From Elusimicrobiota bacterium (lineage in GTDB: Bacteria > Elusimicrobiota > Elusimicrobia > UBA1565 > UBA9628): a stretch of 64,000 nt of DNA. Below the pieces are notes generated by a model, which had not been told where the DNA came from, did not search any database, and saw only the letters and a list, made by a program, of their open reading frames with translations. The position numbers were made by a program, and so were the translations under genes. The stretch covers positions 9,330 to 73,329 of the forward strand of contig JBBTJN010000033.1 in the NCBI GenBank assembly GCA_038059415.1, written 5' to 3'. Numbering within the stretch: the stretch's first letter is position 1; every line of letters begins with the position of its first letter. Shown here piece by piece: positions 1-64,000 of the stretch.

Positions 1-488
1 CGGGCCACGACGACGTTCAGCTTGACCGGGGCCAGTCCCTCTTCGAGAGCCGACTCAATTCCCTCGAGGACACCGCGCAGGCTGCCGAAGCGGGCGATCC
101 GAGCGAAGCGCGCGGCGTCCAGCGTGTCGAGGCTGATGTTGACGCGGCTCAGGCCCGCCGCCTTCAGTTCCCGAGCCTGGCCCGCCAGCAGGACGCCGTT
201 CGTGCTTAGAGAAAGGTCGCTAATGCCTGGTATCGAGGACAGCCGCCGCACCAAAGCCGGCAGGCCGGGGCGCACCAGCGGCTCGCCGCCGGTGATGCGG
301 ATATGCGACACGCCCAGGCGCGCGAAGGCGCCCGCCAGAACCACGATCTCGTCGTCGCGCAGCAGGTCGGCGCTAGGCGCGAAGCGCGGCGCCGATTCGG
401 GCAGACAATAGACGCAGCGCAGGTTGCACCGGTCCGTGACGGAGAGCCGCAGGTAATCGATCGCGCGGTTGAAGCCGTCGCGCATCAT
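1..488 (-). CDS. moaA: GTP 3',8-cyclase MoaA (radical SAM), N-terminal part. The gene continues beyond the window start.
   Basis: Minus-strand translation from the ATG at 488 reads MMRDGFNRAIDYLRLSVTDRCNLRCVYCLPE...ITGGEPLVRPGL, the canonical MoaA N-terminus with a CxxxCxxC motif. Its start overlaps the mobA stop. It is absent from the ORF track because it has no stop within the window. Confidence 0.8.
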   Translation of the reverse strand, partial: MMRDGFNRAIDYLRLSVTDRCNLRCVYCLPESAPRFAPSADLLRDDEIVVLAGAFARLGVSHIRITGGEPLVRPGLPALVRRLSSIPGISDLSLSTNGVLLAGQARELKAAGLSRVNISLDTLDAARFARIARFGSLRGVLEGIESALEEGLAPVKLNVVVA

Positions 489-1093
489 GGCCGCAGCCCC
501 TTGGCTCGCGCGTAATCCTCTCGGGTGTCGATGTCCATGAAGGAGAGGCCCTGCGGATCGACGCTTTCGATCTCCTTCTCCAGCATGAAGCGCGTGCGCA
601 GCGAATCGAACAGGCGGGAAATCCCGAACGCGTCCTCAGCTATCGAGGACCGGATCATGCCGACGCAGCCGCGCGCGTAGACGCCGCACAGCGGCTGCCG
701 CTTGCCGCGCCACACGGGGATGACGGCGTCGTAATCGGCGCGCGAGTGCCAGAGCGCCTCGATGAGCTCCGGCCGCACGAAGGGCATGTCGCAGGCGGCG
801 ACGAAGGCGTGCCCGGTTTCAAGGCCCTGAAGCGCGGTGAAGAGGCCGCCCATGGGATGGCCGTTGCGGCAGAGGTCCTCGACGACTTGAACGCGTTCGC
901 CGTTGAGAAACGAGAGCTCGGCCGTATTTTTCGTTGCGACGAGCACCGTGGGCAGGACTTCGAGCAGCGAGTTGACCACCGCCTGGACCAAGGGCGTTCC
1001 TTCCCAGTCGGCCAAGGCTTTATTGACGCCGAACCGGCTGCTGCGCCCGCCCGCCAAAACCACGCCGGTCATCGCGTCGATCATTTGAGCCAC
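485..1093 (-). CDS. mobA: Molybdenum cofactor guanylyltransferase MobA.
   Basis: 202 aa. The LAGGRSSRFG nucleotide-binding N-terminus and overall MobA-like sequence support the call. It is operonic with moeA and moaA. Confidence 0.8.
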   Translation of the reverse strand: MAQMIDAMTGVVLAGGRSSRFGVNKALADWEGTPLVQAVVNSLLEVLPTVLVATKNTAELSFLNGERVQVVEDLCRNGHPMGGLFTALQGLETGHAFVAACDMPFVRPELIEALWHSRADYDAVIPVWRGKRQPLCGVYARGCVGMIRSSIAEDAFGISRLFDSLRTRFMLEKEIESVDPQGLSFMDIDTREDYARAKGLRP

Positions 1094-2331
1094 CGGAACT
1101 TCAGCATGTCGCCTGGAACGATGCGCGAGACGCCCTCAGGCGCCACCGCCAAGGCGTTGGCTCGCGACGCCATGGCGAGCATGGCCGAACCTTGGGGCCG
1201 GATGATGGTCAGTTCGTAGCCGCCGGACGACGGCTTTGCCTGGCAGAACAGATACTGCCGGCGATCCGCGGGTTTGGGATAGTCGTTGAGGGCGATCCCG
1301 GTGAGATGGTAGCTGGGGTGCTTCGCAGCGTGGCCTTGGAGCGCTTCAAGGGCGGGTCGCACGAATTCCTCCAGGCAGACCAAAGCGGCGAGGGGATTGC
1401 CGGGAAGGCCGAAGGCGAGCTTGGGCGGCGAGTTCGGGGCTTCCTTCACCCCGAAGAGAAGGGGTTTGCCGGGCTTGATGGCGACCCGCCAGAAAACCTC
1501 GCGTAGGCCGAGCGCTGAGAAAACGGATTTGGTGCAGTCGAAATCGCCGACGGACACGCCGCCGCAGACCACGAGCACGTCGGCCCGGGCCAATGCGCGC
1601 TCGAGCGCGGCGCGCAGCGCCGCGGGCTCGTCCGGGGCGATGCCGAGGTTCAAGACGGGCACGCCCCACCGAGACAGCGCGGCGTGGAGCGCGGGTCCGT
1701 TGGAGTCGCGGATCTTGCCGGTGGCGAGCGCTTCGCGCGCGTCCACCAACTCGTCTCCGGTGGCGAGAACGGCGACCCGGGGCCGACGGATCACCGGGAC
1801 CTCCGTTATGCCTTGCGCGGCGAGCAAAGCGATGTCATAAGGGCGAAGCCGCGCCCCTAAGTCGAGGAGCAGGCTCCCCGCGAGGACATCCTCGCCCCGG
1901 GAGCGCACATGGCTGCCGGGCCTAGTCGCCTGAGTCAGCTTGACTTTACCGTCCGTTGCGGGCTGCGTTATTTCCCGCATCACGACGCTGTCCGCGCCGC
2001 GGGGCAAGGGCGCGCCGGTCATGATGCGCACCGCTTCTCCGGGCTTCACCTCAAGGCGCCCCGTCTCGCCCGCTCGGACGGTCTCGAGAACGGCTAATTC
2101 CACGGGACGCAGCGGCGAGGCATCCTTGATGTCCGAAGCCCTCAACGCGAAGCCGTCCATCGCCGAGTTGTCGAAGGGGGGGAGCGCTTCCCGGGCGAGA
2201 ATCTCCGAAGCGAGGACGCGATCGACGGCCTGTGCGAGGGAAACTTTTTCCTCGCCCAAAACGTTTGCGTGCTCGCAGATCAGACGCAGGGCTTCGTCGG
2301 GTGAAATCATGTGCGGCGTCGTGGTTTTCAT
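1081..2331 (-). CDS. moeA: Molybdopterin molybdenumtransferase MoeA.
   Basis: MoeA-like sequence (MKTTTPHMISPDEALRLI...) with MoeA/gephyrin E-domain features. The track ORF extends to 2409, but those first 26 codons translate a terminator hairpin. The internal ATG at 2331 gives a typical MoeA N-terminus. Confidence 0.8.
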   Translation of the reverse strand: MKTTTPHMISPDEALRLICEHANVLGEEKVSLAQAVDRVLASEILAREALPPFDNSAMDGFALRASDIKDASPLRPVELAVLETVRAGETGRLEVKPGEAVRIMTGAPLPRGADSVVMREITQPATDGKVKLTQATRPGSHVRSRGEDVLAGSLLLDLGARLRPYDIALLAAQGITEVPVIRRPRVAVLATGDELVDAREALATGKIRDSNGPALHAALSRWGVPVLNLGIAPDEPAALRAALERALARADVLVVCGGVSVGDFDCTKSVFSALGLREVFWRVAIKPGKPLLFGVKEAPNSPPKLAFGLPGNPLAALVCLEEFVRPALEALQGHAAKHPSYHLTGIALNDYPKPADRRQYLFCQAKPSSGGYELTIIRPQGSAMLAMASRANALAVAPEGVSRIVPGDMLKFRWLK

Positions 2332-2351
2332 TTGAGGGTGCGCCGATAAAT

Positions 2352-2394
2352 AAAAAAACGGGCTCCTCTCGATGAGCAAGGGAGGAGCCCGTCT
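2352..2394 (-). terminator. Rho-independent terminator downstream of the hemerythrin-like gene.
   Basis: On the minus strand the stem is GGGCUCCUC, then a 13-nt loop, then GAGGAGCCC, followed by UUUUUUUAUUU. Coordinates are approximate. Confidence 0.5.
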
Positions 2395-2585
2395 GGACGC
2401 AGACGGCAACTGGCCTCTCCTTTCCTAATTCAGCCCCGGTCCGGCGGGCTTCGAGCGGGCGGGACCTTTCGACCTTCGCCCTGCGGCAGGAGAGTCATGA
2501 CTCGGCTCGAGTTTTAGACCGTCCGGCTTCGGAGTGTCACTGTACCACGCAACAATGCTGCCATCGGGGATATGCCGTCGCGCCT

Positions 2586-3101
2586 TCAGGTCATGTAGCT
2601 TTCGACCTCGGCCCAATAGCGGTTGACGTCGCGTTCCATCGCCAGATATTGCTTGCGTGCCTGCTTGGAGAGGCGGTGCAGCGTCGAGCGTCCGGCGTAG
2701 GCGTTGAAGCTCGGCCAGAGCTTGCGCTCTTCATCCTCGATCAGGCCGCGCAGGAGCTGTGCTAGACGCACGGCCAGCGCTCGGAGAGACTCGCCGCCTT
2801 CGGGGGTGATGATGGTCAGCAGAGCGGAGGCTTCATCGCGCAGGGCGGACAAAGCCTTGTGCTGTCTCTCCACGCCGGCCAAGGCCTTGTACGCGGCCGC
2901 CGACGGCAATTCCAGGCTCTTGTCGTAGATCATGTGCTCGAGTTGCGCGTGCGCCTCAAGGGCCTTGAACATGACGAGAAGGATGTTGCGCGTCTCGCGG
3001 GCGGACGCGCGCGAATCCTTCTCCGCGGCGGCGCGCTCCAGACGCCCGACGAGCTTGAGCAGCAGCACGTGCTCCTGGCTTAGCGAGTCGAAGACGCTCA
3101 T
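2586..3101 (-). CDS. Hemerythrin-like (HHE cation-binding) domain protein.
   Basis: 171 aa with repeated H..E / H...E motifs (EAHAQLEHMIY, VERQHKAL, IEDEERKLW). Its start overlaps the stop of the upstream histidine kinase. Confidence 0.55.
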   Translation of the reverse strand: MSVFDSLSQEHVLLLKLVGRLERAAAEKDSRASARETRNILLVMFKALEAHAQLEHMIYDKSLELPSAAAYKALAGVERQHKALSALRDEASALLTIITPEGGESLRALAVRLAQLLRGLIEDEERKLWPSFNAYAGRSTLHRLSKQARKQYLAMERDVNRYWAEVESYMT

Positions 3102-4177
3102 GGCGAGACCTCCAGGGCGACCGTCGCGGGAAGTCTTATGGTGAAGACGCTTCCTTTGCCCTCTTGCGATTGGACCGTGATCTCTCCCCCCATCGCGAGC
3201 AATGCCGCCCGACAGAAGTTTAGCCCCAGGCCGAGCCCATGGTCCTTCCTGTCGCTCTCTCCCTGGTAGAAACGGTCGAAGATGTGCGGCAGGTCGCGCG
3301 CGGAGATGCCTTGGCCGTTGTCCGAGACGGTGATGAGAACCGCATGATCTTCCACGGAGGCCGCCGCTTGGATATGGATCCGGCCGCCCTGGGGCGTGAA
3401 TTTCAGGGCGTTGCCGATGAGGTTGGTCAGGGCGCGGTGCAGAAGCTTCGGATCGGCGAGCGCGCTCAGCATCGAGGCGGCGCCGATCGTCAGTTTCAAT
3501 CCGCGCGTCCTTGGGCCCGCCTCCTCCTCGCTGACGAGCTCCCGGATCATGCGGTCGACGTCCACGGGCACCGCGTGGACGAGCAGCGTTCCGTCCTCCA
3601 GCTGAGCCGTCTCCAGATACGATGCGATCAGATCATCGAGCCGGCGACCGTTGCGCGCACCTTTCTCGACGAGATCGATGTCGCTTTGATCGAGGGCGTG
3701 GCCGACGCCGAGATCCTGGACGGTGCGCAACACGCCGTACATGATGGTCAACGGAGCGCGGAAATCGTGCGCGAGCATCTGGCGCCACTCCTCCTTGTGC
3801 CGCCCCGCCTCGGCCTGGGGGGAGACGTCTTCTATGATGAGGAAAAGGTTTTCGACGCTGTGCCGGCGCACGCGCGAGCAGCGTACGCGGATATCCCGCC
3901 CGGTCGGGCCGTATCTCCCTTTGACGCTCAGAGCGTCCTTCGCGCCTCGGGGAACTCTCAGCGGACACGCGGACGCAACCTCGCCGCACGACCCGCCCAG
4001 ACCCTTGCACAGCAGCTCGCAGATCGAGGTTTCGCCGGCCGCTTGCGCGGCGGGACCGAGCAACTCCCCGACGGCGGCGTTGGCGTAAAGAAGCCGCCCC
4101 TGGGCGTCGGCGACGCAATAGCCGTCCGCCAGGCAGTCGAACAACGGCCGAATTGAGTCCAGGAAATCCGCGGTCAT
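3098..4177 (-). CDS. Sensor histidine kinase with a PAS-like N-terminus, HisKA and HATPase_c domains.
   Basis: The H-box is HDFRAPL. The N, G1, F and G2 boxes are LIGNALKFT, DNGQGI, FDRFYQ and GLGLGL. Confidence 0.75.
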   Translation of the reverse strand: MTADFLDSIRPLFDCLADGYCVADAQGRLLYANAAVGELLGPAAQAAGETSICELLCKGLGGSCGEVASACPLRVPRGAKDALSVKGRYGPTGRDIRVRCSRVRRHSVENLFLIIEDVSPQAEAGRHKEEWRQMLAHDFRAPLTIMYGVLRTVQDLGVGHALDQSDIDLVEKGARNGRRLDDLIASYLETAQLEDGTLLVHAVPVDVDRMIRELVSEEEAGPRTRGLKLTIGAASMLSALADPKLLHRALTNLIGNALKFTPQGGRIHIQAAASVEDHAVLITVSDNGQGISARDLPHIFDRFYQGESDRKDHGLGLGLNFCRAALLAMGGEITVQSQEGKGSVFTIRLPATVALEVSP

Positions 4178-4248
4178 AATGTGTAAGGTGCATCATTATT
4201 GCCACAAATAGGGTGACGCTGTCAATCGTGAGGAGGCCGGGCCGGAGA

Positions 4249-5247
4249 CTATGCCGCGACCGATTTGCCCGCGCGGCGGCGCGCCAGGCCGCGCGCGGCG
4301 ATGACTTCCTGCGTGCCGCACGAGCAGTAGTAAACGGAGAGGGTTTTGGTCCGTTCCAGCGCGAAGAGCAGGAGGTCGAGGGCGGCCACGCCGCTCTCGG
4401 CGGTCGGGCGCCAGAGCAGATGGGGGGAGTCGGACTTCAGCGGGACCTGGCCGCCGGCGACCACGCGCTCGCGGTTCTCCGCGCACAGGAATAGCTCGTG
4501 GATGTTGAGGAACGGCACGCCCAGGGCGTCAAGCTCGAGGACCATGCGCTCCAGCCGCTCCTTATGTTCGGGGACGACCGGTATCTCGACGGCGACTTCC
4601 GGGAATATATCGAGCGCGCGGCGTACGGGCTCGAGGTCGTAGTCGCGCGCGGCCAGGTCGAAGCGGATCGCGTCGAGTCCGGCGTCGCGCAGCCTGGCCA
4701 ACAGGTCGTCTGTCGCCAGATCGCCGTTGGTGTAAAGGTCCACGCGGGGAGGATCGGGCATGGCTTTCAGCGCGCCGAGCAAAGCCAGCACGCGCTCCGG
4801 GCGCAGCAGGGGCTCGCCTCCGGACAGGCCGACGCTGCGCAGGCCGTAGCGCGCGATGATCTCGACCGCCTCGCCGGGCTCGTCGATGGGGATGCCGTGA
4901 ACGACGGTTTCGTCTTTGCGCGGCTTCGCGTTGAAGCAGAAGAAGCAGTCGCGCGTGCACAGGCCGGTCACGTAAAGGTTGCTGCCCCTTCCTTTGAGGC
5001 AGGAGACGCAGCCCGGCGGCAGCCGCCGCGTGTAGAGCGTCAGGCTCTCGAGGTCGCCTTTGATCCCGGCGGCGCGCAGGCTCCCCAGCCGGGCGCGCAG
5101 GACCGACACGCGTTGCGGGTCGGGCTCCGCTCCCGGCAGGGGCGCGAAGGCCAGCGCCGCCTTGCGCGCGTACCAGGAGAGATCGTCGGCGTCGCTCAGA
5201 CTCACGCGTTTGCTCGCCTCGCAACATTCCGGCCTGGCGAACGCCAT
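4249..5247 (-). CDS. Radical SAM protein, subfamily unknown.
   Basis: 332 aa. The CTRDCFFC motif is CxxxCxxC, and a GGEPLL glycine-rich SAM motif is present. Confidence 0.65.
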   Translation of the reverse strand: MAFARPECCEASKRVSLSDADDLSWYARKAALAFAPLPGAEPDPQRVSVLRARLGSLRAAGIKGDLESLTLYTRRLPPGCVSCLKGRGSNLYVTGLCTRDCFFCFNAKPRKDETVVHGIPIDEPGEAVEIIARYGLRSVGLSGGEPLLRPERVLALLGALKAMPDPPRVDLYTNGDLATDDLLARLRDAGLDAIRFDLAARDYDLEPVRRALDIFPEVAVEIPVVPEHKERLERMVLELDALGVPFLNIHELFLCAENRERVVAGGQVPLKSDSPHLLWRPTAESGVAALDLLLFALERTKTLSVYYCSCGTQEVIAARGLARRRAGKSVAA

Positions 5248-5386
5248 CTATGATGGCGGGCATAGTCGGCCTCAGGCGCGTCCGCTACACTTACTGGTCA
5301 AGGGAGGGACAGTGGAGCAGCGGACGATCCGTCTGAATTTCGACTTGAGCTTCGTGTACGGCCCGCGCACCTGGCGCCTGCCGATC

Positions 5387-5980
5387 ATGGCGGCGATGCT
5401 GTTGGCGTCCGTCGGCGAACTCAACTCCGAGAGCGTGGTTCTGACCACCTATTACCCCGCGCCCTCCGGCGTGTACACAAGCATGATCACCACGGGATCT
5501 ACGATACTTGCTCGTAATTCGAACAGTGTTGTTATCAATTCGTTGGGCACGGCGCCTGTATCCAATGCTAACCTCAAGTTGGGTGTCAATGGGGGGGTGG
5601 CCGTGGGATCATACTGGAACCAGACTGCCCCCACCCCGGCCAATGGGCTCATCGTCAGCGGCCGCGTGGGCGTGGGGATTGCGACGCCGGCCACAGCTCT
5701 CCATGTCGTCGGCCACACCTATATCAACGCTTCAGGTTGCAGCAGTTGGCCTATCACGACAACATCAGCAGACGGCATTGTGTGCATGCCTGGTTCTTAC
5801 GCGACTTTCCAACCCGGCGTCTACATCGAGGGTACCACCTACAACTACTTGCCGCTCCCCCGTCTGACAGACAGCGGTGGTACTGTGCGAAAATTTGCCG
5901 GAATGACCGCGGCCAGTTTGCCTGTTGCTATGCCCATCAGCTATGACCCAGGTATCAAGGCCTTGTGTTGCCCTAAATGA
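5387..5980 (+). CDS. Hypothetical secreted protein, in a noticeably lower-GC segment.
   Basis: The track ORF 5060..5980 overlaps the rSAM gene at its 5' end. The internal start MAAMLLASVGE (an alternative GTG lies at 5312) gives a hydrophobic N-terminus. Motifs such as GRVGVGIATPATALHV recur in fibre-like hypothetical proteins. Confidence 0.3.
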   Translation: MAAMLLASVGELNSESVVLTTYYPAPSGVYTSMITTGSTILARNSNSVVINSLGTAPVSNANLKLGVNGGVAVGSYWNQTAPTPANGLIVSGRVGVGIATPATALHVVGHTYINASGCSSWPITTTSADGIVCMPGSYATFQPGVYIEGTTYNYLPLPRLTDSGGTVRKFAGMTAASLPVAMPISYDPGIKALCCPK

Positions 5981-6185
5981 CCTGCGTGAGAATGTGTCGG
6001 ATGATCCGGCGCCGGTCGGTTTCCCGGGCGACGAGTTCCGCCGGATCGTAGCTCCCTCCCAGAGCCCGGCGCAGATCGCGGTTAAGGAGCGTTCGGTCGG
6101 TGCGGTCGAAGAAGTTCATGGCCAGGAGCAGCGAGCGCTTGGCGCCGCGCAAAGTGGGGCTGGTTCCGCGCCGCATTATATACAA
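5973..6185 (-). CDS. Small hypothetical protein (70 aa), divergent from the 6197 gene. It is possibly a small regulator or possibly spurious.
   Basis: An ORF only, with no recognisable domain. Confidence 0.15.
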   Translation of the reverse strand: MYIMRRGTSPTLRGAKRSLLLAMNFFDRTDRTLLNRDLRRALGGSYDPAELVARETDRRRIIRHILTQVI

Positions 6186-6196
6186 TACGCGGCGCG

Positions 6197-9100
6197 ATGA
6201 TCACGACATCATGGCCGGTGACGGATTACTTCGGCACGCGGCTTAAGCCGCGCTCTCTCGTCGAAGGGCCGGCGCGACTGGGATTGCGGGACTTCACCTT
6301 GGTCCTCGGAGATGAAGGCGCGATCTTGAAGCTGAGCGGCGATCTCGGCTCGGACTCCGTCGCCCGCGCGATGACCTGGCTGCGCGGACGGCTGTCTCCC
6401 TTTCTGCCCTGCCGGGCCGAGATCGGGGCGGCAAAGCCGGGCGGCGATTTCGAGGACAGGCGTCGCCGACCGACATGGATCATCGCGCTTGGCGAGATTT
6501 TCGACGAGGCAAAGGACGCGGCGCGCGTGGAGGCCGAGGTCCTCCTCCGGCTCGGCGCGCAGGCGCGCGTGATCAGCTGGCGGCGCCCCGGCGGACCGCG
6601 GGGGGTGCGCCCCGCGCGCATCGTGGCGGCTTCGCTCGAACCGAGGGCGCTGGCCTGGCTTGAGTCGGCCATGGCCGAGGACGAGGAGGCCGCGCCCGCG
6701 GACGCTGACATGCTTCTCGACGGCCTGGAGTGGGGCGTGGCGCGGCGGCCGACCATAGCGCGGGCGTCCGCCGCCGGCGAGGCGGCGCCCATCCTCGTCG
6801 ATCCCGCGCGCTGCACCGGCTGCGGGACGTGCGCCGAGGTGTGCCCGACACGGAGCATGGCCTTGAGGGGAACCTTCGCGCCTGGCGGCGTGGAGAGATG
6901 CCTGGGCTGCTTCGACTGCGTCGAGGCCTGTCCGCAGGACGCGCTGCGCCCGCGCTACGGAGATTCGAGCGCCACCACGGCTCGGTCCCTTGCCGGCCGC
7001 CCGGGCTGGCTGTCCCGTCTGCGCGGGGCGCCGGGACCGGTTTTACCCGCGCTTTTTCCTCCGTCTTATCTTCTGCCCAAGCCGGAGCCGCAAGCGAAAC
7101 CGAAATGGATACTGGGCCTGGCCGTGACGACCAGGCAGGAGCACGCGGCCGCTTTGCTCGAGGACGGTTCGGTCGCGGGCGCGGTGGAAGAGGAGCGCCT
7201 TTCGCGCGTGCGCCATCACGGCTATGCGCCGAAGGGCCGCCCCGGCTCGACGCTCGCCTCCGATCCCACAGTGTGTCTCGAGGAGGTCCTGTGCCGCCGC
7301 GCCGTCGGCGCGCTGCTTCTGGAGCGGAGTCTGACGCTCGACGACATGGACGTCATCGCGGTCAACGGCATCCCCGCACGCTATCGCGGCGCCTATAGCG
7401 CGCACGAAGCCGGCAAGACCATCCCCGTCCTGCGCGTTGGGCGCGTCGTCTACGTGCCTCATCATCTCAGTCATGCCGCCTCCGCTTGGCGGGTCTCGGG
7501 ACAGAAGGACTCCTGGGTGCTGAGCGTAGACGGACGCGGCGACCGTGAAACCGCGGCGGTGTTCCGGGGCCGTCGCGGGCGCCTGCGCCAGATCGGCGAG
7601 ATACTGAGCCTCACCGACCGTTCCATCGGCGGCGTTTACGAGACGGTGACGCGCCTGCTGGGCTTCGGCTCTCATGGACAGGGAAGCGTCATGGCCCTGG
7701 CTTCCTTCGGGAAATCTCGCTTTGATCTTACGCGCTATTTATCGCGCCGCGCCCGCGGCGCGTATTCCATCCATGAATGGGGGATCGGCGAGCGCTTCAA
7801 GTCGCTGGCCCGCGCGTCCGGCGCGCCGCTTAAATCCGGCCACAAAAATATGGCCGCGTCCCTTCAGGCCGCCCTCGAGAAAATAGTCCTGGCGATCCTC
7901 AAGGACGCGGGCGTTCCCCGCGACGCGTCCGGATTGTGCCTGGCCGGAGGCGTGGCCCTCAACTGCCGCATGAACGAACTCATACGCCGGACCTTCAAGC
8001 CGAGGGCGATGTTCGTCCAGCCCGCAGCCAACGACGCGGGCACCGCGCTAGGCGCGGCGCTGGAGGCCGCCGCTATCGTAGGAATGCCCGCGGCGCGGGC
8101 GCTCGAGCATGCCGGTCTGGGGCCGGCGTTTACGGAGGATGAAGCGCGCACGGCTCTCGAGCACGCGGGGCTCGGATATACGCGTCCCGCTTCAGTGGCC
8201 CGCGAGACGGCGGCGTTGTTGGTGAAGGGGGATGTCGTATGCTGGTTCCAGGGCCGCTCGGAATTCGGGCCGCGCGCGCTGGGCGCGCGCAGCCTGCTCG
8301 CCGACCCGCGGCGCGCGGACATGCGCGCGCGCGTCAACCGCCTTAAGGAACGCGAGTCCTGGCGTCCTTTCGGGCCCTCCATTCTCGCGGGGCACGAAAA
8401 GGAGTGGTTTGAGGACGGCTTCGACTCCCGCTTCATGCTCTTTGCGCGCAAGCTTAAGAGGGGCCGGGCCGCGCGGGTGCCGGCCGTAGCCCACGTCGAC
8501 GCCACGAGCCGCCCGCAGTCGGTTCATGCCGCGGCGAGCCCTCTTTACCATGAACTCCTGACCGCGTTTCATGAAATGACAGGCGTGCCCATGGTGCTCA
8601 ACACATCCTTCAACCGCGGGGGGGAGCCCATCGTCTGCTCGCCCCATGACGCCGTGGACTGCTTCCTGGGCATGGCCGAGGCCGGAGCTTTGATTCTGGG
8701 CCCCTTCGTCGCGCGGCGCGAGCCTGCGCGCCGCGACATTGACGCCGTCGCGTTGCCCTCGCTTCCCGGCGGTCGGCGTCTCATGCTGCGACTGACCGCG
8801 CGCGACGACTGCGATCCCGCGCACGCGCCCATCGCGGACATCGCGCATCTGGGCGACCGGACGTTCGAGGACGCCGTGCGCGCCATGGACGCGGGGCGCA
8901 AGGCTTCCTGCTCCGAGCTCGTGATTATGCGCGGGGAGGCCACGCTGCGTCCGGACCTCGAAGAGTTGCTCAGGCGCGCGCGCGCGATGGGCTACGGCTT
9001 TATACAAATCCAAACGAGCGGCCGAAGCCTGGCGCGCGCCGGCATACGCGCGCGCCTCCTTCCGCTCGTTGACGCTTTCGAGATCACGCTGTTCGCGGCC

Positions 9101-9667
9101 GACGAGCATACGCACGACGCGTTGACCCGCCGCCCGGGCTCGCTGCGCGAGACGCTTGCGGGCGTCGGGGCCGCCGTTATGGCGGGACGAGAGGTCGTGC
9201 TCAATGTTCCGGTTCTTCGGCGCAACCTGCTGCGGCTAATTCCCATCGTGACCTTGGCCGCCAAACTGGGCGTGAGGCGCGTTCAATTCTGCTTTCCACG
9301 GCCGGTGGAGACGGCCGACGGCCTTCAAACGGAATTCCTCCCCCGGCTTTCCGACGCGGCCCCGCGCGTGCGCGAGGCGCTGCGCGCCGCCGCGGCGGCG
9401 GGGCTCTCGGCCTCGACGGAGGGCATCCCCTTCTGCCATCTCGACGCGCGGCAGCGGTCGGGCCCCGACTCTGATGAGCGGTGGGCGCGCTTTCGCGTCG
9501 ACGATCTCCATCGCCTCGAAGAGGCGCTGGGTCCCGCCCGGTCCGGAGCACGCCCCGAGGCGCCGGTCTGCCGCGGCTGCGGCGTCCGTGATTCGTGCCC
9601 GCGCACCTGGGCGCTTTACCTCGCGGTGTTCGGCAGTTCCGAGTTGTCGCCTCTCGCTATGACATAG
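6197..9667 (+). CDS. Giant fusion protein (1156 aa). It has an N-terminal domain of unknown function, a 2x[4Fe-4S] ferredoxin domain, a carbamoyltransferase (NodU/CmcH/TobZ/HypF-like) and a C-terminal rSAM-like TIM-barrel domain. The rSAM Cys triad of that last domain is degenerate.
   Basis: The ferredoxin domain contains CTGCGTCAEVCP and CLGCFDCVEACP. The carbamoyltransferase core (WILGLAV..., HHLSHAASAW, LAGGVALNCRMN, VVCWFQGRSEFGPRALGARSLL) matches the Kae1-like carbamoyltransferase fold. The C-terminal region is homologous to the rSAM domains in this locus but reads DCDPAHAP where they have CxxxCxxC. It ends with the CRGCGVRDSCPRTWALYLAVFGSSEL tail. Confidence 0.8.
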   Translation: MITTSWPVTDYFGTRLKPRSLVEGPARLGLRDFTLVLGDEGAILKLSGDLGSDSVARAMTWLRGRLSPFLPCRAEIGAAKPGGDFEDRRRRPTWIIALGEIFDEAKDAARVEAEVLLRLGAQARVISWRRPGGPRGVRPARIVAASLEPRALAWLESAMAEDEEAAPADADMLLDGLEWGVARRPTIARASAAGEAAPILVDPARCTGCGTCAEVCPTRSMALRGTFAPGGVERCLGCFDCVEACPQDALRPRYGDSSATTARSLAGRPGWLSRLRGAPGPVLPALFPPSYLLPKPEPQAKPKWILGLAVTTRQEHAAALLEDGSVAGAVEEERLSRVRHHGYAPKGRPGSTLASDPTVCLEEVLCRRAVGALLLERSLTLDDMDVIAVNGIPARYRGAYSAHEAGKTIPVLRVGRVVYVPHHLSHAASAWRVSGQKDSWVLSVDGRGDRETAAVFRGRRGRLRQIGEILSLTDRSIGGVYETVTRLLGFGSHGQGSVMALASFGKSRFDLTRYLSRRARGAYSIHEWGIGERFKSLARASGAPLKSGHKNMAASLQAALEKIVLAILKDAGVPRDASGLCLAGGVALNCRMNELIRRTFKPRAMFVQPAANDAGTALGAALEAAAIVGMPAARALEHAGLGPAFTEDEARTALEHAGLGYTRPASVARETAALLVKGDVVCWFQGRSEFGPRALGARSLLADPRRADMRARVNRLKERESWRPFGPSILAGHEKEWFEDGFDSRFMLFARKLKRGRAARVPAVAHVDATSRPQSVHAAASPLYHELLTAFHEMTGVPMVLNTSFNRGGEPIVCSPHDAVDCFLGMAEAGALILGPFVARREPARRDIDAVALPSLPGGRRLMLRLTARDDCDPAHAPIADIAHLGDRTFEDAVRAMDAGRKASCSELVIMRGEATLRPDLEELLRRARAMGYGFIQIQTSGRSLARAGIRARLLPLVDAFEITLFAADEHTHDALTRRPGSLRETLAGVGAAVMAGREVVLNVPVLRRNLLRLIPIVTLAAKLGVRRVQFCFPRPVETADGLQTEFLPRLSDAAPRVREALRAAAAAGLSASTEGIPFCHLDARQRSGPDSDERWARFRVDDLHRLEEALGPARSGARPEAPVCRGCGVRDSCPRTWALYLAVFGSSELSPLAMT

Positions 9668-9685
9668 ATCATAGACGAACGGGGT

Positions 9686-10789
9686 TTGAGGAGGTCTAAT
9701 TACGCTGTGATCATCAAACTCCTCCTGGCGTCTCTGTTCATAAGTCCCACCTCCGCTGTCGCGGTTGATTCCCCGCGGGGAGAAAGCCTCACCAGCACGG
9801 CTCGCGTGAGCGCCAATCAACGGATTTCCGAGCGCTGCCGGAGGCCGTTGTTCAGCGTCGATGAAATTCTAGCCGACGCGAATCTTCGCTCAGATATGGC
9901 GACCTGCGCCTGCACTGAGGGGGCAGACCCTAATGACTATGTCGCGTGCCGCGCTCTGCAGGGAGCGTCCGACGGATGCGAGTCGCTTGAGCATTTCGGC
10001 AAAAAACGCGCGAATGTGTGCCGGATTGCAGTGCTGACGGACCTCCTTTTGTATCAGATTTGGCGCGACGGCGACGCGCCCACCGCATGCCGGAAACTGA
10101 TGGAGGTCGAAGGCGTGCGAGGGCCTTCCCTGGAGAAAGGCTGCGCCGCTTTGATCCGGGGAGTTCGCGGCATAGACGTTGCGGCGTCCTGCGTGGTGCT
10201 CAAGAGGGAATTCCCATTCGACTCCCAGGAACAGTGCGAACCCTTACTGAAGGCATGGTCCGGAGAGATTAGCGCCTGCAAGGGGGGGAACAAGGATTAC
10301 CTGCGCTCCTGCCGCGCGCAAGCGGCTTTGGTGGCCGGTCTGCGCGATCCCGCCCGGTGCGCGGCTTCGCCCTCGTGCCAGGCGCTTATTGCGAAGTCGC
10401 CGGGAGCGTGCGATGGCTTGCGCGAGCAAGTCTCCCGCGCGCTCTGCGCAGGCGTCGCCAAGAATCTCGCCGCCGAGCAACAGCGTTTGGCTCAGGAAAT
10501 ACGCAAAGAGGACATACGCAAAGCGGAAATGCGCCAAGAGGAAATGCGCCAAGCGGAAATACGCAGTCGAAAGGAACTGCAGAAGAAAATTGCGGACGAG
10601 GCTGCGGCGCGGGCCGCAGCCGCAGCCAAGATTGCCAAGGAGAAGCCGCAGTTCCGCAAGGGTGAGCCGATGGAGACGACCGACCCTCATGTTTTGGAGA
10701 GAATAAAAGCGATCGAAGAAGGCCGTCCCATTCCCATTCCCAAACCTGAGCCCAAGATGGGAACCGAGAAGGCCCCGGACGAGGAGTAA
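9686..10789 (+). CDS. Secreted Cys-rich protein with a C-terminal coiled-coil repeat region.
   Basis: The signal peptide is MRRSNYAVIIKLLLASLFISPTSAVA. There are more than 20 Cys, and the EIRKEDIRKAEMRQEEMRQAEIR repeats are encoded by 15-nt tandem repeats. Confidence 0.45.
   Translation: MRRSNYAVIIKLLLASLFISPTSAVAVDSPRGESLTSTARVSANQRISERCRRPLFSVDEILADANLRSDMATCACTEGADPNDYVACRALQGASDGCESLEHFGKKRANVCRIAVLTDLLLYQIWRDGDAPTACRKLMEVEGVRGPSLEKGCAALIRGVRGIDVAASCVVLKREFPFDSQEQCEPLLKAWSGEISACKGGNKDYLRSCRAQAALVAGLRDPARCAASPSCQALIAKSPGACDGLREQVSRALCAGVAKNLAAEQQRLAQEIRKEDIRKAEMRQEEMRQAEIRSRKELQKKIADEAAARAAAAAKIAKEKPQFRKGEPMETTDPHVLERIKAIEEGRPIPIPKPEPKMGTEKAPDEE
10496..10570 (+). repeat. Five tandem 15-nt repeats (GAAATMCGCMAAGMG) encoding E-I/M-R-K/Q-E/A pentads.
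   Basis: Read directly from the sequence: gaaatacgcaaagag / gacatacgcaaagcg / gaaatgcgccaagag / gaaatgcgccaagcg / gaaatacgcagtcga. Confidence 0.6.
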
Positions 10790-10796
10790 ATAGGGT

Positions 10797-10813
10797 TTGG
10801 CTGCAGTGTTGCG
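10797..10813 (+). promoter_or_regulatory. Candidate sigma-54 promoter TGGCTGcagtgTTGCG (-24 GG / -12 GC) upstream of the regulator and hxs genes.
   Basis: It matches TGGCAC-N5-TTGC with correct GG/GC spacing, and the GC lies 12 nt before the ATG at 10825. Coordinates are +/-2. Confidence 0.45.
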
Positions 10814-10824
10814 AAGAGGGACTT

Positions 10825-11118
10825 GTGCCCAGAACTCGTTGCTCTTTCCAGCCCATCGACAGCGATGCGGCGCGCCTGCTCAAACTGCTGGGCGCCAGGC
10901 GTATGGCTGCAATTCAGGCCGCCTTGGGCGGCAGGCGGATTTGGATTCCCAAGAGCGGCATCAACCCGCGTTGCGCCGTCTGCGGCCTTCGCGATGAGTG
11001 CATACGCGCTTGGCGAAGACAGGGCATGAGCGTCGCGCGCATCGCCAAACGTGTTGGAATATCGGCGAAGACGGTCTACCGCGTCCTCAGCGGCAGTTTC
11101 GCGCCGAGACCGGGATGA
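10825..11118 (+). CDS. Small Mor/C-family-like transcriptional activator with a C-terminal HTH.
   Basis: 97 aa. GRRIWIPK is followed by the C-terminal MSVARIAKRVGISAKTVYRVLSG helix-turn-helix, which is the Mor-like architecture. It lies immediately upstream of hxsD. Confidence 0.4.
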   Translation: MPRTRCSFQPIDSDAARLLKLLGARRMAAIQAALGGRRIWIPKSGINPRCAVCGLRDECIRAWRRQGMSVARIAKRVGISAKTVYRVLSGSFAPRPG

Positions 11119-11217
11119 TTCTCATCTATGGCATAAAATAGAATGGCCGGGACGAGGTTAAGCCGCTACCATAAGCACAGTCTCCCTGCTTTTCGACTTT
11201 CACTCCAAGAGGAACCC

Positions 11218-11865
11218 ATGAGCGCATGCGACCAAGCCGAAATAGCCTTTGATCTCGACGAGAAGCTATACCCTCTCGAGGCCGTCCAGAACGCAATCTA
11301 CGTCTTCACCGACCGCGCTTATGTGCGTGTTGAGCGCTGCGCGCCGGAACGACTCCAGGTCGTCATGACGCTCAAGGCGGGGGCTGCGCCGTCCGCTCAG
11401 AGCGCGTTGAAGGGGGAGTTCGACAACGAGCTCATTCACCAGATTCTCCGTCAGCGCGTCTCAGATTCCAACCAGAAGATCCGCGAGTACATCGTGACCA
11501 AGGCGCTGGTCTCGGCCCTGCCGTCCTCACCAGCGGCCGGATCGTCGCCGGTCGCCGCGCCTGGCGAAGCGCCCTGTCCGGAATGCGTCGAGGCGGAGGG
11601 GGCGCCACCCGCGCCGCCGCAGATCGACGCGGCCCTGGAGAAGGAAATCGACCGGCTCCTGGCCGAGATCGAGAGCGGCGACGGCGCGGCCGATCCCTTG
11701 GGCGTGTCCGTTCCTTGGGAAGAGGCGTTCGGTGCCAAAAGCGGAAGTCCGAAGAAGACAATCTCCGTTCCAGACAAGACAAAGGCTCCCGCCAAGGCGA
11801 CGGTTTCCTCCAAGTCTCGGGCGTCCGCGAGGGTGAAGGCGCCCGCCAAAGAGAAGCGTTCATGA
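11218..11865 (+). CDS. hxsD: HxsD-like protein of the His-Xaa-Ser system, with an extended Pro/Ala/Lys-rich tail.
   Basis: The position is right: immediately upstream of, and overlapping, the HxsB rSAM. The conserved core FDNELIHQILRQ resembles the LLNDYxLRE signature of HxsD. An AAGAGGAA RBS precedes the internal ATG at 11218. Confidence 0.5.
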   Translation: MSACDQAEIAFDLDEKLYPLEAVQNAIYVFTDRAYVRVERCAPERLQVVMTLKAGAAPSAQSALKGEFDNELIHQILRQRVSDSNQKIREYIVTKALVSALPSSPAAGSSPVAAPGEAPCPECVEAEGAPPAPPQIDAALEKEIDRLLAEIESGDGAADPLGVSVPWEEAFGAKSGSPKKTISVPDKTKAPAKATVSSKSRASARVKAPAKEKRS

Positions 11866-13358
11866 GCATCGCCAGGGCCGTCGACATCCCCGTCCTCAAC
11901 CCCGTCAAGACGGGCCCTTTCCGTTTTCGCAAGGTGTCAGGAAAGATGCTGATCACCAACGACTTGGGCCGTCACCATCTTCTTGATGACGCGCAGTTCC
12001 GGCAATTCGTCACCGGGGAGCTCAGGCCGGGCGATGTCCTGTACGAGAGGCTCAAGGTCGACGGCTTCATCCGCGACCAGATAGATTTCGACGCCGTGGC
12101 CGGCGTGTGGGCGCGGCGCAATAAGTTCCTCTGGCACGGCCCGGGCCTCCATGTGATCGTGACGACGCTGCGCTGCAACCACCGCTGCCTCTATTGCCAC
12201 GCCAGCGCGCTCGGCATGGCCGACGCCTCCACGGACATGACCGAGGAGACCGCGCGCAAGGTCGTCGACCGCATTTTTGAAAGCCCCAGCTCCGCGATCA
12301 CCATCGAATTCCAGGGCGGCGAACCGCTGGCGAACTGGCCCGTGGTCAAGTTCGTCGTCGAGTACGCGACCGAGAAGAACAAAATCGCGGGAAAGAGCCT
12401 CTGGCTGAACCTCGTCACGAACTTGAGCCTCATGGACGACGAGAAGCTTGATTGGCTGCTCAAGCGCGGCGTGAACTTCTGCACGTCCATCGACGGGCCG
12501 GCCGCCCTTCATGACCGCAACCGCCCCTGGAGCAAGGGGGCCAGCCACGCCGAGACGGTCAAGTGGTTCAAGAAGATCAATGCAAAGACTCGGAACAAGA
12601 TGTTCCGCATCGACGCGCTGTTGACGGTGACGCGCCTGTCGCTGAGCCAGCCGCGAGAGATCGTGGACGAATATGTTGCGCTTGGCTCGCGCGGCGTGTT
12701 TCTCCGGCCTCTGAATCCCTACGGGATGGCTGTGGCCACTTGGAACAAGATCGGCTACGGTCCGGAAGAGTTCTTGGTCTTTTACGCGAAGGCCCTCGAC
12801 CGGGTACTTGAGGTCAACAAGAAGAGAGGTCTGCGACAGCCTTTTTTTGAGCAAACGGCGCGTCTCTATTTGGCCAAGATCCTGACCGACGACGACCCGA
12901 ACTACCTAGACCTGCGCTCTCCTTGCGGGGCGGGCATAGGTCAGATGGCCTACAACTGGGACGGCTCCGTCTTCACCTGCGACGAGGGCCGCATGCTCAA
13001 CCGGATGGGCGACGATACCTTCCTCATCGGCAAGGTCGGGGAAGGCACCTATGCTGAGTCGGTCGGGCATCCCGTCGTCCGGGCGCTGGCAATCGCCTCC
13101 AACCTCGACAATCAAGTCGAGTGCTCTAAATGCGTCTACAAGCCCTACTGCGGCATTTGCCCAGTCCAATGCTACAAGGACCAAGGCGATATTACTGGAC
13201 GCATGCCGACCAACTCCCGCTGCAAGATCAGCATGGGCATCCTCGACCTCCTGTTCGAGCGCCTTCAGGACAAGCGTAACGAGCGTATCTTCCGATCTTG
13301 GTTGAAAAAGAGGAAGGGCGAGAATGAAAAAGTCGCCGCGCTCTACCAGCGCGGTTAA
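11862..13358 (+). CDS. hxsB: His-Xaa-Ser system radical SAM/SPASM maturase, HxsB-like.
   Basis: The rSAM motif is CNHRCLYC. The C-terminal SPASM domain carries CGAGIG...FTCDEG and CSKCVYKPYCGICPVQC. It sits immediately upstream of the His-Gly/Ala-Ser repeat precursor. Its start ATG overlaps the hxsD stop (ATGA). Confidence 0.8.
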   Translation: MSIARAVDIPVLNPVKTGPFRFRKVSGKMLITNDLGRHHLLDDAQFRQFVTGELRPGDVLYERLKVDGFIRDQIDFDAVAGVWARRNKFLWHGPGLHVIVTTLRCNHRCLYCHASALGMADASTDMTEETARKVVDRIFESPSSAITIEFQGGEPLANWPVVKFVVEYATEKNKIAGKSLWLNLVTNLSLMDDEKLDWLLKRGVNFCTSIDGPAALHDRNRPWSKGASHAETVKWFKKINAKTRNKMFRIDALLTVTRLSLSQPREIVDEYVALGSRGVFLRPLNPYGMAVATWNKIGYGPEEFLVFYAKALDRVLEVNKKRGLRQPFFEQTARLYLAKILTDDDPNYLDLRSPCGAGIGQMAYNWDGSVFTCDEGRMLNRMGDDTFLIGKVGEGTYAESVGHPVVRALAIASNLDNQVECSKCVYKPYCGICPVQCYKDQGDITGRMPTNSRCKISMGILDLLFERLQDKRNERIFRSWLKKRKGENEKVAALYQRG

Positions 13359-13370
13359 GAGGATCGTGAA

Positions 13371-13823
13371 ATGGATGACATGGACAAGAAGAAGGACGCT
13401 TCCAAAGGGGAATTCGTTCCGCGAGTCGCCAAGGACCTCTCCCGTTTTTTGACCAGCGAGGAGGGTAAGATTCTTAAAAAAGACGTGCTCAAGGCGGCGG
13501 CGGTTCTGGGCATCATCGGGGCGGCCATCATGCGCGCGGAGGATCTGCTTGCGCAGTCTCACACCAACGCGATCCACAACTCCGGAAACGCCCCGGCCCG
13601 GCATAGCAGCCACAGCTCTCACGCCAGCCATGCGTCTCACGGCAGCCACGGCAGCCACGGCAGCCACGGCTCGCACGGGAGCCACGGCTCACATGGGAGC
13701 CACGGCTCGCACGGGAGCCACGGCTCGCACGGGAGCCACGGCTCCCACGCCTCGCACGGCTCCCACGGATCCCACGGATCCCACGGATCCCACGGTTCAC
13801 ATGGCAGTCACGGGCAATGGTGA
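13371..13823 (+). CDS. hxsA: His-Xaa-Ser repeat precursor protein, HxsA-like.
   Basis: 150 aa. It has an N-terminal region with a hydrophobic helix ([16 protein letters not shown]). The C-terminus is (H-S/G/A-S)n, about 25 tripeptide repeats, [20 protein letters not shown]...GSHGQW. Confidence 0.8.
13602..13811 (+). repeat. About 23-25 tandem 9-nt repeats (CAC GGN AGC and variants) encoding His-Gly/Ala-Ser.
   Basis: Directly visible as cacggcagccacggcagccacggctcgcacgggagc... Boundaries are approximate. Confidence 0.85.
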
Positions 13824-15720
13824 GGCCAGCCGCCAACGACGCGCCGGCCTGATACGTCTGGCGCGGACCGCAGCGAAGGCGGTCCGCGACGCGGGGGTGG
13901 TCCCGGCGCGAGCATGCATTCGTGTCGATCCCTCCGTTGACGCACCCGTCTGCGTGTGGAGGGCCCTGCCGAGGGCCGGACGAGCCGCAGAATTCCTGGT
14001 GCCGCCGCCTTTGCTCGATGCGGACGCCGGTCCGCGCCTCGCGGGTCTGCTTTCGGTCGCTCTGGCGCGGGCGGGAAACGGATCGTCATACCCCGCTTTA
14101 CCGACCGCTGCCGCCGTGCAGGTTCTCCTTTTTCGCAGCCTTCTCGAGGCGCCGGGCAAGGAAGGAGCGGATCGTCTCAACCAGGGGACATTGTATCTCG
14201 CCTCGGCGTTGCGCGCGGCCGGAGCGGAGGTCGTCCTTTCCGACGCCAAGGTCTCCCGCTTCGCTCGCGAGCCGCGAGAACGAGAGGACCTCGCCCGCCT
14301 GCTCAAAGCCAATCCGGACATCACCTTGGTCGCGCTGAGCCTGTACGATGCCTACTTCGAGGATGCCGCAGCCCTGGTGAGCTTCTTGCGCGAACGCACG
14401 AGAGCCCGGATCGCGATCGGGGCGCTCATGCCCACCCGCGACCCGGAGTCCGCCCTCCTTCATCTGCCGGGCGTCGACTTCGTCTGTCGGGGAGCCGGCG
14501 AGGAGATCCTTCCACGGTTGGCCGCGTTAGCCTCCGTTTGTCCGAGGAGCGCCTTCGACGAGGCCGCCCAAGGGGCGCTGCTCGCCATGGACGGCGTGCT
14601 GGCCGTCGACGACGGGCGTTCGTCCTATTGGGCAGGGGCCGAGGACATCCTGCGCGTCCCCGATCTCGATGCCTCGGCTCTCGACTTCTCGTTCGTGGAA
14701 CGCCGCGACGTTCAATCAGGGCCGACGTTCTGCCTCTCGAGGGGCTGCGGGAGCGCCTGCCACTTCTGCACCTCCCCGGATCAAGGACGCTTTCACGGCA
14801 AGAGCGCCGTCGAGGTCGGGCGGGTGCTGGCCGGGTATGGACGCCGGCTCAAGGAGCTTTATGGGTCCTGGAGCGCGGCTCCGGACGACGCCTTCGCAAT
14901 TGGATTTTATGACGACGACTTCCTGTCCGACGCGCCGCGGGCGTTGGCCGTTTTTGACGTCGTGCGCCGTTCGCCTTTCCATCTGCGCTTTCTACAGGCG
15001 AGCATTCGAGCTTTCTTCCGGCGCGGCAAGGGCGGCGCGATTGGGGGCCTCGACGAGAGCCTGCTTGATGCGCTGTCGCCGGAACTCTTCGTGCCGAAGC
15101 TCGGGCGAGGAAAAGCCTCCCGTGGTCCCCAGCTCTATCTGGGCACCGAGAGCTTCTGCGACGCGGAGCTAGCGCGCCTGGGCAAGGGTTATGGCGTGGC
15201 ACAGGTGGAGGACGTGGTCCGAGCCCTCTCGCGACGGGGATTGAGCCAAGCCCACCACTTTATCGCGACGAACGCCCGTACCCGCCCCGAGGATGTGCTC
15301 GATAGCCTCGGGCGCATCGTGCGCCTGCGCGATGAGTGCGGCATGGATTTCGGCGTGCTCGAGCCCGTAATCTCCCATCTCGTCTCCTTCCCCGGGACCG
15401 CAAGCCTGCGCGCGCTTCAGCGCGAGAGGCTGGATGCGTGCGTCGAGTCGCGCGGCGTCCTGGCCGTTGCGGGCTTCCCGGAATTCGATTATCCTCTCAC
15501 CGTCCGGGAGGTGCCCGCCGACGCAGACGTCGCGGCTTGGGTGGAGCGGCTGAAAATGAAGGGCGCCGGGTTGGATTGGGAGAACGAGTTCGAGGGATTG
15601 CTGTTTGAATGGCTCCTGCTCAGTGAGAGCCTCAGCGCGCGCGGCGCGCAACCCGAGCGCGCCGCGAATCTTCGCCGTGCCGTGGACGCGCAGGCGGGCC
15701 TCATGGGGACGGCACCATGA
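13801..15720 (+). CDS. B12-binding-domain radical SAM protein (class B-like) with an N-terminal extension. The start is uncertain.
   Basis: A Rossmann-like B12-binding region (VQVLLFRS...[13 protein letters not shown]...) is followed by CGSACHFC (CxxxCxxC) and a GTESFCD GxES-type motif. The track ORF starts at 13549 inside hxsA. An ATG at 13801 overlaps the hxsA end. Confidence 0.55.
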
Positions 15721-16721
15721 GCCGCCATCGAAGCCTGAAGGCTAATCTTCAGCTGTTCGTGACCAGACGCTGCCAGCTGCGCTGCCGCTACTGCCCTATC
15801 CTGAAGGGGGAGTCCATCATGCCGCTGTCGACCGCGCTCAGGGGCGCCGACCTGCTCCTGGGGCACGGCTCCTCGCGTTTGCGCCTTGACTTCGGCGGAG
15901 GGGAGCCGTTGCTGAACTTCGACGTGGTGCGAGAGGTCTCGGACTACGCCCTGCGCCGCGCCAAGAACCTGGGCAAGGACCTGCGCTTCTACATGGTCAC
16001 CAACGGCGTCCTGATCGACGATGCTTTCCTGGAGTGGGCGCGCGACCGGAAGGTTCTTTTGGAATTCAGCATGGACGGAACGCGCGAGGACCATAACCGC
16101 TACAAGTCCGCCTACGACCGCGGGCTCGATCCTTACGCTGCCACGCGCGCGGGGGTGGAGCGCGCACAGCGCTCCGGGATCGCGCATTTCGTCATCATGG
16201 TGGCCAGCCCGGCCAATGCGAGCCGCCTCGCGGAGAATTTCGAGCATCTCTTCGACATCGGCGTGCGGCGCGTGGACCTGAGCTACGCCGTCGGCGGCGT
16301 CTGGTCCGCGCAGGATGAGGCGGTCTACTTCGAGCAGGTGTCGCGCGTCCTGACCCGCCACGCCCGCGCGCTCGACTCCGGCGAGATCCATCTCGGCAAC
16401 GCGCGTCAGCGTCTCGAGCCGACCATCCTTAACAGCGAGCTGATGGTGGATCCCGACGGATCGCTGCATCAGATGAGTGAGTGGATGTTCGAAACGACTC
16501 CTGCGAAGACGACACCGCCGTTCCCCGTGGGTACGCTCGACACCGTCAAGAACATCAACGTCCTGCGCTGGAGCCGATTCCATTCCTACTACACCCTCGC
16601 GAAAATGCACGAGGGCAATTCGGAGGTTCAGGCGGCTCTGCTCAACAACATCTCCTTCGGACTGCGCGTCGGCAAGTTCTTCCGCGCGGCCGTGGGGCGC
16701 TTAGGGAAGGTGCCCGCGTGA
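15717..16721 (+). CDS. Radical SAM protein, a candidate HxsC-type partner maturase.
   Basis: The motif is CQLRCRYC and the glycine-rich motif is GGGEPLL. The C-terminal LNSELMVDPDG segment is shared with paralogs at 16718 and 20108. Confidence 0.7.
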   Translation: MSRHRSLKANLQLFVTRRCQLRCRYCPILKGESIMPLSTALRGADLLLGHGSSRLRLDFGGGEPLLNFDVVREVSDYALRRAKNLGKDLRFYMVTNGVLIDDAFLEWARDRKVLLEFSMDGTREDHNRYKSAYDRGLDPYAATRAGVERAQRSGIAHFVIMVASPANASRLAENFEHLFDIGVRRVDLSYAVGGVWSAQDEAVYFEQVSRVLTRHARALDSGEIHLGNARQRLEPTILNSELMVDPDGSLHQMSEWMFETTPAKTTPPFPVGTLDTVKNINVLRWSRFHSYYTLAKMHEGNSEVQAALLNNISFGLRVGKFFRAAVGRLGKVPA

Positions 16722-17935
16722 GGAGTCTCTACGAAGCCTCGATGGCTCGCGCCGAGCGCGCGCTCCTCAACGCGGACAAGGACGGCGGCGTTTGCGCGCG
16801 CCGGACCTTGGCGGCCCTCGACGCGGCTCTTTTCGAGGCCTTGCGCCGGGCCGAGTCCGCTCCGGATGGCTGCGCCCGCGCCGCGCGCCGCGCCGAGCTC
16901 AGGGGCTGGGCCTTCTACCGGCGTCGCCTGCTCAGCCGCCTCATTAAGACCGGATTGCGACCCAACGGCGACCACCTGCGGGCGCTTTTCTCGGGCTCGG
17001 GGAGCGACCGGCTGATCCTGCTCGTCACCCACGCCTGCCAGCTGCGCTGCGCGTATTGCCGCGTTCGCAAGTATGGCGCGACGATGGATGCCGAAACGGC
17101 GGATGCCGGGGTGCGCTGGCTGATGAGCTCGCTGCGTCGGGACGTGGAGCTTCAGTTCTTCGGGGGCGAGCCGCTCCTGGCCCTGCCCATCCTGCGTCGC
17201 GCGGTCGCCCTTGCAGAAACCTCGGCCCGAAACGCAGGGAAAAGCGTGCGCTTTCTGTTGACGACCAACGGCCTGGCGCTTGATGAAAAGGCGATTTCTT
17301 TCTTGCGGGAGCATCACTTCACCGTGGAGGTGAGCTGCGACGCAACGATGAGCGCCCAGGACGCCCAACGCCCGATGGCGAAGGGTACGAGTTCGTGGTC
17401 TGCGCTGCGTTCCGGTATGGAGCGCCTGCGGCGGGCCGAGATTCCCCATCAGGTCATCGCCGTGGTGCTCCCGGAAGACGCGGCTTGCGCGCACGAGCGC
17501 GTCGCGGCTCTGGCGGAGATGGGCCACCGGCGCATTCAGATCAACTATGCTCTCGGCCGCCACTGGACCGATGACCAGGCAGCTGCCTTGCGCGAGTCCA
17601 TGGACCGCGCCGCAGCCGCCTCCAAGCGCCTGGGAGTCGAACTGGTCAACCTAACCGTGAAGCGCCGCGAGCCGGTAGTGCTCAACAGCGAACTTACGGT
17701 GGACTGCGACGGGACGGTGTTCCGCGAAACCGGGGTGTGCCTGGAGGAGGATTTCCAGGAGATGAAGAAGCGCTTTCGGGTGGCCGACATTAGGAATGCC
17801 GGGCTCTTCGAAACCTACGGGGCCACGCCCTTCGACAACTTCGCCATCCTCGCCTCGGCGTACGGCCGCGGAGAGATGCGCAGCATCTTGCTCAGCAATC
17901 TCGAGCTTGGACGTTCGTTTGCGAGGGCGAAGTGA
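16718..17935 (+). CDS. Radical SAM protein, paralog of the 15717 gene.
   Basis: The motifs are CQLRCAYC and FGGEPLL, and LNSELTVDCDG is shared. The GTG at 16718 overlaps the upstream stop (GTGA). An alternative ATG lies at 16745. Confidence 0.65.
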   Translation: MRSLYEASMARAERALLNADKDGGVCARRTLAALDAALFEALRRAESAPDGCARAARRAELRGWAFYRRRLLSRLIKTGLRPNGDHLRALFSGSGSDRLILLVTHACQLRCAYCRVRKYGATMDAETADAGVRWLMSSLRRDVELQFFGGEPLLALPILRRAVALAETSARNAGKSVRFLLTTNGLALDEKAISFLREHHFTVEVSCDATMSAQDAQRPMAKGTSSWSALRSGMERLRRAEIPHQVIAVVLPEDAACAHERVAALAEMGHRRIQINYALGRHWTDDQAAALRESMDRAAAASKRLGVELVNLTVKRREPVVLNSELTVDCDGTVFRETGVCLEEDFQEMKKRFRVADIRNAGLFETYGATPFDNFAILASAYGRGEMRSILLSNLELGRSFARAK

Positions 17936-20118
17936 AGGTGCTCCTTCTCAACCCGCGCAACCCCGATCCGCCTCCGGTCTACTTCGGCGCGCCCTACGGC
18001 CTGTCCTTGCTCGGAGCCATCCTGAATTCCCGCGGCGTCGAGGTCGTCGGGCGCGACTATACCCATTTTCCCCAGGCGGCCATGCTCGGCGACGCGTCCG
18101 CCGTAGTCGAGAGGGAAGGTCCGGACCTCGTGGGCATTTCCTGCCAAAGCTCCAACCGCGGGGCGGCCGTCGCCTTAGTTCGGCGTCTCAAGGAAGAATC
18201 GCCCAAACTTCGCGTCGTGGTGGGTGGGCCCTTCGCCAGCACCGACCCCGAACTGGTCCTGCGCCGCACCGGAGCCGACTGGGTCGTTGTTGGAGACGGC
18301 GAGGAGACTTTGCCCGAGCTCGTCATCGCGCTCTCCCGCGGCGGCGACGCGCGCGAGGTCGCGGGCCTGCTTTGGTCCGAGCGCGGCAAGGTTCGTCGGT
18401 CGGCGCAACGGGAGCCCTTTTCGGATCTCGACTCATTGCCCGATCCCGACTTCGACCTGTTCGAGGCCGCGTCCAACCTGAGCCGATTTCAGAGGCCGCG
18501 CGCGGAGGCTCTGGCCGCGCCCGTCGGGGCGGCGGGCCGTCCGTGCCTGGTCATGCATAGCGCCATCATGCTCCTGAGTTCGCGAGGTTGCGTGTATCGC
18601 TGCGTGTTCTGCCCCATGAGCACCTTCAAGGGCAAGCCCCGCCTGCACTCTCCCGCCTATTTCGTCCGTCAGGTCTCCGTGATGGCCCGGCGCTACCGCT
18701 GGCGCGATTTCGTCTTCGGCGACAACTACTTCACCCGTGACCGAAAGCGCGTACTGGAGATCTGCGCGGGGCTGCGCCGTGAGGTGCCCGGCATCCGCTG
18801 GATATGCATGACGCGCTCAGACGCTATGGACCCGGTGTTGGCTCGCGAGATGGCCGCCGCGGGCTGCCGCGAAATCTCCTACGGCATCGAGAGCGGTTCG
18901 CCGCGGGTGCAGAAGGCCATCGGCAAGAGCCTGGACCTCGACCGCGTGCCCGCCGCTTTCGCCGCCACGCGCGAGGCGGGGATGCAGACGGTGCTCATGC
19001 TCATGGTGGGCAACCCCGGAGACAATCTTGAGACGACGCGCGAGACGGCCGACTTCCTGCGCCCAATCCAGGCGGATCGGATACAGGTGCACACGACCAA
19101 GGTCTATCCCGGCACCGCCATTCACGCGACGGCGGCGGCGGCCGGAGTGATCCCTCCCGACTTTTACGAAAGCGACGAGCATCAGCCTCCGCTGTACACG
19201 GTGGAGCGCAGCGCCGCCGAGCTTTCGCAGATGCGAGTTCTCCTGCCCTCCCGCACGCATTATATTGAGGCAAATTCCGGCTGTGTCAACGGCTGCTGTT
19301 TGTTGCGCCGTCCCGCCGCCCGCAAGAAGATCGCCTTATCCGCCGCGTTGGCGCAGACCGCGTTCCGGGCGGAACGGGGCGTACTGGGGGGGGGGGAGTC
19401 TCTCCTCATCGCGGACCTGGACAAGGCGCTTGACGACGCCGAGGCCCTGCAGGTGTTCGACCTGAGCTTGTACACCACGGCTAGGCCCCTGGCCGACGCG
19501 CGCAGGGTCTCGGGTCTGCGCGCGCGCAAGGAGATGCGCCGCCTGGTCGTACCTCTTCTGTCTCCCGAGGCAGCGCGTCACGATGCGCGCGCCCGCGTGC
19601 CCGGGGCCCTGGCCCAGACGAAACTTGGTCTGCGGCACTGGCTGCGAAGCGGCGGCGAAATTCTGGCCTGGCTCATACCCATGAGGGAAGACCTCGCCGA
19701 ACTCGGGACATGGACGCGTCGCCTGGCTGGCGAGGGCGTGCGAGAGGCGCTTCTCATTCATCGCGAGCCGCCTCCCGGCTGGGGCGGCCTGCCTTTGGAG
19801 GACACCCCGCGCCTGGAGCCCTTCGCCGCCGCCGCGGCCGAGGCCGCCTTCCGCGCCAAAGAGGCGGGCCTGACGTTGAGCGTGTTCGGTCTGCCTCCCT
19901 GCCTCTGGGATGGGAAGCTGGCTCCACGGCATGAGGACCGCGCTCTCTACGACGAGGTGGTCTCTGACGCGGCGGAGGCGGTGACTGCCCGTTCGCGGCG
20001 CCTCCTGCGGCAGGCCTTCAGCCCGTGTTGTTCCGGTTGCGCGCGGCGGCCTTCGTGCGACGGCGTCTGGGGCGATTATCTCGCCCGGCACGGGGAGGAG
20101 GAGCTTCATGCCCTCTAA
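17932..20118 (+). CDS. B12-binding-domain radical SAM protein with a roughly 300-aa C-terminal extension.
   Basis: The N-terminal B12-binding fold is MKVLLLNPRN...LVGISCQSS. The rSAM motifs are CVYRCVFC and SYGIESGS. The tail is CSGCARRPSCDGVWGDY...EEEL. The GTG start overlaps the upstream stop. Confidence 0.75.
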   Translation: MKVLLLNPRNPDPPPVYFGAPYGLSLLGAILNSRGVEVVGRDYTHFPQAAMLGDASAVVEREGPDLVGISCQSSNRGAAVALVRRLKEESPKLRVVVGGPFASTDPELVLRRTGADWVVVGDGEETLPELVIALSRGGDAREVAGLLWSERGKVRRSAQREPFSDLDSLPDPDFDLFEAASNLSRFQRPRAEALAAPVGAAGRPCLVMHSAIMLLSSRGCVYRCVFCPMSTFKGKPRLHSPAYFVRQVSVMARRYRWRDFVFGDNYFTRDRKRVLEICAGLRREVPGIRWICMTRSDAMDPVLAREMAAAGCREISYGIESGSPRVQKAIGKSLDLDRVPAAFAATREAGMQTVLMLMVGNPGDNLETTRETADFLRPIQADRIQVHTTKVYPGTAIHATAAAAGVIPPDFYESDEHQPPLYTVERSAAELSQMRVLLPSRTHYIEANSGCVNGCCLLRRPAARKKIALSAALAQTAFRAERGVLGGGESLLIADLDKALDDAEALQVFDLSLYTTARPLADARRVSGLRARKEMRRLVVPLLSPEAARHDARARVPGALAQTKLGLRHWLRSGGEILAWLIPMREDLAELGTWTRRLAGEGVREALLIHREPPPGWGGLPLEDTPRLEPFAAAAAEAAFRAKEAGLTLSVFGLPPCLWDGKLAPRHEDRALYDEVVSDAAEAVTARSRRLLRQAFSPCCSGCARRPSCDGVWGDYLARHGEEELHAL
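19386..19396 (+). repeat. Homopolymeric G tract of about 11 inside the 17932 gene.
   Basis: ctgggggggggggag encodes GGGE. The exact length is +/-1. Confidence 0.6.
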
Positions 20119-21976
20119 GAAAATACTAAACACGACGCGCTCGGTCATGCTCATGGCCACGTACGAGTGTCAGTTGCGCTGCGCCTACTGCCAGATCCGG
20201 CGTGGGCCCCGGCGCATGGACGAGCGCACGGCCTTGCGCGGCGCGGACCTTCTTCTGTCGTCGCATGCCGACCATCTCCTCCTCAACTTCTTCGGCGGCG
20301 AGCCCCTGTTGGTCTGGGACCTGGTGCGCAAGACGGCGGCCTATGCCCGCGAGCGCCGCGGGGGCCGCCCCTTGCGCATCAACCTCACCACCAACGGCCT
20401 TCTGCTCGATGACAAGAAGATCGAATTCCTTCAAAGTGTGGACGGCTATGTGCACCTGAGCCTCGACGGCCCCGCCGAGGCCAACGCTTCGCGCCTGCGC
20501 TCCGCCGGTCCCGGCGCGCAGAAGGCGATGCAAAGTGCGCTCCGCCGTCTCGCGGCCTCCGGCCTGCCATACCATGTCAACGCCGTCGTCGATCCCGTGC
20601 GCGCGGCCTCCTTCGACTGCGACTTGCTCGCCCTCGAGGATCTGGGCGCGCGCCGTATCCAGTTCGGCTATCAGGTCGGCGTGCTTTGGAGCAAGCGGGC
20701 CATCGGCGACCTTCTCGCGGCGCTCGACCGCTACGCGGCGCGCGGGAAAGCCGAGCTTAACAACCGCACCTCGGACAGCGAGCCGGTTATGCTCAGCCAG
20801 GAGGTCATCGTCGATACCGACGGCCGCATTTATTGGGACGGAGGGCTCTTTCTAGAGGCGACCTTGCCGAAGGTGCGTGAGGCGCTGCTCTTGGGATGCC
20901 TCGACGCGTCGCCCGACGTTGACGCCTTCGAGCGAGAGCCGCGCAAACCCTACGAACGGCTGACGACCGCCTACCCGGCGAACACGAAGGGCGGTCATAT
21001 CATCCTCAATAACGTCAAGGTGGGCCTGGCCCTCAAGCGCCATTGGGTGGGCCAGCGCGGCAACGAGGACCCCGCCATCCGGCGCGGCGTGGTCCAGGCG
21101 CGGTTCACCGAGCAGGTCCGCTTCCTGAAAGAGCGCATGCCGGGGCTCGACCGCGTATTCCTCTTCATGAAAGGCGGCTGCGACCTGGACTGCCTGTTCT
21201 GCCGCAACAAGCCGGAGAAGGATTATCAGACGCTTGAAGAAATAGACGCTTGTCTCGCCGAGAACGCCGTATTGCGTCGTGCGAAAATCGCTTTAGTCGG
21301 CAACGAACCCCTGGCTCATCTACAGATCGCCGACATCGTGAAGTTATGCCGCCACTGGGGCTTCACCGACATCGAGGCGATGACATCCGGTCTGCGCCTG
21401 GAGGCGCTGGCGCGTCCATTGGCCGATGCCGGCATGAGTTCCTACGCTTTAGCTCTTCACGGCTCGACGGCCAAAGTCCATGACGCCGTGGTCCGCCATG
21501 ATGGCGCGTTCGACGCCGCCTTGCGCGGCGCCGAGGGGGCGCAGGCGGCCGGTTCGCGAGTCTTTGTGCATGCCAGCGCCTGCCGGGCGAACCTATCCGA
21601 TCTCCCAGCCCTCGAAAAGCTGGTCCGCGAGCGCGCCTGGCCGTTCTCGATTCACCCGCTGCGTCCCAAGGACGCCGACGGCATGAACGAGCCCTACGAC
21701 AAGATCGCGCCGGACTATGCCGAGCTTCGCGCCGCTTTGACCGGCCGCGTTAGATCGCTGACCGGCTTTCCCTCCTGCGTGGCCCGCGCCGTGCAGGGCC
21801 GAGCTTCGTGCCCGGCCGCGCAGATCGCCGATTCCATGCGGCTTTACCTCCATCATCAGGCCTTCGTGAAGCCCGCGACATGCTCCGCGTGCCCGGAGCG
21901 CGAGGATTGCGTGGGCACATTCGAAGAGCATCTCCGCTCCCGTCCCGCGGAGAAAAAGGAGCTGACTTTCTCATGA
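20108..21976 (+). CDS. Tandem double radical SAM domain protein.
   Basis: Two CxxxCxxC motifs are present: CQLRCAYC near the N-terminus and CDLDCLFC at about residue 360. The N-terminal half is paralogous to the 15717 and 16718 genes. The tail is CSACPEREDCVGTFEEH. Confidence 0.75.
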   Translation: MPSKKILNTTRSVMLMATYECQLRCAYCQIRRGPRRMDERTALRGADLLLSSHADHLLLNFFGGEPLLVWDLVRKTAAYARERRGGRPLRINLTTNGLLLDDKKIEFLQSVDGYVHLSLDGPAEANASRLRSAGPGAQKAMQSALRRLAASGLPYHVNAVVDPVRAASFDCDLLALEDLGARRIQFGYQVGVLWSKRAIGDLLAALDRYAARGKAELNNRTSDSEPVMLSQEVIVDTDGRIYWDGGLFLEATLPKVREALLLGCLDASPDVDAFEREPRKPYERLTTAYPANTKGGHIILNNVKVGLALKRHWVGQRGNEDPAIRRGVVQARFTEQVRFLKERMPGLDRVFLFMKGGCDLDCLFCRNKPEKDYQTLEEIDACLAENAVLRRAKIALVGNEPLAHLQIADIVKLCRHWGFTDIEAMTSGLRLEALARPLADAGMSSYALALHGSTAKVHDAVVRHDGAFDAALRGAEGAQAAGSRVFVHASACRANLSDLPALEKLVRERAWPFSIHPLRPKDADGMNEPYDKIAPDYAELRAALTGRVRSLTGFPSCVARAVQGRASCPAAQIADSMRLYLHHQAFVKPATCSACPEREDCVGTFEEHLRSRPAEKKELTFS

Positions 21977-22923
21977 CCGCCCCCGGGATCCTTGCGGCCT
22001 CCCGGCGTTTGGAGTTGCATCTCTCCTACGTCTGCGGCCAGCGCTGCGCCTTCTGCTCGGAGAGCGTGCGCATGGACCGATGGCGACACGCGCCGCTCAA
22101 GGGCGAAGAGATATCCGCTGTCCTCATCAAACGCCGCAAGGCGGGCTTCAACCACGTGACCTTCACCGGAGGGGAGCCTACGGCGCAGGCGCTCCTGCCG
22201 GCCGCGCTCGCTGCGGCCCGTAAGCTCGGCTTCAACACATATCTGACCACCAACGGCGGGCTCTTCGCTCAGGAGAAATACGCCCGGGAGGTCCTGCCGC
22301 TCGTCGATGAAATCTGCCTGTCCGTTCACGGCCCCGACGCCGAGACCCACGATGCCGCGGCCGACACGCGGGGCTCCTTTGATCGGGCGATGAAGGCCCT
22401 GGCCAACATCGAGGCACACGGCGCGAGCACCTACCTTCTCACCAACACCGTCGTCACGCGACTCAACTGGGACCGTCTTGAGGACACCTTGGCCCTGCTG
22501 ACCTCTCATCCTAAGGTCCGGCATTGCCTCCTCTCCAACGTCGCTCCGGAAGGCCGCGCGTCCGGCGCTTACAAGTCCTTGGTCGTGCCGCTGTCGAAGT
22601 GGCGTCAGCGAGTGCCTGCGCTCGCCCGCCCCTTCGAGACAAACGGCGTGGTCCTGCGGCTGTTCGGCCTGCCTCTGTGCGTCCTAGGCGGGCGGCTGGA
22701 ACTGTCCAATGACGCCCATTATTCCCCGCGTGTGACCGTGGAGCGCCGCGGCGCGAAAGGCAGGCCCGGCCTGAGCGCAATCGCCAGCGTCGACGCCTCG
22801 CGCCGCCGCAGCAAGCCCGGAATCTGCCGCTCCTGCGACGGGCGTGGAGATTGCGCCGGCGTATTCGACCGCTACCTCGCCGCTTACGGAAGTTCGGAGC
22901 TCGCGCCCCAGAGGGCGAACTAA
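21973..22923 (+). CDS. Radical SAM protein.
   Basis: The motifs are CGQRCAFC and TGGEPT. The tail is CRSCDGRGDCAGVFDRYLAAYGSSEL. The ATG overlaps the upstream stop (ATGA). Confidence 0.75.
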   Translation: MTAPGILAASRRLELHLSYVCGQRCAFCSESVRMDRWRHAPLKGEEISAVLIKRRKAGFNHVTFTGGEPTAQALLPAALAAARKLGFNTYLTTNGGLFAQEKYAREVLPLVDEICLSVHGPDAETHDAAADTRGSFDRAMKALANIEAHGASTYLLTNTVVTRLNWDRLEDTLALLTSHPKVRHCLLSNVAPEGRASGAYKSLVVPLSKWRQRVPALARPFETNGVVLRLFGLPLCVLGGRLELSNDAHYSPRVTVERRGAKGRPGLSAIASVDASRRRSKPGICRSCDGRGDCAGVFDRYLAAYGSSELAPQRAN

Positions 22924-23864
22924 TGGCCACGCTCGCATATCTACAGGTTGCGCGCATCTGCAATCAAAAATGCCTGTTCTGTTCCAACCCGGAGAACGGG
23001 CGCGTGATCTCCTGGAAGGAAGCGACGGATCTGGTGGATTGCTTTGCCAAGGAGAAGGCCGCCGGAGTGATCATCACTGGGGGCGAACCGACCTTGTTCG
23101 ACCGTTTGCCGGAGTTGGTGGCCTACGCCCTCAAGAGGGGATTGCCGCCGCGTCTCATCACCAACGGTCAGCGAGTCTGCAGGCCTGATTACCTCAAGGC
23201 GCTCGTCGACGCCGGGCTCAGCCACATGCATATCTCCGTGCATTCGGCTAGGCCCGAGGTGCAGGGAGAGCTCACGGGCAATAACAACTCTCTTGCGAAC
23301 ATACTGCGCGCCCTGGAGAACGCCGGGAAGCTGGGGGTGCGCGTGGACATCAACAGCGTCATCAATAGTCGCAACGCCGGGCACCTGAGCTACACGCCGC
23401 GCTTTCTCGTTGAGCGCTTCCCGTTCCTTTGCCACTTCGTCTGGAACAATCTGGACCCGCAGATGAATGCCGCCTCGCTCAATGCCGAACTCGTGCCCAA
23501 GTTGAGAGCATTCGAGGTGGAACTCCATCGCGCGATGACCTGGCTGGCCAAGGCCGGGAAAAGCTTTCGCGTCGAGCGCGTGCCGCTCTGCTTCATGTCC
23601 GATTTCGGTCATTTCTCCACGGAGACGCGCAAGTTCGTCAAGAACGAGGGCCGAGACATCTATTTCTTGGACGAGAAGGGACGCAAGAAACAGGACAAAA
23701 GCTCCTGGAGTTACGACAAGGCGCCGCGCTGCAAGGCGTGTTCCGTCAATAAGATTTGCGCCGGGTTGTATCAGATGGACGTGTACTACTCTTCCTCGGA
23801 GCTCTGTCCCATACTGACTCCGGCAGACGAGGTGGTCGCGAAGGTCCGCGCGGAGGCGTCATGA
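22923..23864 (+). CDS. Radical SAM protein, paralog of the minus-strand gene at 25671..26609.
   Basis: The motifs are CNQKCLFC and TGGEPTL. The tail is CKACSVNKICAGLYQMDVYYSSSEL. Confidence 0.75.
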   Translation: MATLAYLQVARICNQKCLFCSNPENGRVISWKEATDLVDCFAKEKAAGVIITGGEPTLFDRLPELVAYALKRGLPPRLITNGQRVCRPDYLKALVDAGLSHMHISVHSARPEVQGELTGNNNSLANILRALENAGKLGVRVDINSVINSRNAGHLSYTPRFLVERFPFLCHFVWNNLDPQMNAASLNAELVPKLRAFEVELHRAMTWLAKAGKSFRVERVPLCFMSDFGHFSTETRKFVKNEGRDIYFLDEKGRKKQDKSSWSYDKAPRCKACSVNKICAGLYQMDVYYSSSELCPILTPADEVVAKVRAEAS

Positions 23865-24817
23865 GCGATCGGGTCGATCTTAAGGTCGGGTTTCGCTGCA
23901 ACAACTACTGCCAATTCTGCGTGCAGGGCGATAAGCGCGAGCGCCTGCCGGTCAAGCCCGAGGCGGAACTGATCAAGTCCCTGGAAGAAGGGAGAGCGGG
24001 GGGCGCAATCGGCGTCGTCATTACAGGCGGCGAGCCCACCCTCCACGAGGGAATCGTCAAGATCGCGCGCGCGGCGCGCGACCTCGGCTACACCCTCATC
24101 CAGGTGCAGAGCAACGGGCGCACCTTCTGCTACGAAGATTTCTGCAAGCGCCTCATCGACGCGGGCGTCAACGAGTTCGGGCCGTCCCTGCACGGCTCGA
24201 CGGCTAAAATACACGATTATCTTACGGGATCGCCCGGGGCCTTCATGCAGGTGGTCTCCGGCATACGCAACCTCAAACGCCTTAAGCAGCGCGTCATCAC
24301 CAACTCGGTGATCACCAAGGTCAACTACCGCGACCTGCCCTCCTTGGCGACCTTGCTCGTCGCCTTGGATGTGGAGCAGTTCCAGTTTGCCTTCATGCAT
24401 ATGAGCGGACGCGCGGGGGAGAACAAGGAGTGGCTGACCGCGCGCAAGAGCCTCATCGAGCCGTACGTGAAAAAAGCGCTCGATGTCGGCATCAGGGCGG
24501 GCAAGATCGTGATGACCGAGGCCATCCCATACTGTCTGATGAATGGCTACGAGGCCTATGTCGCCGAGCAGATCATACCGCGAACGCGCATCTACGACGC
24601 GGACTGCGTGATTGCCGACTACACGCGTACGCGCATCGACGAGGGCAAGAGCCGCGGGCCGCGGTGCGTCGAGTGCGACTGGCACTTCAAATGCGAGGGG
24701 CCGTGGAGGGAATATCCCGAGCTGTTCGGCTGGGACGAGTTCGTGCCGGTTAAGAAGGCCGCGCCCGCGCCGAAGAAGGCGGCGCCCGTCGCCAGAGCGG
24801 AGAGAAAGAAACGTTGA
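23861..24817 (+). CDS. Radical SAM protein with a Lys/Ala/Pro-rich C-terminus.
   Basis: The motifs are CNNYCQFC and TGGEPTL. The tail is CVECDWHFKCEGPWREYPELFGWDEF. Confidence 0.75.
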   Translation: MSDRVDLKVGFRCNNYCQFCVQGDKRERLPVKPEAELIKSLEEGRAGGAIGVVITGGEPTLHEGIVKIARAARDLGYTLIQVQSNGRTFCYEDFCKRLIDAGVNEFGPSLHGSTAKIHDYLTGSPGAFMQVVSGIRNLKRLKQRVITNSVITKVNYRDLPSLATLLVALDVEQFQFAFMHMSGRAGENKEWLTARKSLIEPYVKKALDVGIRAGKIVMTEAIPYCLMNGYEAYVAEQIIPRTRIYDADCVIADYTRTRIDEGKSRGPRCVECDWHFKCEGPWREYPELFGWDEFVPVKKAAPAPKKAAPVARAERKKR

Positions 24818-25674
24818 GGAGCGAGGATCTGTTGGTTCTGGTCCTCACGCGCCGCTGCGAGCGGCGGTGCGGTCATTGCCCGCAGTCCTTCGACGAGGCC
24901 GACATGTCCGAGGGCACTCTCGACGCGGCATTGGAGGGCCTGCTGCCGCAACTGCGCCCTCCCGCCCGCGTCAAGCTGTTCGGCGGCGAGCCCCTGCTGC
25001 GCCCGGACCTCGTGACGCGCGCCCTTGAGCGCCTGGCGGTCCTGGCTCCGGGCACGGCCGTGGAACTTCCCACTCACGGCACGGGACTGTCCGCGGTGGA
25101 GGCGCTTCTGGCTCGCCGTCCCGAGGTGGAGGTGTTTGTCAGCTTCGCCGATCCCGCGGCGGCCCGCCTGTCGGGCGTGGTGCACAACTTCTTGATCCCG
25201 CCCGGAGAGGCCCCGGCCTCAACGGCGCGCCGCATGGCTCTGGCGCGCAAGCGCGGCTACAACCGTTTCAACTTCCTGCCCGCTTACTTCGTGCCCTGGA
25301 CGCCCGCTCAACTCAAGGGCCTGGCCTCCTGCTTTGCCGCGGTGCGCAGGGTGCTCGACTGCTGGTCCGCCGCAGGCCGCTGCGCCGAGGTGGTCAATCT
25401 CTCTCGGCGCGGGACGACGCCGCTGTACAACGATGGCCTGGTCGTCGACACCGACGGCGAGGTGTACAACTCGAATCTGATTTTGGCCGCCGCCGTTAGG
25501 CCTCACAGGGGGAGGCTGCATCTGGGCCGGGTACACGAGCCCGGCAATCTGTCCGCGCGACCGATCGCCGAAGCCGCGCAAGTCATGCGGGACTCCTTTC
25601 CCGCGGATGTCTTGGCGGCAACGTCGGCGGTAGACGCGGAGCTGACCGCGTTCTGCCTCAGGCTCTCCCGCTAG
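24814..25674 (+). CDS. Radical SAM protein.
   Basis: The motifs are CERRCGHC and FGGEPLL. The TTG start overlaps the upstream stop. Confidence 0.65.
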   Translation: MRSEDLLVLVLTRRCERRCGHCPQSFDEADMSEGTLDAALEGLLPQLRPPARVKLFGGEPLLRPDLVTRALERLAVLAPGTAVELPTHGTGLSAVEALLARRPEVEVFVSFADPAAARLSGVVHNFLIPPGEAPASTARRMALARKRGYNRFNFLPAYFVPWTPAQLKGLASCFAAVRRVLDCWSAAGRCAEVVNLSRRGTTPLYNDGLVVDTDGEVYNSNLILAAAVRPHRGRLHLGRVHEPGNLSARPIAEAAQVMRDSFPADVLAATSAVDAELTAFCLRLSR

Positions 25675-26609
25675 GGGCTTGCCCTGATCCTGCGCCGCAC
25701 CTCTTGCGCGGGCAGGGCGGACGGACACAACTCCTGCGACGAGTAGTGCGTGTCCATCTGATACAGCCCCGCGCAGACCGAAGTCAGCGAGCAATCCTCG
25801 CATCGCGGGCTCTTTGCGTAGCTCCAATGAAGACCGTGCTGTTCCTGAAGGCCCTTCTCGTCGAGGAAGTAGATGCTGCGCGACTCTTTCTTGACGATCC
25901 GACGCGTCTCAGTCGAGCACTCCGGATAATCCGACATGAAGCACAGCGGCACGCGCGCGACGCGGAAAGTCCGTCCGGTGGAGTCGAGTTGGGCCATAGC
26001 CTTGTGCAGTTCTATCTCGAGGTCGCGTAGGCGCGCTACCAGGTCAGGGCCCAGGGACGCGCCGTTCATGAGCGGGTCGAGGTTGTTCCACACGAAATGG
26101 CGCAGATAGGGCCAGCGTTCGATGAGCCAGCGCACCAAAGCGGAGAGTTCGCTCGCGTTGACCTTGGTGATAGTGGTGTTGATGTCCACCGTGAGGCCGA
26201 GCGCGCCCGCGTTGTCCAAGGTCTTGATGATGTTGGCCAGGGAGCGAGGGTTGCGGGAGAGGGACGCCTGGGTCTTGCCGGATGGGGAATGGACCGAGAC
26301 GTGCATGAGGCGCAGGCCGGCGGCGTAAAGCGATTTCAGGTATTTCGGATCGGCGGTTTTCTGGCCGTTGGTGATGAGGCGTGGCGTCAGGCCCTTGTCG
26401 ATTGCGTAAGCCGTCAATTCGGCGAGCTCCTTGAAGAGGGTGGGCTCGCCGCCGGTGAGGATAAGTCCGTCGTAGTTCTTCGCGGCGAAGCCGTCGACGA
26501 GGTCGATGGCCTCCTTCCAGGAGAGGACCATGCCGTTGTCGGGGTTGGAGCAGAAGGTGCACTTCTGATTGCATAGGCGCGATACCTGCAGATAAGCCAT
26601 TTCGGCCAT
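25671..26609 (-). CDS. Radical SAM protein, convergent with the plus-strand array.
   Basis: The motifs are CNQKCTFC and TGGEPTL. The tail is CEDCSLTSVCAGLYQMDTHYSSQEL. The track ORF extends to 26834, but the internal ATG at 26609 (MAEMAYLQV...) matches the paralog N-terminus and abuts the upstream stop. Confidence 0.7.
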   Translation of the reverse strand: MAEMAYLQVSRLCNQKCTFCSNPDNGMVLSWKEAIDLVDGFAAKNYDGLILTGGEPTLFKELAELTAYAIDKGLTPRLITNGQKTADPKYLKSLYAAGLRLMHVSVHSPSGKTQASLSRNPRSLANIIKTLDNAGALGLTVDINTTITKVNASELSALVRWLIERWPYLRHFVWNNLDPLMNGASLGPDLVARLRDLEIELHKAMAQLDSTGRTFRVARVPLCFMSDYPECSTETRRIVKKESRSIYFLDEKGLQEQHGLHWSYAKSPRCEDCSLTSVCAGLYQMDTHYSSQELCPSALPAQEVRRRIRASP

Positions 26610-29600
26610 CAGGGCACCGTCCGCAGCTCGGAGGAGCCGAACATTTCGAGATACAGCGCCCAGGTGCGCGGGCAGGTCTCGCGCAAGACGCAGGTCCGGC
26701 ATGCGGGAGGCGTGGGGCGGGACTGTATCTGGGCGCCCATGCCGTCGTGGACGCCGTTGAGATCGTCGGCGCGGAAGCGGTCCCACTGTCCCGCACTTTC
26801 CGCGCCGCTGCGCAGACTTTCGTCGAGTAGGCACGCAGGCAGGCCCTCGGTGGTGACGTTCAGGCCTAAGGCCGAGGCGGCGCGCGCGGCGCGGCCCACG
26901 GCCTCGGCGGCGTCCGCGAGGCGGACCAAAGGTCCGACGACCACTTCGCGCGGCAATTGGACGGGACGTGGGAAATTGAATTGTATTCTCCTAACCCCTA
27001 ATTTAGCGAGCAAGGCCGGGATATGTTCAAGATGATCGATGTTCCCGCGCAGAACCGGAACGGTGACCAGGACATCCTTGCTCGCGTCGAGTAAGACCTT
27101 GGTTCCCATGAGGGCCTCGCGCAACGAGCCTGCGGTACCGCTCAGGCCGTCGTGGGTCGCTTCGTCGTGCCCGAGGATAAGGACTTCTGCCGCGTCGATT
27201 TGCGCCAGGAACTTCTGCGGCCGCGTAAAGGAACGAGCATTGGTCTGGAGCTGGATGTAGCGGTAGCCCATCTCGCGCGCGGCGGCGAGCATCTCCGGCA
27301 GGCGCGGCCATGACGCTGGCTCGCCGCGCATCACGATGAGCTCGTCGCAGTTTGCACGGCGCCCGTTCTCAAGAGAGGCGATCGCGGCTACATAAGTCCT
27401 CGGCGCGAGGCCGGCGATATCCGCGATCGTGCAGTGCGGACATTGCAAATCGCAGTCCACCGTCACCCGCAAAGACAGGCGCCGTCCGCCGGGCAAGGCG
27501 CGCAGGATCGCCGGGTCGGCGCTCGCCGTCGCACGAGGCTTCGCGACCGTGGCGATGAACGGCCCTATGACCAATGCGTCGGCACCCAGGGATACGAAGG
27601 CCTCCGCCGCCTGCGAGGGGGTGCAGACGATAGGCTCGTCCTTGCGGTTGAAGGAGGTGTTGAGGACCATGGGCACGGCGGTGAGCTTCTCGAACTCACA
27701 GATGAGGCGGTGGTAGAGAGGAGATTGGGCGGCATGGACGCTTTGCGGACGCGTAGTGCCGTCGTCGTGGAGCACCGCGGCGATGAGCGCCTTTTTCTCC
27801 GCGCGCACTGGGACGGTGAAAAGCATGAAGCGCGAGTCGAAGGCGTCCTCGAACCACTCGGTTTCGCGGCCGGCTAAAATGGACGGCCCGAACGGCCTCC
27901 AAGAATGGCGCGACTTGAGGGCGTTGAGCCGGTCCTTAGAACCCGGGTCGCGCGGGTCGGCCAGCAGGCTGCGGGCGCCGAGGGCGCGGGGGCCGAATTC
28001 TAGACGGCCCTGAAACCAGCCCAAAATCTTCCCTTCGGAGAGCATCTTCGCCGCATCCCGGCACAGATCGTCCGGACGGCGATAAGAAAGCCCCGCTGCG
28101 TCCAGCGCGGAGGAGATCTCGCTTTCGGTGAAATCGGGGCCTAGATAGGCGTCGCCCATGACGAAGTCCGGGCCGCCGGGCGAGGTCAGGGCGTGGGCTT
28201 CCAACGCCGCGCCCAAAGCCGTGCCCGCGTCGTTGGCCGCGGGCTGGACGAACATCTGTTTCGGCAGGAATTTCTCGCGGATGAGTTGGTTCATTCGGCA
28301 GTTGAGCGCGACGCCTCCAGCCACGCATAAACCGGCGGGGTTGGAAGGAACGAATTCATCGAGTATGCCGAGGATCGTCTCCTCCAGTGATTTTTGAAGC
28401 GAGGCCGCGAGGTCGCGGTGCTCGAGCTTGAGCGCCTCGTGGGGCGCGCGCCGATAGGTCTCGAGTTCGGCGGACAACTCCTCGTTGATCGATATCTTTT
28501 TCTTGCCTTGCCAAGATAAGAAGCGCTCGAAGGGAATGCCGGGCCGGCCGGTGCCTGACAAAGCCATCACGATCCCCTGGCCATGTGCGCCGAATCCCAG
28601 CAGTCTTGTCGCGGACTCGTACACGCCGCCGATCGAGCGGCGGACCAAAGACGGCAGCTCGTAAACCTGGTTCAGCGCGCCGCCGCGGGCGCGGAACAGC
28701 GCGGCCGTCTGCCGTTCGCCCCGCCCGTCCACGGTGAGCACCCAGGAGTCTTTTTGCCCCGAGGCTCGGAAGGCGGAGGCGGCGTGGCAGAGGTGATGGG
28801 GGATGAACATCAGGCGTCCGCAGCGAATGACGGGCAAGGGCTCGCCGGGCGGCGCCGAGGCATGGGCCATGCCGTAGCGGGGAGGCAGGCCGTTGATCGC
28901 GATCACATCCATGTCGTCGAGCGAGAGGCCCTCCTTTGACAGGAGGACGCGTATGGCCCTGCGGCAGAACGCCTCCTCCAGGGTGAAGCCGAAGCGGCGC
29001 GCGCCCGGCTCCGGCCAGCCGTAATGGCGGATGCGAGCCAGCTTTTCTTCTTCCACGGCGCCGACGAGCACTCCGTCCTTGAGCAAGGCGGCCGCATGCT
29101 CCTGCATCGTGTGGATGGCCAGACCCAGTATGTAGCGAGGCTTTTTCGGGGGATCGAGCTTGGGCAGGAGATAGGAGGGTGGAAACGGGGCAGGCGCGGC
29201 CGGGCCCGCTTTGCCGCGCAGGCGCGACAGCCAGCCGGGGCGGTCGGCGGCGGCCTCGGCGCGCATCGCGCTGGTGAAGCGGTAAGGCGGACGCAAGGCG
29301 TCCTTGGGGCAGGCCTCCACGCAGTCGAAGCAGCTGAGGCAGGCGGCGGCGTCAGGGAGCGCCGTGCCGCCGCGCTTTAGGCGCCCGGCCGGACAGACGC
29401 CGGCGCAGACGTCGCACGGCTCGCAGCGAAGGGGATCGACGACGATATCGTCGCCTTGCGCCGCAGCCGTCGGCCGGCGCAGTATGCCTCGTTCGAGACC
29501 ATCTATCAGTATCCGGAAATCCTTCGGCACAGGCGCGGGGGAGCTGCCGAGATGGGAGGCGAACCATGAAAGCGCCTTTCGTTCTTGGGCCGCGGCGATA

Positions 29601-30106
29601 AAGATCGCGGGGGCCAAACCTGTCGAGTTTTCACGTCGGCGCCAAGCCAGGAGAAACGGTCCCGTTCCGGCGGTGACCGGACCGGCTCCGATTGTGGAGG
29701 CATGCAGACGCGATAGGAGTTTCTTCAGCCCAGCCGGCGGCACTCCTTTTTTTGAGCCCAAGCGCCGCGTCAGGAAGCCGGCGCAGGACCGGGCATTCTC
29801 CGGGGAGACCTCGACCAAGGCCACGGTGAGTGTGGGAACTCGTCGTTTGTCTTCGATTCGAGGCGTCTTCCCGTCAGGGAGATCTTTGACCGTCGTGCGC
29901 ACGGAGAGTCCGGCGAAACGATCCTTCAGCCAAGCGTGCGCCTCCTCAAGGTCCGGATGCCTGGAATTCGAGGTCAGGATGGCGCCCTCGTCGTCGAGGG
30001 TCAGCAGGAAGCCGCCTTTGAGCTTTGCCGCGACGCCGCGCAGAAGTTCCGCCGTAGAGAGCTTCGTGCCGCAAGCGTCGGTCACGGGAGAGGCGGTCAT
30101 GGTCAA
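26609..30106 (-). CDS. Giant fusion protein (1165 aa): N-terminal domain, 2x[4Fe-4S] ferredoxin domain, carbamoyltransferase and an intact C-terminal radical SAM domain.
   Basis: It is a paralog of the 6197..9667 gene. The ferredoxin motifs are CEPCDVCAGVCP and CLSCFDCVEACP. The carbamoyltransferase core carries HHLCHAASAF. The C-terminal domain has CDLQCPHC (CxxxCxxC). The tail is CRTCVLRETCPRTWALYLEMFGSSEL. Confidence 0.8.
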   Translation of the reverse strand: MTMTASPVTDACGTKLSTAELLRGVAAKLKGGFLLTLDDEGAILTSNSRHPDLEEAHAWLKDRFAGLSVRTTVKDLPDGKTPRIEDKRRVPTLTVALVEVSPENARSCAGFLTRRLGSKKGVPPAGLKKLLSRLHASTIGAGPVTAGTGPFLLAWRRRENSTGLAPAIFIAAAQERKALSWFASHLGSSPAPVPKDFRILIDGLERGILRRPTAAAQGDDIVVDPLRCEPCDVCAGVCPAGRLKRGGTALPDAAACLSCFDCVEACPKDALRPPYRFTSAMRAEAAADRPGWLSRLRGKAGPAAPAPFPPSYLLPKLDPPKKPRYILGLAIHTMQEHAAALLKDGVLVGAVEEEKLARIRHYGWPEPGARRFGFTLEEAFCRRAIRVLLSKEGLSLDDMDVIAINGLPPRYGMAHASAPPGEPLPVIRCGRLMFIPHHLCHAASAFRASGQKDSWVLTVDGRGERQTAALFRARGGALNQVYELPSLVRRSIGGVYESATRLLGFGAHGQGIVMALSGTGRPGIPFERFLSWQGKKKISINEELSAELETYRRAPHEALKLEHRDLAASLQKSLEETILGILDEFVPSNPAGLCVAGGVALNCRMNQLIREKFLPKQMFVQPAANDAGTALGAALEAHALTSPGGPDFVMGDAYLGPDFTESEISSALDAAGLSYRRPDDLCRDAAKMLSEGKILGWFQGRLEFGPRALGARSLLADPRDPGSKDRLNALKSRHSWRPFGPSILAGRETEWFEDAFDSRFMLFTVPVRAEKKALIAAVLHDDGTTRPQSVHAAQSPLYHRLICEFEKLTAVPMVLNTSFNRKDEPIVCTPSQAAEAFVSLGADALVIGPFIATVAKPRATASADPAILRALPGGRRLSLRVTVDCDLQCPHCTIADIAGLAPRTYVAAIASLENGRRANCDELIVMRGEPASWPRLPEMLAAAREMGYRYIQLQTNARSFTRPQKFLAQIDAAEVLILGHDEATHDGLSGTAGSLREALMGTKVLLDASKDVLVTVPVLRGNIDHLEHIPALLAKLGVRRIQFNFPRPVQLPREVVVGPLVRLADAAEAVGRAARAASALGLNVTTEGLPACLLDESLRSGAESAGQWDRFRADDLNGVHDGMGAQIQSRPTPPACRTCVLRETCPRTWALYLEMFGSSELRTVP

Positions 30107-31245
30107 TTCGTGGCGCGGCTCCCTTTTTTCACTGGTTTCATCGCCGCGAAGCCCTTTTCGCGGATATCAACGATGCTCATCCCGTCGCAGCGGATTTCCA
30201 GGGCACAGCCGCGGCATTGCGAGGCCTTCTGGAAGTAGCGGGAGTCGATATAGAACTTGGCGAAGGCGAAGATGTCGGGCTTCTTGCCGAAGAGGAAAGG
30301 CTCGGGCTTGCCCGCCGGGCGCAGGCACAGGGGGCCGGTCTTGGCCGGCAGGCTGCCGTCCTTGGTGAGCAGGCGGAGGTCAGTGCAAAAATCGCGGAGG
30401 AAGCAATGTTGGCAGGCGTCGCCGGCGCAACTGGGATCTTTCCCGGCGTTGAGGTAGCGCGCGAAGATGCGGCGGCGACCGCGGACTTCGTCGAGTATTT
30501 TCGTCGGCGGCTGGATGAGGGACTCGAAGCCGGCGAGATGCTCCGGGCGCAGACGGTTGGTCCAGATGTGCAGATCGGGGCGGCGGCTGAGCTCGAGCGC
30601 GTGGTGGAGGTGTGCGAGATTCTCGGGCTGGGTGAAGTCGCAATGGAGCGCTGCGCGGTTCTTCCAGGCGTCGCCGAAGGGGACCAGGGCGAGCAGATCG
30701 AACTCCCCGACGCCCAGTCCGATGCAGAAATCGAGGTGCTCGCGCAGGACGGGCAGGTTCAGCTTGTTGATGACGACGTCCACGCTTACGATGAGCCCCG
30801 GAGTGGCCAGCGCGGCGCGCAGGCCCGAGAGCGCCTGGACGAATGACCCCGGAACCTGCGTGAGCTTGTCGTGAAGGGCGGGCGTGTTGCCGTGGAGAGA
30901 GAAGGTGATTTCCTTGAGTCCCGCCGCGACGGCCTTTTTCAAGAAATCGGGATAGCAGAACTTGCGGCCATTGGTAATCGTCTGGATGTGGGTGTATCCC
31001 AACTTGCGGGCCAGGCTAAGGATCTCGATGAACTCGGGATGGACGGTGGCTTCGCCGCCGCTGAGCACCGCGCGGCGCAGCCCCAGCTTGCGGCCGGTGA
31101 GCAAGGAGCGCTTGATGGAGGCCATTGGGACGTCGCCCCCGGTCTGAGCATAGCGGTCTAGGCAGAAGATGCAGCGCTGGTTGCAATAGCGGGTGAGCCG
31201 GACCCAGTGCCGCTTCTCGAAGGCGCCCTCGCCGTTCTCGCTCAC
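30103..31245 (-). CDS. Radical SAM protein with a Cys-rich C-terminal region.
   Basis: The motifs are CNQRCIFC and SGGEATV. The C-terminus is CAGDACQHCFLRDFC...CRGCALEIRCDG. The track ORF (724 aa) runs through the upstream gene. A GTG at 31245 with a GGAGG RBS overlaps the upstream stop (GTGA). Confidence 0.65.
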   Translation of the reverse strand: MSENGEGAFEKRHWVRLTRYCNQRCIFCLDRYAQTGGDVPMASIKRSLLTGRKLGLRRAVLSGGEATVHPEFIEILSLARKLGYTHIQTITNGRKFCYPDFLKKAVAAGLKEITFSLHGNTPALHDKLTQVPGSFVQALSGLRAALATPGLIVSVDVVINKLNLPVLREHLDFCIGLGVGEFDLLALVPFGDAWKNRAALHCDFTQPENLAHLHHALELSRRPDLHIWTNRLRPEHLAGFESLIQPPTKILDEVRGRRRIFARYLNAGKDPSCAGDACQHCFLRDFCTDLRLLTKDGSLPAKTGPLCLRPAGKPEPFLFGKKPDIFAFAKFYIDSRYFQKASQCRGCALEIRCDGMSIVDIREKGFAAMKPVKKGSRATN

Positions 31246-32555
31246 GCGACCTCCAGCTTTTCTAGATTCATGCCCTGCGAGACGCCGTTGGCCACGCGAG
31301 AGAGAAAGCCCAAAGCGCCCTGGAAGCCCAGGAACGGCTCGTCGCGCAGGAAGTGCGTGTCTTCCGAGGGATAGCCGAATTCCATGAACTTCGGGCCGCG
31401 GTGGATTTGGGCGAAGGCGAAATCGCTCCCGATGACAAGGTCGGCCCCGCCCTCGCGTCGGCAGAGCGCGCCCCACCGGTCGCGGACCTCGATGGGGAGG
31501 GGCTCGAACAAGGTGCCGGAGCGGCGCTCCAGGGCCCGTCTCTGCGCTTCGTTTAGATGGTAGGCGCCGCCGATCACGATCGTGCCCGCGATATTGCCGC
31601 CCAGGTCTTCGATCATCTCGGCGAATGCCAGGGCGTAATGCGGGTCGCCGGAGAAGGCGAAGGTCCGGTTCAGGAAGACATGAGGCACGCTCCAGGCCAG
31701 GCGCGGGGCGATCTCGTCGAGCTCGGCGGCGATGAAGGCTTTGGCCCGCTCCACTCTCCCGCACTCGTGGCCGAGCTGTTCGACGAAGCGGCGCGTCGCC
31801 TCGAGACCGAACGGCAGTTCCGCGTCGACGAGGGGCACTCTCAGGCGCTGAGCCAGGATCATCGCGGCCTTGCGGCCGTGGGGCATCGAGATGATCGCAC
31901 CGGCTCGGCGCACGTCGCGCAGGCGCTCGTAGGGCCGGCCGGACAGCCAGATCGAAACGGGCTCCAGCCCCAGGGCGCGGACGATGCGTTCGAGCTCCTT
32001 CAGGTTCCCCTGGTGATCGCCCTCGTTGCGGTCCATCAGGTAACCGACAAGGGCGACGTTCTTGTTCTTCGGCCTGGCTCCGTTGAGGTCCATGCCCGTC
32101 GCCATGGCCTCCATGACCGAGGCGTAGCCGTCGAGCCAGTCGCCCGACACGGCGGAGCGGCGCGGCATGGTGAAGGAGGGCTTGGCGTGGCCCGCCATGG
32201 CCTGGCGCAGTATGCGGTCGTAGTCGGTCCCGACGATGGAACACATCGGCATCGAGCCCAGAAAGACCACGCCGCACTTGGGCAGGGCCGCCATGCTGCG
32301 CAAAGAGGCGACGATGTCGCCCTCGCAGTCCCCGGCGATGTTGAAGACGTTGACGCCCGTGTGCTGTATGCGGTGGCGGCTATCGCAGGACAGCAAGGTC
32401 GAGAACAGGTCGTGGCGGCCGTGGATGTGGGAAGCTTTGTCGAAGATACAGCTGGGTCCGTCGCCGAGGAAGAAGGCGTCGGGGACGGCGTTCAAGGCCA
32501 GGTAGGCTCCCTGAAGGAAGGGGATGTTGATGCGGACACCGATTTTATTTGACAT
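31242..32555 (-). CDS. Nitrogenase component-1-like oxidoreductase subunit, A-type (NifD/NifE/BchN-like family), copy 1.
   Basis: 437 aa. VNIPFLQGAYLALNAVPDAFFLGDGPSC, GSMPMCSIVGTDY and GYLMDRNEGDH are conserved across five paralogs. It resembles PF00148-family proteins. Confidence 0.7.
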   Translation of the reverse strand: MSNKIGVRINIPFLQGAYLALNAVPDAFFLGDGPSCIFDKASHIHGRHDLFSTLLSCDSRHRIQHTGVNVFNIAGDCEGDIVASLRSMAALPKCGVVFLGSMPMCSIVGTDYDRILRQAMAGHAKPSFTMPRRSAVSGDWLDGYASVMEAMATGMDLNGARPKNKNVALVGYLMDRNEGDHQGNLKELERIVRALGLEPVSIWLSGRPYERLRDVRRAGAIISMPHGRKAAMILAQRLRVPLVDAELPFGLEATRRFVEQLGHECGRVERAKAFIAAELDEIAPRLAWSVPHVFLNRTFAFSGDPHYALAFAEMIEDLGGNIAGTIVIGGAYHLNEAQRRALERRSGTLFEPLPIEVRDRWGALCRREGGADLVIGSDFAFAQIHRGPKFMEFGYPSEDTHFLRDEPFLGFQGALGFLSRVANGVSQGMNLEKLEVA

Positions 32556-34275
32556 GATCGGCTCCCTGGGTTCCGGCGAGGTGGGCGGCGTAGCGGCGGT
32601 AGAACGGCAGGCGGCAGACGGAGAGGAGTTTTTTGAAGGTATTCATCGCACCGGCCAGGCCCATTTCGAAATCCTTGCCGCCGAAGCGGGCCTTGCCGGC
32701 CTGCATGATGCGCCAGTCGAAGACGACGTCGGAATAGACGGCGCGGAAGTCGTCGCCGGCCAGGGCCTTCTCCAGCTCCCAGGGCGTGCGGAACACCGTC
32801 ACGCGTGCGTCCTTGAGCCCGGAGGGGAGTGCGGGCGCGGCGCCATGCAGGTCGTAGTAGATGATGTCGATGGGAAATCCCATCTCGCGAACCATCTTCG
32901 CCAGCGGCGCGCCGCAGCCGTAGCGCAGGGTCATCAGCCGCGGCAAGGTCGCCTCGGAGGCGACGAAGGCGACGCGGTAGTTCGCGGCCTCCTTTTTCAT
33001 CTCGTTCCATGCGGCGAGGCAATCGACTGTCGTCTCGGCCCAGACCGTCTTGAACTCGGCTTCCTTGCCGACGGCGGCGGCGATGCCGCGCAGGCATTCG
33101 CGCGTGCTCTCGATGCCGTAGGGAGCGTTCACGACGATAACCGGACGCGAGGTCTTGGCCAGCATGTCTTGAAGCTTCGTCGGGTATGAGCTCCGGTCGC
33201 AGAAGATCTGCCATATCGCTTTGGGCAGGTCGTCGAGGACGGAGAGACGGATGTCGGGCATGACGGTGATGTTGGTCTTGAGCCCGATCTTCTGGAGGAA
33301 CGGCTTCAATTCGGCTTCGCGGTAATTCGGCGGGAAATGGAACAGGTTGACGGCCAAGGCGTCGGCGGGCGCCTCGAAGAATCCGGGACGGCCGAGCAAG
33401 GCGCGGAAGTGCTCGCCGAAGTTGTCGTTTGCGTCGCGGTCCTTCTGGCTCCAGCGCACGGAGGTGCCGTCGACCTCCTTTTCGCAGCGGCGCGCTAGGC
33501 CAGAGAAGTCCTCGCCCATGATGATGGGCGTGCACAGATGGGTGAAGAGAAGGTAGCTGCCGTTCTTGGCGCGCTTGCGGACCGCCTCGACCAGGGCGTC
33601 GGCGCGTTCGCCTGTCCCCATGATCATATCGCGCTCCTCGAGCTCGGTTACGATGGAGGAGTCCTCGCCGTCGTCGCGCACGCCGACCTCGCTTTCCTGG
33701 GGCCAGTCGAGAAAGGTCCACTTCTTGAAACTGCGATGCGGCCGCGCGTAGTAGCATTCAAGGTCGGCGTATTCGATGTTCACCGTGCGCTTGTCGGAGC
33801 ACGAAGGCACGCTCAGCAGAACCTCAAAATCCTGGTCCGCGTAGAAGTTCCGCCAGCCCGCCCCGAGCAGGCTGATAGGCTGGCCGATGCAGGGGACCTT
33901 GACTTGGTCTCCCTCCAGCTCGGGGACTATGTCCTCGGCGAAGGAGAGAGGGTCGACCTCGAGCAGGCGAGCGACGTTTTCGAAGCGGCGGGCTCCGAGA
34001 CGTGCGGCGGAGGCCTTGAGGAACTTCATGACGGAGGGGCCGGCCTCGCCTTCCGGCAGGAAGGACAGGCCGGGCGCCTTGATCGCGCTGCCGGGCGAGG
34101 TGCGGGGAAGAATATAGAAGACCAGACGATGCTCGCCGTGACGCAGACGCACGCAGATGTTCTTCTGATCTAGGCCGCACAGCCCTTCGAGACGCCAGCC
34201 CTTCGAGTCGGCCTTGAGGCCCAGCAGGGCCTCCATCACCGCCATCGCCCGGGGCCCCGCCGTGATGTGGCGCAT
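32545..34275 (-). CDS. Nitrogenase component-1-like oxidoreductase subunit, B-type (NifK/NifN/BchB-like family), copy 1.
   Basis: FTHLCTPIIMGEDF (Cys-x-x-x-x-IGDD-like) and the shared C-terminus AVYSDVVFDWR...KDFEMGL support the call. The internal ATG (MRHITAGPRAM...) matches paralog N-termini. Confidence 0.65.
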   Translation of the reverse strand: MRHITAGPRAMAVMEALLGLKADSKGWRLEGLCGLDQKNICVRLRHGEHRLVFYILPRTSPGSAIKAPGLSFLPEGEAGPSVMKFLKASAARLGARRFENVARLLEVDPLSFAEDIVPELEGDQVKVPCIGQPISLLGAGWRNFYADQDFEVLLSVPSCSDKRTVNIEYADLECYYARPHRSFKKWTFLDWPQESEVGVRDDGEDSSIVTELEERDMIMGTGERADALVEAVRKRAKNGSYLLFTHLCTPIIMGEDFSGLARRCEKEVDGTSVRWSQKDRDANDNFGEHFRALLGRPGFFEAPADALAVNLFHFPPNYREAELKPFLQKIGLKTNITVMPDIRLSVLDDLPKAIWQIFCDRSSYPTKLQDMLAKTSRPVIVVNAPYGIESTRECLRGIAAAVGKEAEFKTVWAETTVDCLAAWNEMKKEAANYRVAFVASEATLPRLMTLRYGCGAPLAKMVREMGFPIDIIYYDLHGAAPALPSGLKDARVTVFRTPWELEKALAGDDFRAVYSDVVFDWRIMQAGKARFGGKDFEMGLAGAMNTFKKLLSVCRLPFYRRYAAHLAGTQGADHVK

Positions 34276-34337
34276 CTTAGGCGGCGGCCTGCGCGCCGCG
34301 GCGCCCGCCGACGGACTTTTCATTTGGGTTGGAGGTA

Positions 34338-35150
34338 TCATCGGATGCTTCCTTCAAAGGATTTTATTTCGCGCGGAAGCGCGGGGAGGTCCGGGCGCAG
34401 TTCCGGCGCCGCCGACGCGAGCCGACGGCGCAGGTCCATGAAGAACTCGCCGTAGCGGCGGCCGAAGGCGATGTTATTGAGCAAAATCCGCCGCTGGCGC
34501 GCATTCCCGGCGTACATCGTGAAATGGGCGCTGGCGCAATGGAAACGATTGATGTAGAGGGAGTCGTAGGGGGGAGCATCGATCACGTTGCCCAAAGCGC
34601 GAGGCGTCGGGGCTCCCGGCGGCACGACCTCCATCAGCCATTCGGTGAGCAGGCGTATGGTGCCGTCCGTGTCCACGGTGAACTCGGGGTTGATGACCCC
34701 CGGCTCGACATCGCCGCGCAGATTGCCGATGCGGATATCGCCGGTCGCCAGTGCCCGGCGATGGCGCGCGAGCGATAACTCCTCGGCCTCGAGCAGGGCG
34801 TCGAGGAGGACGCGCTCGAACTCCTCGAGCCAGCCGATGGGAGCGGCCTTGGCCAGGCGCGCGAGGCAGGCGCGGACCAAGGGATCGTCCGCGTTCTTCG
34901 GCGAAGGCGCGGGCGTGACGGAAAAGCCCTCGCCGCATAGGGCGGTGAGCCTCACGATCCGGTATAGGTTCTCGAGAAGCTCCGACACGGGGGATTCCTG
35001 TCTCGCGATGAAGATGAGGTGCTCCTGATTGAGGCCGCAGCGCGCGAATTCGAGGGCGACCTCCTCGATGCGCGCGTAGCGGCTTGTTTTTCCCAGGCGC
35101 TTGAGCTGGGCGTCGCAGAAGCTGCCGGTCTCGATGCGAAGAGGCCTCAT
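34338..35150 (-). CDS. Radical-SAM C-terminal-half homolog lacking the CxxxCxxC motif. It is either a truncated remnant or an accessory subunit.
   Basis: It starts at the GxES-type motif (IETGSFCDAQLKRLGK), homologous to [16 protein letters not shown] of the 13801 gene. It also carries the LNSEL-like segment (INPEFTVDTDG) and the ILLNNIAFGRRYGEFF tail of the 15717 family. No Cys triad is present. Confidence 0.45.
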   Translation of the reverse strand: MRPLRIETGSFCDAQLKRLGKTSRYARIEEVALEFARCGLNQEHLIFIARQESPVSELLENLYRIVRLTALCGEGFSVTPAPSPKNADDPLVRACLARLAKAAPIGWLEEFERVLLDALLEAEELSLARHRRALATGDIRIGNLRGDVEPGVINPEFTVDTDGTIRLLTEWLMEVVPPGAPTPRALGNVIDAPPYDSLYINRFHCASAHFTMYAGNARQRRILLNNIAFGRRYGEFFMDLRRRLASAAPELRPDLPALPREIKSFEGSIR

Positions 35151-36445
35151 GCGAGGGTCCTCTCGGAGACCGCGCGCATCCGCGCGAGCATGAGATGCTC
35201 GGAGAGGCGGTCGGCGAAATTCAGAAAGCCTAGGAAGCCTAGAAAGGGCCGCGAGGCCAGCGCATGATGGAAGTAAGAGGGAAAGCCGAACTCCATGACC
35301 GGGCCCGCCTCTAGCCCCAACACCTGCCAGCCGACATTGTTGGCCACGCACAGATCGTAGGGCCCCCCGGCTTTGACGGCGGCGAGCAAGGCTGTCTCCT
35401 CGGGTTCCACGAGAGGGGGGGGGTCGAGAGCGAGCGCGCGCGGGCCGAGGCGTCCCTCTCGGGAGACGACCGCTGAGGCTTCGACGCGCGCGCCGAGCAG
35501 GGCGGCGATCTCGCAGAACCCTTCGAGCAGATGGGGGTCGCCAAGGTAGAGGAGGCGGCGGTTAAGGAAGACCTGCGGGGCCGCCCACTCCAGCGGGGGA
35601 ACGACGCGGCGCAGCTCCGCGTCGATGAAGCGCTCCGCCGCGGTATCGCGGCCGAGCGTGGCGGCCACCTTCCGGACCCAGCGGGTGCTCGCGTCCAGCC
35701 CGAAGGGCAACTCCGTCTCGATGAGCGGGACCTTCAGGCGCCTGGCGAGCGCGCTCGCCGCTTTGCGCGCATAGGGCAGACTGATCACGGCCGAGGCGCG
35801 GCGGGCTTCGGTCAGGTCGGCATAGGGCCCGCCGGAGGGCCAGGCGCTGGCAAGGTCGAGGCCGAGCGCCTTGAACATGCGTTTGAGTTCCGCTAGGTTG
35901 CCGTTCTGGTCGCCCTCGTTGCGGTCCATCAGATGGCCCACGACGGCCACGGCGTTGCGCTCACGCTTCGAGCGTCCGAGATCGATATTGCGCGCGATCT
36001 CCTCCCAGACGGAGGCGTAGCCGTCGAGCCAGTCCTGGTCCAGCGAGTCGCAGCGGATCTCCAGAAAGGGAGTGCGCGTCTTTCTGCTCAGAGGCTTGAT
36101 GAGGCGGTCATATTGGATGCCGGACAGGCCGCACATCGTTAGCGATGAGACCATCACCAGCCCCGCGTCGGGGCGCTTGAGCACGCGGTCGAGCAAGGTT
36201 TTGATCCGCTGTTCGCGGCTGAAGGTGACGGTGTCCCATGTGGTGCCCGTCATGACGATGCGGTGATAGCCGGAGGGGTCGAGCAAGGTCGAGCGCCAGT
36301 CGTGCTTGCCTGACAGATGCTCTGCCTTGAAGGAGATGCACTGAGGACCGTCGACGAGGAGATAGGCGTCGCGCACCGTGTTCACCGCGGCGTAGACGCC
36401 GAGGAGATAGGGGAGGTTTAGGCGAAGGGAGCGGCTGTCAGCCAT
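35147..36445 (-). CDS. Nitrogenase component-1-like subunit, A-type, copy 2.
   Basis: LNLPYLLGVYAAVNTVRDAYLLVDGPQC and the rest of the protein are paralogous to the 31242 gene. The internal ATG at 36445 was chosen to match paralogs. Confidence 0.65.
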   Translation of the reverse strand: MADSRSLRLNLPYLLGVYAAVNTVRDAYLLVDGPQCISFKAEHLSGKHDWRSTLLDPSGYHRIVMTGTTWDTVTFSREQRIKTLLDRVLKRPDAGLVMVSSLTMCGLSGIQYDRLIKPLSRKTRTPFLEIRCDSLDQDWLDGYASVWEEIARNIDLGRSKRERNAVAVVGHLMDRNEGDQNGNLAELKRMFKALGLDLASAWPSGGPYADLTEARRASAVISLPYARKAASALARRLKVPLIETELPFGLDASTRWVRKVAATLGRDTAAERFIDAELRRVVPPLEWAAPQVFLNRRLLYLGDPHLLEGFCEIAALLGARVEASAVVSREGRLGPRALALDPPPLVEPEETALLAAVKAGGPYDLCVANNVGWQVLGLEAGPVMEFGFPSYFHHALASRPFLGFLGFLNFADRLSEHLMLARMRAVSERTLA

Positions 36446-38789
36446 GGGGGGCCATCTCCGTGAGGTAGCGCGTGTAATCCTTGTACAGCGCAATTGCAGA
36501 GACGCCGAGCAGGCGCTCCAAGCTTCGGACGGCGCCCTCGACGCCCGGCTCGAAGAAGGGCAGAGAGAACTGGCTCTTGCCGGCGCGCGTGAGCCGGGTG
36601 TCGAAGAAGATGTCGGAGTAAACGGCGTCGATCGGTCGTTCGCGCAAAAGCGTCTCAAGCTCGGTCGGGGAGTGGAAGCGGCGGATCGTTTCCATCTCGC
36701 GCCTGTCGCCGGCCGACGGGTGCGGCTGTGCGCCGCTGCACCCGCACCACAGCAGCCAATGCAGGCCGAAGCCCATTTCCCGAAGAGTGGAGAGCAGCGG
36801 TATGCCCGCGCTCCAGCGGCAGTCGCGGAGCTGAGCCAGACGCGTGGCGTCGCAGACGAAGCCGAGGCAACGCCTGCCCGCCTGGAGCTTCAGAGCTTCC
36901 CAGCGCGGCCTGCGCGGCTCGTATTTCGCGGCCCAGAGCTCGTCAAATCTTTTTGTGAGGTCGAAGAATTGCGCGATTTCGCCCAGCCAGCGGCGGGTGC
37001 CCTGCATACCGTAGGGCGGCTCGAGGACGAGCGGCGGGATCGGGAGTTTCCCGAAGAGGTCGGTCGTGAGTCCCTCGTATGCGTGGTACGGCCGTATGAC
37101 CTGAAGATCCGCGTCTGCATAGCGCGCGATGCTGTCTTGATCGAACTCGGGCAGAAGGCAGGCGTTGACCTCGATGCCCAGAGCGCCGAGCCAGGCGGTG
37201 AGCTCTCCTAGGGCGCGGTCGCGCGGGAAGCCGACGAGGTTGAGACGAGGCCCCCTCCCGCGCCGGGCGGGCGGGGCTTTTTTCCCCGCGAGAGCGAAGA
37301 GATCGGACAATAGGTCGGTGTGTTGGTCCGCGTCGCGGTCGGGGAACAAGGTGGGGATTTTCGAGCGTAGACGGAAGCGCTCGATGATCGCCTCGTTGTC
37401 ATCGCCGATCACGACCGCCGGGCATGAAGTGAGGAACACCGCCAGCGCGGTCTTGCCCGGGTCCGCGGCAAGGCCGGTCATTGCAGCCTCCAGCTTCCGG
37501 CCGCCGCCCATGATGATCTCCCCGTCCTTGATGTCGGACACGATCTGGCGCGAGTTGAGCCGTCGCAGCTCGAAGGGCAGGGGAAGGACGTTCGAGCAGT
37601 GATTGGGCCAGGGATGGTTGATGAAGCCGGCCGTCCCGTCGTCGCTGCGCGCCTCGACGAAGAAGCACTCTAGCTCCTTCTGCACGACGAAGGCGGTGCC
37701 GCGCAGGAGCGGCTTGGCTGAGTTGAGCTCAATCTCCGGGTTGGCGAAGAATTGACGCCACTGATCCTCCACGCCCCAGGTCCACGTCATCCAACGGGTG
37801 TAGGGGGGCGCTGCGGCGGCACCTGCGGCTTTCGCCAACTCGTGCGGATGGCCTGGTGCCCGCGCGGGAAGCGGCGCAGACGCCGGGGTGTCCTTGACGC
37901 ACGTCTCCACGGGAGGCGCGGCGGCCGCGGCGCGAGCGCAGCGAGGACGCCTGCGCAAGAGGAAGCGGTTTCGGTTCGCATCGTAGAATTCCGCCTCGTC
38001 CATGGGCTCGGGCACCGTGAGCTTGCTGCGGTCCAGGGCGCGCAGGCGTTTGGCGATCCGCTCCAGGTTGGGTAGGGCCGTCGGCCGCGGCACGATCTCC
38101 GTCAGGCAGCGCTCTCGAGACTCAGCTTCTCGGAATGAGAGGTCGCGGTTTACGACGCCGACGACGCTGGTGCCGATGCGGCGGGCGAAGCGCTTGATGA
38201 GCCCCACGTCGGCGCCGGGATCCCGGAGATTGGCGACGAGCCCGCAGAGGCCGACGCCGTTGCCCGCGTAATTGCGGACCGCGTGTGCGATGTTGTTGGC
38301 GGCGTACAGCGACATCGCCTCCTCGCTGACGACGATCACGACTTTCTCCGCGAAGCCCAGGCGCAGGGGCGCGGCGAAGCCTCCGCAGACCACGTCTCCC
38401 AGCACGTCGAACGTCACGATGTCGTAGGCGCCGCGCTCGATGATCCGGTCGCGCTGGAGCACCTCGATCATTTTGCTGATGCCGCGGCCCGCGCAGCCCA
38501 CGCCCGGCTCCGGCCCGCCCGCCTCAATGCAGTCCAGGCCGAGCCGGCTGCGCATGAGGAATTCCGAGGATGGAGCGACGCCGAGATCCTCGCCTTGACG
38601 GCTCAGCACGCAGCGCGCCTCGGGCCGCTCCACGAGCAATGCGGTCGAGTCTCGCTTGGGGTCGCAGCCGACGTGGAGAACGCGCAGTCCCGATCTGGCG
38701 TAGATCGCGCTCAGGTTCGAGGAGATGGTCGACTTGCCGCTTCCGCCCTTGCCGAAGAATACGAGTTTTTCCGGCGTCCGTGAAATCAT
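36438..38789 (-). CDS. Fusion protein: N-terminal NifH-like (nitrogenase iron-protein family) ATPase joined to a C-terminal B-type nitrogenase component-1-like domain.
   Basis: The N-terminus is [13 protein letters not shown] (P-loop). It has the cluster Cys pair GCAGRG...VCGGFA, which matches the NifH/BchL/CfbC signature. The C-terminal 500 aa align with B-type paralogs ([51 protein letters not shown]). Confidence 0.75.
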
Positions 38790-38822
38790 TGCTCTCCGTT
38801 CATGGGGCCGACAAGACTGCTA

Positions 38823-38839
38823 TGCAACGCTACGGCCAA
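38823..38839 (-). promoter_or_regulatory. Candidate sigma-54 promoter for the minus-strand nitrogenase-like/rSAM operon.
   Basis: The reverse complement reads TTGGCCGTAGCGTTGCA, which is TGGC-N8-TTGCA with -24 GG / -12 GC spacing, about 20 nt upstream of the ATG at 38789. Coordinates are +/-2. Confidence 0.45.
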
Positions 38840-38893
38840 CCCGTGCTCGTCTTTGAGAGGTCTCAGTCGTGGAGATGCTTGTGTGGCCCCTAT

Positions 38894-38909
38894 TGGCCAG
38901 ATTGTTGCA
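38894..38909 (+). promoter_or_regulatory. Candidate sigma-54 promoter for the plus-strand nitrogenase-like/rSAM operon.
   Basis: TGGCCAGATTGTTGCA matches TGGCAC-N5-TTGCA. The GC lies about 22 nt upstream of the ATG at 38930. Coordinates are +/-2. Confidence 0.45.
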
Positions 38910-38929
38910 TAACTATGTAGTATTCATCC

Positions 38930-40135
38930 ATGAAGTCGACAACTCGATGTAACCAGAAGCCGAAATCTCTGCGCTTGTCCGAACGGGCGGGGGAAGCGAC
39001 GGATCGTCGCCAACTCGCGACGCGCCTCAGCCGTCTCGGTCTGAGGACTGAGGACCCCTTTCACAGCGCGACCATCGGCGAGGTCTACCTCATGCTCACG
39101 ATGGATTGCAATCTGCGCTGCCAGGCCTGCTCGCTGTGGGGCGAGGGCGGCGCATGCCATCGTAAGGCGTACTTCGAGGGCATCTCCGAGGCGGCGCCGT
39201 TGGAGCGTTTGCGCGCGTTCATCGACGAACTCGTCGCCTTCCGGCCCGAGTATGTGAACTTCGCGGGCGGCGAGCCACTGATGAGCCCGCACTGGAGAGA
39301 GCTGTCCCGGCGCGCCAAGGACCGAGGCCTGCGCACCATCCTCACGACGAACGGCGTGTTCCTAGACCGCTTCGCCCAGGAGGTGGCAGCAAACTTCGAC
39401 CAGGTCAACATCTCAATCGCGTGCCCGCCCGCCATGAGCAAGGAACTGCGCGGGGGACCTTCGGGGCATTACCAGGTCATGATGTGCGGCCTCAAGCGCC
39501 TGGCGGGCCTGCGCGACCGCGGCGCCGGGCGTAAGCCGATACTGAGGCTGATGTGCGAAGTCTTCGATTCCAACGGCGATCATCTCATTTCGCTCATCGA
39601 CCATCTCAAGGACGAGGGCGTGGCCTTCGATGAGATTTATTTCATGCACTTGATTTTCAACCGTCCAAGCGTGTTGTCGGCGCAGAAGCGGGTGTTCAAA
39701 GAGGAGTTCGGCATCCCTCTCGGTCTGTGGAACGGCTACGGCTATCGTCCGCACGCCATGGATTACGAGGCGCTGGACCGGGCGTTGGGCAAGCTGCGGG
39801 ACTCCTTGCCTCACGCGCGCTTCAATATCGCCCTGCGTGGCGCGAAGGCGCTGCGCGACTACTACGAGGGCCGCCGCAGGGGACTGGGCGCGGCATTCTG
39901 CGACGGGCCCTGGCGTCAGGTTAATGTATTTCCGAACGGGCAGGTCTGGGTGTGTCCCGATTACGTGCTGGGCGACCTTCGCGAGGGGAACTTCGCCGGA
40001 ATATGGGACGGTCCCAAGGCCCGCGCGCTTCGCCGCCGGACTTTCTCGAATATCTTTCCGGCGTGCCGCGGCTGCTTCTCGTTCTATGAGAAGGAGCAGC
40101 CGGTCGGCTCCGTTGACGCGGGAGCGCCCGAGTGA
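38930..40135 (+). CDS. Radical SAM/SPASM-domain protein.
   Basis: The motifs are CNLRCQAC and AGGEPLM. The C-terminal SPASM-like cysteines are CDGPWRQVNVFPNGQVWVCPDY...CRGC. The start may instead be the ATG at about 39092 (MLTMDC...), which is preceded by GAGG. Confidence 0.7.
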   Translation: MKSTTRCNQKPKSLRLSERAGEATDRRQLATRLSRLGLRTEDPFHSATIGEVYLMLTMDCNLRCQACSLWGEGGACHRKAYFEGISEAAPLERLRAFIDELVAFRPEYVNFAGGEPLMSPHWRELSRRAKDRGLRTILTTNGVFLDRFAQEVAANFDQVNISIACPPAMSKELRGGPSGHYQVMMCGLKRLAGLRDRGAGRKPILRLMCEVFDSNGDHLISLIDHLKDEGVAFDEIYFMHLIFNRPSVLSAQKRVFKEEFGIPLGLWNGYGYRPHAMDYEALDRALGKLRDSLPHARFNIALRGAKALRDYYEGRRRGLGAAFCDGPWRQVNVFPNGQVWVCPDYVLGDLREGNFAGIWDGPKARALRRRTFSNIFPACRGCFSFYEKEQPVGSVDAGAPE

Positions 40136-41820
40136 AGCACTCGACGGCCGGGCCCCGGGCCCTGGCGGCCGTGTCGACGCTTCTTGGCTTGGAGGCAAAG
40201 GGCTGGAGGCTGGACGGCCTGTGCGTCGAGGGCGGCGAACGCGCGCGCCTGTGCTTAGTGAGAGGCGAGCATCGCTTCGTCTTTCATCTTCTGGCGAGCG
40301 GGTTCGCGCTGAAGGCGGAGACCGAGGCGGGGCCGGCGCAGAAGCGCCTGCTGGAATTCCTGGCGGCGAGGCTGGGGCGCCGGCGGCTCGCGGACGTGGT
40401 GAAGCTCATCGATTCCGATCCCGACTCTTTCGTCGAGGAACTGACGCCCGGCGCGGACGGCGACCGCATAAAGGTCCCTTACGTCGCCGGGCCCATGGGC
40501 TTGTGGGAAGCGGGCTGGCGCAACTTCTTCGCGGATCAGGACTTCGAGATCCTGATGGAGGCGCCGGAGCCCACGTCGAACAACACTGTCACCGTCGAAT
40601 ACGCCGACCTCGAGTGCTTCTGCGCCCGCCCGGACATCAGTTTCAGCCAGTGGAGCTTCCTCGACTGGCCCGACGAGTCCGTGGACCTCGGCGAGGCCGG
40701 CGAGGACGCCTTTGTCGCCATTGAGCTCGAAGAGAAGGACATGGTCATGGGGACCGGCGAGAAGGCCGACGAGATGATCTCCGAGGTTCGCCGCCTCGCC
40801 GACGCCGGCAATTACATGGTCGTCACCCACCTGTGCACTCCGATCGTCATGGGCGAGGACTTCCAGGCGCTGGCGAAGCGTTGCGAGGAGGAGGTGGGCG
40901 GGACCTCGGTGAGCTGGAGCCAGAAGGATCGCGACCGCGGCGACAATTTCGGCGCGCATTTCCGTGAACTTCTCGGGAGACCCGGATTTTTCGAGGGCCC
41001 CGGCGACGCCGCCGCCGTCAACCTTTTTCACTTCCCGACGGAGTTCCGCGAGAAGCAGCTGCGCCCGTTCCTTGAGGAGATGGGACTCAAGGTCAACGTG
41101 TGCGTATTCCCCGTCGTGGATTTCCCGTCGCTTGAGCGCCTGCCCTTGGCACGCTGGCAGGTTTTTTGGGAGAAGCCGTCCTACGCCGACAAGACCCTTC
41201 AGTTCATGCGTGAGACCACTCGTCCGGTGGTGATGGCGCGCGCGCCTTATGGTGTGAAGGGGACGCGCCACTGCCTGCGCGCCATCGCAGCAGCGGTGGG
41301 TATGGAGCGGCAGTTTGAGGCGGTCTGGGCCAATCAATTTGCGTCCTTCCTCCCGTCCTGGGAGGAACGATGCAAGGAGGCCGCAACCTACCGGCTCGCC
41401 TTCGTAGTGTCGGAGTCGATCATGCCGCGCCTTCTGGATCTGCGCTACGGCCACGGCGCGCCCCTGGCGAGCATGCTGATGGAGATGGGTTTCGTCCTCG
41501 ATCTATTGTACTTCGACCGCCATGGAGGAGTTCCGCAACTGCCGCCGGGGTTGCACGGGGCGACGATCACGACATTCCGCAGCCCGTGCGAACTGGAGCG
41601 CCTGCTGCGCGAGGGGGAGTTTCGCGCCGTTTACTCGGATATCTTCTTCGACTGGCGCGTCAGCGCCGCAGGCAAGTCCCGGTTCTCCAGCCGCGATTTC
41701 GAGATGGGGCTCTCGGGCGCGAGTCGCAGTCTGGATCGGCTCTTGAATGCCTGTCGCCTTCCCTTCTACCGCCGCTACGGCGCGCGGCTGGCCCGCCGAT
41801 CCCGGAGGGTGAATGTCTAG
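40132..41820 (+). CDS. Nitrogenase component-1-like subunit, B-type, copy 2.
   Basis: It is a paralog of the 32545 gene, with THLCTPIVMGEDF and [29 protein letters not shown]. Confidence 0.7.
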   Translation: MKHSTAGPRALAAVSTLLGLEAKGWRLDGLCVEGGERARLCLVRGEHRFVFHLLASGFALKAETEAGPAQKRLLEFLAARLGRRRLADVVKLIDSDPDSFVEELTPGADGDRIKVPYVAGPMGLWEAGWRNFFADQDFEILMEAPEPTSNNTVTVEYADLECFCARPDISFSQWSFLDWPDESVDLGEAGEDAFVAIELEEKDMVMGTGEKADEMISEVRRLADAGNYMVVTHLCTPIVMGEDFQALAKRCEEEVGGTSVSWSQKDRDRGDNFGAHFRELLGRPGFFEGPGDAAAVNLFHFPTEFREKQLRPFLEEMGLKVNVCVFPVVDFPSLERLPLARWQVFWEKPSYADKTLQFMRETTRPVVMARAPYGVKGTRHCLRAIAAAVGMERQFEAVWANQFASFLPSWEERCKEAATYRLAFVVSESIMPRLLDLRYGHGAPLASMLMEMGFVLDLLYFDRHGGVPQLPPGLHGATITTFRSPCELERLLREGEFRAVYSDIFFDWRVSAAGKSRFSSRDFEMGLSGASRSLDRLLNACRLPFYRRYGARLARRSRRVNV

Positions 41821-43114
41821 CCCGGGCGTCCGGTTCAATCTTCCCTTTCTCCACGGACTCTATGTCGCCTTCAACGCCATCCCCGACGCCTACTTCTTGG
41901 GCGACGGACCGAGCTGCGTATTCGCCAAGGCCGAGCACATACACGGCCGCCACGACCAGTTCTCCACGCTTCTCTCCTGCGGCAGCGATCATCGCATCCA
42001 GTACACGGGAGTCAACGTCTTCAACATCGCCGGCAACTTCGAGGCGGAGATATCCTCGGCGCTCAAGCGCATCGCAGGCTGGCGGAGTTCCGGCGTGATC
42101 TTCACCGGGGCGATGCCCATGTGCGCCGTCGCCGGTACCGATTACGAGAGAATACTGCGCGACGCCTTGGCCGGATGCGGCAAGCCCGCGTTCCTCATCC
42201 CGAGGCGTTCGGCCGTCTCCGGCGACTGGCTTGATGGCTACGCGGGCGGCCTCGAGGTCATCGCCGCAGGCATCGATCTCGCAGGAGCCAAACCCAAAAA
42301 GGGAAGCGCCGCGATCGTGGGCTATTTGATGGACCGCAACGAGGGCGACCACCAGGGCAACATACGCGAGCTCGAGTGCATGCTGCGCGCTTTGGGCATC
42401 GAGCCGGTCTCGATCTGGCTCTCGGGCCGCCCGTACGAGCACCTGCGCGAGATCCGGCGGGCGGGGGCGATCATCTCCCTGCCCTACGGCCGTGCGGCGG
42501 CGAAGACGCTGGCTAAGCGCCTAGGCGTGAAGCTCGTCGAGGCTGAGCTTCCCTTTGGGCTGGAGGCGAGCCGGCGGTTCGTGGAACTGCTGGGACGCGA
42601 GTTCGGCAGCGAGGACAAGGCTCGCGCCTTCATCGAGGCGGAGCTCGATGCGGTGGTGCCGCGGCTGGAGTGGAGCGTTCCGCACGCCTTCGCCAACCGC
42701 CGCTTCGCGTTCGCGGGGGATCCGCATTACGCCGAGGGATTCGCTGAGGTTGTCGAGGAACTCGGCGGACGCATCGTGGCGACGATCGTTATGGGCCGCA
42801 CCGGACATCTCAACGAGGAACGGCGGCGTCTGCTCGAGGCCCGGTCCGGCACGGTGTTCGAGCCGGATCGGGCCAAGTTGCGGCGCCTGTTCGGGGCGAC
42901 GACGCGCTGGGAGGTGGACCTTCTTGTCTGCAACAGCCGCAGCCTCAAGTACATCAACCCCCGGATTCCGTGGCTCGAGTTCGGCTTTCCCTCGGAATAC
43001 ACCCATTTCCTCGACAACGCGCCTTTCCTGGGATTTCGGGGAGCGCTCACCTTCCTCTCGCGGATGGCCAACGAGGTTGTCAAGGGCCTGCGCATGAAGT
43101 CGGCGGCGCCGTGA
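41813..43114 (+). CDS. Nitrogenase component-1-like subunit, A-type, copy 3.
   Basis: The N-terminus is MSSPGVRFNLPFLHGLYVAFNAIPDAYFLGDGPSC. It is a paralog of the 31242 gene. Confidence 0.7.
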   Translation: MSSPGVRFNLPFLHGLYVAFNAIPDAYFLGDGPSCVFAKAEHIHGRHDQFSTLLSCGSDHRIQYTGVNVFNIAGNFEAEISSALKRIAGWRSSGVIFTGAMPMCAVAGTDYERILRDALAGCGKPAFLIPRRSAVSGDWLDGYAGGLEVIAAGIDLAGAKPKKGSAAIVGYLMDRNEGDHQGNIRELECMLRALGIEPVSIWLSGRPYEHLREIRRAGAIISLPYGRAAAKTLAKRLGVKLVEAELPFGLEASRRFVELLGREFGSEDKARAFIEAELDAVVPRLEWSVPHAFANRRFAFAGDPHYAEGFAEVVEELGGRIVATIVMGRTGHLNEERRRLLEARSGTVFEPDRAKLRRLFGATTRWEVDLLVCNSRSLKYINPRIPWLEFGFPSEYTHFLDNAPFLGFRGALTFLSRMANEVVKGLRMKSAAP

Positions 43115-44499
43115 GCGCTCTCAACGTGGCGCCGGCTCGCGCCTTGCTCGCGGAAGGCCGGCTCGAGGAGTGTGCGAGGGAGATCTCGCGGCTGATCGCC
43201 TCCAAGCCGGCATGGCCGAAGGGCTCCCTCATCGGCTCCGTCCAGGGCCTACTGGCCGCTCGCGGCTGGACCATTGCCGTCGCGTCGCCGCGGGGCAAGG
43301 TGGTTCTCGCGGTCAGGCGGATGGAAGACGAGAGTGTCCTCGGCGCGTACATACTCGAGTACCGGGCCGCGCTGGATTGCGCGCGGAGCGTGTCCGTTCC
43401 CGCGCTGTTCCATCTGCGCCGCCTGCCGGGCAGCGCCGGGACGCGCCTGAGCGCGGAGGAGAAGCCGGAGCTCGAAAATCTATCGACCGGGTTGTGCCTT
43501 CTTTTCGAATCTTTGCGCGGGCGGTCCGGCGGCGGCACCGGCTTGATCGTTCAGGCAGAGACGCACGAGGCGGGCCGCGAAGGCCTCGAGAGGATTCTTC
43601 GCATCACGTCGGCCTGCAATCATCGCTGCCCGTTCTGCTTCGTTCCCGTTAACGCGGGCGGTGCCGATCGCGCGGAGCTCGAGCGCGAGCTCGACGCGCT
43701 GGCTCCCGTCCTTGGGCCGCACGGGACCGTGGTGATCTCGGGCGGCGAGCCCACCGTGGACCCGCGCCTGGTGGACATCATCGCGTCTGCGCGTCGCCGC
43801 GGGCTGCGGCGCTTCGTGCTGCAGACCAACGGGGCGGCCCTCGTCCGTCCGGGCCTGATGGAAAGCCTGCTCGCGCTCGGCGTGGAGGGTTTCGACGTTT
43901 CCTTCCATGCGCACAAGCCCAGTTCCCATGCCCGAATCACCGGGAACCGCGACACCTTTCCCAAGGTCGTCGAAGGCCTGGGTCGGCTGCTGGATTCGGG
44001 ACGGTGCCGGGTGACGGCGTGCGTGCTGGTCAACGCTTGGAACTATCGGGAGTTGCCCCAATTGGTGGGGTTCTTGGGGAAGTTGTCCCGGGAGCGGCTC
44101 AAAAAGGGAACGGGCCGTCTCGAGGTCGCCTTCTCCTTCATGAACGGGGCCGGCATGAACACCGCTGCGCGCATGGCCGTCGATCTCAAGAAGGCCGCGC
44201 CCTATCTGCAACGGGCGCTCGCGCGCTGCCATCAAGAGGGCCTCGTGGCCCAACGCTTCACGGGTGAGACCGCCATGCCGCCCTGCCTCGTCGCCGACTC
44301 GGCGGCGTACGCGGGCGACATCGAGTTCTCTCAGGAGCGCGTGCGTTACGCGGAGGACTTCCGCGGAGAGACCGGCAACGTCGGGCGCGCCAAGAGCCCC
44401 TCATGTAGGAAGTGCGTGTACGACTTGCGATGCATGGGCGTGCCGGCGGAGTACGCCAGACGGTTCGGCCTGGGAGCGCTGTCATGCAGAACCAAGTAA
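43111..44499 (+). CDS. Radical SAM protein with an N-terminal domain of about 170 aa.
   Basis: The motifs are CNHRCPFC and SGGEPTV. The tail is CRKCVYDLRCMGVPAEYARRFGL. The GTG start overlaps the upstream stop. It is a paralog of the 56357 gene. Confidence 0.65.
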   Translation: MSALNVAPARALLAEGRLEECAREISRLIASKPAWPKGSLIGSVQGLLAARGWTIAVASPRGKVVLAVRRMEDESVLGAYILEYRAALDCARSVSVPALFHLRRLPGSAGTRLSAEEKPELENLSTGLCLLFESLRGRSGGGTGLIVQAETHEAGREGLERILRITSACNHRCPFCFVPVNAGGADRAELERELDALAPVLGPHGTVVISGGEPTVDPRLVDIIASARRRGLRRFVLQTNGAALVRPGLMESLLALGVEGFDVSFHAHKPSSHARITGNRDTFPKVVEGLGRLLDSGRCRVTACVLVNAWNYRELPQLVGFLGKLSRERLKKGTGRLEVAFSFMNGAGMNTAARMAVDLKKAAPYLQRALARCHQEGLVAQRFTGETAMPPCLVADSAAYAGDIEFSQERVRYAEDFRGETGNVGRAKSPSCRKCVYDLRCMGVPAEYARRFGLGALSCRTK

Positions 44500-45488
44500 G
44501 ACCGCTCCGGCTCGACCTCATCCTGACTCGGATCTGCCCCATGGCCTGCGTGTACTGCCATATGGATCACCGGCCGGGCGTGATGAGCCCGCGCGTGTGG
44601 CGCAAGGCCGTGGACCTCCTTCTCAGGGAGCAAGGGCCTCTGGAACTCCAGCTCATGGGGGGCGAGCCGCTCGTCGAGTATGATCTCGTGCGGGAGATTT
44701 TGACCTACGCGGCCGCGGCGGCCGCCAAAAAGAGGAAAGCCCTCGGCCTCGGGGTGACCACCAATGGGCTGCTCCTCACCGCGAAGCGCGCTGCCGAGCT
44801 CCGGCGCCTCGGAGCCCGCGTGATGCTGAGCTTCGACGGCGACAAGGACGTGCAGACCGCGCAGCGGACTCAGCGGGCGGGCGGGGAAAAGTTCTGGACG
44901 GTGCTGAAGCGCAATTTGGCGGCGTTGGGGGCCTCCGGAAATCCCTTCTTCGTCAACATCGTCGTCACCCCCGAGTCCGCCGGACGATTGTCCCAAGGCG
45001 TCACCTTCCTGCTTGGTCAAGGAGTGCGCGCCTTCCAGATCAGCTACGCCTTGGGTGTTTTTTGGGATGAGGAGCGCTTGAATATCTTGGAAGAGGAACT
45101 GCGCAAGAGCTACCGACAGGCCGACGCGGCTCTTCCACCTGCGGAGGTGTTCAACCGCCGCAACGACGCCGAGCCGGTGCTGCTGAGCCCGCAGCATGTC
45201 GTTGATACAGACGGGCGGCTGTATGTCGGAACCTCGATCGTGCTCGAGCATCTCTGGCCGGCTCTGCACCGGTCTTTCCTGGTCGGCGCCGTCGGCAAGC
45301 TGCGCAGCTTTCCTGGGCGAGGCGTGGGGCCGCAGGAGCAGCTTCGCCGCCTGCGCGCCGCGGATGTCGCCGGCGAGGCGCGCCGGACCATGCGCAACAA
45401 TCTGGCGGTCGGGAAACGGATGCGCGAGTTCTGGAAGAAGGAGATACTCCTCGCGCCGGGATCCGATTATCGCAAAGGAGGCCGCTGA
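44484..45488 (+). CDS. Radical SAM protein.
   Basis: The motifs are CPMACVYC and MGGEPLV. The internal ATG at 44484 (MQNQVRPLRLDL...) is placed just upstream of the Cys motif. Confidence 0.65.
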   Translation: MQNQVRPLRLDLILTRICPMACVYCHMDHRPGVMSPRVWRKAVDLLLREQGPLELQLMGGEPLVEYDLVREILTYAAAAAAKKRKALGLGVTTNGLLLTAKRAAELRRLGARVMLSFDGDKDVQTAQRTQRAGGEKFWTVLKRNLAALGASGNPFFVNIVVTPESAGRLSQGVTFLLGQGVRAFQISYALGVFWDEERLNILEEELRKSYRQADAALPPAEVFNRRNDAEPVLLSPQHVVDTDGRLYVGTSIVLEHLWPALHRSFLVGAVGKLRSFPGRGVGPQEQLRRLRAADVAGEARRTMRNNLAVGKRMREFWKKEILLAPGSDYRKGGR

Positions 45489-47242
45489 TGTCTTTCCAGG
45501 CTCAGGTGGCGCACCTGTTGGCGGGCGCGAAATCCACGGCGGCCCTTGCGAAGCTGCTGGGCGTGTCGGGGGCGAAGGATGGGTGGACCTTGCGGTCGTT
45601 GTGCGGAGTCGGCGCGACGAATGTCCGCGTCGGCCTAAGCAAAGGCAAGATGCGCCTCGCGTTCTATCTTCTGCCCAAGGGCGCGCCGAACGCCGTCGCC
45701 GAGACCGCCGGGCTGTCCTTGACTGCCGAGGGAGATCCGGGGCCGGCCATGAGAAGGCTCGTCGCAGCTGTGGCCGGACGGCTCGGCGCGCGCACCCTGG
45801 AGGACGTCCTCAAAATAATCGCGGACGATCCCGAGACCTTCGTCGAGATGGTGCCGGGCGGAGGCCCGGAGAGCGGCCTGCGCGTGCCCCTGGCCGCGGG
45901 CCCGATCAACCTTCTCGAGGCCGGCTGGCGCAACTTCTTCGCCGATCAGGACTATGAGGTCCTTCTCGGCTATCCTGAGCTGAAGATGAACAAGACGATC
46001 TACGCGCGCTACTCCGACCGCGAGTGCCTGTACTCGTGGTCCGGCAACGACCCTCGCAAATGGTCGTTCTTCGCCTATCCGGTGCGGGTTCCCTCCGACA
46101 GCTTCGGGGCGACGGTGTTTCGCACAGGGATCGTGATGGAACTTGAGGAGCGCGACATGGTCCTGGGCGCAGTCGAGAAGGCTGACGCCTTGGTCGAGTC
46201 GGTGGCCAAGGCCTCGGTCGGCTCCGGCGCGGATTACGTCGTCTTCAACCACTTCTGCACCTCAATTGTCATGGGCGAGGACTCCGGGTCGATTACGCGC
46301 CGCATCGAGGAAGCCAGCGGACTGAAAACCGTCTGCTGGAGCCACGGCGATCGCGATCAACTCAACAACTTCGGCGAGCACTTCAAGCAGTTGTTCGCCA
46401 AGCCCGGATTCTTTGACGCCCCCGTCGAGAAATCGTCCGTGAACCTTTTCCATTTCCCGACTGACTTCCGTGAGGCGGAGTTGGTGCCGCTGCTCGGGGA
46501 GATGGGAGTGAAGGCCAACACGCGACTGTTCCCCGATGTGGATTTCCCGTCCATGGAGAGGATTTCAAGCGCCGCCGCCCATGTCTTCTGCGCGGCGACC
46601 TCCTACCAGTCCAAGCTTCCGGAACTCCTGGCCGGCGGGCCCCGTCCGGTGCTGACGACGCGGGCGCCGTACGGGATCGAGGATACCGGAGAGTGCCTCA
46701 AGGCCATCGCGAAGGCCGCGGGACGAGAGAAGGCCTTCGCGGCGGCCTGGAAGAAGAAGCTCTCGGCGCTCAGACCCGCCTGGGAGGACATGACGAAGCT
46801 GGCCCGGGGGTTCCGGCTTGCTTTCGTCGTGTCGGAGACGACCTTGCCCATGCTCTGGGAATTGCGCCACGGGCAGGGCGCGCCCATGATGCGTATGATC
46901 GAGGAGATGGGATTTGGCGTCGATATCCTCTACTACGACCCGCACAACGAGAGGCCGGATATCAATGCGGACTCCCGCTGCGCGAAGCTCCAAACCTTCC
47001 GTACGCCGCGGGATCTGACGCGGGCCTTGCGCGAAGGTGATTTCCGTGCGGTCTATTCGGATATCTTCTTCGACTGGAGGATCAGCGCGTCGGGCAAAGC
47101 GCGCTTCTCCAGCAAGGACTTCGAGATGGGGCTGGACGGGGCGCTGCGGTCGCTGCGTCGGCTGCTCGCGGTTTGCCGTCTGCCTTTCTATGACCGCTAC
47201 GGCAGCCATTTGGCCGGGCTTGCAGGGAGGGAACTTGCCTAA
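45488..47242 (+). CDS. Nitrogenase component-1-like subunit, B-type, copy 3.
   Basis: It is a paralog of the 40132 gene, with NHFCTSIVMGEDS and [29 protein letters not shown]. Confidence 0.7.
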   Translation: MSFQAQVAHLLAGAKSTAALAKLLGVSGAKDGWTLRSLCGVGATNVRVGLSKGKMRLAFYLLPKGAPNAVAETAGLSLTAEGDPGPAMRRLVAAVAGRLGARTLEDVLKIIADDPETFVEMVPGGGPESGLRVPLAAGPINLLEAGWRNFFADQDYEVLLGYPELKMNKTIYARYSDRECLYSWSGNDPRKWSFFAYPVRVPSDSFGATVFRTGIVMELEERDMVLGAVEKADALVESVAKASVGSGADYVVFNHFCTSIVMGEDSGSITRRIEEASGLKTVCWSHGDRDQLNNFGEHFKQLFAKPGFFDAPVEKSSVNLFHFPTDFREAELVPLLGEMGVKANTRLFPDVDFPSMERISSAAAHVFCAATSYQSKLPELLAGGPRPVLTTRAPYGIEDTGECLKAIAKAAGREKAFAAAWKKKLSALRPAWEDMTKLARGFRLAFVVSETTLPMLWELRHGQGAPMMRMIEEMGFGVDILYYDPHNERPDINADSRCAKLQTFRTPRDLTRALREGDFRAVYSDIFFDWRISASGKARFSSKDFEMGLDGALRSLRRLLAVCRLPFYDRYGSHLAGLAGRELA

Positions 47243-48572
47243 GGCACCGGGAGTGCGCCTCAATCCTCCGTATCTTCATGGGGCATTTTTGGCCCTCAAC
47301 GCGATCTCAGACGCCTATTTCCTGGGCGACGGTCCTGACTGCATTCGGGCCAAGGGCGAGCAGATACACGGCAGGCATGATCTCTTCTCGACCTTGATGT
47401 CCTGCAAGGGCGAGCACCGCATCCATTACACGGGTCTGAGCGTGTTCAACATCGCAGCGAACCTCGAAGGCGAGATCGCCGCGGGCCTCGAGCGCATCGC
47501 GCAAAGGCCAGCCTGCGGCGCGGTCTTCATGGGCTCGGTGCCGATGTGCACAATCGCTGGCACCGATTACGAACGTATCGTGAGGCAGGTTTTCGACGGC
47601 GGCTTCAAGCCGGCCTTCGTCGTTCCTCCTCAGATCGGCCTGGCGGGGGACTGGCTCGACGGCTACGCAGCGGTTCTCGAAGTCATGGCCAAGGGCATGG
47701 ACCTGAGCGGCGCCGCGCCGCGGTCGGAGAACGTGGCGGTGGTCGGCTACATGATGGGGCGCAACGAGGGCGACCACAAGGGCAATATCCGTGAGATCGA
47801 GAGAATCCTACGCGCCCTGGATCTCGAACTGGTTTCGACCTGGCTTTCGGGCGGCGACTACGAGAGCCTGCGGGCGGTTCGCCGGGCCGGATCCATCATC
47901 GCCTTCGGACATGGGCGCAAGGCGGCGGGAATATTGGCGGAGAGGCTGGGCGTCAGGCTCATCGACGCCGAGCTTCCCTTCGGCCTGGCCGCGACGAAGC
48001 GCTTCGTCGAAGCTCTCGGTCGTGATTTCGGCAGGGAGGCGCAGGCCGAGGCCTTCATTCGTGCGGAGCTCGATGCCGTGGTTCCGGCGCTCGAATGGGC
48101 GGTGCCTCATGCCTTCCTGGGACGGCGCTTCGCCTATGTCGGCGACCCGCATTACGCAGCGGCCTTCGCCGAGATGATCGAGGAACTGGGCGGGGAGATC
48201 GCGGGGATGATTTTGCTCGGCGGGGAGCGGCATCTGAGGCAGGCCGCGAGAGCCTCTCTGACGGCGCGTTCGCGGACCGTATTCGAGCCAATGCAGAACG
48301 ATCTCGCGCGGGACTGGGTCGGCCTGAAGCGCAAGGACGCAGACGTGCTCGTGGCCACCACGATGGCCGTTGAATTCCTCAGGCCCGAGACGTCGTGGCT
48401 CGAATTTGGCTATCCCTCGGACTACACGCACTTCCTCAAGGACGAGCCTTTTCTCGGTTTCCGCGGAGCGCTGGGATTCTGCTCTCGGCTGGCCAACGAG
48501 GTGACCAAGGGGTTCTGCATGGATTGGATGACGCCGCGGGAAATGCAGTCAAAGGAAACTGTATCATCATGA
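47235..48572 (+). CDS. Nitrogenase component-1-like subunit, A-type, copy 4.
   Basis: The TTG start gives LPKAPGVRLNPPYLHGAFLALNAISDAYFLGDGPDC, paralogous to other A-type N-termini. It is preceded by GGAGGG. Confidence 0.65.
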   Translation: MPKAPGVRLNPPYLHGAFLALNAISDAYFLGDGPDCIRAKGEQIHGRHDLFSTLMSCKGEHRIHYTGLSVFNIAANLEGEIAAGLERIAQRPACGAVFMGSVPMCTIAGTDYERIVRQVFDGGFKPAFVVPPQIGLAGDWLDGYAAVLEVMAKGMDLSGAAPRSENVAVVGYMMGRNEGDHKGNIREIERILRALDLELVSTWLSGGDYESLRAVRRAGSIIAFGHGRKAAGILAERLGVRLIDAELPFGLAATKRFVEALGRDFGREAQAEAFIRAELDAVVPALEWAVPHAFLGRRFAYVGDPHYAAAFAEMIEELGGEIAGMILLGGERHLRQAARASLTARSRTVFEPMQNDLARDWVGLKRKDADVLVATTMAVEFLRPETSWLEFGYPSDYTHFLKDEPFLGFRGALGFCSRLANEVTKGFCMDWMTPREMQSKETVSS

Positions 48573-48618
48573 AGGTCCTAGATGAGAGAGGCGGTCAGAG
48601 GATTTACAGGAGCTGCCA

Positions 48619-49449
48619 ATGAGCATGGAGAACAACATCGTCGTCTTTGGGAAGGGCGGCATCGGAAAATCCACGATCTCGTCGAACTTAAGCTCGATCT
48701 ATGCCCTCCAGGGACTCAAGGTCCTGCACGTGGGCTGCGATCCCAAACACGACAGCACGTTGGGCCTCGTTGATGGCGAGCTGATCGAAACTTTCATGGA
48801 GAAGTACACGCGGATATTCGGGGTGCGCGATCATGCCGAGCTCAAGCCCTCCGACCTCATCGTCAAGGGCCGCCTCGGCATCGACTGCGTCGAGGCCGGC
48901 GGACCGGAGCCGGGCGTGGGATGCGCGGGACGGGGAATCTCCCTGATGCTCGAGGCGTTGCAGGACCTGGGCGTGTTGAAGGCGGGCGGCTATGACGCGC
49001 GAATATTTGATGTTCTTGGAGACGTCGTATGCGGCGGCTTCGCCGCGCCTCTGCGCAAGGGCTTCGCCGAGAAGATAGTCATCGTGGTTTCGGAGGAGCT
49101 CATGGCTCTGTACGCGGCCAACAACATCGCCAAGTCCGTTAAAACGTACTCCTCGAACGGCGTTTATCTCGCGGGCTTGGTGGCCAACCTGAAGGACGGC
49201 AAGGTGGAACGCAAGAAGCTCGAGACCTTTGCTAGAACACTGGGGACCCGAATACTGGAGTTTGTGCCGCGCGATCCGGCCGTGCGCAAGGCGGAATTCG
49301 CCCGCAAGAATACGGTCGTCGAGATGGCGCCCAAGAGCCCTTTCGCGAAGAGCATCACGTCCCTGGCGGCGAAGGTTCGTGCCATCCGCAGAGAGGACTG
49401 CCCTATTCCCACACCCATGGATGATCGCCAATTCTACAAGGGCTGGTGA
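48619..49449 (+). CDS. Stand-alone NifH-like ATPase (nitrogenase iron protein / BchL / CfbC family).
   Basis: 276 aa. The P-loop is VVFGKGGIGKST. The cluster Cys pair is GCAGRG and [12 protein letters not shown]. It has 60-70% identity to the N-terminal domains of the two fusion proteins. Confidence 0.85.
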   Translation: MSMENNIVVFGKGGIGKSTISSNLSSIYALQGLKVLHVGCDPKHDSTLGLVDGELIETFMEKYTRIFGVRDHAELKPSDLIVKGRLGIDCVEAGGPEPGVGCAGRGISLMLEALQDLGVLKAGGYDARIFDVLGDVVCGGFAAPLRKGFAEKIVIVVSEELMALYAANNIAKSVKTYSSNGVYLAGLVANLKDGKVERKKLETFARTLGTRILEFVPRDPAVRKAEFARKNTVVEMAPKSPFAKSITSLAAKVRAIRREDCPIPTPMDDRQFYKGW

Positions 49450-49497
49450 GCGTGCTATGAATCAGGTCGACCTCTGCCGCCGCGCGAAGGCGGCGCC

Positions 49498-50700
49498 GTG
49501 ACCGCGGTTTTCTACTACGGACTCTTCGTGATCCTAGCCTCGGTCATTTCGTTCCAGGACTGGAGGGAACGCAAGATTCGCAACAGCCTGATCGTCATGG
49601 GATTGCTCGCCTGCGGGGCGGGCTTCTGCCTGCTCCTGACGAACAGCCTCATAGGCGCGAGCCATGCGCGCCTCTGGCTGCTGGGAGAATACTATCTTCC
49701 TCTGGGCTACTATCCCAGAATGATCGTCCATGTCTTTCTAAGCCTCGTGGCCGGCGTGGGCTTGTGGCGCTATTCGATCTGGCCGGCCGGGGACGCGAAA
49801 TTCTTCACGCTGGCGGCGTTCTTCACCGCCCTGATCGATCCGAACATCCCCGGCTTCCCCTATTTACTTTTCCTGGTGCTTCTCATCAACATCTTCGTGC
49901 CGGCGGGCCTGGTTTTCGTAGTCGAGACTCTCGCAAATCTCGCGCTGAGCATCCCGCGCCTGCGCACGGTCAATTGGAGCGGGCGGCTTAAAGCCTGCGC
50001 AGAGGTGGTCGCCATTCGCGCCGGGGAGATGTGGCCCTATCGCGTCGAGTATCTGATCCTCGGCGTGAACCTCTTAGCCTTTTTTTTCGCGCTGCAGATG
50101 ACGGTGTTTCATTACAGCAAGCTCGTCAGGGAGCCTTGGGGGTCGCTGGCTATTTTCGTGCTCATGTTCGCCTGCTGGGGCAGCATGGTGAAAGTGCTGC
50201 GAAATAAGAAGGTCGGGGTCGTGGTGTTTACGGTCCTCTGTGTCGTGGTGCTGATGGGCGTGTTCCACCTGCACTGGGCCGTCAGGGAGGGCTTCTTCGC
50301 GGCCCTGCGCATGGTCTTTAATTTCGGGATGCTTCTCTCCGTGGGCAGACTGCTCTTTTCCTGGATCATCGAGCGCGACAGCCTCCGGGAGCTTTGCGCG
50401 TCGGACCTCAAATACGGCGACATCCTCTCTGATTTGACCTGGGCTAAAATCAGCGCGGAGAGCGACCTCTCCGGGAAAATGGGTGAGCGCTACGTCGACG
50501 GCCTGTCCCATAGCGACGTCGCGACGCTGAAAGCCTGGCTGGCGAGCCGAACGACGGCGGACTACAACATCTATCACACGATCCCGTTCGCGCTGTGGAT
50601 ATTTCTCGGAACGCTTTGGACCATTTCATATCGGGGCAGCGTCGTCACGGCCCTCGCTCCGTATTTCATCCGAGCTCAGGAGGTCCTTTGCAAAAGATAA
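49498..50700 (+). CDS. Polytopic membrane protein with an A24-type (prepilin-peptidase-like) aspartyl peptidase signature.
   Basis: It has multiple hydrophobic helices. A first Asp context (SFQDWRERKI) and the second-Asp GxGD-like motif WPAGDAKFF resemble the GGDVK/GxGDxK motif of A24 peptidases. GC content is lower than in surrounding genes. Confidence 0.45.
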   Translation: MTAVFYYGLFVILASVISFQDWRERKIRNSLIVMGLLACGAGFCLLLTNSLIGASHARLWLLGEYYLPLGYYPRMIVHVFLSLVAGVGLWRYSIWPAGDAKFFTLAAFFTALIDPNIPGFPYLLFLVLLINIFVPAGLVFVVETLANLALSIPRLRTVNWSGRLKACAEVVAIRAGEMWPYRVEYLILGVNLLAFFFALQMTVFHYSKLVREPWGSLAIFVLMFACWGSMVKVLRNKKVGVVVFTVLCVVVLMGVFHLHWAVREGFFAALRMVFNFGMLLSVGRLLFSWIIERDSLRELCASDLKYGDILSDLTWAKISAESDLSGKMGERYVDGLSHSDVATLKAWLASRTTADYNIYHTIPFALWIFLGTLWTISYRGSVVTALAPYFIRAQEVLCKR

Positions 50701-52991
50701 CGATTTTCGGTAAAGGCGGCATCGGCAAGTCCACGTTGTCGGCCAATCTGGCGGCCGTCTACGCCAAGCGCGGCCTGAAGGTCATCCTCGTGGGCTGCGA
50801 CCCCAAGCATGACACGACCATCTCTCTGACGGACGGCAAGCCCATCCGAACCGTAGTCGAGCATTCCGCCTTCATGGATTCCTCGGGCGGAGAGCTCTCC
50901 GGGATTCTGGTGCGCGGCCGGTTGGGCGTCGACTGCGTGGAGGCGGGCGGGCCCGAGCCCGGCATCGGCTGCGCGGGCCGGGGCATCGGCCGGACGATCA
51001 GCTTACTCGAGGACGCGGGAGTCCTTGATGCGGGCCGCTACGATGTCGCTCTCTTCGACGTGCTGGGGGACGTGGTCTGCGGAGGATTCGCCGCTCCCCT
51101 TCGGGAGGGCTTCGCGGACAAGGTCGTGATCGTGACCTCCGAGGAGTTGATGGCTCTCTACGCGGCCAACAATATCGCCCGCGCCATCCGCAACTACAGC
51201 GAGAACGGCGTCGCCCTGTGCGGCCTGGTTGCCAATCTCCGCGACCTGGACGCTGATCGCGCGAGCGTGTCGCGATTCGCCGAGCAGATCGGGACCGGTG
51301 TCCTCTCCTTCTTCTCCCGCGAGGCCGCCGTCCGCGAGGCGGAGTACAAACGCGTCACCTTGGTCGAGCACGCGCCCGAAAGCGAGCTGACCCGGAAGAT
51401 CGAGGCGTTGGCAGGGAGCCTCCTGAGCTTCGATCGCAGGACGGTGAGCGTGCCCAACCCTCTTACGGATGAACGCTTCAACGAGCTGTCCCGGCAGGCG
51501 TTCATCGTCAGTTCCCCCCAGTTCGGCGCGGCTCGTCCTCCTCGTCCCAGGGTTGCGCCGGTTGCTCCGCCGCCGCAGGCGCGCTCCGTCTCGCCGGTCC
51601 GGCCCGATATGGAAAAGGACATGGCTTGGCAGTCCAAGCTTTGGGAGGGGAACCCGGGCATGAACTCCCAGGTGTGGGGGGCGCAAGATCAGTGGCGGCG
51701 TTTCTACTGCGACTTTGAAACGCGCCGCAACGTCAGGATGTCCATGGAGGGAGGGACCCCCATGGTCAACGTCTGGCATCAGGACCTTGAGTGCACCTAC
51801 TCCACGCCGAACTTCGAGGACGGGAGCCTGCCGGCCTTCTACAAATTCCCCTGGCCCCGCGCGGAAAGGAACAACGATAACGGCGAGGACCGGCCTGATG
51901 ACATGTCCTTGAGCACCATCATGACGAACATCAAGGATCTCGACGTCATCCACGGCGGCGGCAAGAAGCTCGATGAGGCCATCGGCGAGGCAGTGAAGAA
52001 CGCGAAGGGACGCGCGCAAGCCATCATCGTCCACTCGACCTGCATTCCGACCGTCATCGGAGACGACGCCGAGGCCGTCGTCAAGCGCTGGCAGGCGCGC
52101 ACGAGGATCCCGATCGTCTACATGAATCCCGCCGAGAACAGCTGTCAGGAATTGGACGTATGCTTGATGCTCTTCAAGAAGATGCAACAGGCTCCTTCGT
52201 TCGCTAAGATCGCACGGCGCAAGAACACAGTGAATCTGGTGGGCTTTCCCCCCGGTCCGGCTCTCAAGGAGCTCGTAAGCCTGCTGCATGACATCGGCAT
52301 CCGGGTCAACTCCTGCGTGATGCCGACGCTGAGCCTGGAGGTCGCCCGGCGTTACCTCGCCGCCGAAGTCCAAGTCCTCTATCCGAACGCGGCCTATGCG
52401 GCGACTTATAAGGAATTTTTCGAGCCCATGCCCATCCGCACCCTCAAGCCCGGCGCGCCGTATGGATTTGAGGGGACGAAGAAGTGGCTGGAGACTTTGG
52501 CAGGCGAGTTCGGCTTGAAGAGAAAGGTCCGCTCCGCCTACGGGCAGGCGGCGAAAACTTTGACCGCCGATTGGGAGGCCGGTCGCCGCGAGGCGGCTGG
52601 CCAGGGCCTGGCCTTCGTCGTGGACGCCTATCACGTGGGGCGCCTGGCCGACCCGGCTCTGACCTGGGCGATTCCGGTGCTGAGGTTCCTGCGCGAGATG
52701 GGATTCGGCGTGGAGATATTGTGCTACGGCCGGGCCCTAAAGCAGGCGCCCCATTTTACCCCCTTCAGCGCTCCAGCGGAGCTCGAAGCGCTGCTGCTTG
52801 AGGGCCCGTTCCAGGCCGTCTACTCGGAATACGCCTATGACTCGAGGTTGGCCCGGGCCGGGAAGGCGCAGTTCTCTCTCGAGGATTTCGAGATGGGCCT
52901 GGGCGGGGCCGTGCGCACCTTGCGCAAACTGGGCGGGATTTGCCGCTGGCCGTTCCAGAGGAGATATGCGAAATACATGGGGATGTTGTAA
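50688..52991 (+). CDS. Fusion protein: NifH-like ATPase joined to a B-type nitrogenase component-1-like domain, second copy.
   Basis: A TTG start gives LQKITIFGKGGIGKST and GCAGRG...VCGGFA. The C-terminal domain carries WRRFYCDFE, DVIHGGGKK, VHSTCIPTVIGDD and AVYSEYAYDSRLARAGKAQFS. The track ORF starts 31 codons earlier inside the upstream gene. Confidence 0.75.
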   Translation: MQKITIFGKGGIGKSTLSANLAAVYAKRGLKVILVGCDPKHDTTISLTDGKPIRTVVEHSAFMDSSGGELSGILVRGRLGVDCVEAGGPEPGIGCAGRGIGRTISLLEDAGVLDAGRYDVALFDVLGDVVCGGFAAPLREGFADKVVIVTSEELMALYAANNIARAIRNYSENGVALCGLVANLRDLDADRASVSRFAEQIGTGVLSFFSREAAVREAEYKRVTLVEHAPESELTRKIEALAGSLLSFDRRTVSVPNPLTDERFNELSRQAFIVSSPQFGAARPPRPRVAPVAPPPQARSVSPVRPDMEKDMAWQSKLWEGNPGMNSQVWGAQDQWRRFYCDFETRRNVRMSMEGGTPMVNVWHQDLECTYSTPNFEDGSLPAFYKFPWPRAERNNDNGEDRPDDMSLSTIMTNIKDLDVIHGGGKKLDEAIGEAVKNAKGRAQAIIVHSTCIPTVIGDDAEAVVKRWQARTRIPIVYMNPAENSCQELDVCLMLFKKMQQAPSFAKIARRKNTVNLVGFPPGPALKELVSLLHDIGIRVNSCVMPTLSLEVARRYLAAEVQVLYPNAAYAATYKEFFEPMPIRTLKPGAPYGFEGTKKWLETLAGEFGLKRKVRSAYGQAAKTLTADWEAGRREAAGQGLAFVVDAYHVGRLADPALTWAIPVLRFLREMGFGVEILCYGRALKQAPHFTPFSAPAELEALLLEGPFQAVYSEYAYDSRLARAGKAQFSLEDFEMGLGGAVRTLRKLGGICRWPFQRRYAKYMGML

Positions 52992-54262
52992 TGGGACAGC
53001 AATTCAGCTCGCCGATGAATTATCCGACCCTTCTCGGCGTCTACCTGGCGGTCAACGCGCTGAAGGACGCGTACGTGCTAGTCGACGGGCCCGACTGCGC
53101 CTTTTACAAGGCCCACTTTATCCACGGCCGTCATGACCTGAACTCGACCTTGCTTCGCATCAGCGGCCGCCATCGTGTCGCCTTCACCAACATCTGCTCG
53201 CGCGGCGTCGTCAAGGAGCACGACGACATCCTCGGCCGTGAGATTCAGAGGATGGATGGCCTTGAGGAATCAGGGCTGGTCCTGGTGACGGCGCTGCCCA
53301 TGTGCTCGATTACGGGAGTCGATTACGGCCGCGTGATCCGACTGCGCGCCAAAAGCCTGAGCAAGCCGGCCATCGACATACCGCCCGAGTCTTTGGTCGG
53401 CGATTGGCTCGACGGCTATGACCAGACGCTCCACGCGTTGGCCAAGGGGATCGAGCTCGACGCCAGCCTGCGTCGTCCGAGGACCGTGGCCGTCGTCGGT
53501 CATCTCATGGACCGCAACGAGGGCGATCATCTCGCCAACATCGCCGAGATGCAGCGTATGCTTCAAAGCCTTTCTTTGGAGACGGTCTCCGTCTGGCTCA
53601 GCGGGCAGGATTGCTCAGACCTACGCCGCGTCGAGGAGGCCGACATCATCGTCTCCTTGCCCTACGGTCGCGCCGCGGCGCGGCGCCTGGCGAAGCGGAC
53701 GGGCGCGCGCCTCGTGGAGACCGAGCTCCCGTTCGGGCTTCCCAAGACCGTGCGCTTCATGCGCGACGTCGGCGCCGCCGCGGGCAAGGACCGGGAGGCC
53801 GAGGCCTTCATCGACGCGGAATTGTCGAGGGTGGTTCCGCGCCTGAAGTGGATCATACCGCAATATTTCCTCAATCGCCGCACGGGTTTCATGGGCGATC
53901 CGTATCTCCTGGGCGGCTTCCGGGACATCGCCGAGGACCTCGGCATGAAGGTGGAGGGGGCCATCGTCCGCGGTCGCAGCGCGCACGGCGTCGCATCGGC
54001 GGGCGCCGACGTGCTTTATGAACCGCCGTCCATGTCCGACGAGGTCCGCAAATTTATGCAGCTCCCTCTCGATGTTTTTGTCTCCTGCTGGTGCGAGCAT
54101 GAGTGGCCTCAACTTAAATTCCCGACGATGGAATTCGGCTTTCCCAGCTACCGTCACCATGCGCTCTCCGACCGTCCTTTCCTGGGTTTCAACGGGTTCT
54201 TGGCCTTTGTGGAGAGAATGGCCGATGAGTTGACCCGTCCGCCCCGGAAGGCCCATGGTTAA
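52991..54262 (+). CDS. Nitrogenase component-1-like subunit, A-type, copy 5.
   Basis: The N-terminus is MGQQFSSPMNYPTLLGVYLAVNALKDAYVLVDGPDC. The ATG overlaps the upstream TAA (TAATG). Confidence 0.7.
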   Translation: MGQQFSSPMNYPTLLGVYLAVNALKDAYVLVDGPDCAFYKAHFIHGRHDLNSTLLRISGRHRVAFTNICSRGVVKEHDDILGREIQRMDGLEESGLVLVTALPMCSITGVDYGRVIRLRAKSLSKPAIDIPPESLVGDWLDGYDQTLHALAKGIELDASLRRPRTVAVVGHLMDRNEGDHLANIAEMQRMLQSLSLETVSVWLSGQDCSDLRRVEEADIIVSLPYGRAAARRLAKRTGARLVETELPFGLPKTVRFMRDVGAAAGKDREAEAFIDAELSRVVPRLKWIIPQYFLNRRTGFMGDPYLLGGFRDIAEDLGMKVEGAIVRGRSAHGVASAGADVLYEPPSMSDEVRKFMQLPLDVFVSCWCEHEWPQLKFPTMEFGFPSYRHHALSDRPFLGFNGFLAFVERMADELTRPPRKAHG

Positions 54263-54452
54263 GGGCCGAGGCAAGGAGTCGGTTCAGGTTTGGGAGACTT
54301 TCATTGAGCAGGGGCGGCTCGATGAGAAAAAGGAGATGCGTGAAATCCTGGAGGCGGGGCTGAAGCGAGCCAAAGGCATCCGCCGTCCGGAACACTCTCT
54401 CAACTCGATCTGGCTGGGACGCCATGCTCGTCCTCCTCATGAAGAAGCTTAA
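54255..54452 (+). CDS. Small ORF (65 aa) after the last nitrogenase-like gene. It is possibly a small protein or peptide, and very uncertain.
   Basis: An ORF only. It reads MVKGRGKESVQVWETFIEQGRLDEKKEMREILEAGLKRAKG, is charged and helical, and has no domain match. Confidence 0.12.
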   Translation: MVKGRGKESVQVWETFIEQGRLDEKKEMREILEAGLKRAKGIRRPEHSLNSIWLGRHARPPHEEA

Positions 54453-54577
54453 CATCACCCGCAGTGCCGCCTGACCTGCGTGCAGATGCGCAAGATTTTG
54501 ACGTCCAGGCTCGATTGGGATGAAGGAGTCCGGCGCTGGAGGAAATACATGCAACCCCTACGGATGGAGAGACTTCC

Positions 54578-55336
54578 TTGACGACGGACACGACGCTTTC
54601 CAAGCACGTGCTTTTCCTCGTGCCTTGGCACATCGGCAACAGGCTTGATGTCACGGTCCACGCGGCCCGCCTCGCGCGAAATATTCGCGTTTTCCTGACG
54701 GAGGAGCCCGCGCTCACCCGGCGCCAGTTCGAGGGCGACTTGGGTGTCGACTGCAAGGGGAAGGAATTCCTGCTCATCCCCGAAAAGGAGAATCCGCGGT
54801 TCCTTAAGGAAGTCCTGGCCAGGCTGCGCACGGAGGACGTGGCCTTGATCTGCTCGGGCGGCATTCCCTGTTTTATCGATCCCGGCGCCTGGCTGGTCAA
54901 GAGCCTACGCGAGCGCGACATGCCGATGAGGGCATTGGCCGGCGCCTCGATCCTGTCTACGATGCTGTCGCTGAGCGCGATGGACTGGACGGGGACGCAT
55001 AATCGCGGGACCTTCGTCATCTATCTCGCCTCCGGTCCCGAGGGCGACGTGCACGCCTCCCTGCTTGAGGCCGTTCGCCGGGAGGACGAGCCGGTGTTCA
55101 TCTTCCTGGCCCTGACCCAGTTCCGGGAGTGCATCACGAACATCGAGCCCGTCATCGGCAAGCGCCTCGTCAGCACCTTCTTCGACCTCACCAAGAAGCC
55201 GCCTGGGAAGTACCCTTACGCGGACCGGGTGATGACCAAGGGCTGTCGCGAATGGCTGAAGGAGGCGGATCGCATCCCGTGGAAGGAGATTTCGGACGTG
55301 GCGCTGATGGTCCATCCTCGCGAGGCCGCGGCATGA
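54578..55336 (+). CDS. Tetrapyrrole-methylase-fold (TP_methylase, RsmI-like) SAM-dependent methyltransferase family protein.
   Basis: LFLVPWHIGNRLDVTVHAARLARNIRVFLTE and ICSGGIPCFIDPGAWLVKSLRE...ALAGASILSTMLSLSAMDW parallel RsmI/CobA-type motifs (LVSDAGTPLISDPG...). Confidence 0.55.
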   Translation: MTTDTTLSKHVLFLVPWHIGNRLDVTVHAARLARNIRVFLTEEPALTRRQFEGDLGVDCKGKEFLLIPEKENPRFLKEVLARLRTEDVALICSGGIPCFIDPGAWLVKSLRERDMPMRALAGASILSTMLSLSAMDWTGTHNRGTFVIYLASGPEGDVHASLLEAVRREDEPVFIFLALTQFRECITNIEPVIGKRLVSTFFDLTKKPPGKYPYADRVMTKGCREWLKEADRIPWKEISDVALMVHPREAAA

Positions 55337-55385
55337 CCGAGCTTAAGCGAGGAAATGGTCCCGTCGATCTCCGTAGGGGGGGACC

Positions 55386-56360
55386 ATGACCGAGCCGCGC
55401 CGGGTCGAAATCCATCTTGGCACCCTCTGCAACAATCTTTGCGTCTTCTGCATGAGCAGCATGAACCGCGACCACCATGAGTCCTGGGCTACGCTTGACC
55501 GGGTTCAGGAGGAGCTCCGGCACTTCCGGGAGAAGGGTTGCAGCTCCGCCGGCTTCCTCGGCGGAGAGCCGACCGTCTATCCCCACATCGTCGAATCGAT
55601 CGCCTATGCGAAGTCGCTCGGCTATGACCGGATCGCCCTCTGCACCAACGCAACCCGCATGTCCGACCCGGCCTTCTGCGCCGCCTTGGTGGAGGCGGGC
55701 CTCACGCGCGTGACCCTCTCCATCCACAGCCACCGTGCCGAGGTTGAGGACGAGCTCATCACCGGCGTACCCGGCAACCTCGTTCGCAAGATCGCCGCGA
55801 TCAAGAATCTGTTTGCGCTGAAGCTCAAGGGGAAGTTGCCGGGAAACATCGCGCTCAATCCGGTCCTCTGCCGTCCCACCTTGGACGAGATGGAGGAGTA
55901 CGTCGCCTTCTTCGGGGCGATGGGCTTGGAGGATATCCGCTTCAATTATATCTGGCCCCAAGGTGAGGTGGGCCGCGACCGCCGCTGGATACCTACCTTC
56001 AAGGAAGCCATGCCGAAGATCGTGCGCATCATGCTGCTCAACGAGAAGCGCTTGCGCAAGCACCTGACCTTCGGGGGAATTCCGAAGTGCGCGCTCCTCC
56101 TGGCCGGGGTGAAGGGCCCGACGCTCGAGTATCTTGCGGCCAAGTATCTCGACGAAGCGGGCTTCGATCCCGACAACGACGTGAGCATGGCCACCAAGAA
56201 TGGCCCGATGCCGGACCGGTTCGTCTGGCAGAAGGTCAAGAAGGATACCCTCAAGGCCAAGGGGCCGAGGTGCGCCCGCTGTGCACACCACGACCGCTGC
56301 GAGGGGGTTTGGGGCAGCTATGGCGAGCTCTACGGATTCTCGGAGTTGACGCCTCTATGA
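55386..56360 (+). CDS. Radical SAM protein.
   Basis: The motifs are CNNLCVFC and LGGEPTV. The tail is CARCAHHDRCEGVWGSYGELYGFSEL. Confidence 0.75.
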   Translation: MTEPRRVEIHLGTLCNNLCVFCMSSMNRDHHESWATLDRVQEELRHFREKGCSSAGFLGGEPTVYPHIVESIAYAKSLGYDRIALCTNATRMSDPAFCAALVEAGLTRVTLSIHSHRAEVEDELITGVPGNLVRKIAAIKNLFALKLKGKLPGNIALNPVLCRPTLDEMEEYVAFFGAMGLEDIRFNYIWPQGEVGRDRRWIPTFKEAMPKIVRIMLLNEKRLRKHLTFGGIPKCALLLAGVKGPTLEYLAAKYLDEAGFDPDNDVSMATKNGPMPDRFVWQKVKKDTLKAKGPRCARCAHHDRCEGVWGSYGELYGFSELTPL

Positions 56361-57589
56361 CGCCGCCAAGCGGGGTGAGCGTCGTGTTGGCCCGCCACGG
56401 CTGGGTTCTGCGCCGCCGCGTGCGTGCGGAGCTCATCCGCTTTACGGTGAGCCGGGCCGGCGAGGGCCGCGCCTTCTGCGAATTCTCCGGCGAGCTTTCC
56501 TCGGGCGCGCTGCGGTCCTTGACCCCGGGCGCCCGGCTTCAGACCGCTCTTGCTCCCGGCGTCCGCCTGAAGGCCTCGGAAACAAAGGGGATCGCGGAGC
56601 TGCAAGCCGAGCTCGGCCGACTCTTGGAATTCTTGCTGCGATCCTCGCCGGGTCCCGCGCGGGGCACGGCCCTGGCCGAGAGCCATGAGGGCCACCAGGG
56701 CCGTGATCTTCTCCTCCGGACGACCTTCGCCTGCAATCAGAAATGCCCGTTCTGCTTCGTGCCCATGACGGGGAAGGGCGCGGACTTCGACGAGATCGAG
56801 CGCGAGCTAGACGCCCAGGCCCGCAGGGCAGGCCCGCGCGGGGAGCTGACCCTCTCCGGAGGCGAGCCCGCCTCAGACCCGCGCCTGCCCGCGATCATCG
56901 CCTCGGCGCGCCGTCGGGGTTTTCGCCGGTTCGTGCTGCAGACCAACGGCGTGTACCTGACGCGCCCTGGGCTGCTGGAGAATCTGATCGCGCTTGGCGT
57001 GAAGTCCTATTTTTTCTCGCTCCACTCCCACAAGGCCGCCGTCTATGACAAGGTCACCGGCAGCCGCGGCCAATATCCCCGCGCCGTGGCGGGCCTTTCC
57101 CGACTCCTGCGCAGCCCCGGTTGTAGCGTCGCCGTGAACGTGGTGGTTAACGCGCATAATTATCGTGACCTGCCCGGGCTAGTCGATTTCGTCGCGAGGC
57201 TCGGCCGTCCGAGCCTGTACTTTTCCATGATCAACGAGCGCGGCCATCAGAAGGCCCCATCCTGGACGGTCGCGCTGGAGGAGGCCGCGCCTTATCTGCG
57301 ACAGGCGGTCGCGCGCTGCCGCAAGGAGGGACTCTCCATCTCCCGCTCCGGCGGCGAGAGTTCCTTCCCGGTCTGCCTGTTTGATGAGCCCGCCCGCCAC
57401 GCGTCGCAACGGCCCCTGCCTCAGGAGCGCGTGCGCTATGCGGAGGATTTCTCGGGGGAGGCCGGCTTCATCGGTCGGGCCAAGCCTCCGTCCTGCCGCG
57501 CATGCCCCTACGACGCCCGCTGCGTCGGAGTTCCCGCGCAATACGCCCGCCTTTACGGCTTGGCGGCGCTGCGCATGGAGGCGAAATAG
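56357..57589 (+). CDS. Radical SAM protein with an N-terminal domain. It is a paralog of the 43111 gene.
   Basis: The motifs are CNQKCPFC and SGGEPAS. The tail is CRACPYDARCVGVPAQYARLYGL. The ATG overlaps the upstream stop (ATGA). Confidence 0.65.
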   Translation: MTPPSGVSVVLARHGWVLRRRVRAELIRFTVSRAGEGRAFCEFSGELSSGALRSLTPGARLQTALAPGVRLKASETKGIAELQAELGRLLEFLLRSSPGPARGTALAESHEGHQGRDLLLRTTFACNQKCPFCFVPMTGKGADFDEIERELDAQARRAGPRGELTLSGGEPASDPRLPAIIASARRRGFRRFVLQTNGVYLTRPGLLENLIALGVKSYFFSLHSHKAAVYDKVTGSRGQYPRAVAGLSRLLRSPGCSVAVNVVVNAHNYRDLPGLVDFVARLGRPSLYFSMINERGHQKAPSWTVALEEAAPYLRQAVARCRKEGLSISRSGGESSFPVCLFDEPARHASQRPLPQERVRYAEDFSGEAGFIGRAKPPSCRACPYDARCVGVPAQYARLYGLAALRMEAK

Positions 57590-57637
57590 TTCCGATGGCG
57601 CCGTCGTGCCGAACTCCTATCCGTCACGGATACTGCT

Positions 57638-58279
57638 TCAAGGGACCACTTCCAGGATGACGGTGTTGGAGACGGCGCGCAATCCTCCCTTGGAAGCGTA
57701 GACGGCCTTGAGGCGGTAGATCCCCGGGATCTCGAAACGGAAAGTGGTCTGGAGGTCCCGGAAGCGGTCGGCGGATCCGGAGCCTCGGGTGAGCAGATAA
57801 TCGCCCGGTGCTAAAGTGATTTCGAACCCGGATTCCGGTTCCCGGGCGGGGGCCGTGCCCGCCTGAACCTTCGCCGTTTCCTTGGGAACGCAGGGCAAGA
57901 GAGCCTCCGTTCCTCCCGGTAGCGTCGCATAGAATTTATACCCGTTGGGGCCGCAGAGAGAGCCGTCCTTGGTGAAGGAGGGGGCTATTTCCCTGAACAG
58001 GAGGGGTTCGCGCCCCACGTTCTGCATCTCAAGGCGATAGTGGAAGGTCGCGCCCGCCCTGATCCTAGACCGATCCGACAGAAGCAGGATATTGAGCTTG
58101 CGCGGTGCGTTCTCGGGCTGCCACCCCGGCATCGGCTGGCGCAGGAGGTCTTTACGGTCTCGTTGTTCGGCGGTGAGGGGAAGGGCTGGCTCGGAGGCTT
58201 GCTCGTTTCGGCAGGCACTGAGGACCAGAAGCGGGAACAGGTAGAGCCAACGTCCTTTCCAAGTGAGGGGATAGTTCAT
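57638..58279 (-). CDS. Hypothetical lipoprotein.
   Basis: The signal sequence is MNYPLTWKGRWLYLFPLLVLSAC, with an L-S-A-C lipobox. The track start at 58300 (TTG) is also possible. Confidence 0.45.
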   Translation of the reverse strand: MNYPLTWKGRWLYLFPLLVLSACRNEQASEPALPLTAEQRDRKDLLRQPMPGWQPENAPRKLNILLLSDRSRIRAGATFHYRLEMQNVGREPLLFREIAPSFTKDGSLCGPNGYKFYATLPGGTEALLPCVPKETAKVQAGTAPAREPESGFEITLAPGDYLLTRGSGSADRFRDLQTTFRFEIPGIYRLKAVYASKGGLRAVSNTVILEVVP

Positions 58280-58346
58280 GAGTGCTCGTGATCGTAGCAA
58301 CGATCCTGCCGGAAGGGGTGGTCGTCTTGTTGCACTGCGGACCTAG

Positions 58347-59027
58347 TTGAGCACGGATCAAAATCAAATCGTCGCCCTTTTCGCCCGGACTCCTCCTTTC
58401 GCAGGAGCGTCCAGGGCTGATATCGCGGCCTTGGCCGCGGGGTGTTCGCTTTACCGATTCGCGCCCAAGGCGCAGGTGTTCGCCGAGGGCGATCGGGCCA
58501 CGGCGGGTTGGATGATCCTCTCTGGCCGCGTGCGCATATTGGTCTTCGTGGACGGCGCGCGCACGCTTCAAGCCGAGTTGCTCGGGCCCGGAGAAATGTT
58601 CGGTTTGTATTGCCGTCTCGCAAGCCGGATACCCTATCCCTGCACCGCCGTGGCGGACGGCCCGCTCACCGCGGTGCGCATACCGGACGGGGCCTTCGAG
58701 GCTTTGGCCCGACGATCGCAGGGTGTCGCGCGCTGCGCTTTGGAGCGCTGTGCCGGGCGCATGCGCTTGATTTTGGGACTTGTCCGCTTCGGCAGGGAGA
58801 GCGTGCGCGCGCGCATCATCGAGACTTTGCTCTCTTTGCGGGCCCGCTTCGGCGACGAGATTCCGGCCACGCGCCACGAATTGGCGGCCTGGGTGGGCGC
58901 CTCCCAGGAGACCGTGTTCCGCGGTCTGGCGGAGCTGCGCGCCCAGTCAATTTTGCGCACCGAGCGCGGGCGCGTCATCATACTGGACGCGAAGAAATTG
59001 CTCCGGGCGAGCGCGCGGAGGGAATGA
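58347..59027 (+). CDS. Crp/Fnr-family transcriptional regulator.
   Basis: A cNMP-binding beta-roll (GEMFGLY...) is followed by a C-terminal HTH (RHELAAWVGASQETVFRGLAEL). It has a TTG start. Confidence 0.7.
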   Translation: MSTDQNQIVALFARTPPFAGASRADIAALAAGCSLYRFAPKAQVFAEGDRATAGWMILSGRVRILVFVDGARTLQAELLGPGEMFGLYCRLASRIPYPCTAVADGPLTAVRIPDGAFEALARRSQGVARCALERCAGRMRLILGLVRFGRESVRARIIETLLSLRARFGDEIPATRHELAAWVGASQETVFRGLAELRAQSILRTERGRVIILDAKKLLRASARRE

Positions 59028-59899
59028 TGAGCCGGCTGCGCCCGGAATGGGAAGCCATCGTGGTCGGCGGCGGGCCCGCGGGGCTTGCGGCGGGCATTCA
59101 GCTTTCCCGCGCGGGCTTGCGCACCGCCTTGCTGGAACGTGATGCGCTGGGCGGCCAGGCGGGCCGCCTGGCGCTCATTGAGAACGCGCCGGGCTGGCCC
59201 GATGGAATCTCCGGGCGGCGCCTCATGTCGACGTACGTCCGGCAGGCGCGGGCCTGGGGCCTGCGGACTCTCAAAGGCGAACTCGTCGGGCTTTGCCCGG
59301 GACCCGCCGCCCAACGCCTGCTCTTGGCTGATGGACGCCGTCTCTCGGCGCGTTCGGTGGTCCTGGCGACCGGCGCATGTTTCAAGTCGTTGCGAGCGCC
59401 GGGCGCCGGACGTTTACGCGGCCGGGGAATATTTCATGCGGCTTTCGACGTACCCGCGAATTGGCGAGGCCGCCGCGTCGCCGTGGTCGGAGGCGGCGAG
59501 GCCGCCGTGCACCAGGCGGTTCATCTCGCGGGCCGTGCCCGGCGTGTGTTCCTCATCGCGCGCGGGCCGCTGAGCGCGCACCGGCTTCTGCTGTCGCGCC
59601 TCGCGGCCCTGCCGAACGTGGAAATCCTGCGCGGTCGCGTCATTCGCGTCGAGGGGCGCTCCCGGGTGTCGGCGCTCGTGCTGCGCGGCGCGCGCGGCGC
59701 GCGCGCGCGCCTGCCGGTGGCGGCCGTCTTCGTCTTGATCGGCGCCCGCGCCTCCGCCTGGTCGCGCCTGCGCGGGCGTCCGGGCGTGTTCGTGGCCGGA
59801 GACGCGCGCGGAGGCGTCGAGCGCCAGGTCGCGGTGGCCGCGGGAGACGGCATGGCCGCGGCCGTGCGGGCCCTGCGCTGGTTGCGCGAGCGGGCATGA
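59024..59899 (+). CDS. Thioredoxin-reductase-like FAD/NAD(P)-dependent oxidoreductase.
   Basis: It has IVVGGGPAGLAAG (FAD GxGxxG), VAVVGGGEAAV (NAD GxGxxA) and a C-terminal GDARGG motif. The ATG overlaps the crp stop. Confidence 0.6.
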   Translation: MMSRLRPEWEAIVVGGGPAGLAAGIQLSRAGLRTALLERDALGGQAGRLALIENAPGWPDGISGRRLMSTYVRQARAWGLRTLKGELVGLCPGPAAQRLLLADGRRLSARSVVLATGACFKSLRAPGAGRLRGRGIFHAAFDVPANWRGRRVAVVGGGEAAVHQAVHLAGRARRVFLIARGPLSAHRLLLSRLAALPNVEILRGRVIRVEGRSRVSALVLRGARGARARLPVAAVFVLIGARASAWSRLRGRPGVFVAGDARGGVERQVAVAAGDGMAAAVRALRWLRERA

Positions 59900-61500
59900 A
59901 GATACTGGAGACGCGTTCGGTCGGCCCGCTCGGACGCCTCTATCTGGCGCGCTTGCCTGGGGAAAGTCGGCGGCTCATCGAATTCGTCGACACGGTCGAA
60001 CCGGGCGTGGAGAAGGCGCGCAAGTGGGTGCTGATGCTCTCCACCCAGGTCGGCTGCGTGATCGGCTGCCGCATGTGCGACGGCGGCGCTATGGGCTGGC
60101 GAGGGAACCTCACCGCAGCTGAGATCGTGGCGCAGGTTCGACGCGTCGTCAAAGACAACCCCGGGCTTGAGGCGCGCCGACACCCGAAGTTCAAGGTTCA
60201 CTTCGCGCGCCTGGGCGAGCCGACCTTGAACCCGGCGACGCCTCGGGCTCTTGAGATGCTGGCGGCGCAGTGGGGCGGGCCGGGCCTGACCGCCTCGATC
60301 TCGACGGTGGCGCCCGACGCGCCGACGGCTGCGGCGTGCCTTGAGGAGATGCGCGCGGTCAAGGACCGGCTCTATCGAGGGGGACGCTTTCAGCTGCAGT
60401 TCTCCGCGCACTCAACCGACGAGTCCGTGCGCCGCCGGGTCATGCGCGCGCGGCCCTGGGCCCTCGAGCGCGTGGCGGACTTTGGCCGACGCTGGTGGCG
60501 CGCGGGCGACCGCAAGGTGACTTTGAACTTCGCGCTGGCACCCGACCAGCCTCTCGCTGCGCGGTCGGTCGCGCGGACTTTCGACCCGGAGCGCTTCCTC
60601 GTCAAAATCACGCCCGTCAACCCGACGCGCGCCGCTCACGCGAGCGGGTCGTCTCGCCTCTGGAGCGAACCGCCGCCCGATGTCGCGGCGGCGGCCGCGG
60701 GCCTGCGCGCGCACGGATTTACGGTGATCCTGTCGCCGAGCACTCCCGAAGAGGTGGCGGCCGAGACCTCCTGCGGCCAGCTCTGGTCGAGCGCCCTGCG
60801 CGACGAGGCCCGCGCCGGCCTGCGCGCCGACCGGCTCGAAAGCGACTGCTATGTCGTCGCCGGGACGATGCCGGAGAAGGCTAGGGGCTGGATGTCGGAC
60901 CTGTCCCGTTTCAAATCGCGCGGCGAGCCCCTGCGCCCGGAGAAGGCGGGCCTGCTCATCGTCGATCTGATCGATTTCTTCATCGACCGCAATTCCTCAG
61001 CCTATCTGCCTCAGTCCCGCGCCGCCGTCCTTGGCGCCGTGCGCTTGCTTGCCGCCTTCCGCGAGGCCGGGCGGCCGGTGTTTTTCGCGCGCCATGCCCA
61101 CCGCGACCCGGCGCGCGACGGGGGCCTGATGACGCGGTGGTGGGCGAAGGTCTGCCGTGACGGCCTTCCCGAGTCGCGCGTCACCGCGGCGCTGGCGCCG
61201 CGTCCCGGCGAGACGGTCCTGCGCAAGACCCGCTATAGCGCGTTCTCGAACCCGCGCCTGGCGGGCGCGTTGCGCGACGCCGGCGTCTCGGACCTCGTGG
61301 TCTGCGGCCTGGCGACGAACCTGTGCGTCGAATCGACCGCGCGCGCGGCCTTCGACCTGGGGTTGAGCACCTTCGTGCCTGCCGACGCGACCGTCGCCCA
61401 CGACGAGGAGCTCCATCTTGGAGCGCTGCGCAGCCTCGCGCAAGGCTTCTCGCGCGTCATGCTCGTCGATGACATCGCCGCGGCGCTGAGAATCCATTAA
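59896..61500 (+). CDS. Fusion of an RlmN/Cfr-like radical SAM domain with a C-terminal isochorismatase-like (cysteine hydrolase) domain.
   Basis: The N-terminal part has LSTQVGCVIGCRMC (CxxxCxxC) followed by GWRGNLTAAEIV, as in RlmN/Cfr. The C-terminal part has LLIVDLIDFF...VVCGLATNLCVESTARAAFDLGL, typical of the isochorismatase family. The track ORF has a 173-codon Arg-rich false extension. Confidence 0.6.
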   Translation: MKILETRSVGPLGRLYLARLPGESRRLIEFVDTVEPGVEKARKWVLMLSTQVGCVIGCRMCDGGAMGWRGNLTAAEIVAQVRRVVKDNPGLEARRHPKFKVHFARLGEPTLNPATPRALEMLAAQWGGPGLTASISTVAPDAPTAAACLEEMRAVKDRLYRGGRFQLQFSAHSTDESVRRRVMRARPWALERVADFGRRWWRAGDRKVTLNFALAPDQPLAARSVARTFDPERFLVKITPVNPTRAAHASGSSRLWSEPPPDVAAAAAGLRAHGFTVILSPSTPEEVAAETSCGQLWSSALRDEARAGLRADRLESDCYVVAGTMPEKARGWMSDLSRFKSRGEPLRPEKAGLLIVDLIDFFIDRNSSAYLPQSRAAVLGAVRLLAAFREAGRPVFFARHAHRDPARDGGLMTRWWAKVCRDGLPESRVTAALAPRPGETVLRKTRYSAFSNPRLAGALRDAGVSDLVVCGLATNLCVESTARAAFDLGLSTFVPADATVAHDEELHLGALRSLAQGFSRVMLVDDIAAALRIH

Positions 61501-61559
61501 GCGTTGTTTGGTATCAATGTGCGCCGTAAGGGAGCACTTTAGTGCGGAATTTTTGTTGC

Positions 61560-61577
61560 GTACAAGCCCGCTTGTGC
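61560..61577 (+). promoter_or_regulatory. Imperfect palindrome GTACAAGC-cc-GCTTGTGC in the nrdD upstream region, a candidate operator.
   Basis: Seen directly, about 40 nt upstream of the nrdD RBS AGGAGAAG. The regulator is unknown. Confidence 0.25.
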
Positions 61578-61609
61578 ATTTTCATCACTCTTAGGAGAAG
61601 AAAACCAGG

Positions 61610-63643
61610 ATGACGACCAAAATGGCGGAGACGAAGGCCCTGGTTTCGACTTTGCAGTCGGTCAACAAGAGAGACGGCTCATGCGTCGCGTTCGATCCCG
61701 CCAAGGTTCGCTCCGCCATCGCCCGCGCGGGCGCGGCCACGGGGGAGTTCGGCGACGAGGACGCCGGTCCGCTCACCGAGCAGGTGGTCAAGGTCCTCGT
61801 CCGCCGGACCGGCGCCGGCGTGCTGACCATCGAGAAAATACAGGACGTCGTCGAGCACGTCCTGATCTCGGCCGACCACTTCAAGACCGCCCGCGCCTAT
61901 ATCGTCTACCGCGAGCAGCACCGGAAGCTGCGGCGCGACTTTAAGACCGTCGTCGACGTCGAGTCCTCGATCAACGAGTACGTCAACCGCCTCGATTGGC
62001 GCATCAACGCCAACGCCAACCAGGGCTATTCTCTGGGCGGGCTGGTCCTCAACGTCGCGGGCAAGGTCGTCGCGAATTATTGGCTCAACCATGTCTACTC
62101 GCCCGAGATGGGGGAGGCGCATCGCAGCGGCGACATTCATATACACGATCTGGACATGCTGGCGGGCTACTGCGCGGGCTGGTCGCTGAGGACGCTTCTA
62201 CAGGAAGGGCTCAACGGCATTCCCGGAAAGGTCGAGGCGGGACCGCCCAAACACCTGTCGAGCGCCGTGGGGCAGATCGTCAATTTTCTGGGCACTTTGC
62301 AGAACGAGTGGGCCGGCGCCCAGGCGTTCAGCTCGTTTGACACCTACATGGCCGCGTTCATCCGCAAGGACAGGCTCGCATACGGGGAAGTGAGGCAATC
62401 CATTCAAGAGCTCATCTACAACCTCAACGTGCCCTCGCGCTGGGGCACGCAGACGCCCTTCACCAACCTGACCTTCGACTGGGTTTGCCCGGAGGATCTG
62501 CGCGATAAGCATCCTCTGATCGGAGGCGTGGAGATGCCCTTCGCCTACGGCGAGCTTCAGGTCGAGATGGATATGATCAACCGGGCCTACATCGAGGTCA
62601 TGACGGCCGGCGATTCGAAGGGACGCGTCTTCACGTTCCCTATCCCGACCTACAACATCACCGCGGATTTCCCCTGGGAAAGCGAGAACGCGGATCGTTT
62701 GTTCGAGATGACCGCGAAGTACGGCCTGCCGTATTTTCAGAACTTCCTCAACTCCGAGCTCAAGCCGAACATGATCAGGTCTATGTGTTGTCGCCTGCAG
62801 CTCGACCTTCGAGAGCTGCTCAAGCGCGGCAACGGCCTGTTCGGCTCGGCAGAGCAGACCGGGTCGCTGGGCGTGGTCACGATCAACTGCGCCCGCCTCG
62901 GCCATCTGCATAAGGGCGATGAGGCCGCGCTTCTTGGCCGGCTGGACGCGCTCATTGAAATCGCCCGCAACAGCCTCGAGATCAAGCGCAAGGTCATCCA
63001 ACGCCTGATGGACGACGGCCTGTTCCCGTACACGCGGCGCTACCTCGGCACCATGCGCAACCACTTCTCGACGATCGGGGTCAACGGGATCAATGAAATG
63101 ATCCGCAATTTCAGCGGCGACGCTTACGACATCACGGCCCCCGAAGGGCACGCGCTGGCCGTGCGCTTCCTCGATCATGTGCGCGCGCGCATGGTCGCCA
63201 TCCAGGAAGAGACGGGGCACATGTACAACCTCGAGGCGACGCCCGCGGAAGGAACGACCTACCGTTTCGCCAAGGAGGACCGCAAGCGCTTCCCCGGCAT
63301 ACTCCAGGCCGGCACGGCTGAGCGGCCCTACTACACCAATTCCTCGCAGCTTCCCGTCGGCTTCACCGACGATCCTTTCGAGGCCTTGGAGCGGCAGGAC
63401 GAACTTCAGCGCAAGTATACCGGCGGCACCGTTCTCCACCTCTACATGGGCGAGAGAGTTTCCAGCGGACAGGCCTGCAAGATGCTGGTCAAGCGCGCGT
63501 TGGAGCGCTTCCGGCTTCCGTACATCACGATCACGCCCACTTTCTCGATCTGCCCGAGCCACGGCTATCTGGACGGCGAGCATCAATTTTGTCCGAAGTG
63601 CGACGTGGAACGATTGGCGGAAAAACAAAGGAGCGCAAAATGA
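61610..63643 (+). CDS. nrdD: Anaerobic ribonucleoside-triphosphate reductase large chain (class III) with an ATP-cone.
   Basis: The N-terminal ATP-cone is VNKRDGSCVAFDPAKV. It has a long NrdD core and a C-terminal Cys/His cluster, ICPSHGYLDGEHQFCPKC. The glycyl-radical motif itself is not in this ORF. Confidence 0.85.
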   Translation: MTTKMAETKALVSTLQSVNKRDGSCVAFDPAKVRSAIARAGAATGEFGDEDAGPLTEQVVKVLVRRTGAGVLTIEKIQDVVEHVLISADHFKTARAYIVYREQHRKLRRDFKTVVDVESSINEYVNRLDWRINANANQGYSLGGLVLNVAGKVVANYWLNHVYSPEMGEAHRSGDIHIHDLDMLAGYCAGWSLRTLLQEGLNGIPGKVEAGPPKHLSSAVGQIVNFLGTLQNEWAGAQAFSSFDTYMAAFIRKDRLAYGEVRQSIQELIYNLNVPSRWGTQTPFTNLTFDWVCPEDLRDKHPLIGGVEMPFAYGELQVEMDMINRAYIEVMTAGDSKGRVFTFPIPTYNITADFPWESENADRLFEMTAKYGLPYFQNFLNSELKPNMIRSMCCRLQLDLRELLKRGNGLFGSAEQTGSLGVVTINCARLGHLHKGDEAALLGRLDALIEIARNSLEIKRKVIQRLMDDGLFPYTRRYLGTMRNHFSTIGVNGINEMIRNFSGDAYDITAPEGHALAVRFLDHVRARMVAIQEETGHMYNLEATPAEGTTYRFAKEDRKRFPGILQAGTAERPYYTNSSQLPVGFTDDPFEALERQDELQRKYTGGTVLHLYMGERVSSGQACKMLVKRALERFRLPYITITPTFSICPSHGYLDGEHQFCPKCDVERLAEKQRSAK

Positions 63644-63825
63644 ACGAGACCTCAGCCCCGCCGCGGACGCCCGCGTCGCCCATCAGACTCGAGGAGTCGG
63701 AGCGTCAGCCCTGCGAAGTCTGGACCCGGGTGATGGGCTACCACCGCCCGGTGGCTTCATTCAATATCGGCAAGAAGGGGGAGCACTACGATCGCCGATT
63801 CTTCAAGGAATGCCCCGCCGCGTAA
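63640..63825 (+). CDS. Small ORF encoding the NrdD C-terminal glycyl-radical segment, either as a separate subunit or as a frameshifted continuation.
   Basis: 61 aa containing ...QPCEVWTRVMGYHRPVASFNIGKKGEHYDRRFF. The RV.GY glycyl-radical motif and the NrdD C-terminal consensus are present. An AAAGGAG RBS lies 6 nt upstream. It is in a different frame from nrdD. Confidence 0.5.
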   Translation: MNETSAPPRTPASPIRLEESERQPCEVWTRVMGYHRPVASFNIGKKGEHYDRRFFKECPAA

Positions 63826-63835
63826 CGCCGCGGGA

Positions 63836-64000
63836 CTGCGCCTCGGCGGCCTGACGCCGCTGAGCACGGCGGACTATCCCGGCGCGCTGTCGGCGGTGCT
63901 GTTTTGCTGGGGCTGTCCCTGGCGCTGCGGCTATTGCCACAACTCGCACCTGGTCATGCCGGGCGCCGCGCCGCAGTGGACGTGGGAGGAGGCCCTCGAT
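63836..64000 (+). CDS. nrdG: Anaerobic RNR activating enzyme (radical SAM), N-terminal part. The start codon is unresolved.
   Basis: GLTPLSTADYPGALSAVLFCWGCPWRCGYCHNSHL is the canonical NrdG N-terminus with CxxxCxxC. No ATG is found in frame after the upstream stop, so the start may be non-canonical or at the GTG near 63895. Confidence 0.5.
   Translation, partial: MRLGGLTPLSTADYPGALSAVLFCWGCPWRCGYCHNSHLVMPGAAPQWTWEEALD

Follow-up and report, generated by a model that had tools for sequence, protein, structure and literature searches.

Hxs and nitrogenase-like genes of the window

The stretch of DNA that was analysed, here called the window, consists of 64,000 nucleotides from an Elusimicrobiota bacterium (GCA_038059415.1 JBBTJN010000033.1:9330-73329). 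Four nitrogenase-like (Nfl) gene sets (NifH/D/K-like) are present together with many radical SAM genes. These fit the published description of the Group VI Nfl clusters of groundwater Elusimicrobia, and the homologs of the window likewise come from Elusimicrobia MAGs (Meheust et al. 2020; PMC13474568). A tetrapyrrole substrate was proposed in those publications. The radical SAM proteins were left unclassified in them, and neither Hxs components nor the tail described below were mentioned (Meheust et al. 2020; PMC13474568).

A core of His-Xaa-Ser (Hxs) genes was found at 11143-13823, on the plus strand. HxsD (11143..11865) scores 59.9 bits against TIGR03976 (cut-off 50). HxsB (11862..13358, longest ORF from 11583) is a radical SAM/SPASM maturase that scores 510.5 bits against TIGR03978 (cut-off 370) over residues 112-574 of the long ORF and carries the SPASM-type motif CSKCVYKPYCGIC. 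HxsA4 (13371..13823) contains about 24 H-x-S repeats, mostly HGS, scores 112.1 bits against NF038313 (cut-off 55), and is the probable substrate of the system. Genes for tail-bearing proteins start 4 kb downstream on the same strand. Related loci, 80 in number, were also explored, and 189 candidate ORFs were selected from them by the four-Cys motif described below. HxsB and HxsD occur in 28 of the 80, HxS repeats occur in 32, and a cassette of HxsD, HxsB, HxsA4, a radical SAM gene and two HxsC-like genes recurs among them. The link between an Hxs core and a Group VI nitrogenase-like cluster appears to be unreported.

Genes that carry the C-terminal tail

An earlier note on this DNA had described a common C-terminal tail on at least ten radical SAM proteins and both carbamoyltransferase fusions. 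All ten of the peptides that it quoted are present, letter for letter, in the six-frame translation of the window. Each ends 3-24 residues ahead of a stop codon, in an ORF with a Radical_SAM Pfam match. Two tails absent from that list, CSACPEREDCVGTFEEHL (21881-21916, ORF 20108-21976) and CRGCALEIRCDGMSIVDIREKGF (30181-30216, minus strand, ORF 30103-32277), bring the number of tail-bearing domains to 12, both fusions among them. The strict pattern C..C.{5}C.G has 10 matches in the 42 real ORFs (20,667 aa), against a mean of 0.0165 and a maximum of 1 in 2000 per-protein shuffles. In the two fusions, 6197-9667 and 26609-30106, CPR replaces CxG.

Two parts of the earlier description have to be changed. 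The tail is not locus-wide, as it is found in 12 of the 23 radical SAM domains of the window and 11 are without it. It was not found in the true SPASM proteins of the window (HxsB and 38930-40135) or in the other non-HxsC radical SAM domains. Nor is the motif one of three cysteines. There are four, as an hPxC Cys, 34-60 residues upstream, is also invariant in all 12 domains. The full module reads hPxC-X34-60-CxxCx5CxG-aromatic...[YF]G..E[LF], and the quoted tail is its last third. Positions of the PxC Cys and of CX2CX5C are given with each gene below.

The range that was originally flagged, 21973-24817, comprises three translationally coupled genes on the plus strand, with likely ATG starts at 21973, 22923 and 23861, each of which overlaps the preceding stop. 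All three encode HxsC-like radical SAM proteins. The first (21973..22923, longest ORF from 21808; PxC Cys 22678-22680, CX2CX5C 22825-22854) has its ATG preceded by AAAGGAG and scores 70.8 bits with Radical_SAM and 94 bits with HxsC4 across its full length, tail included. The second (22923..23864; PxC Cys 23589-23591, CX2CX5C 23730-23759) scores 87.5 bits with HxsC. Its tail type, CAGLYQMD.YYS..ELCP, recurs in the related loci L014, L019, L024, L033, L036 and L069. The third (23861..24817; PxC Cys 24533-24535, CX2CX5C 24665-24694) has the tail type CEGPWREYPE.FGW.EF and the top HxsC4 score of the window, 147.8 bits, with 106.2 bits for HxsC (ORF 23756-24817). A database protein (P0270) is 100% identical to its 318-aa product starting at 23861, and the module is retained in 118 of its 118 orthologs. 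A duplicate of the second gene, 60% identical, lies on the minus strand at 25671..26609 (PxC Cys 25941-25943, CX2CX5C 25773-25802).

Several of the domains are parts of larger proteins. A fusion of ferredoxin, carbamoyltransferase and HxsC-like radical SAM domains is encoded at 26609..30106, on the minus strand (Carbam_trans_C 206 bits; PxC Cys 26831-26833, CX2CX5C 26672-26701 in a CPRTW variant). Its CDLQCPHC motif is intact. The related fusion at 6197..9667, on the plus strand, is 52% identical to it and consists of ferredoxin, carbamoyltransferase and a pseudo-radical-SAM domain. There the CX3CX2C positions are D, P and A, so that the SAM-cluster Cys are lost while the four-Cys module is kept (PxC Cys 9434-9436, CX2CX5C 9569-9598). 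In the protein of 17932..20118 (plus strand), a B12-binding radical SAM domain comes first. The second domain is HxsC-like, has CVNGCC as a non-canonical motif and ends in the tail (PxC Cys 19900-19902, CX2CX5C 20029-20058). A match to HxsC4 (model positions 304-333 of 335, E 3.8e-8) is obtained with residues 697-726 alone. The two-domain protein at 20108..21976 (plus strand) has a PapB/nif11-like radical SAM half and then an HxsC-like domain with the tail (PxC Cys 21776-21778, CX2CX5C 21881-21910). At 30103..32277 (minus strand), a 350-aa N-terminal region of unknown family precedes an HxsC-like radical SAM domain with the tail (HxsC4 90.7 bits; CX2CX5C 30187-30216). Its PxC is ambiguous, either GPLC at 30325-30327 or DPSC further upstream.

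The remaining carriers are all on the plus strand. The HxsC-like radical SAM protein encoded at 43111..44499 is extended at its N-terminus and has a looser tail, CMGVPAEYARRFGL (longest ORF from 42970; PxC Cys 44284-44286, CX2CX5C 44404-44433). Its duplicate, 55% identical, is found at 56357..57589 (longest ORF from 56087; PxC Cys 57374-57376, CX2CX5C 57494-57523). The gene at 55386..56360 encodes a minimal HxsC-like radical SAM protein of 324 aa that served as the basis of the structural models. It scores 119.8 bits with HxsC4 over its full length, its tail is kept in 114 of 116 full-length homologs, and its invariant residues are C15, C19, C22, P233, C235, C296, C299, C305 and G307.

Conservation of the four-Cys module

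The tail is not a free-standing element but the end, passed on by descent, of a single enzyme family, the HxsC-like radical SAM domains. It closes a radical SAM domain of about 300 aa that is common to all 12 proteins, and the 12 can be aligned across the whole radical SAM core with about 24% identity throughout (mean 24% for the core; 23% for the tail, invariant Cys excluded). The Radical_SAM (PF04055) gathering score is reached by 10 of the 12. The domain of 26609-30106 is below it (22.4 bits, cut-off 29.5), and no separate stretch is reported by Pfam Radical_SAM for the second domain of 17932-20118. CX3CX2C, the ligand motif of the SAM-binding [4Fe-4S] cluster, is present in 10 of the 12 as well, the exceptions being the pseudo-radical-SAM domain and the CVNGCC domain.

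The three tail Cys and the upstream Cys are invariant in 54 aligned homologs, and a second paralog has 118 orthologs, all of which keep the four. In both alignments, A1 and A2, the P and C of PxC do not vary, nor do the three tail Cys. In A1, the G is invariant too. This Gly, two residues past the third Cys, is found in 187 of the 189 motif-selected ORFs of the 80 related loci. A search with a profile of the module gave 1,972 matches among 1.84 billion cluster representatives.

It had been suggested that the aromatic/Gly/acidic end of the tail is a docking peptide to which a partner common to these proteins, e.g., the nitrogenase-like proteins or the peptidase, would bind. The ends do loosely share [YF]G..E[LF], and the carriers all belong to a single locus, in which four sets of nitrogenase-like genes are present. 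However, of the 149 best hits of the profile, 94 have the module inside the polypeptide and the next radical SAM domain directly after it, with a median of 63.5 aa from the first tail Cys to the next CX3CX2C. Nitrogenase-like genes are missing from HXS defence operons and from a plasmid cluster of Clostridium perfringens, and both contain the module. In 43 of the 80 related loci, there is no Nfl gene up to a distance of 10 kb. Past the Cys motif, each orthogroup has a segment of its own that hardly varies among its members, and the structural model shows the tail well packed within the domain. A docking peptide is thus extremely improbable.

Relationship to HxsC and HxsC4

The top NCBIfam matches of the tail-bearing domains are HxsC4 and HxsC. 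HxsC4 (NF038332) is the best-scoring family for most of the paralogs in the window. The tail, together with its aromatic/Gly/acidic part, is covered by model positions 304-334, the last 30 or so, and the full-length matches of 21808-22923 and 55386-56360 extend to position 334. HxsA4 (NF038313) is also present in the window above its cut-off. However, none of the 12 domains reaches the HxsC4 cut-off of 500 bits, the best scores being 147.8, 119.8 and 94. Therefore, none is an HxsC4 equivalog. No homolog among those listed bears the source name HxsC4.

HxsC (TIGR03977) is a His-Xaa-Ser radical SAM maturase that was characterised in the HXS anti-phage system (PMC13128918). Homology to it extends over the whole domain, with 61-106 bits for most of the window paralogs. 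All 12 are under its curated cut-off of 267.9 bits, the best scoring 106.2 bits (23756-24817) and the others 19.5-87.5. Bona fide HxsC from Klebsiella and Mesorhizobium has the same C-terminal hPxC...CxxCx5CxG-aromatic module, in the form YPLC/FPLC...CxxCx5CxG[YF]F. In the Klebsiella protein it is YPLC...C342DEC345TQKSSC351AGYF, and this pattern is present in all 12 window domains. The numbering of these HxsC proteins is identical to that of the published mutant, HxsC C342A/C345A, in which the first two tail cysteines are replaced and activity is reduced (PMC13128918). In that study the second cluster was assigned from annotation and only the double mutant was tested (PMC13128918).

The window shares with HxsC systems the co-occurrence of HxsB, HxsD and an H-x-S repeat protein. 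It differs from them in having 12 copies rather than one, several fused to other domains, in the Y..[LF][YF]G..E[LF] ending that is missing from classical HxsC, and in a context of nitrogenase-like reductases and carbamoyltransferases instead of a four-gene defence operon. Because HxsD, HxsB and the (HGS)n protein HxsA4 exceed their curated cut-offs in the window, the tail-bearing proteins can be regarded as amplified HxsC paralogs.

Comparison with SPASM and Twitch domains

The tail had been described as shorter than SPASM and Twitch-like, and as losing its specificity if it matched a common described domain. It is indeed not recognisable as SPASM, and it is probably no generic remnant of SPASM or Twitch. 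A Twitch domain is defined as a beta-hairpin plus helix alpha2' fold with a single auxiliary cluster that can be superposed on BtrN, MoaA or SkfB. The described family that it does match is the curated HxsC/HxsC4 family. The SPASM seven-Cys motif, CX9-15GX4C-gap-CX2CX5CX3C-gap-C, binds two clusters (PMC6231123). The module has only the CX2CX5C core of this motif. An aromatic residue stands at the X3C position, and CX9-15GX4C and the final downstream Cys are missing.

Likenesses to SPASM and Twitch enzymes (anSME, SuiB, PqqE, BtrN, MoaA, SkfB) do exist. The module is a C-terminal extension of the radical SAM barrel, one of its Cys comes from the linker past the barrel, as in SuiB, and its predicted topology is also that of a hairpin plus a helix (beta-hairpin, helix and then Cys motif). 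The AF2 model of 55386..56360 has a pLDDT of 95.3 (94-98 in the tail), and the best fold matches of the whole protein are multi-cluster radical SAM enzymes, e.g., SuiB, BlsE, MoaA, PqqE and anSME. The isolated module model, however, has no significant structural neighbour in the PDB, and the module has no Pfam match. Thus, the analogy to SPASM and Twitch is one of Cys spacing and predicted topology.

A generic remnant common to unrelated radical SAM enzymes could account for the shared core spacing and the predicted topology, and hhalign pairs the module Cys one-to-one with the HxsB SPASM motif. The probability of that alignment to the HxsB SPASM region is 2.3%, which is not significant, and Pfam SPASM has no match at E up to 10 in the 10 C-terminal modules searched (all but 25671-26834 and 56087-57589). 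The small number of profile matches and the lack of the tail in the true SPASM proteins and other non-HxsC radical SAM domains of the window also argue against a remnant, which is quite unlikely.

Function of the module

The tail is probably the end of a four-Cys module that closes every HxsC/HxsC4-type radical SAM domain, with 12 ancient paralogs resulting from amplification of HxsC and with an auxiliary [4Fe-4S] cluster at the four Cys. Some of the paralogs are fused to B12-binding, PapB-like and carbamoyltransferase modules. The locus would be a type-4 His-Xaa-Ser system embedded among Group VI nitrogenase-like genes. An auxiliary cluster had been raised as a possibility in the earlier note, and it can now be inferred from the invariance of the Cys and from the same motif in bona fide HxsC. 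From sequence, the four Cys are best read as such a site. They would ligate one [4Fe-4S] cluster adjoining the barrel, which may transfer electrons to or from a substrate radical or anchor the substrate. The aromatic/Gly/acidic stretch may pack over the cluster and shape a substrate pocket specific to each orthogroup.

Only the three tail Cys might be ligands of the [4Fe-4S] cluster. In such a MoaA-like site, the open fourth iron would bind substrate, e.g., a His or Ser of the HGS repeats, and the PxC Cys would have a structural role instead of binding the cluster. Both in sequence and in fold, MoaA ranks with the best matches. MoaA and CteB are known to have open sites, and in SkfB a conserved pre-hairpin Cys is 12 A from the cluster (PMC6231123). 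The PxC Cys is, however, as invariant as the three tail Cys in more than 200 sequences, the pattern expected of a ligand, and an open-iron site has a small chance of being right.

The four Cys could also hold a structural zinc or a [2Fe-2S] cluster in place of a [4Fe-4S] cluster. Four-Cys sites that contain CxxC are frequent binders of Zn, [2Fe-2S] clusters are found at auxiliary sites of SkfB and PqqE, and in the pseudo-radical-SAM domain a purely structural role of the module is possible. These sites are nevertheless very unlikely. The family context is one of radical SAM enzymes that have auxiliary Fe-S clusters, the Aux II [4Fe-4S] cluster of anSME is ligated by Cys in CX2CX5C spacing, and the HxsC double mutant is functionally impaired.

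Implications for the Group VI nitrogenase-like clusters

An amplified HxsC family makes up a large part of the extensive suite of radical SAM proteins beside the Group VI nitrogenase paralogs. The position of this family beside HxsD, HxsB and the (HGS)n HxsA4 precursor points to a peptide substrate, which would replace the proposed tetrapyrrole or exist besides it. Tentatively, the Group VI cluster could be an elaborated type-4 His-Xaa-Ser peptide-maturation system rather than a tetrapyrrole pathway, with a dozen HxsC-like domains acting on HxsA4 (HGS)n. Every HxsC-like domain would have its own four-Cys auxiliary cluster, and the orthogroup-specific tail would set the specificity for substrate or site. 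PapB-like and B12 radical SAM enzymes, the carbamoyltransferase fusions and the ATP-driven Nfl reductases would also participate, and the product might be either a peptide with extensive modifications or a cofactor derived from a peptide. If this is true, the HxsC-type module would form a class of its own among auxiliary-cluster domains, distinct in structure and with no solved representative.

The pattern hPxC...CxxCx5CxG provides a simple sequence rule for HxsC-type radical SAM domains and sorts the 23 domains of the locus into families. HxsC enzymes were recently shown to be important in anti-phage defence (PMC13128918). Concrete targets for the study of the second cluster of HxsC are the four Cys themselves and the natural pseudo-radical-SAM domain, in which the auxiliary site alone remains.

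The Shared Tail and Its Domain

The earlier note described a shared tail, CxxCx5CxG followed by an aromatic/Gly/acidic segment, on at least ten radical SAM proteins. All ten of the tail peptides that it quoted were located in the six-frame translation of the window. Eight are on the plus strand, at 9569-9646, 20029-20079, 22825-22902, 23730-23804, 24665-24742, 44404-44472, 56271-56348, and 57494-57562, and two are on the minus strand, at 25728-25802 and 26624-26701. Each is followed by a stop codon after 3-24 residues. A pattern scan identified two extra C-terminal tails, CSACPEREDCVGTFEEHL (21881-21916) and CRGCALEIRCDGMSIVDIREKGF (30181-30216, minus strand). A Radical_SAM domain is present in all 12 tail-bearing ORFs, two of which encode ferredoxin, carbamoyltransferase, and radical SAM fusions of 1156 and 1165 aa. 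The stretch 21973-24817 contains three translationally coupled genes with ATG starts at 21973, 22923, and 23861. One database protein matches the 318-aa product starting at 23861 with 100% identity. The strict tail pattern was matched 10 times in 42 real ORFs versus a mean of 0.0165 in 2000 shuffles, and this control rules out a chance origin of the tail.

The 12 proteins align as paralogs from CX3CX2C through to the stop codon. The alignment revealed a fourth invariant Cys, in a hydrophobic-Pro-x-Cys (PxC) motif that precedes the tail by 34-60 residues. The four Cys, hPxC-X34-60-CxxCx5CxG, are referred to here as the module. The window has 23 radical SAM or pseudo-radical-SAM domains in all; the module is present in 12 and absent from 11 (HxsB, four PapB/nif11-like, two B12-type, one SPASM protein, and others). 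Mean pairwise identity among the 12 paralogs is 24% in the core, 32% over the 27 tail columns, and 23% in the tail when the invariant Cys are removed. Thus, conservation of the tail does not exceed that of the remaining domain.

The common tail could also have been spread by recent duplication or gene conversion. This source is excluded because the paralogs are only about 24% identical. The equal conservation of tail and core without the Cys, and the orthologs that every tail type has in other phyla, also speak against it. Later duplicate pairs, named here by their start coordinates, are 6197/26609 (~50% identity), 22851/25671 (60%), and 42970/56087 (55%); 22851, 42970, and 56087 are the longest-ORF starts of the genes at 22923-23864, 43111-44499, and 56357-57589. 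The locus at 6197-38789 appears to be partly duplicated in mirror orientation, with a strand switch near 25.67 kb. The carbamoyltransferase fusion and a CAGLYQMD-type gene each have one copy on the plus strand and one on the minus strand.

The module is also retained outside the window. Orthologs of the protein encoded at 55386-56360 were aligned with three window paralogs, 54 sequences in total. The three SAM-cluster Cys, P233, C235, C296, C299, C305, and G307 are invariant in this alignment. The tail is retained in 114 of 116 full-length homologs of this protein, and the whole module in all 118 homologs of the product of 23861-24817. Two window proteins have altered SAM-cluster motifs with all four module Cys kept: 6197-9667 has D, P, and A at the SAM-cluster positions (residues ~870-890), and 17932-20118 has the degenerate motif CVNGCC (residues ~450-456).

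Relation to HxsC and HxsC4

Pfam identified only Radical_SAM in the 12 tail-bearing domains. Their top NCBIfam matches are HxsC4 (NF038332) and HxsC (TIGR03977) of the His-Xaa-Ser (Hxs) system, all well under cut-offs. The tail aligns with the final 30 positions of the HxsC4 model, and that of 17932-20118 matches HxsC4 by itself (E 3.8e-8). Annotated hxsC genes were recovered from plasmids by tblastn and translated. The Klebsiella HxsC carries YPLC...C342DEC345TQKSSC351AGYF, and the Mesorhizobium HxsC carries FPLC...CAGCGLRDDCGGFF. The Klebsiella residue numbers are those of HxsC in the HXS anti-phage paper (PMC13128918), where the first two tail Cys have already been mutated. A Clostridium perfringens plasmid radical SAM protein carries FPPC...CVGCDRNQKCGGIYNEYIQFYGWEEF. 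The tail falls within an already curated family, HxsC/HxsC4; the explicit four-Cys definition of the module appears to be new. The source names of the homologs of 23861-24817 and 55386-56360 are only generic ("radical SAM protein").

A locus on the C. perfringens plasmid NZ_CP075938.1 (1049-8712) encodes an HxsC-like radical SAM protein that bears the complete tail. The neighboring genes encode an NHLP-clan peptide, two DUF6365 proteins, a nucleotidyltransferase, and another radical SAM protein, which is a different, RiPP-like context.

Distribution of the Module

A module profile of 86 positions was built from the 12 sequences and searched against 1.84 billion cluster representatives. There were 1,972 matches at E <= 1e-3 and 183 at E <= 1e-10. 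Of the best 149 matches, 94 join two to four radical SAM domains in tandem and have the module at an internal position, with a median of 63.5 residues from the first tail Cys to the next CX3CX2C. Tandem HxsC-like fusions of up to 1,688 aa are common among the metagenomic database proteins P0121-P0269, and each domain is closed by its own module.

Related loci from Elusimicrobia, Myxococcota, and Schekmanbacteria genomes, 80 in total, were also explored. In them, 189 ORFs were selected for PxC...CX2CX5C close to the C-terminus; in 187, Gly stands two residues past the third Cys. Distinct tail signatures reappear as orthogroups across phyla. HxsB and HxsD occur together in 28 of the 80 loci, and HxS repeats in 32. 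In many Myxococcota loci, HxsD, HxsB, HxsA4, one PapB-like radical SAM gene, and a pair of HxsC-like genes form a shared compact cassette. Confinement of the tail to nitrogenase-like loci was also considered, and is ruled out: the tail is found in systems without Group VI nitrogenase-like (Nfl) genes, and 43 of the 80 loci lack any Nfl gene within 10 kb.

Structure and Possible Function

The AlphaFold2 model of the 55386-56360 protein has a pLDDT of 95.3, and 94-98 in the tail region. In the model, the sixth barrel strand is followed by C235 and helices, which lead into a beta-hairpin (265-268/278-280) and a helix spanning 281-289. The CxxC, within a short helix, comes next, then C305 and a last helix (310-316). 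Foldseek of the whole protein found the radical SAM enzymes SuiB, BlsE, MoaA, GDGT-MAS, viperin, PqqE, and anSME, and most matches bear auxiliary-cluster domains.

The earlier note had called the tail Twitch-like. CX2CX5C is the core of the published SPASM seven-Cys motif and provides three Aux II ligands in anSME, but the remaining Cys of that motif are missing from the HxsC-like module. The module could not be linked to SPASM or Twitch by PDB sequence, Pfam, hhalign, or isolated-module Foldseek. No PDB chain aligned past query residue 231 with the family profile, and thus the module lacks a solved homolog. Pfam scans of 10 of the 12 C-terminal modules, with E up to 10, gave noise and no SPASM. 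When 197 modules were compared with 18 HxsB SPASM regions by hhalign, the Cys were aligned, but not significantly (P 0.021, probability 2.3%). The model of the module alone (pLDDT 89.5) had no PDB neighbor in Foldseek, with no match below E 2.9. None of the ORFs in the window or in the related loci matched the strict SPASM pattern CX2CX5CX3C; a relaxed SPASM pattern recovered HxsB orthologs.

The analysis establishes the homology of the module, the invariance of its Cys, and its distribution. In the best-supported reading, the PxC Cys and the three tail Cys hold a single auxiliary [4Fe-4S] cluster, whose metal content and Cys ligation we infer. The aromatic/Gly/acidic stretch could pack over this cluster and help to form an orthogroup-specific pocket. 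The persistence of the module in 6197-9667, where all three SAM-cluster Cys positions are lost, fits a role independent of SAM cleavage, for example in relaying electrons, in holding the substrate, or in structure. The tail had also been proposed to be a docking peptide. This is contradicted by its internal position in fusions, its presence in Nfl-free systems, its orthogroup-specific sequence, and its confident packing in the model.

A His-Xaa-Ser Core in a Nitrogenase-Like Cluster

The window represents one of the Group VI Nfl clusters found in groundwater Elusimicrobia, and homologs originate from Elusimicrobia MAGs. It possesses four NifH/D/K-like gene sets. In two, NifH is fused to a NifD/K-like (Oxidored_nitro) domain in a single polypeptide (36438-38789, minus strand, and 50595-52991). 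There is also a stand-alone NifH-like gene (48619-49449) and, besides the two fusions, six further D/K-like genes. This content agrees with the Nfl clusters in Meheust et al. (2020) and a 2026 review, which adjoin many radical SAM genes and for which a tetrapyrrole substrate has been proposed. Both left the radical SAM proteins unclassified.

A TP_methylase-family protein (54578-55336) was considered as tetrapyrrole evidence and dropped. It is weak evidence because RsmI, a 16S rRNA 2'-O-methyltransferase, is nearer than the tetrapyrrole methylases, at 56 bits versus a cut-off of 168. In many Elusimicrobia loci, a TP_methylase-family gene adjoins the ortholog of the gene starting at 55386.

Other genes are present in the window. 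A second radical SAM paralog family, mostly with CQLRCxYC, is encoded at 15717-16721, 16481-17935, 20108-21100, and 44412-45488. It best matches the N-terminal halves of PapB/nif11-type RiPP maturases, and its four window members lack both a SPASM region and the tail. The Myxococcota Hxs cassette includes an ortholog. No Pfam or NCBIfam match was obtained for three ORFs of 337-400 aa (9686-10789; 34338-35351, minus strand; 49498-50700); the 9686-10789 product is rich in Cys and has a hydrophobic N-terminus and an end rich in Lys/Glu. The ORF at 59377-61500 has a weak Radical_SAM match and a strong C-terminal isochorismatase domain, and is followed by NrdD, an anaerobic ribonucleotide reductase gene (61610-63643).

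A complete His-Xaa-Ser core was found at 11143-13823, with all components above NCBIfam cut-offs. These are HxsD (11143-11865), HxsB (11862-13358; 510.5 bits versus a cut-off of 370), and HxsA4 (13371-13823), which has ~24 repeats, mostly HGS, ending in HGQW. A literature search found no paper combining "His-Xaa-Ser" and "nitrogenase", and the connection of Hxs components with Group VI Nfl clusters appears to be new. Because the Hxs core is above cut-offs in the window, the 12 tail-bearing proteins probably represent an amplified set of HxsC paralogs belonging to a type-4 Hxs system.

Follow-up and report, generated by a model that had tools for sequence, protein, structure and literature searches.

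Ferredoxin-carbamoyltransferase-radical SAM fusion proteins, a paralogous pair in a Group VI nitrogenase-like gene cluster of groundwater Elusimicrobia

The Elusimicrobiota DNA analyzed here (64,000 nucleotides, referred to as the window) belongs to a contig from groundwater and contains three NifH-like genes, 10 NflD/K-like ORFs, and more than 12 radical SAM (rSAM) genes; it is a Group VI nitrogenase-like (NFL)/rSAM cluster of groundwater Elusimicrobia. An earlier note on this DNA had described two proteins of about 1160 amino acids (aa) each, encoded on opposite strands and bracketing an Hxs/rSAM array. Both the pair and its placement were borne out: copy A (1165 aa, or 1163 aa from an ATG) lies on the minus strand and copy B (1156 aa) on the plus strand, with the array between them at 9.7-26.6 kb (Table 1).

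Table 1. Coordinates and sequence features of the two fusion genes and their neighbours in the window
Feature	Position	Strand	Remarks
Copy A, whole fusion gene	26609..30106	-	1165 aa from TTG; stop at 26609-26611
Copy A, orphan N-terminal alpha/beta domain	29471..30106	-	aa 1-212; known only from the fusion family
Copy A, 2x[4Fe-4S] ferredoxin	29267..29464	-	aa 215-280
Copy A, ferredoxin motifs	29390-29425; 29306-29341	-	CEPCDVCAGVCP; CLSCFDCVEACP
Copy A, family-specific linker	29135..29266	-	aa 281-324; RPGWLSRLRG..GP..P.PFPPSYLLP, conserved
Copy A, TobZ-type carbamoyltransferase	27542..29134	-	aa 325-855
Copy A, Kae1-like half			Metal ligands H437/H441/D460/D626; TMQEHAA motif, Gln335 at general-base position
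Copy A, YrdC-like half			K731/M761/S818
Copy A, HxsC-like radical SAM domain	26612..27505	-	aa 868-1165
Copy A, rSAM triad	27431-27454	-	CDLQCPHC, intact
Copy A, C-terminal 4-Cys site			C1092/C1136/C1139/C1145, then FGSSEL tail
Copy B, paralogous fusion gene	6197..9667	+	1156 aa
Copy B, 2x[4Fe-4S] ferredoxin	6764..6973	+	
Copy B, ferredoxin motifs	6812-6847; 6899-6934	+	CTGCGTCAEVCP; CLGCFDCVEACP
Copy B, carbamoyltransferase core	7106..8713	+	Metal and YrdC-site residues all intact; general-base motif TRQEHAA
Copy B, pseudo-radical-SAM domain	8756..9655	+	Fold motifs and 4-Cys C-terminal site still present
Copy B, site of the Cys triad	8804-8827	+	DDCDPAHA in place of the triad
Partner rSAM gene	25671..26609	-	312 aa, MAEMAYLQVSRLCNQKCTFCSNP...; ATG overlaps copy A stop (TGATG)
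Second partner-family copy	22923..23864	+	60% identical to 25671-26609; inside plus-strand rSAM array
Radical SAM gene	30103..31245	-	380 aa; directly upstream of A, same operon; stop 2 nt before A's ATG
Group VI nitrogenase-like genes, A's operon	31242..38789	-	Three Oxidored_nitro genes and a 270-aa protein of unknown function
NifH-NflD fusion, A's operon	36438-38789	-	
Hxs genes downstream of B	11218..13823	+	
HxsD; HxsB	11218-11865; ends 13358	+	
HxsA4	13371-13823	+	24 H-x-S repeats

Translation of copy A likely begins at the ATG at 30100, and the product from there is the 1163-aa database protein P0001; in an exact database look-up, the TTG-start version had no match, and the ATG-start version is on record. 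A protein identical to copy A is present on 7 contigs. Copies A and B are real ORFs and full-length paralogs that diverged anciently, with 50% aa identity from end to end (BLASTP, 991 bits) and a nucleotide identity of 59% for the whole genes and 64% for the final 40 codons. The identity of about 80% that had been ascribed to their 3' ends is restricted to a stretch of ~50 nt encoding the conserved C-terminal motif CPRTWALYL..FGSSEL. For the 3' ends, recent duplication and gene conversion were both rejected because of the 59% nucleotide identity and because each copy has its own orthologs in other genomes.

Each copy consists of five modules, namely, I) an N-terminal domain (N-domain) of ~210 aa, II) a 2x[4Fe-4S] ferredoxin, III) a Pro-rich linker, IV) a carbamoyltransferase, and V) a radical SAM domain, and the full-length AF2 model of the fusion has a pLDDT of 83.6 and a pTM of 0.87. 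The three domain types named in the earlier note (ferredoxin, carbamoyltransferase, and radical SAM) were recovered by Pfam, profile, and fold matches; that note made no mention of the orphan N-terminal domain, the Gln at the general-base position, the dead triad of copy B, or the partner rSAM gene. The distribution of the N-domain beyond the fusion family was gauged by sequence profile. No RRE-like match was found for it, and its reading as a RiPP recognition element or as a HypF-type acylphosphatase was discarded, as neither had specific structural support. Fer4-type dicluster models (Pfam) match aa ~200-275 of the fusions, e.g., Fer4_10 with 38.6 bits in copy B (cut-off 25.5) and 23.4 bits in copy A, and both copies carry two CX2CX2CX3CP motifs that are near-invariant across the family.

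The middle region scores as a carbamoyltransferase, as had been proposed: Carbam_trans_C (PF16861, YrdC-like) reaches 206 bits in both copies (Pfam cut-off 27) and Carbam_trans_N (PF02543, Kae1-like) 118 and 105 bits (Pfam cut-off 24), and the previously noted HHLxHAASA motif is found in copy A and in copy B. The core matches TobZ with an E-value of 2e-80, and the modelled core superposes on TobZ with a target-normalised TM of 0.81; the NodU equivalog (NCBIfam NF041651) is not reached, with 144 bits versus a cut-off of 1000. TobZ residues were mapped with a chain offset of +6, which places H14, K443, M473, and S530 on H, K, M, and S, and the mapping was verified against PDB variant names. The Fe ligands H437/H441/D460/D626, and K731/M761/S818 as the equivalents of TobZ K443/M473/S530, are kept in 105/105 full-length homologs, and no part of the fusion protein is better conserved than the carbamoyltransferase core. 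At the general-base position (TobZ H14, GdmN H27), the 105 members have Gln (95), Ala (8), or Met (2); the His is kept in 28/31 stand-alone carbamoyltransferase relatives. In GdmN, for which the Fe ligands have been given, the H27N mutant is inactive (PMC9633730). Since the general-base His is Gln in 95/105 members and StdF, a Lys-N-carbamoylating enzyme, retains His-Asp at this position, the carbamoyl-transfer step may be unlike that of known enzymes; H337, which is two residues away and conserved in 102/105, could stand in as the base. Gln335 as a sign of an N- rather than an O-acceptor was dismissed, as StdF keeps His-Asp while acting on a Lys nitrogen. By domains, Fe ligands, and YrdC-site residues, the core would belong to the class III carbamoyltransferases, with a predicted activity and with the general-base His of that class missing. 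No carbamoyl-phosphate-forming gene was found within the window.

As a fold, the C-terminal radical SAM domain of the earlier note holds in both copies, but its triad is intact in copy A and gone in copy B. Radical_SAM (PF04055) scores 33.3 bits in copy B and 22.4 bits in copy A, the latter below the cut-off of 29.5; a profile of the domain matches the rSAM enzyme BlsE (E 1.7e-19) and also SkfB, PqqE, and MoaA, and the modelled domain superposes on BlsE, SuiB, and SkfB (Foldseek). The CX3CX2C triad reads CCC in the A clade (14/14) and in the B-sister group (7/7) and is lost in 18/18 B-clade members, within which the rSAM domain is 79% identical versus 84% for the carbamoyltransferase core. Judged by its residues, copy B is a conserved pseudo-rSAM protein, predicted to have the rSAM fold without the SAM-cleaving cluster site because DDCDPAHA stands where copy A has CDLQCPHC. 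All four C-terminal Cys recur in 105/105 family members. There are natural members with no rSAM domain (P0096 at locus L088), and some others carry an additional N-terminal one; therefore, N-domain, ferredoxin, and carbamoyltransferase are the constant core of the family, with rSAM enzymes always at hand.

Such an enzyme is encoded directly after copy A by the partner rSAM gene, whose overlapping start codon marks the two genes as translationally coupled. The partner (~310 aa) is 44-61% identical across two phyla and adjoins the fusion in 11 loci; its named taxon range equals that of the fusion, and same-size contigs occur among both match sets. Its paralog in the plus-strand array, scanned as ORF 22851-23864, reaches 87.5 bits with HxsC (cut-off 267.9). 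At the myxobacterial locus L085, no partner rSAM gene was found within 10 kb.

A search for the same architecture in other genomes, as the earlier note had suggested, yielded more than 100 homologs, ~105 of them of at least 1050 aa, exclusively from Elusimicrobiota and Myxococcota and all with generic database names, and their neighbours were recorded. Relatives in metagenomes were scanned for with the linker alignment (A4) as the query. A genome-contig scan with the full-length alignment was dominated by stand-alone carbamoyltransferases, because its search patterns fell in the carbamoyltransferase core, and gave loci L004-L008 as usable. Among the best 120 of ~8000 NifH matches, contigs equal in length to a contig with a fusion gene were taken as candidates for co-location, which was confirmed for the length 105,338, is plausible for 60,286, and is a coincidence for 8,665. 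No publication on the family was found, and PADLOC gave no defence-system match for the fusions.

The gene neighbourhoods differ between the paralogs. At 5 loci, NifH/NflD/NflK operons contain or adjoin A-type, B-sister, or rSAM-less members. NflD/K accompany A-type and B-sister copies in the window and at L089, L094, and L097, and at least 4 independent loci have an A-type copy embedded in a nitrogenase-like operon. B-type copies are located directly upstream of HxsD/HxsB in 5/5 loci (the window, L004, L084, L091, and L093), followed by an HxS-repeat ORF in the first three; L091 and L093 end within HxsB. Within 10 kb of the Myxococcota members there are no NFL or Hxs genes, and the partner rSAM gene is the only one of these neighbours that they have. 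The range of the family (Elusimicrobia and Myxococcota) mirrors the published range of Group VI NifH. The fusions form a rare and uncharacterised family that serves as a marker of the Group VI nitrogenase-like clusters found in groundwater bacteria.

Taken together, the explanation that fits best, and to which we give about an even chance of being right as a whole, is that the fusions are five-module maturases that couple carbamoyl transfer to radical chemistry, with specialised paralogs. Their most likely activity, predicted from conserved residues, is the synthesis of carbamoyl-AMP and transfer of the carbamoyl group, in conjunction with radical chemistry that targets a pathway intermediate. 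We infer that I) the YrdC-like half would turn carbamoyl phosphate and ATP into carbamoyl-AMP; II) the Kae1-like Fe site would pass the carbamoyl group to the pathway intermediate; III) the fused rSAM domain and the coupled partner would subject that same substrate to a radical step; and IV) the built-in ferredoxin, and probably also the 4-Cys site, would relay electrons. Copy A, with its intact rSAM domain, would serve the Group VI nitrogenase-like operon, and copy B, with its dead triad, would serve the HxsD/HxsB/HxsA4 operon and lean on rSAM enzymes in trans.

The two functions considered in the earlier note, i.e., carbamoylation of the Hxs peptide and HypF-like ligand synthesis, are putative roles, and neither explains the family in general. 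That the fusions, at least those of the B type, carbamoylate Ser or His side chains of HxsA4 is possible but doubtful; in this reading, it would be a single step in a very extensive RiPP-like pathway to which the rSAM array also belongs. This agrees with the B-type copies standing next to HxsD/HxsB, three of them with an HxS-repeat ORF, and with the many Ser hydroxyls on offer in HxsA4. StdF, a fused NodU-like carbamoyltransferase, was reported in 2026 to carbamoylate a RiPP precursor (PMC13174530), and fusions of a RiPP recognition element to PF02543 are on record (PMC12710340). However, no HxS-repeat ORF was found near the Myxococcota members or the rSAM-less member at L088, the N-domain is without an RRE-like match, the His that acts as general base in O-carbamoylation is absent, and A-type copies go with NFL rather than Hxs genes.

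We consider it unlikely, to a greater degree, that the fusions form a HypF-like factory in which carbamoyl phosphate would yield a ligand or building block of the carbamoyl or cyanide type for the metallocofactor of a Group VI enzyme. The 5 loci at NifH/NflD/NflK operons, the shared range with Group VI NifH, and the YrdC-like/Kae1-like chemistry common to HypF are consistent with such a role; the domain order is the opposite of that in HypF, acylphosphatase and Zn-finger modules are missing, the window yielded no HypE/C/D-like gene, and myxobacterial members have no NFL genes at a distance of up to 10 kb. Moreover, Group VI NflD/K are devoid of the FeMo-co ligands and presumably work with simple clusters (PMC13474568).

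It is quite improbable that the core has been repurposed, i.e., has given up carbamoyl transfer and now offers the Fe-S and rSAM modules a scaffold that binds ATP or an adenylate, or catalyses a different acyl-adenylate reaction for them. The replacement of an essential His by Gln in 95/105 members, its retention in StdF and in nearly all stand-alone relatives (28/31), and the inactive GdmN H27N mutant would all fit a lost activity. Catalysis is nevertheless argued to be retained because the remaining catalytic residues of both half-sites are invariant in 105/105, and the nearby H337 and the conservation of the core, the highest in the protein, also speak against repurposing. Finally, that an error in sequencing or assembly joined adjacent separate genes has a negligible chance of being true, because the contiguous architecture and the highly conserved linker recur in ~105 homologs (1050 aa or longer) across two phyla and independent assemblies, in line with the pTM of the full-length model and the identical protein on 7 contigs; nothing specific favours it, although the gene is split at the carbamoyltransferase/rSAM junction at L005 and the arrangement is unfused at L008.

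The family would give Group VI nitrogenase-like systems, for which a 2026 review speaks of "unknown cofactor synthesis", I) a predicted ATP- and carbamoyl-phosphate-dependent step as a biochemical handle; II) a conserved two-gene module of fusion and partner rSAM that could be expressed alone from myxobacterial genomes; and III) a tie to a His-x-Ser repeat protein, which the tetrapyrrole hypothesis does not predict. A bolder extension, which we regard as improbable, is that the fusion and its partner form a self-contained factory for a carbamoyl-, ureido-, or cyanide-type group of the Group VI product or cofactor. If true, Group VI clusters would do more than reduce a tetrapyrrole and would assemble a new metallocofactor or natural product, possibly derived from the HxsA4 peptide. 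Of interest for enzymology are, in this family, a TobZ-type enzyme in which the general base is replaced, joined to up to four predicted Fe-S clusters, and a natural pair of active-type and pseudo-rSAM paralogs.

Among known systems, the TobZ/GdmN/NovN/NodU-CmcH class shares with the fusions the two-domain core (Kae1-like and YrdC-like), the Fe ligands HxxxH...D...D, and the residues K443/M473/S530. Its general-base motif is F-H-D-S, in contrast to T-M-Q-E-H (His to Gln) in the fusions, in which the core is flanked by N-domain, ferredoxin, and linker on one side and the radical SAM domain on the other, with no classical natural-product cluster around them. HypF, the carbamoyltransferase for the CN ligand of [NiFe] hydrogenase, runs on the same YrdC-like/Kae1-like chemistry and is likewise a large multidomain maturase with an N-terminal alpha/beta domain, Cys-rich metal-binding modules, and an association with metalloenzyme genes. 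However, HypF has an acylphosphatase, Zn fingers, and then YrdC-like before Kae1-like domains, whereas the fusions have the reverse order without the first two; together with the absence of HypE/C/D-type genes from the window, this places them outside HypF.

HxsC/HxsC4 are the best NCBIfam matches of both the fusion C-terminal domain and the partner rSAM, with a common C-terminal C...CxxC.....C motif and EL tail and with copy B adjoining HxsD/HxsB/HxsA4. The fusions nevertheless remain far under the cut-offs of HxsC4 (NF038332; 51 and 60 bits versus 500) and HxsC (TIGR03977; 19.5 and 32.6 bits versus 267.9), and they are joined to a carbamoyltransferase. The canonical HXS is a four-gene antiphage system found to 99.7% in Pseudomonadota (PMC13128918). 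StdF (PMC13174530) resembles the fusions in that a carbamoyltransferase of the NodU type is fused to a further catalytic domain, with metalloenzymes alongside in a peptide-modifying cluster, but it keeps the His-Asp general-base motif, has no Fe-S/rSAM modules, and occurs in other taxa and another cluster type. For Group VI NFL clusters, the published hypothesis is tetrapyrrole reduction, and the texts of Meheust et al. 2020 and the 2026 Chem Rev article (PMC13474568) make no mention of carbamoyltransferase or His-Xaa-Ser genes. The Group VI NFL and rSAM clusters of groundwater Elusimicrobia described in these two papers are the closest known setting, and the window is such a cluster.

Both giant ORFs described in the earlier note, the paralogous ferredoxin-carbamoyltransferase-radical SAM (rSAM) fusion genes A and B, exist (see table), and its reading of their middle region as a carbamoyltransferase was borne out by Pfam matches to Carbam_trans_C (206 bits) and Carbam_trans_N (118 and 105 bits). 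In A, the TGA stop of the upstream rSAM gene is followed after 2 nt by an ATG at 30100, which is the likely start codon, since it yields a 1163-aa protein with an identical copy on seven public contigs. A and B align end to end with 50% amino acid identity. The nucleotide identity of about 80% claimed for their 3' ends holds over about 50 nt encoding the conserved C-terminal peptide CPRTWALYL..FGSSEL, but not elsewhere (59% overall). Other genomes contain separate orthologs of A (clade identity 55-76%) and of B (74-84%); A and B are therefore old paralogs, and a recent inverted duplication is ruled out.

The carbamoyltransferase (CT) core, composed of Kae1-like and YrdC-like halves, matches the solved structures of TobZ (E 2e-80), GdmN and NovN, and a full-length AF2 model of the fusion (pLDDT 83.6, pTM 0.87) superposes on TobZ with a target-normalised TM of 0.81. 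Fer4 dicluster models also match A and B in Pfam, and Radical_SAM matches weakly. The C-terminal domain of the model resembles the BlsE, SuiB and SkfB structures; a profile search with the last 300 aa retrieved BlsE (1.7e-19), followed by SkfB, GDGT-MAS, PqqE and MoaA. In NCBIfam, the top rSAM matches were HxsC4 and HxsC, with scores far under their cut-offs.

Residue conservation was counted across 105 aligned homologs, none shorter than 1050 aa. The Kae1-like metal ligands H437/H441/D460/D626, corresponding to H133/H137/D156/D333 of GdmN (PMC9633730), are invariant, as are the YrdC-like residues matching TobZ K443, M473 and S530 and the four C-terminal cysteines C1092, C1136, C1139 and C1145; both ferredoxin motifs (CX2CX2CX3CP) are near-invariant. 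When a +6 chain offset is applied to TobZ, the positions of the variants in its PDB titles (H14, K443, M473 and S530) fall on H, K, M and S. The exception is the general-base His (TobZ H14, GdmN H27), which is Gln in 95/105 members, within the family-specific motif T-M-Q-E-H-A-A. The GdmN H27N variant is inactive (PMC9633730), and H-D/E is kept at this position in 28/31 stand-alone relatives and likewise in the Lys-N-carbamoylating StdF. Given this His-to-Gln change, the transfer step is probably different in detail from that of all characterised relatives.

A, the A clade (14/14) and the B-sister group (7/7) retain the full rSAM CX3CX2C triad, which is wholly gone from B and its clade (18/18; e.g., DDCDPAHA) and partly or totally lost in eight further members outside the B clade. 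Still present in the dead B-clade domain are the 4-Cys site and the motifs RGE, T, HD and G; with 79% mean pairwise identity, vs 84% for the CT core, this domain is as well conserved as the remainder of the protein. Some members (L088/P0096) lack the rSAM domain altogether, and P0014 and P0053 bear an additional one at the N-terminus. The constant family core thus consists of N-domain, ferredoxin, linker and carbamoyltransferase, whereas the rSAM function may come from the same chain or from another protein. B proteins with a dead rSAM domain keep both ferredoxin and the 4-Cys site, and members devoid of that domain keep ferredoxin, so these sites do not solely serve an in-cis SAM cluster.

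Features of the window (positions in nt; NFL, nitrogenase-like; Hxs, His-Xaa-Ser)
Feature	Position	Strand	Remarks
Fusion A	26609..30106	-	1165 aa counted from TTG
Fusion B	6197..9667	+	1156 aa
A operon, genes 1-3		-	NifH-NflD fusion; Oxidored_nitro gene; 270-aa uncharacterised protein
A operon, genes 4-8		-	two Oxidored_nitro genes; rSAM gene; A; 312-aa rSAM
Partner rSAM copies	22923-23864; 25671-26609
rSAM gene divergent from B	4249-5247	-	~90-aa N-terminal extension; outside partner family, unlike four other B-type loci, where the divergent neighbour is the partner
Gene between B and HxsD	9686-10789	+	conserved position; no Pfam match; many Cys, Lys/Glu-rich tail, hydrophobic N-terminal stretch (possible signal peptide)
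HxsA4-type protein	13371-13823	+	repeats mostly (HGS)n, after probable leader or TM segment
B12-binding/rSAM gene	13549-15720		separate, overlapping frame
B12-binding rSAM	17932-20118	+	HxsC-like C-terminal domain
Tandem rSAM protein	20108-21976	+	two rSAM domains
NFL region	31242-54262		three NifH-like genes, 10 NflD/K-like ORFs, rSAM genes interspersed
NifH-like genes with fused Oxidored_nitro domain	36438-38789; 50595-52991		two of the three
Genes within NFL operons	34338-35150; 49498-50700	-; +	conserved position; no Pfam match
TP_methylase (tetrapyrrole methylase superfamily)	54578-55336	+	43 bits; just 3' of last NFL pair
Isochorismatase domain fused to weak rSAM match	59377-61500	+	23.9 bits, under Pfam cut-off
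Supercluster flanks	485-4177; 61610-63643	-; +	MobA, MoeA (molybdenum cofactor), hemerythrin, PAS histidine kinase, NrdD (anaerobic ribonucleotide reductase); consistent with anaerobic lifestyle

A is the seventh gene of its operon, and the ATG of the following 312-aa rSAM gene overlaps its stop codon (TGATG). This gene belongs to a conserved partner family, whose N-terminus reads MA.(L/M).Y.QV.R.CN..C.FCSNP; the family adjoins the fusion in 11 loci and shows 44-61% identity between Elusimicrobia and Myxococcota. The taxonomic range of its named hits is that of the fusion family, and some of its contigs equal fusion contigs, and also Group VI NifH contigs, in size. Downstream of B lie a 367-aa uncharacterised protein, HxsD (77% identity to a Pfam-HxsD protein), HxsB (510 bits), HxsA4, in which H-x-S is repeated 24 times, and, on the plus strand, an array of some ten rSAM genes. 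Independent loci show this pattern again: the B-clade genes of L004, L084, L091 and L093 have a divergent partner rSAM and HxsB downstream; A-clade and B-sister genes accompany NflD/K genes in L089, L094 and L097, and the rSAM-less L088 member is also among NFL genes. In the related locus L084 (17258-19678), an 807-aa ORF, the counterpart of the window's B12-binding/rSAM gene, shares its reading frame with the H-x-S repeat; precursor and enzyme are naturally fused there, or one of the assemblies contains a frameshift.

Near the myxobacterial members (L003, L085, L086, L087) there are only partner or other rSAM genes, with neither NFL genes nor HxS-repeat ORFs within 10 kb. The fusion/partner pair of L003 (1-8887), in a probably myxobacterial 5.98-Mb genome, adjoins an OTCase-family carbamoyltransferase gene and genes for an amidohydrolase, a xanthine-dehydrogenase-like protein and PALP enzymes; they are a possible source of carbamoyl phosphate, unless their proximity is a coincidence. 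In L008 (11623-18098, minus strand), which comes from a deltaproteobacterial MAG, the fusion lineage is represented by an unfused CT core beside giant multi-rSAM proteins, namely, DUF362-ferredoxin-rSAM-rSAM and rSAM-BFD-GNAT(FemAB-like)-rSAM.

That both half-sites are fully conserved speaks for TobZ-type chemistry, without proving it: the YrdC-like site would form carbamoyl-AMP from carbamoyl phosphate and ATP, and transfer of the carbamoyl group would follow at the Fe site of the Kae1-like half. The association with an HxsC-like rSAM is obligatory (fused, translationally coupled or adjacent), which, together with the in-chain 2x[4Fe-4S] ferredoxin, suggests a coupling of carbamoylation to radical chemistry on one shared substrate, in which electrons would be relayed by ferredoxin and the invariant 4-Cys site. 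B-type enzymes may plausibly carbamoylate HxsA4, and A-type enzymes an intermediate of the NFL pathway or a precursor of its cofactor; the two-gene modules of myxobacteria, however, favour an acceptor independent of both.

The fusion family comprises 188 matches (about 105 near full length), those with an organism name being Elusimicrobiota and Myxococcota MAGs. Their database names are generic ("carbamoyltransferase C-terminal domain-containing", "4Fe-4S binding", "radical SAM protein"), no curated family exists among Pfam and NCBIfam models, and a full-text literature search found no publication on the fusion. The locus type is known: Group VI nitrogenase paralogs accompanied by large sets of rSAM genes occur in groundwater Elusimicrobia, with a proposed role in tetrapyrrole reduction (Meheust 2020), at which only the TP_methylase gene hints in the window; their function is still given as unknown in a 2026 review (PMC13474568), and neither publication mentions carbamoyltransferase or His-Xaa-Ser genes. 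The sequences themselves are publicly deposited, and clusters of the surrounding type have been published; the five-module architecture, orphan N-domain, general-base substitution, conserved partner rSAM, and active/pseudo-rSAM paralog split with its NFL-versus-Hxs synteny appear to be undescribed so far.

Compared with known systems, the fusion is predicted to work like a TobZ/NodU-type carbamoyltransferase, with which it agrees in all family characters tested except the general base, and it is not an equivalog of NodU, HxsC or HypF.

What the first reader, a model, noticed from the sequence alone, without database searches (positions are those of the whole stretch)
31242..54262. Five paralogous nitrogenase-like (NifD/K, BchN/B family) B-type/A-type subunit gene pairs in one locus, interleaved with radical SAM genes.
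Two protein types each recur five times. The A-type is about 430 aa (N-terminus xLNxPaLxGxYxAxNAxxDAYaLxDGPxC). The B-type is about 560-600 aa (HxCTxIVMGEDF, C-terminus [11 protein letters not shown]...K.RFS..DFEMGL). Each B-type gene is always immediately followed by an A-type gene. The pairs lie at 32545/31242, 36438/35147, 40132/41813, 45488/47235 and 50688/52991, in two divergent blocks. Both protein types belong to the nitrogenase component-1-like oxidoreductase family. Their size and number do not fit canonical nifDK/nifEN, and no nifB-like gene, nifEN arrangement, nifH-D-K order or Moco/FeMoco carrier gene is present. The pattern is closer to group-IV Nif-like reductases such as the DPOR, COR, CfbCD or Mar classes. 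Five heterodimer paralogs embedded in an rSAM/RiPP-like locus is, to my knowledge, an undescribed arrangement. It suggests a series of ATP-dependent reductions on a peptide-derived or tetrapyrrole-like substrate.
Basis: partly seen in the sequence, partly recalled or inferred. Interest (0 to 1): 0.9.

Follow-up and report, generated by a model that had tools for sequence, protein, structure and literature searches.

The report
Nitrogenase-like reductases in His-Xaa-Ser peptide cluster
The five gene pairs are real, but they belong to the "Group VI" nitrogenase-like enzymes already described in groundwater Elusimicrobia in 2020; their function is still unknown, and here they sit in one giant gene cluster with a His-Xaa-Ser repeat peptide system, which offers a testable candidate substrate.

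Summary
Ten ORFs at the stated coordinates all hit PF00148 above Pfam's threshold. Each D-like "B" gene is followed by, and overlaps, a K-like "A" gene.

There are corrections. Two B genes are NifH::NflD fusions, and a free NifH gene lies at 48619-49449. The pairs fall into two old subfamilies, three of one and two of the other.

The claim of an undescribed arrangement fails. These are Group VI nitrogenase-like (NFL) genes of groundwater Elusimicrobia. Meheust et al. 2020 reported several nifH/D/K copies next to up to 13 radical SAM genes. A 2026 review still lists Group VI as uncharacterised and proposes a tetrapyrrole substrate.

What I add is context. The cluster spans about 4.2-57.6 kb and holds about 20 radical SAM genes. 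It also holds a bona fide His-Xaa-Ser system: HxsD, HxsB and HxsA4 with about 24 HxS repeats. In other MAGs, hxsD-hxsB-hxsA, radical SAM genes, nifH and nflDK form one tight operon. The association recurs on about 17 contigs from at least three lineages.

My best reading is ATP-driven reduction of a radical-SAM-modified HxsA-derived peptide through a four-Cys inter-subunit [4Fe-4S] cluster. This rests on gene context only. Some Group VI loci, such as one in Desulfobacter, have no Hxs genes nearby.

The parts
31242..32555 (-). A1: NflK-like subunit, subfamily I (437 aa)
   Evidence: PF00148 126.6 bits over the full profile. It is 84% identical to the NflK of the compact cluster L002. Cys36, Cys57 and Cys105 are conserved.
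32545..34341 (-). B1: NflD-like subunit, subfamily I, with a family-specific N-terminal domain of about 125 aa (598 aa)
   Evidence: PF00148 59.9 bits. The N-terminal-domain HMM scores 304 bits. Cys196 and Cys270 are invariant. Cys381 lies at the column aligned to the MarD 'FCYTLS' Cys.
34338..35150 (-). Unknown 270-aa protein between pair 1 and pair 2
   Evidence: No Pfam or NCBIfam hit. The ATG at 35150 overlaps the A2 stop by 4 nt. There is no counterpart in L001/L002.
35147..36445 (-). A2: NflK-like subunit, subfamily II (432 aa)
   Evidence: PF00148 144.1 bits. The ATG at 36445 overlaps the B2 stop by 8 nt. Cys36 and Cys105 are conserved; the third Cys is absent.
36438..38789 (-). B2: NifH::NflD fusion, subfamily II (783 aa)
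   Evidence: PF00142 232.8 bits at residues 8-268 and PF00148 65.3 bits at 417-617. It carries the P-loop GKGGSGKST and the GVGCAGRG and VVCGGFA Cys motifs (sequence).
38930..40135 (+). Radical SAM/SPASM enzyme; first gene of the plus-strand block
   Evidence: PF04055 46.8 bits and PF13186 SPASM 42.9 bits. Its end overlaps the B3 start by 4 nt.
40132..41820 (+). B3: NflD-like subunit, subfamily I (562 aa)
   Evidence: PF00148 63.5 bits. The AlphaFold2 model has pLDDT 79.6, and its best PDB folds are NifD, MarD and NifE alpha chains. It is identical to P0121.
41813..43114 (+). A3: NflK-like subunit, subfamily I (433 aa)
   Evidence: PF00148 136.8 bits. It is 86% identical to an Elusimicrobia MAG protein, HYV14_14325.
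42970..44499 (+). Radical SAM enzyme, HxsC-like, with an N-terminal extension of about 200 aa. The mechanical ORF start is given; the true start is probably near 43111.
   Evidence: PF04055 72.3 bits. HxsC4 65.5 bits and HxsC 61.2 bits, both below cut-off.
44412..45488 (+). Radical SAM enzyme of the peptide-maturase type (PapB/nif11-like)
   Evidence: PF04055 60.9 bits. NF047865 PapB 109 bits and TIGR04064 89 bits, both below cut-off.
45488..47242 (+). B4: NflD-like subunit, subfamily I (584 aa)
   Evidence: PF00148 50.7 bits. The N-terminal-domain HMM scores 290 bits. Cys180, Cys257 and Cys368 are present.
47235..48572 (+). A4: NflK-like subunit, subfamily I (about 445 aa)
   Evidence: PF00148 141.2 bits. 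The TTG at 47235 follows GGAGGGA and overlaps the B4 stop by 8 nt.
48619..49449 (+). Free NifH-like ATPase ([4Fe-4S] Fe protein; NflH)
   Evidence: PF00142 274.1 bits. It scores CfbC 276 (cut-off 402), NifH 271 (394) and BchL 201 (345), so it belongs to none of them. It is 89-90% identical to NifH in L001 and L010.
49498..50700 (+). Polytopic membrane protein (400 aa) with faint prepilin-peptidase (A24) similarity
   Evidence: PF01478 E 0.006, below threshold. It is 34% identical to a gene upstream of hxsD in L001.
50688..52991 (+). B5: NifH::NflD fusion, subfamily II (about 767 aa from the TTG at 50688)
   Evidence: PF00142 277.4 bits and PF00148 98.6 bits. It is 62% identical to the fusion in L002. 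Fifty-seven of the top 150 cluster representatives show the same fusion.
52991..54262 (+). A5: NflK-like subunit, subfamily II (423 aa)
   Evidence: PF00148 135.6 bits. The ATG at 52991 overlaps the B5 stop by 1 nt.
54578..55336 (+). Divergent member of the PF00590 methyltransferase superfamily, conserved just after the last NflK in many loci
   Evidence: PF00590 42.9 bits. Its nearest relatives are RsmI, not SUMT or CobA. It sits in the same position in L002, L008, L010, L012, L018, L021, L041, L047 and L071.
55386..57589 (+). Two more radical SAM genes, HxsC4-like (55386-56360 and about 56360-57589); downstream end of the cluster
   Evidence: PF04055 71.1 and 66.9 bits. NF038332 HxsC4 scores 119.8 bits over the full length, below cut-off.
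25671..31245 (-). Continuation of the minus-strand operon: a radical SAM gene (30103-31245), a 1165-aa fusion (26609-30106; ferredoxin, carbamoyltransferase, radical SAM) and a radical SAM gene (25671-26834)
   Evidence: Pfam hits. The GTG at 31245 overlaps the A1 stop by 4 nt. The 30103 gene is 78% identical to the gene that follows NflK in L002.
11143..13823 (+). His-Xaa-Ser system: HxsD (11143-11865), HxsB (11862-13358) and the HxsA4 precursor (13371-13823; 150 aa with about 24 HxS repeats at 13602-13817)
   Evidence: HxsD TIGR03976 scores 59.9 against a cut-off of 50. HxsB TIGR03978 scores 510.5 against 370. HxsA4 NF038313 scores 112.1 against 55. The repeats were found.
13824..25674 (+). 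Block of about nine radical SAM, B12-binding radical SAM and double radical SAM genes downstream of hxsA
   Evidence: Pfam and NCBIfam hits. The gene order matches L074.
4249..9667 (.). Upstream edge of the cluster: a radical SAM gene (4249-5247, minus strand) and a second 1156-aa fusion (6197-9667, plus strand; ferredoxin, carbamoyltransferase, radical SAM)
   Evidence: Pfam hits: Carbam_trans_C 206.5 bits, Carbam_trans_N 105 bits, Fer4_10, Radical_SAM.

Best explanation
**Identity (about 0.9).** This is a Group VI nitrogenase-like (NFL) super-cluster from a groundwater Elusimicrobiota bacterium. It holds five NflD/NflK (alpha/beta-type) paralogous pairs of two old subfamilies. It also holds three NifH-type Fe-protein domains, one free and two fused to NflD through Pro/Ala-rich linkers of about 60-70 aa. 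It is not a nitrogenase.

**Mechanism (inferred, about 0.4).**
- The NFL genes belong to one pathway of about 53 kb, together with about 20 radical SAM enzymes and a type-4 His-Xaa-Ser system (HxsD, HxsB, HxsA4).
- HxsA4 is the ribosomal precursor or scaffold. It has a conserved leader followed by (His-Gly/Ala/Ser-Ser) repeated about 24 times.
- HxsB, HxsD, the HxsC-like enzymes and the B12-dependent radical SAM enzymes cross-link, alkylate and otherwise tailor the repeats.
- The NifH-like dimers hydrolyse ATP to push low-potential electrons into an inter-subunit [4Fe-4S] cluster held by two invariant Cys from NflD and two from NflK.
- Each NflDK paralog then reduces a different unsaturated bond or heterocycle of the modified peptide, in the way DPOR, COR and CfbCD reduce C=C bonds of tetrapyrroles.

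**What is shown and what is inferred.** Family assignments, fusions, Cys conservation, operon structure and recurrent Hxs-NFL linkage are shown. The substrate, the cluster type and the reaction chemistry are inferred.
For: **Identity.**
- PF00148 and PF00142 hits.
- No NCBIfam equivalog cut-off is reached.
- Nearly all close homologues come from Elusimicrobia MAGs.
- The profile retrieves the loci of GWA2_69_24 and RIFCSPLOWO2_12_FULL_59_9. Both are flagged 'new nitrogenase paralog (group VI)' in the defining paper's table. The window's NifH domains are 51-61% identical to theirs.
- The B3 model folds like NifD, MarD and NifE alpha chains.

**Cluster ligands.**
- Two Cys are near-invariant in 117 A-type sequences (99%) and present in all five window paralogs (C35 and C104 in A3 numbering).
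- Two Cys are invariant in all 106 B-type sequences, including all five paralogs (C162 and C235 in B3 numbering).
- C104 and C235 align to the MarD 'SCPTAIIGDD' Cys.
- All three NifH domains keep the P-loop and both cluster Cys.

**Link to the Hxs system.**
- HxsD, HxsB and HxsA4 all exceed their curated cut-offs.
- In GCA_044450905.1 (L001/L002), 19 genes form one co-directional run with gaps of at most about 38 nt or small overlaps between adjacent genes. The order is hxsD, hxsB, hxsA, five radical SAM genes, nifH, nflD, nflK, a radical SAM gene, nifH::nflD, an unknown gene, nflK, a radical SAM gene, the PF00590 gene and a radical SAM gene.
- RBG_16_66_12 (L075) has the same layout.
- Hxs genes or HxS-repeat ORFs lie within 10 kb of NflDK in L015, L022, L024, L026, L044, L046, L051, L059 and L084. 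They lie on the same contig in L071, L072, L079 and in contigs of 33,365 and 34,094 bp.
- These contigs come from Elusimicrobiota, 'Deltaproteobacteria', Polyangia and Myxococcales. Relative orientations vary, which argues for functional linkage rather than inherited synteny.
- Many cluster radical SAM enzymes resemble peptide maturases most closely: HxsB, HxsC, HxsC4, PapB, nif11 and ApyD.
Against: - There is no experimental or structural evidence for any substrate.
- Group VI loci with complete 10-kb flanks in other lineages have radical SAM genes but no Hxs gene, HxS repeat or obvious precursor ORF nearby. Desulfobacter L043 is the clearest case. HxsA therefore cannot be the universal Group VI substrate.
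- In this window hxsA lies about 17 kb from the nearest NFL gene, and the NFL blocks are on both strands.
- No true HxsC equivalog is present. The best scores are 106 bits against a cut-off of 268, and 148 against 500 for HxsC4.
- All characterised NFL enzymes with simple [4Fe-4S] clusters act on tetrapyrroles, and none acts on a peptide (PMC13474568).
Confidence: 0.45

Rival explanations
1. This is the tetrapyrrole hypothesis from the literature. The Group VI NFL complexes reduce C=C bonds of a tetrapyrrole and the radical SAM enzymes tailor it, giving a new F430- or chlorophyll-like cofactor. Five NflDK paralogs would then reduce five different positions. The Hxs genes would be a neighbouring but separate system.
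For: - Meheust et al. 2020 and Chem Rev 2026 propose it. Their grounds are that group VI NifH is sister to groups IV and V, and that B12-binding and HemN_C radical SAM genes lie in some clusters.
- B12-binding radical SAM genes are present here, at 17932-20118 and about 13.9-15.7 kb.
- A PF00590 ('tetrapyrrole methylase' superfamily) gene is conserved after the last NflK.
- The four-Cys pattern fits a DPOR- or CfbD-like simple [4Fe-4S] cluster.
Against: - No tetrapyrrole biosynthesis gene (hemA/L/B/C/D, cobA/cysG, chelatase) lies in the 64-kb window.
- The PF00590 protein is nearest to the rRNA methyltransferase RsmI, not to SUMT or precorrin methylases. From established knowledge, the superfamily also includes diphthine synthase, which acts on a modified protein histidine.
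- In class B radical SAM enzymes the B12 domain binds a cofactor, not the substrate. This is established knowledge; PoyC and TsrM are examples.
- The tight single-operon linkage with hxsDBA in several lineages is not explained.
Confidence: 0.2
2. The NFL reductases act on some other radical-SAM-built small molecule that does not come from HxsA, for example a lipid, a nucleoside-like compound or a carbamoylated metabolite. Hxs and NFL would then be co-located only because both belong to a larger anaerobic radical SAM island.
For: - NFL plus radical SAM clusters occur without Hxs in Desulfobacter and in several Myxococcota loci.
- Two large ferredoxin-carbamoyltransferase-radical SAM fusions are present and recur in relatives. 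From established knowledge, NodU/TobZ-type enzymes usually act on small molecules.
- Some cluster radical SAM enzymes hit lipid-type B12 radical SAM models weakly, namely TIGR04072 and HpnJ.
- Mar and Isr show that NFL enzymes can act on small non-tetrapyrrole substrates.
Against: - Operon-level fusion of hxsDBA with nifH-nflDK in L002 and L075.
- Linkage recurs in different orientations across lineages.
- There are no carrier-protein, PKS, NRPS or lipid genes in the window.
Confidence: 0.25
3. This is a genuine (alternative) nitrogenase or a FeMo-co maturation scaffold of the NifDK or NifEN type.
For: - PF00148 and PF00142 membership.
- A Cys at the column aligned to the MarD 'FCYTLS' cysteine occurs in B1, B4 and 86% of subfamily I. 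I infer from memory that this column corresponds to NifD Cys275.
Against: - Scores are 15-61 bits against cut-offs of 327-874 for NifD/K/E/N and Vnf/Anf models.
- Only 2+2 invariant Cys are found in place of the six P-cluster ligands.
- No NifB, NifEN, NifV or NifX appears among the matches listed.
- The Cys is missing in B3, B2 and B5.
- The literature reaches the same conclusion.
Confidence: 0.02

Closest known systems
Group VI nitrogenase-like (NflH/NflD/NflK) systems of groundwater Elusimicrobia (Meheust et al. 2020, ISME J 14:2907; reviewed in Chem Rev 2026, PMC13474568 section 7)
   Same: - Same phylum.
- The same proteins: homologues in GWA2_69_24, RIFCSPLOWO2_12_FULL_59_9, GWC2_65_9 and RBG_16_66_12.
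- Several nifH/D/K copies per locus.
- Dense radical SAM neighbourhood, including B12-binding radical SAM genes.
- No NifB or NifEN.
- At most four of the six P-cluster Cys.
   Different: Nothing fundamental differs; this is an instance of that kind. The following details do not appear in the main texts I could read:

- Five pairs and about 20 radical SAM genes in one locus.
- A split into two subfamilies.
- NifH::NflD fusions.
- A family-specific N-terminal domain of about 125 aa on subfamily I NflD.
- Physical linkage to a His-Xaa-Ser system.
DPOR (BchL/BchNB) and COR (BchX/BchYZ), the Group V NFL enzymes
   Same: - An ATP-dependent NifH-like reductase paired with an alpha/beta heterotetramer-type catalytic component.
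- A probable simple inter-subunit [4Fe-4S] cluster instead of a P-cluster plus FeMo-co.
- Two paralogous complexes act in series on one substrate, which is a precedent for multiple NflDK pairs.
   Different: - All Bch models score far below cut-off, at 15-46 bits against 324-529.
- The ligand pattern here is 2 Cys + 2 Cys. From memory of Muraki et al. 2010, DPOR uses 3 Cys from BchN and 1 Asp from BchB.
- There are no chlorophyll genes in the window.
- The substrate is unknown.
CfbCD (Ni-sirohydrochlorin a,c-diamide reductive cyclase, Group IV-B) and MarHDK (methylthio-alkane reductase, Group IV-C)
   Same: - The NifH domains score best against the CfbC model, at 225-284 bits.
- MarD (9d9u_A, 9fmg_A) is the best solved-structure sequence match to both the A and B profiles, at about 61 bits.
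- According to the review, CfbC forms a stable complex with CfbD. That is conceptually close to the covalent NifH::NflD fusions seen here.
   Different: - The CfbC cut-off of 402 is not reached, and CfbD scores 20.6 against 268.
- CfbD is homomeric, whereas D/K pairs occur here.
- Mar needs a NifB/MarB-made complex cluster, and no such gene is present.
- Identity to MarD in the fold alignment is only 17-19%.
HXS antiphage system (HxsABCD) of Pseudomonadota (Li et al., Nat Commun 2026, PMC13128918; defined in silico by Haft & Basu 2011)
   Same: - HxsB and HxsD orthologues score above their curated cut-offs.
- An HxS-repeat precursor is encoded immediately after hxsB.
- Radical SAM enzymes mature the precursor.
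- The precursor has a leader and a hydrophobic segment, which suggests processing and export.
   Different: - The canonical system has four genes. [quoted passage not shown]
- Here HxsA4 is 150 aa with about 24 repeats.
- No HxsC equivalog is present.
- About 20 radical SAM genes, carbamoyltransferase fusions and five NFL reductases are attached.
- That paper mentions neither nitrogenase-like genes nor Elusimicrobia.

Membership tests
Group VI NFL (Meheust et al. 2020) | A NifH-like protein with a nucleotide-binding P-loop and the two Cys that bridge a [4Fe-4S] cluster | tested here: met
   All three NifH domains carry GKGG(I/S)GKST, G(V/I)GCAGRG and VVCGGFA (sequences). PF00142 scores 233-277 bits.
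Group VI NFL (Meheust et al. 2020) | Homology to the NifH/D/K of the genomes that the defining paper scored as group VI | tested here: met
   The A-type profile retrieves NifH(+NflD)-NflK loci in GWA2_69_24 (L058) and RIFCSPLOWO2_12_FULL_59_9 (L051). Both are flagged in the paper's group VI column. Identities are 51-61% for NifH, 48-49% for A5 and 39-42% for the B5 core.
Group VI NFL (Meheust et al. 2020) | NifH forms a clade outside groups I-V, sister to group V, in a reference phylogeny | not tested
   No reference sequence set was available offline. The only proxy is that all NifH, CfbC, BchL and BchX model cut-offs are missed.
Group VI NFL (Meheust et al. 2020) | No NifB or NifEN, and no FeMo-co ligands | tested here: met
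   No NifB or NifEN equivalog match appeared among the matches listed for the ORFs scanned, at most the best 25 per protein. One caveat: B1, B4 and 86% of subfamily I have a Cys at the column aligned to the MarD 'FCYTLS' Cys.
Group VI NFL (Meheust et al. 2020) | Several nifH/D/K copies (lineage IV) next to many radical SAM genes | tested here: met
   The window holds five D/K pairs, three NifH domains and about 20 radical SAM genes.
Nitrogenase NifDK/VnfDK/AnfDK and NifEN | Score above the NCBIfam equivalog cut-offs | tested here: not met
   The best scores are 15-61 bits against cut-offs of 327-874.
Nitrogenase NifDK/VnfDK/AnfDK and NifEN | Six P-cluster Cys (three in alpha, three in beta) | tested here: not met
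   Only two Cys per subunit type are conserved across all five paralogs (B-type invariant, A-type 99%). A third Cys in the A-type is limited to subfamily I.
DPOR BchNB / COR BchYZ (Group V) | Score above the BchN/B/Y/Z equivalog cut-offs | tested here: not met
   The best scores are 15-46 bits against cut-offs of 324-529.
CfbCD (Group IV-B) | Score above the CfbC (NF033200) and CfbD (TIGR03282) cut-offs | tested here: not met
   CfbC scores 225-284 against a cut-off of 402. CfbD scores 20.6 against 268.
His-Xaa-Ser system (Haft & Basu 2011; NCBIfam) | HxsA: a precursor with tandem His-Xaa-Ser repeats | tested here: met
   NF038313 HxsA4 scores 112.1 bits against a cut-off of 55. There are 23-24 HxS repeats at 13602-13817.
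His-Xaa-Ser system (Haft & Basu 2011; NCBIfam) | The HxsB radical SAM maturase | tested here: met
   TIGR03978 scores 510.5 bits against a cut-off of 370.
His-Xaa-Ser system (Haft & Basu 2011; NCBIfam) | HxsD | tested here: met
   TIGR03976 scores 59.9 bits against a cut-off of 50. PF27806 HxsD is annotated on the orthologues in L001 and L074-L077.
His-Xaa-Ser system (Haft & Basu 2011; NCBIfam) | The HxsC radical SAM maturase | tested here: not met
   The best HxsC score is 106 against a cut-off of 268, and the best HxsC4 score is 148 against 500 (gene 23756-24817). Several HxsC-like paralogs are present but no equivalog.
HXS antiphage defence system (Li et al. 2026) | [quoted passage not shown] | tested here: not met
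   The cluster has about 40 genes. HxsA4 is 150 aa with about 24 repeats, and no additional domain was found by NCBIfam. A defence function was not testable.

The most novel reading that the evidence does not exclude
Group VI nitrogenase-like reductases would be peptide-modifying enzymes. Under this reading they are the first members of the nitrogenase superfamily to act on a ribosomal peptide.

- They would use ATP-driven low-potential electrons to reduce radical-SAM-built cross-links or heterocycles on the His-Xaa-Ser repeats of HxsA4. Histidine imidazole-derived rings are a possible target.
- The five paralogs would carry out successive or position-specific reductions.
- The product would be a heavily reduced, exported poly-HxS peptide or a cofactor excised from it.
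Probability: 0.35. Interest if true: 0.85.

Novelty: new member of a known kind. Interest (0 to 1): 0.55.

Why it matters
Group VI is the one clade of the nitrogenase superfamily with no characterised member. [quoted passage not shown]

- The locus type itself is not new.
- Operon-level linkage to a defined ribosomal precursor (HxsA4) and its maturases turns an open question into an experiment. One can co-express hxsA4, the radical SAM genes and one NFL module, then look for NFL- and ATP-dependent mass shifts.
- If this is confirmed, nitrogenase-like chemistry would extend from N2, tetrapyrroles and organosulfur compounds to peptides.
- It would also show that the His-Xaa-Ser family, recently shown to be an antiphage effector system in Pseudomonadota, has a far more elaborate relative.
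- If it is not confirmed, the locus remains a good, compactly described example of the known Group VI arrangement.

Tried and rejected
1. **Shared N-terminal domain.** I tested whether the N-terminal domain of about 125 aa on B1, B3 and B4 also occurs on the extended radical SAM and carbamoyltransferase proteins, as a common substrate-binding module. An HMM built from 102 homologues found only B1, B3 and B4. Its last 60 positions turned out to belong to the D-like core and also match B2 and B5. I rejected the idea.
3. **Single-sequence PDB search with B1.** This was uninformative. The profile search was needed.
4. **BLASTP between A and B types.** There were no hits at E 1e-3. The two types are related only at profile or fold level.
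5. **Metagenome scan with HxsB.** It returned only seven loci, too few for statistics.
6. **Search for an HxS repeat, another tripeptide repeat or an obvious small precursor near the Desulfobacter Group VI locus L043.** None was found.
7. **The ISME J version of the defining paper (PMC7785019).** It is not held, so I used the bioRxiv version.
8. **Reference phylogeny with NifD/K/E/N, BchN/B/Y/Z, CfbD and MarD/K.** It was not built because no reference sequences were available offline. Curated HMM cut-offs served as a proxy.
9. **Literature searches.** I searched for any paper linking His-Xaa-Ser, HxsA4 or RiPPs with nitrogenase-like enzymes. None was found in the held library. That library omits most subscription journals.

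Full report
**1. Observation**

The window is about 65% G+C. ORF listing and Pfam scanning confirm ten PF00148 (nitrogenase component 1) proteins at the coordinates given.

- The five A-type proteins are about 423-445 aa. They match the whole profile at 127-144 bits.
- The five B-type proteins match only profile positions of about 45-300, at 51-99 bits.
- Each B gene is followed by an A gene that overlaps it by 1-11 nt. Start codons were checked.
- The minus-strand run is translationally coupled throughout, with 4-11 nt overlaps: B2, A2, an unknown gene, B1, A1 and a radical SAM gene.

Three corrections are needed.

- B2 (36438-38789) and B5 (50688-52991) carry a complete N-terminal NifH domain (PF00142, 233 and 277 bits). 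It is joined to the D-like core by a Pro/Ala-rich linker of about 60-70 aa.
- A free NifH-like gene lies at 48619-49449.
- All three NifH domains keep the P-loop and both [4Fe-4S] cysteines (sequences).

**2. Two old subfamilies, D-like and K-like**

All-against-all BLASTP gives these identities.

| Comparison | Identity |
|---|---|
| A1/A3/A4 with each other | 59-63% |
| A2 and A5 with everything | 40-45% |
| B1/B3/B4 with each other | 45-55% |
| B2 with B5 | 39% |
| B cross-comparisons | 25-32% |

The locus therefore holds two subfamilies.

- Subfamily I has three pairs. Its B protein starts with a family-specific domain of about 125 aa.
- Subfamily II has two pairs. Its B protein starts with NifH.

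The compact cluster of another MAG (L001/L002) has one pair of each kind. They are orthologous to B1/A1 (72% and 84%) and B5/A5 (62% and 64%). B3A3, B4A4 and B2A2 are therefore extra paralogs.

B is the alpha (D/E-like) subunit.
- Its best NCBIfam and PDB matches are NifE, NifD and MarD.
- An AlphaFold2 model of B3 (pLDDT 79.6) superposes best on NifD, MarD and NifE alpha chains.

A is beta-like. Its best matches are BchB and NifK.

**3. What it is not**

- No protein reaches the curated cut-off of NifD/K/E/N, Vnf/Anf, BchN/B/Y/Z or CfbD. Scores are 15-61 bits against cut-offs of 268-874.
- The NifH domains score 225-284 bits against cut-offs of 394 (NifH) and 402 (CfbC), and 164-201 bits against 345 (BchL).
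- No NifB or NifEN match appeared among the NCBIfam matches listed for the ORFs scanned.

**4. Cluster ligands**

I examined 117 A-type and 106 B-type sequences.

- In the A-type, only Cys35 and Cys104 (A3 numbering) are conserved (99%) and present in all five paralogs. A third, Cys56, is limited to subfamily I.
- In the B-type, only Cys162 ('DLEC') and Cys235 ('HLCTPIVMGEDF') (B3 numbering) are invariant, including all five paralogs.
- Profile alignments place A-Cys104 and B-Cys235 on the MarD 'SCPTAIIGDD' cysteine. I infer from memory that this is the position of NifD Cys154 and NifK Cys153.
- The placement of A-Cys35 (NifK Cys70 / BchB Asp36 position) and B-Cys162 (NifD Cys88 position) rests on motif and spacing only, and on my memory of those sequences.

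Two Cys from each subunit fit one inter-subunit [4Fe-4S] cluster. This matches the review's statement that Group VI pairs have at most four of the six P-cluster Cys.

**5. It is already known: Group VI NFL**

- Homologues of A3 and B3 come almost entirely from Elusimicrobia/Elusimicrobiota MAGs from groundwater, with a few Deltaproteobacteria and Myxococcota.
- Meheust et al. 2020 defined NifH 'group VI' in groundwater Elusimicrobia lineages IV and V. They noted highly divergent nifD/K lacking P-cluster Cys motifs. [quoted passage not shown] They found relatives in Myxococcales and Gracilibacteria and predicted tetrapyrrole reduction.
- My profile scan retrieves the loci of GWA2_69_24 and RIFCSPLOWO2_12_FULL_59_9. 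Both are flagged in that paper's group VI column. The window's NifH domains are 51-61% identical to theirs.

**6. The wider locus**

Pfam and NCBIfam scans of the rest of the window show one cluster from about 4249 to 57589. It contains:

- About 20 radical SAM genes, including a B12-binding radical SAM gene, a double radical SAM protein and a SPASM enzyme. Many give HxsC-, HxsC4-, PapB- or nif11-like sub-threshold hits.
- Two fusions of 1156 and 1165 aa, each with an N-terminal domain, a 2x[4Fe-4S] ferredoxin, a NodU/TobZ-type carbamoyltransferase and a radical SAM domain (6197-9667 and 26609-30106).
- A divergent PF00590 methyltransferase (54578-55336) whose nearest relatives are RsmI.
- A polytopic membrane protein (49498-50700).

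The flanks look like ordinary neighbours: MobA/MoeA, hemerythrin, a histidine kinase, Crp, an FAD oxidoreductase, a radical SAM-isochorismatase fusion and NrdD.

**7. The His-Xaa-Ser system**

| Gene | Coordinates | Model | Score | Cut-off |
|---|---|---|---|---|
| HxsD | 11143-11865 | TIGR03976 | 59.9 | 50 |
| HxsB | 11862-13358 | TIGR03978 | 510.5 | 370 |
| HxsA4 | 13371-13823 | NF038313 | 112.1 | 55 |

The HxsA4 ORF is 150 aa and has 23-24 His-Xaa-Ser repeats. The precursor family is well conserved. It has a leader '..[57 protein letters not shown]', then 13-34 H(G/A/S)S repeats, and usually ends in 'SHGQW'.

**8. Hxs and NFL are linked**

- In GCA_044450905.1 (L001/L002), 19 genes run co-directionally with gaps of at most about 38 nt or small overlaps between adjacent genes. 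The order is hxsD, hxsB, hxsA, five radical SAM genes, nifH, nflD(I), nflK(I), a radical SAM gene, nifH::nflD(II), an unknown gene, nflK(II), a radical SAM gene, the PF00590 gene and a radical SAM gene.
- RBG_16_66_12 (L075) has hxsD, hxsB, hxsA, two radical SAM genes, nifH, nflD and nflK.
- I built HMMs locally and scanned 80-odd fetched loci. Hxs genes or HxS-repeat ORFs lie within 10 kb of NflDK in L015, L022, L024, L026, L044, L046, L051, L059 and L084.
- Hosts include Elusimicrobiota, 'Deltaproteobacteria', Polyangia and Myxococcales. The relative orientation varies.
- HxsB-centred look-ups show that the same hxsDBA plus many-radical-SAM architecture also occurs without NFL genes within 10 kb (L074, L076, L077).
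- Group VI loci such as Desulfobacter L043 have seven flanking radical SAM genes but no Hxs element.

The link is therefore strong but not obligatory.

**9. Literature on Hxs**

- The canonical four-gene HXS system of Pseudomonadota was shown in 2026 to be an antiphage system. HxsB, HxsC and HxsD process HxsA and install a +8 Da modification on an SHRSS motif before export (PMC13128918).
- That paper mentions neither nitrogenase-like genes nor Elusimicrobia.
- The Meheust text contains no 'peptide', 'Hxs', 'RiPP' or 'fusion'.
- No held paper links His-Xaa-Ser, HxsA4 or RiPPs with nitrogenase-like enzymes.
- The held library omits most subscription journals, so this is absence in that library only.

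**10. Mechanism proposed**

Shown:
- NifH-type ATPase domains with intact motifs.
- D/K-type pairs with four conserved Cys.
- Translational coupling.
- Operon-level linkage to hxsDBA and the radical SAM genes.

Inferred:
- NifH-like dimers deliver ATP-gated low-potential electrons to an inter-subunit [4Fe-4S] cluster of each NflDK. In subfamily II the NifH domain is tethered to NflD.
- Each NflDK reduces an unsaturated bond of a product that the radical SAM enzymes build on the HxsA4 repeats.
- Five paralogs imply several distinct reductions. DPOR and COR acting in series are the precedent.

I rate identity as Group VI NFL at about 0.9 and the HxsA-derived substrate at about 0.35-0.45. The published tetrapyrrole idea stands at about 0.2, another small molecule at about 0.25, and nitrogenase or NifEN-like function at about 0.02.

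The tetrapyrrole idea is weakened here in three ways.
- The window has no tetrapyrrole biosynthesis genes.
- The PF00590 protein is RsmI-like.
- B12 domains of class B radical SAM enzymes bind a cofactor rather than the substrate. This last point is established knowledge.

**11. Other results**

- NifH::NflD fusions are common. Fifty-seven of the best 150 representatives of 50%-identity clusters found with B5 have NifH plus the D-like core. About 30 of the fetched loci have the fusion too.
- The B-then-A gene order is near-universal across the loci.
- The B-family consensus 'vFCerssy' aligns to MarD 'gFCYTLS'. B1 (Cys381), B4 (Cys368) and 86% of subfamily I therefore keep a Cys at what I infer, from memory of the NifD sequence, is the NifD Cys275 position. 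B3, B2 and B5 have W, R and Y there. This sits oddly with the review's statement that this ligand is missing, and it deserves a structural check.

**12. Verdict**

As a kind of locus it is already described and still uncharacterised, so I file it as a new member of a known kind. Its value lies in the recurrent, operon-level linkage to a His-Xaa-Ser precursor system. That linkage gives the open Group VI question a concrete, testable substrate hypothesis.

Noticed in passing
window 13371-13823 (+); repeats at 13602-13817: An HxsA4 precursor of 150 aa. It has a conserved leader, a hydrophobic segment, about 24 tandem His-(Gly/Ala/Ser)-Ser repeats and a C-terminal SHGQW. The mechanical ORF 13549-15720 overlaps it in another frame, so the B12-binding gene probably starts after 13823.
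   Followed up: yes
window 6197-9667 (+) and 26609-30106 (-): Two paralogous fusion proteins of 1156 and 1165 aa. Each has an unknown N-terminal domain, a 2x[4Fe-4S] ferredoxin, a NodU/TobZ-type carbamoyltransferase and a C-terminal HxsC4-like radical SAM domain. The same carbamoyltransferase core recurs next to NflDK in L007, L011, L013, L026, L027, L032, L033 and L035.
   Followed up: partly
window 36438-38789 (-) and 50688-52991 (+); L002:14286-16562: Covalent NifH::NflD fusions. The architecture is widespread: 57 of the top 150 representatives of 50%-identity clusters and about 30 fetched loci have it, including Myxococcota and Binatia. A fused Fe protein supplies only one NifH domain per alpha subunit, so how the NifH dimer forms is unclear. 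It could pair with free NifH or between tetramers.
   Followed up: partly
window B1 Cys381 (32545-34341, -) and B4 Cys368 (45488-47242, +): In 86% of subfamily I NflD sequences a Cys lies at the column that aligns with the MarD 'FCYTLS' cysteine. I infer that this is the NifD Cys275 position. B3, B2 and B5 have Trp, Arg and Tyr there. The 2026 review states that this ligand is absent from Group VI.
   Followed up: partly
[not shown]
   Followed up: yes
window 49498-50700 (+); L001:7076-8251: A polytopic membrane protein of 400 aa with only faint similarity to prepilin peptidase A24 (E 0.006). It is conserved at 34% identity just upstream of hxsD in the compact cluster. It could be a leader peptidase or an exporter for HxsA.
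   Followed up: partly
window 58442-61500 (+); L076:5307-7816: An FAD/pyridine-nucleotide oxidoreductase and a radical SAM(weak)-isochorismatase fusion lie next to the cluster here. The same two genes lie next to an hxsDBA plus radical SAM cluster in GCA_016218575.1, so they may belong to the pathway.
   Followed up: partly
window 9686-10789 (+): A Cys-rich 367-aa protein with an N-terminal signal-like sequence and a Lys/Glu/Ala-rich C-terminal tail. It has no family hit and lies between the carbamoyltransferase fusion and hxsD.
   Followed up: no
window 10825-11118 (+): A small ORF of 97 aa with a helix-turn-helix-like C-terminus ('MSVARIAKRVGISAKTVYRVLSG') immediately upstream of hxsD. It may be a cluster regulator.
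   Followed up: no
L002:16562-18511: A 649-aa protein with no Pfam or NCBIfam hit sits between NifH::NflD and its NflK in the compact cluster. It has no counterpart in the window.
   Followed up: no
window 20108-21976 (+): A single 622-aa protein with two radical SAM domains. The N-terminal one is PapB/nif11-like and the C-terminal one is AhbD/HxsC-like.
   Followed up: no
L043 (Desulfobacter MAG, contig of 4.45 Mb), 2380-20376: A Group VI NifH-NflD-NflK trio flanked by seven radical SAM or B12-binding radical SAM genes. No Hxs gene, HxS repeat or obvious precursor ORF lies within 10 kb. This is a useful contrast case for the substrate question.
   Followed up: partly
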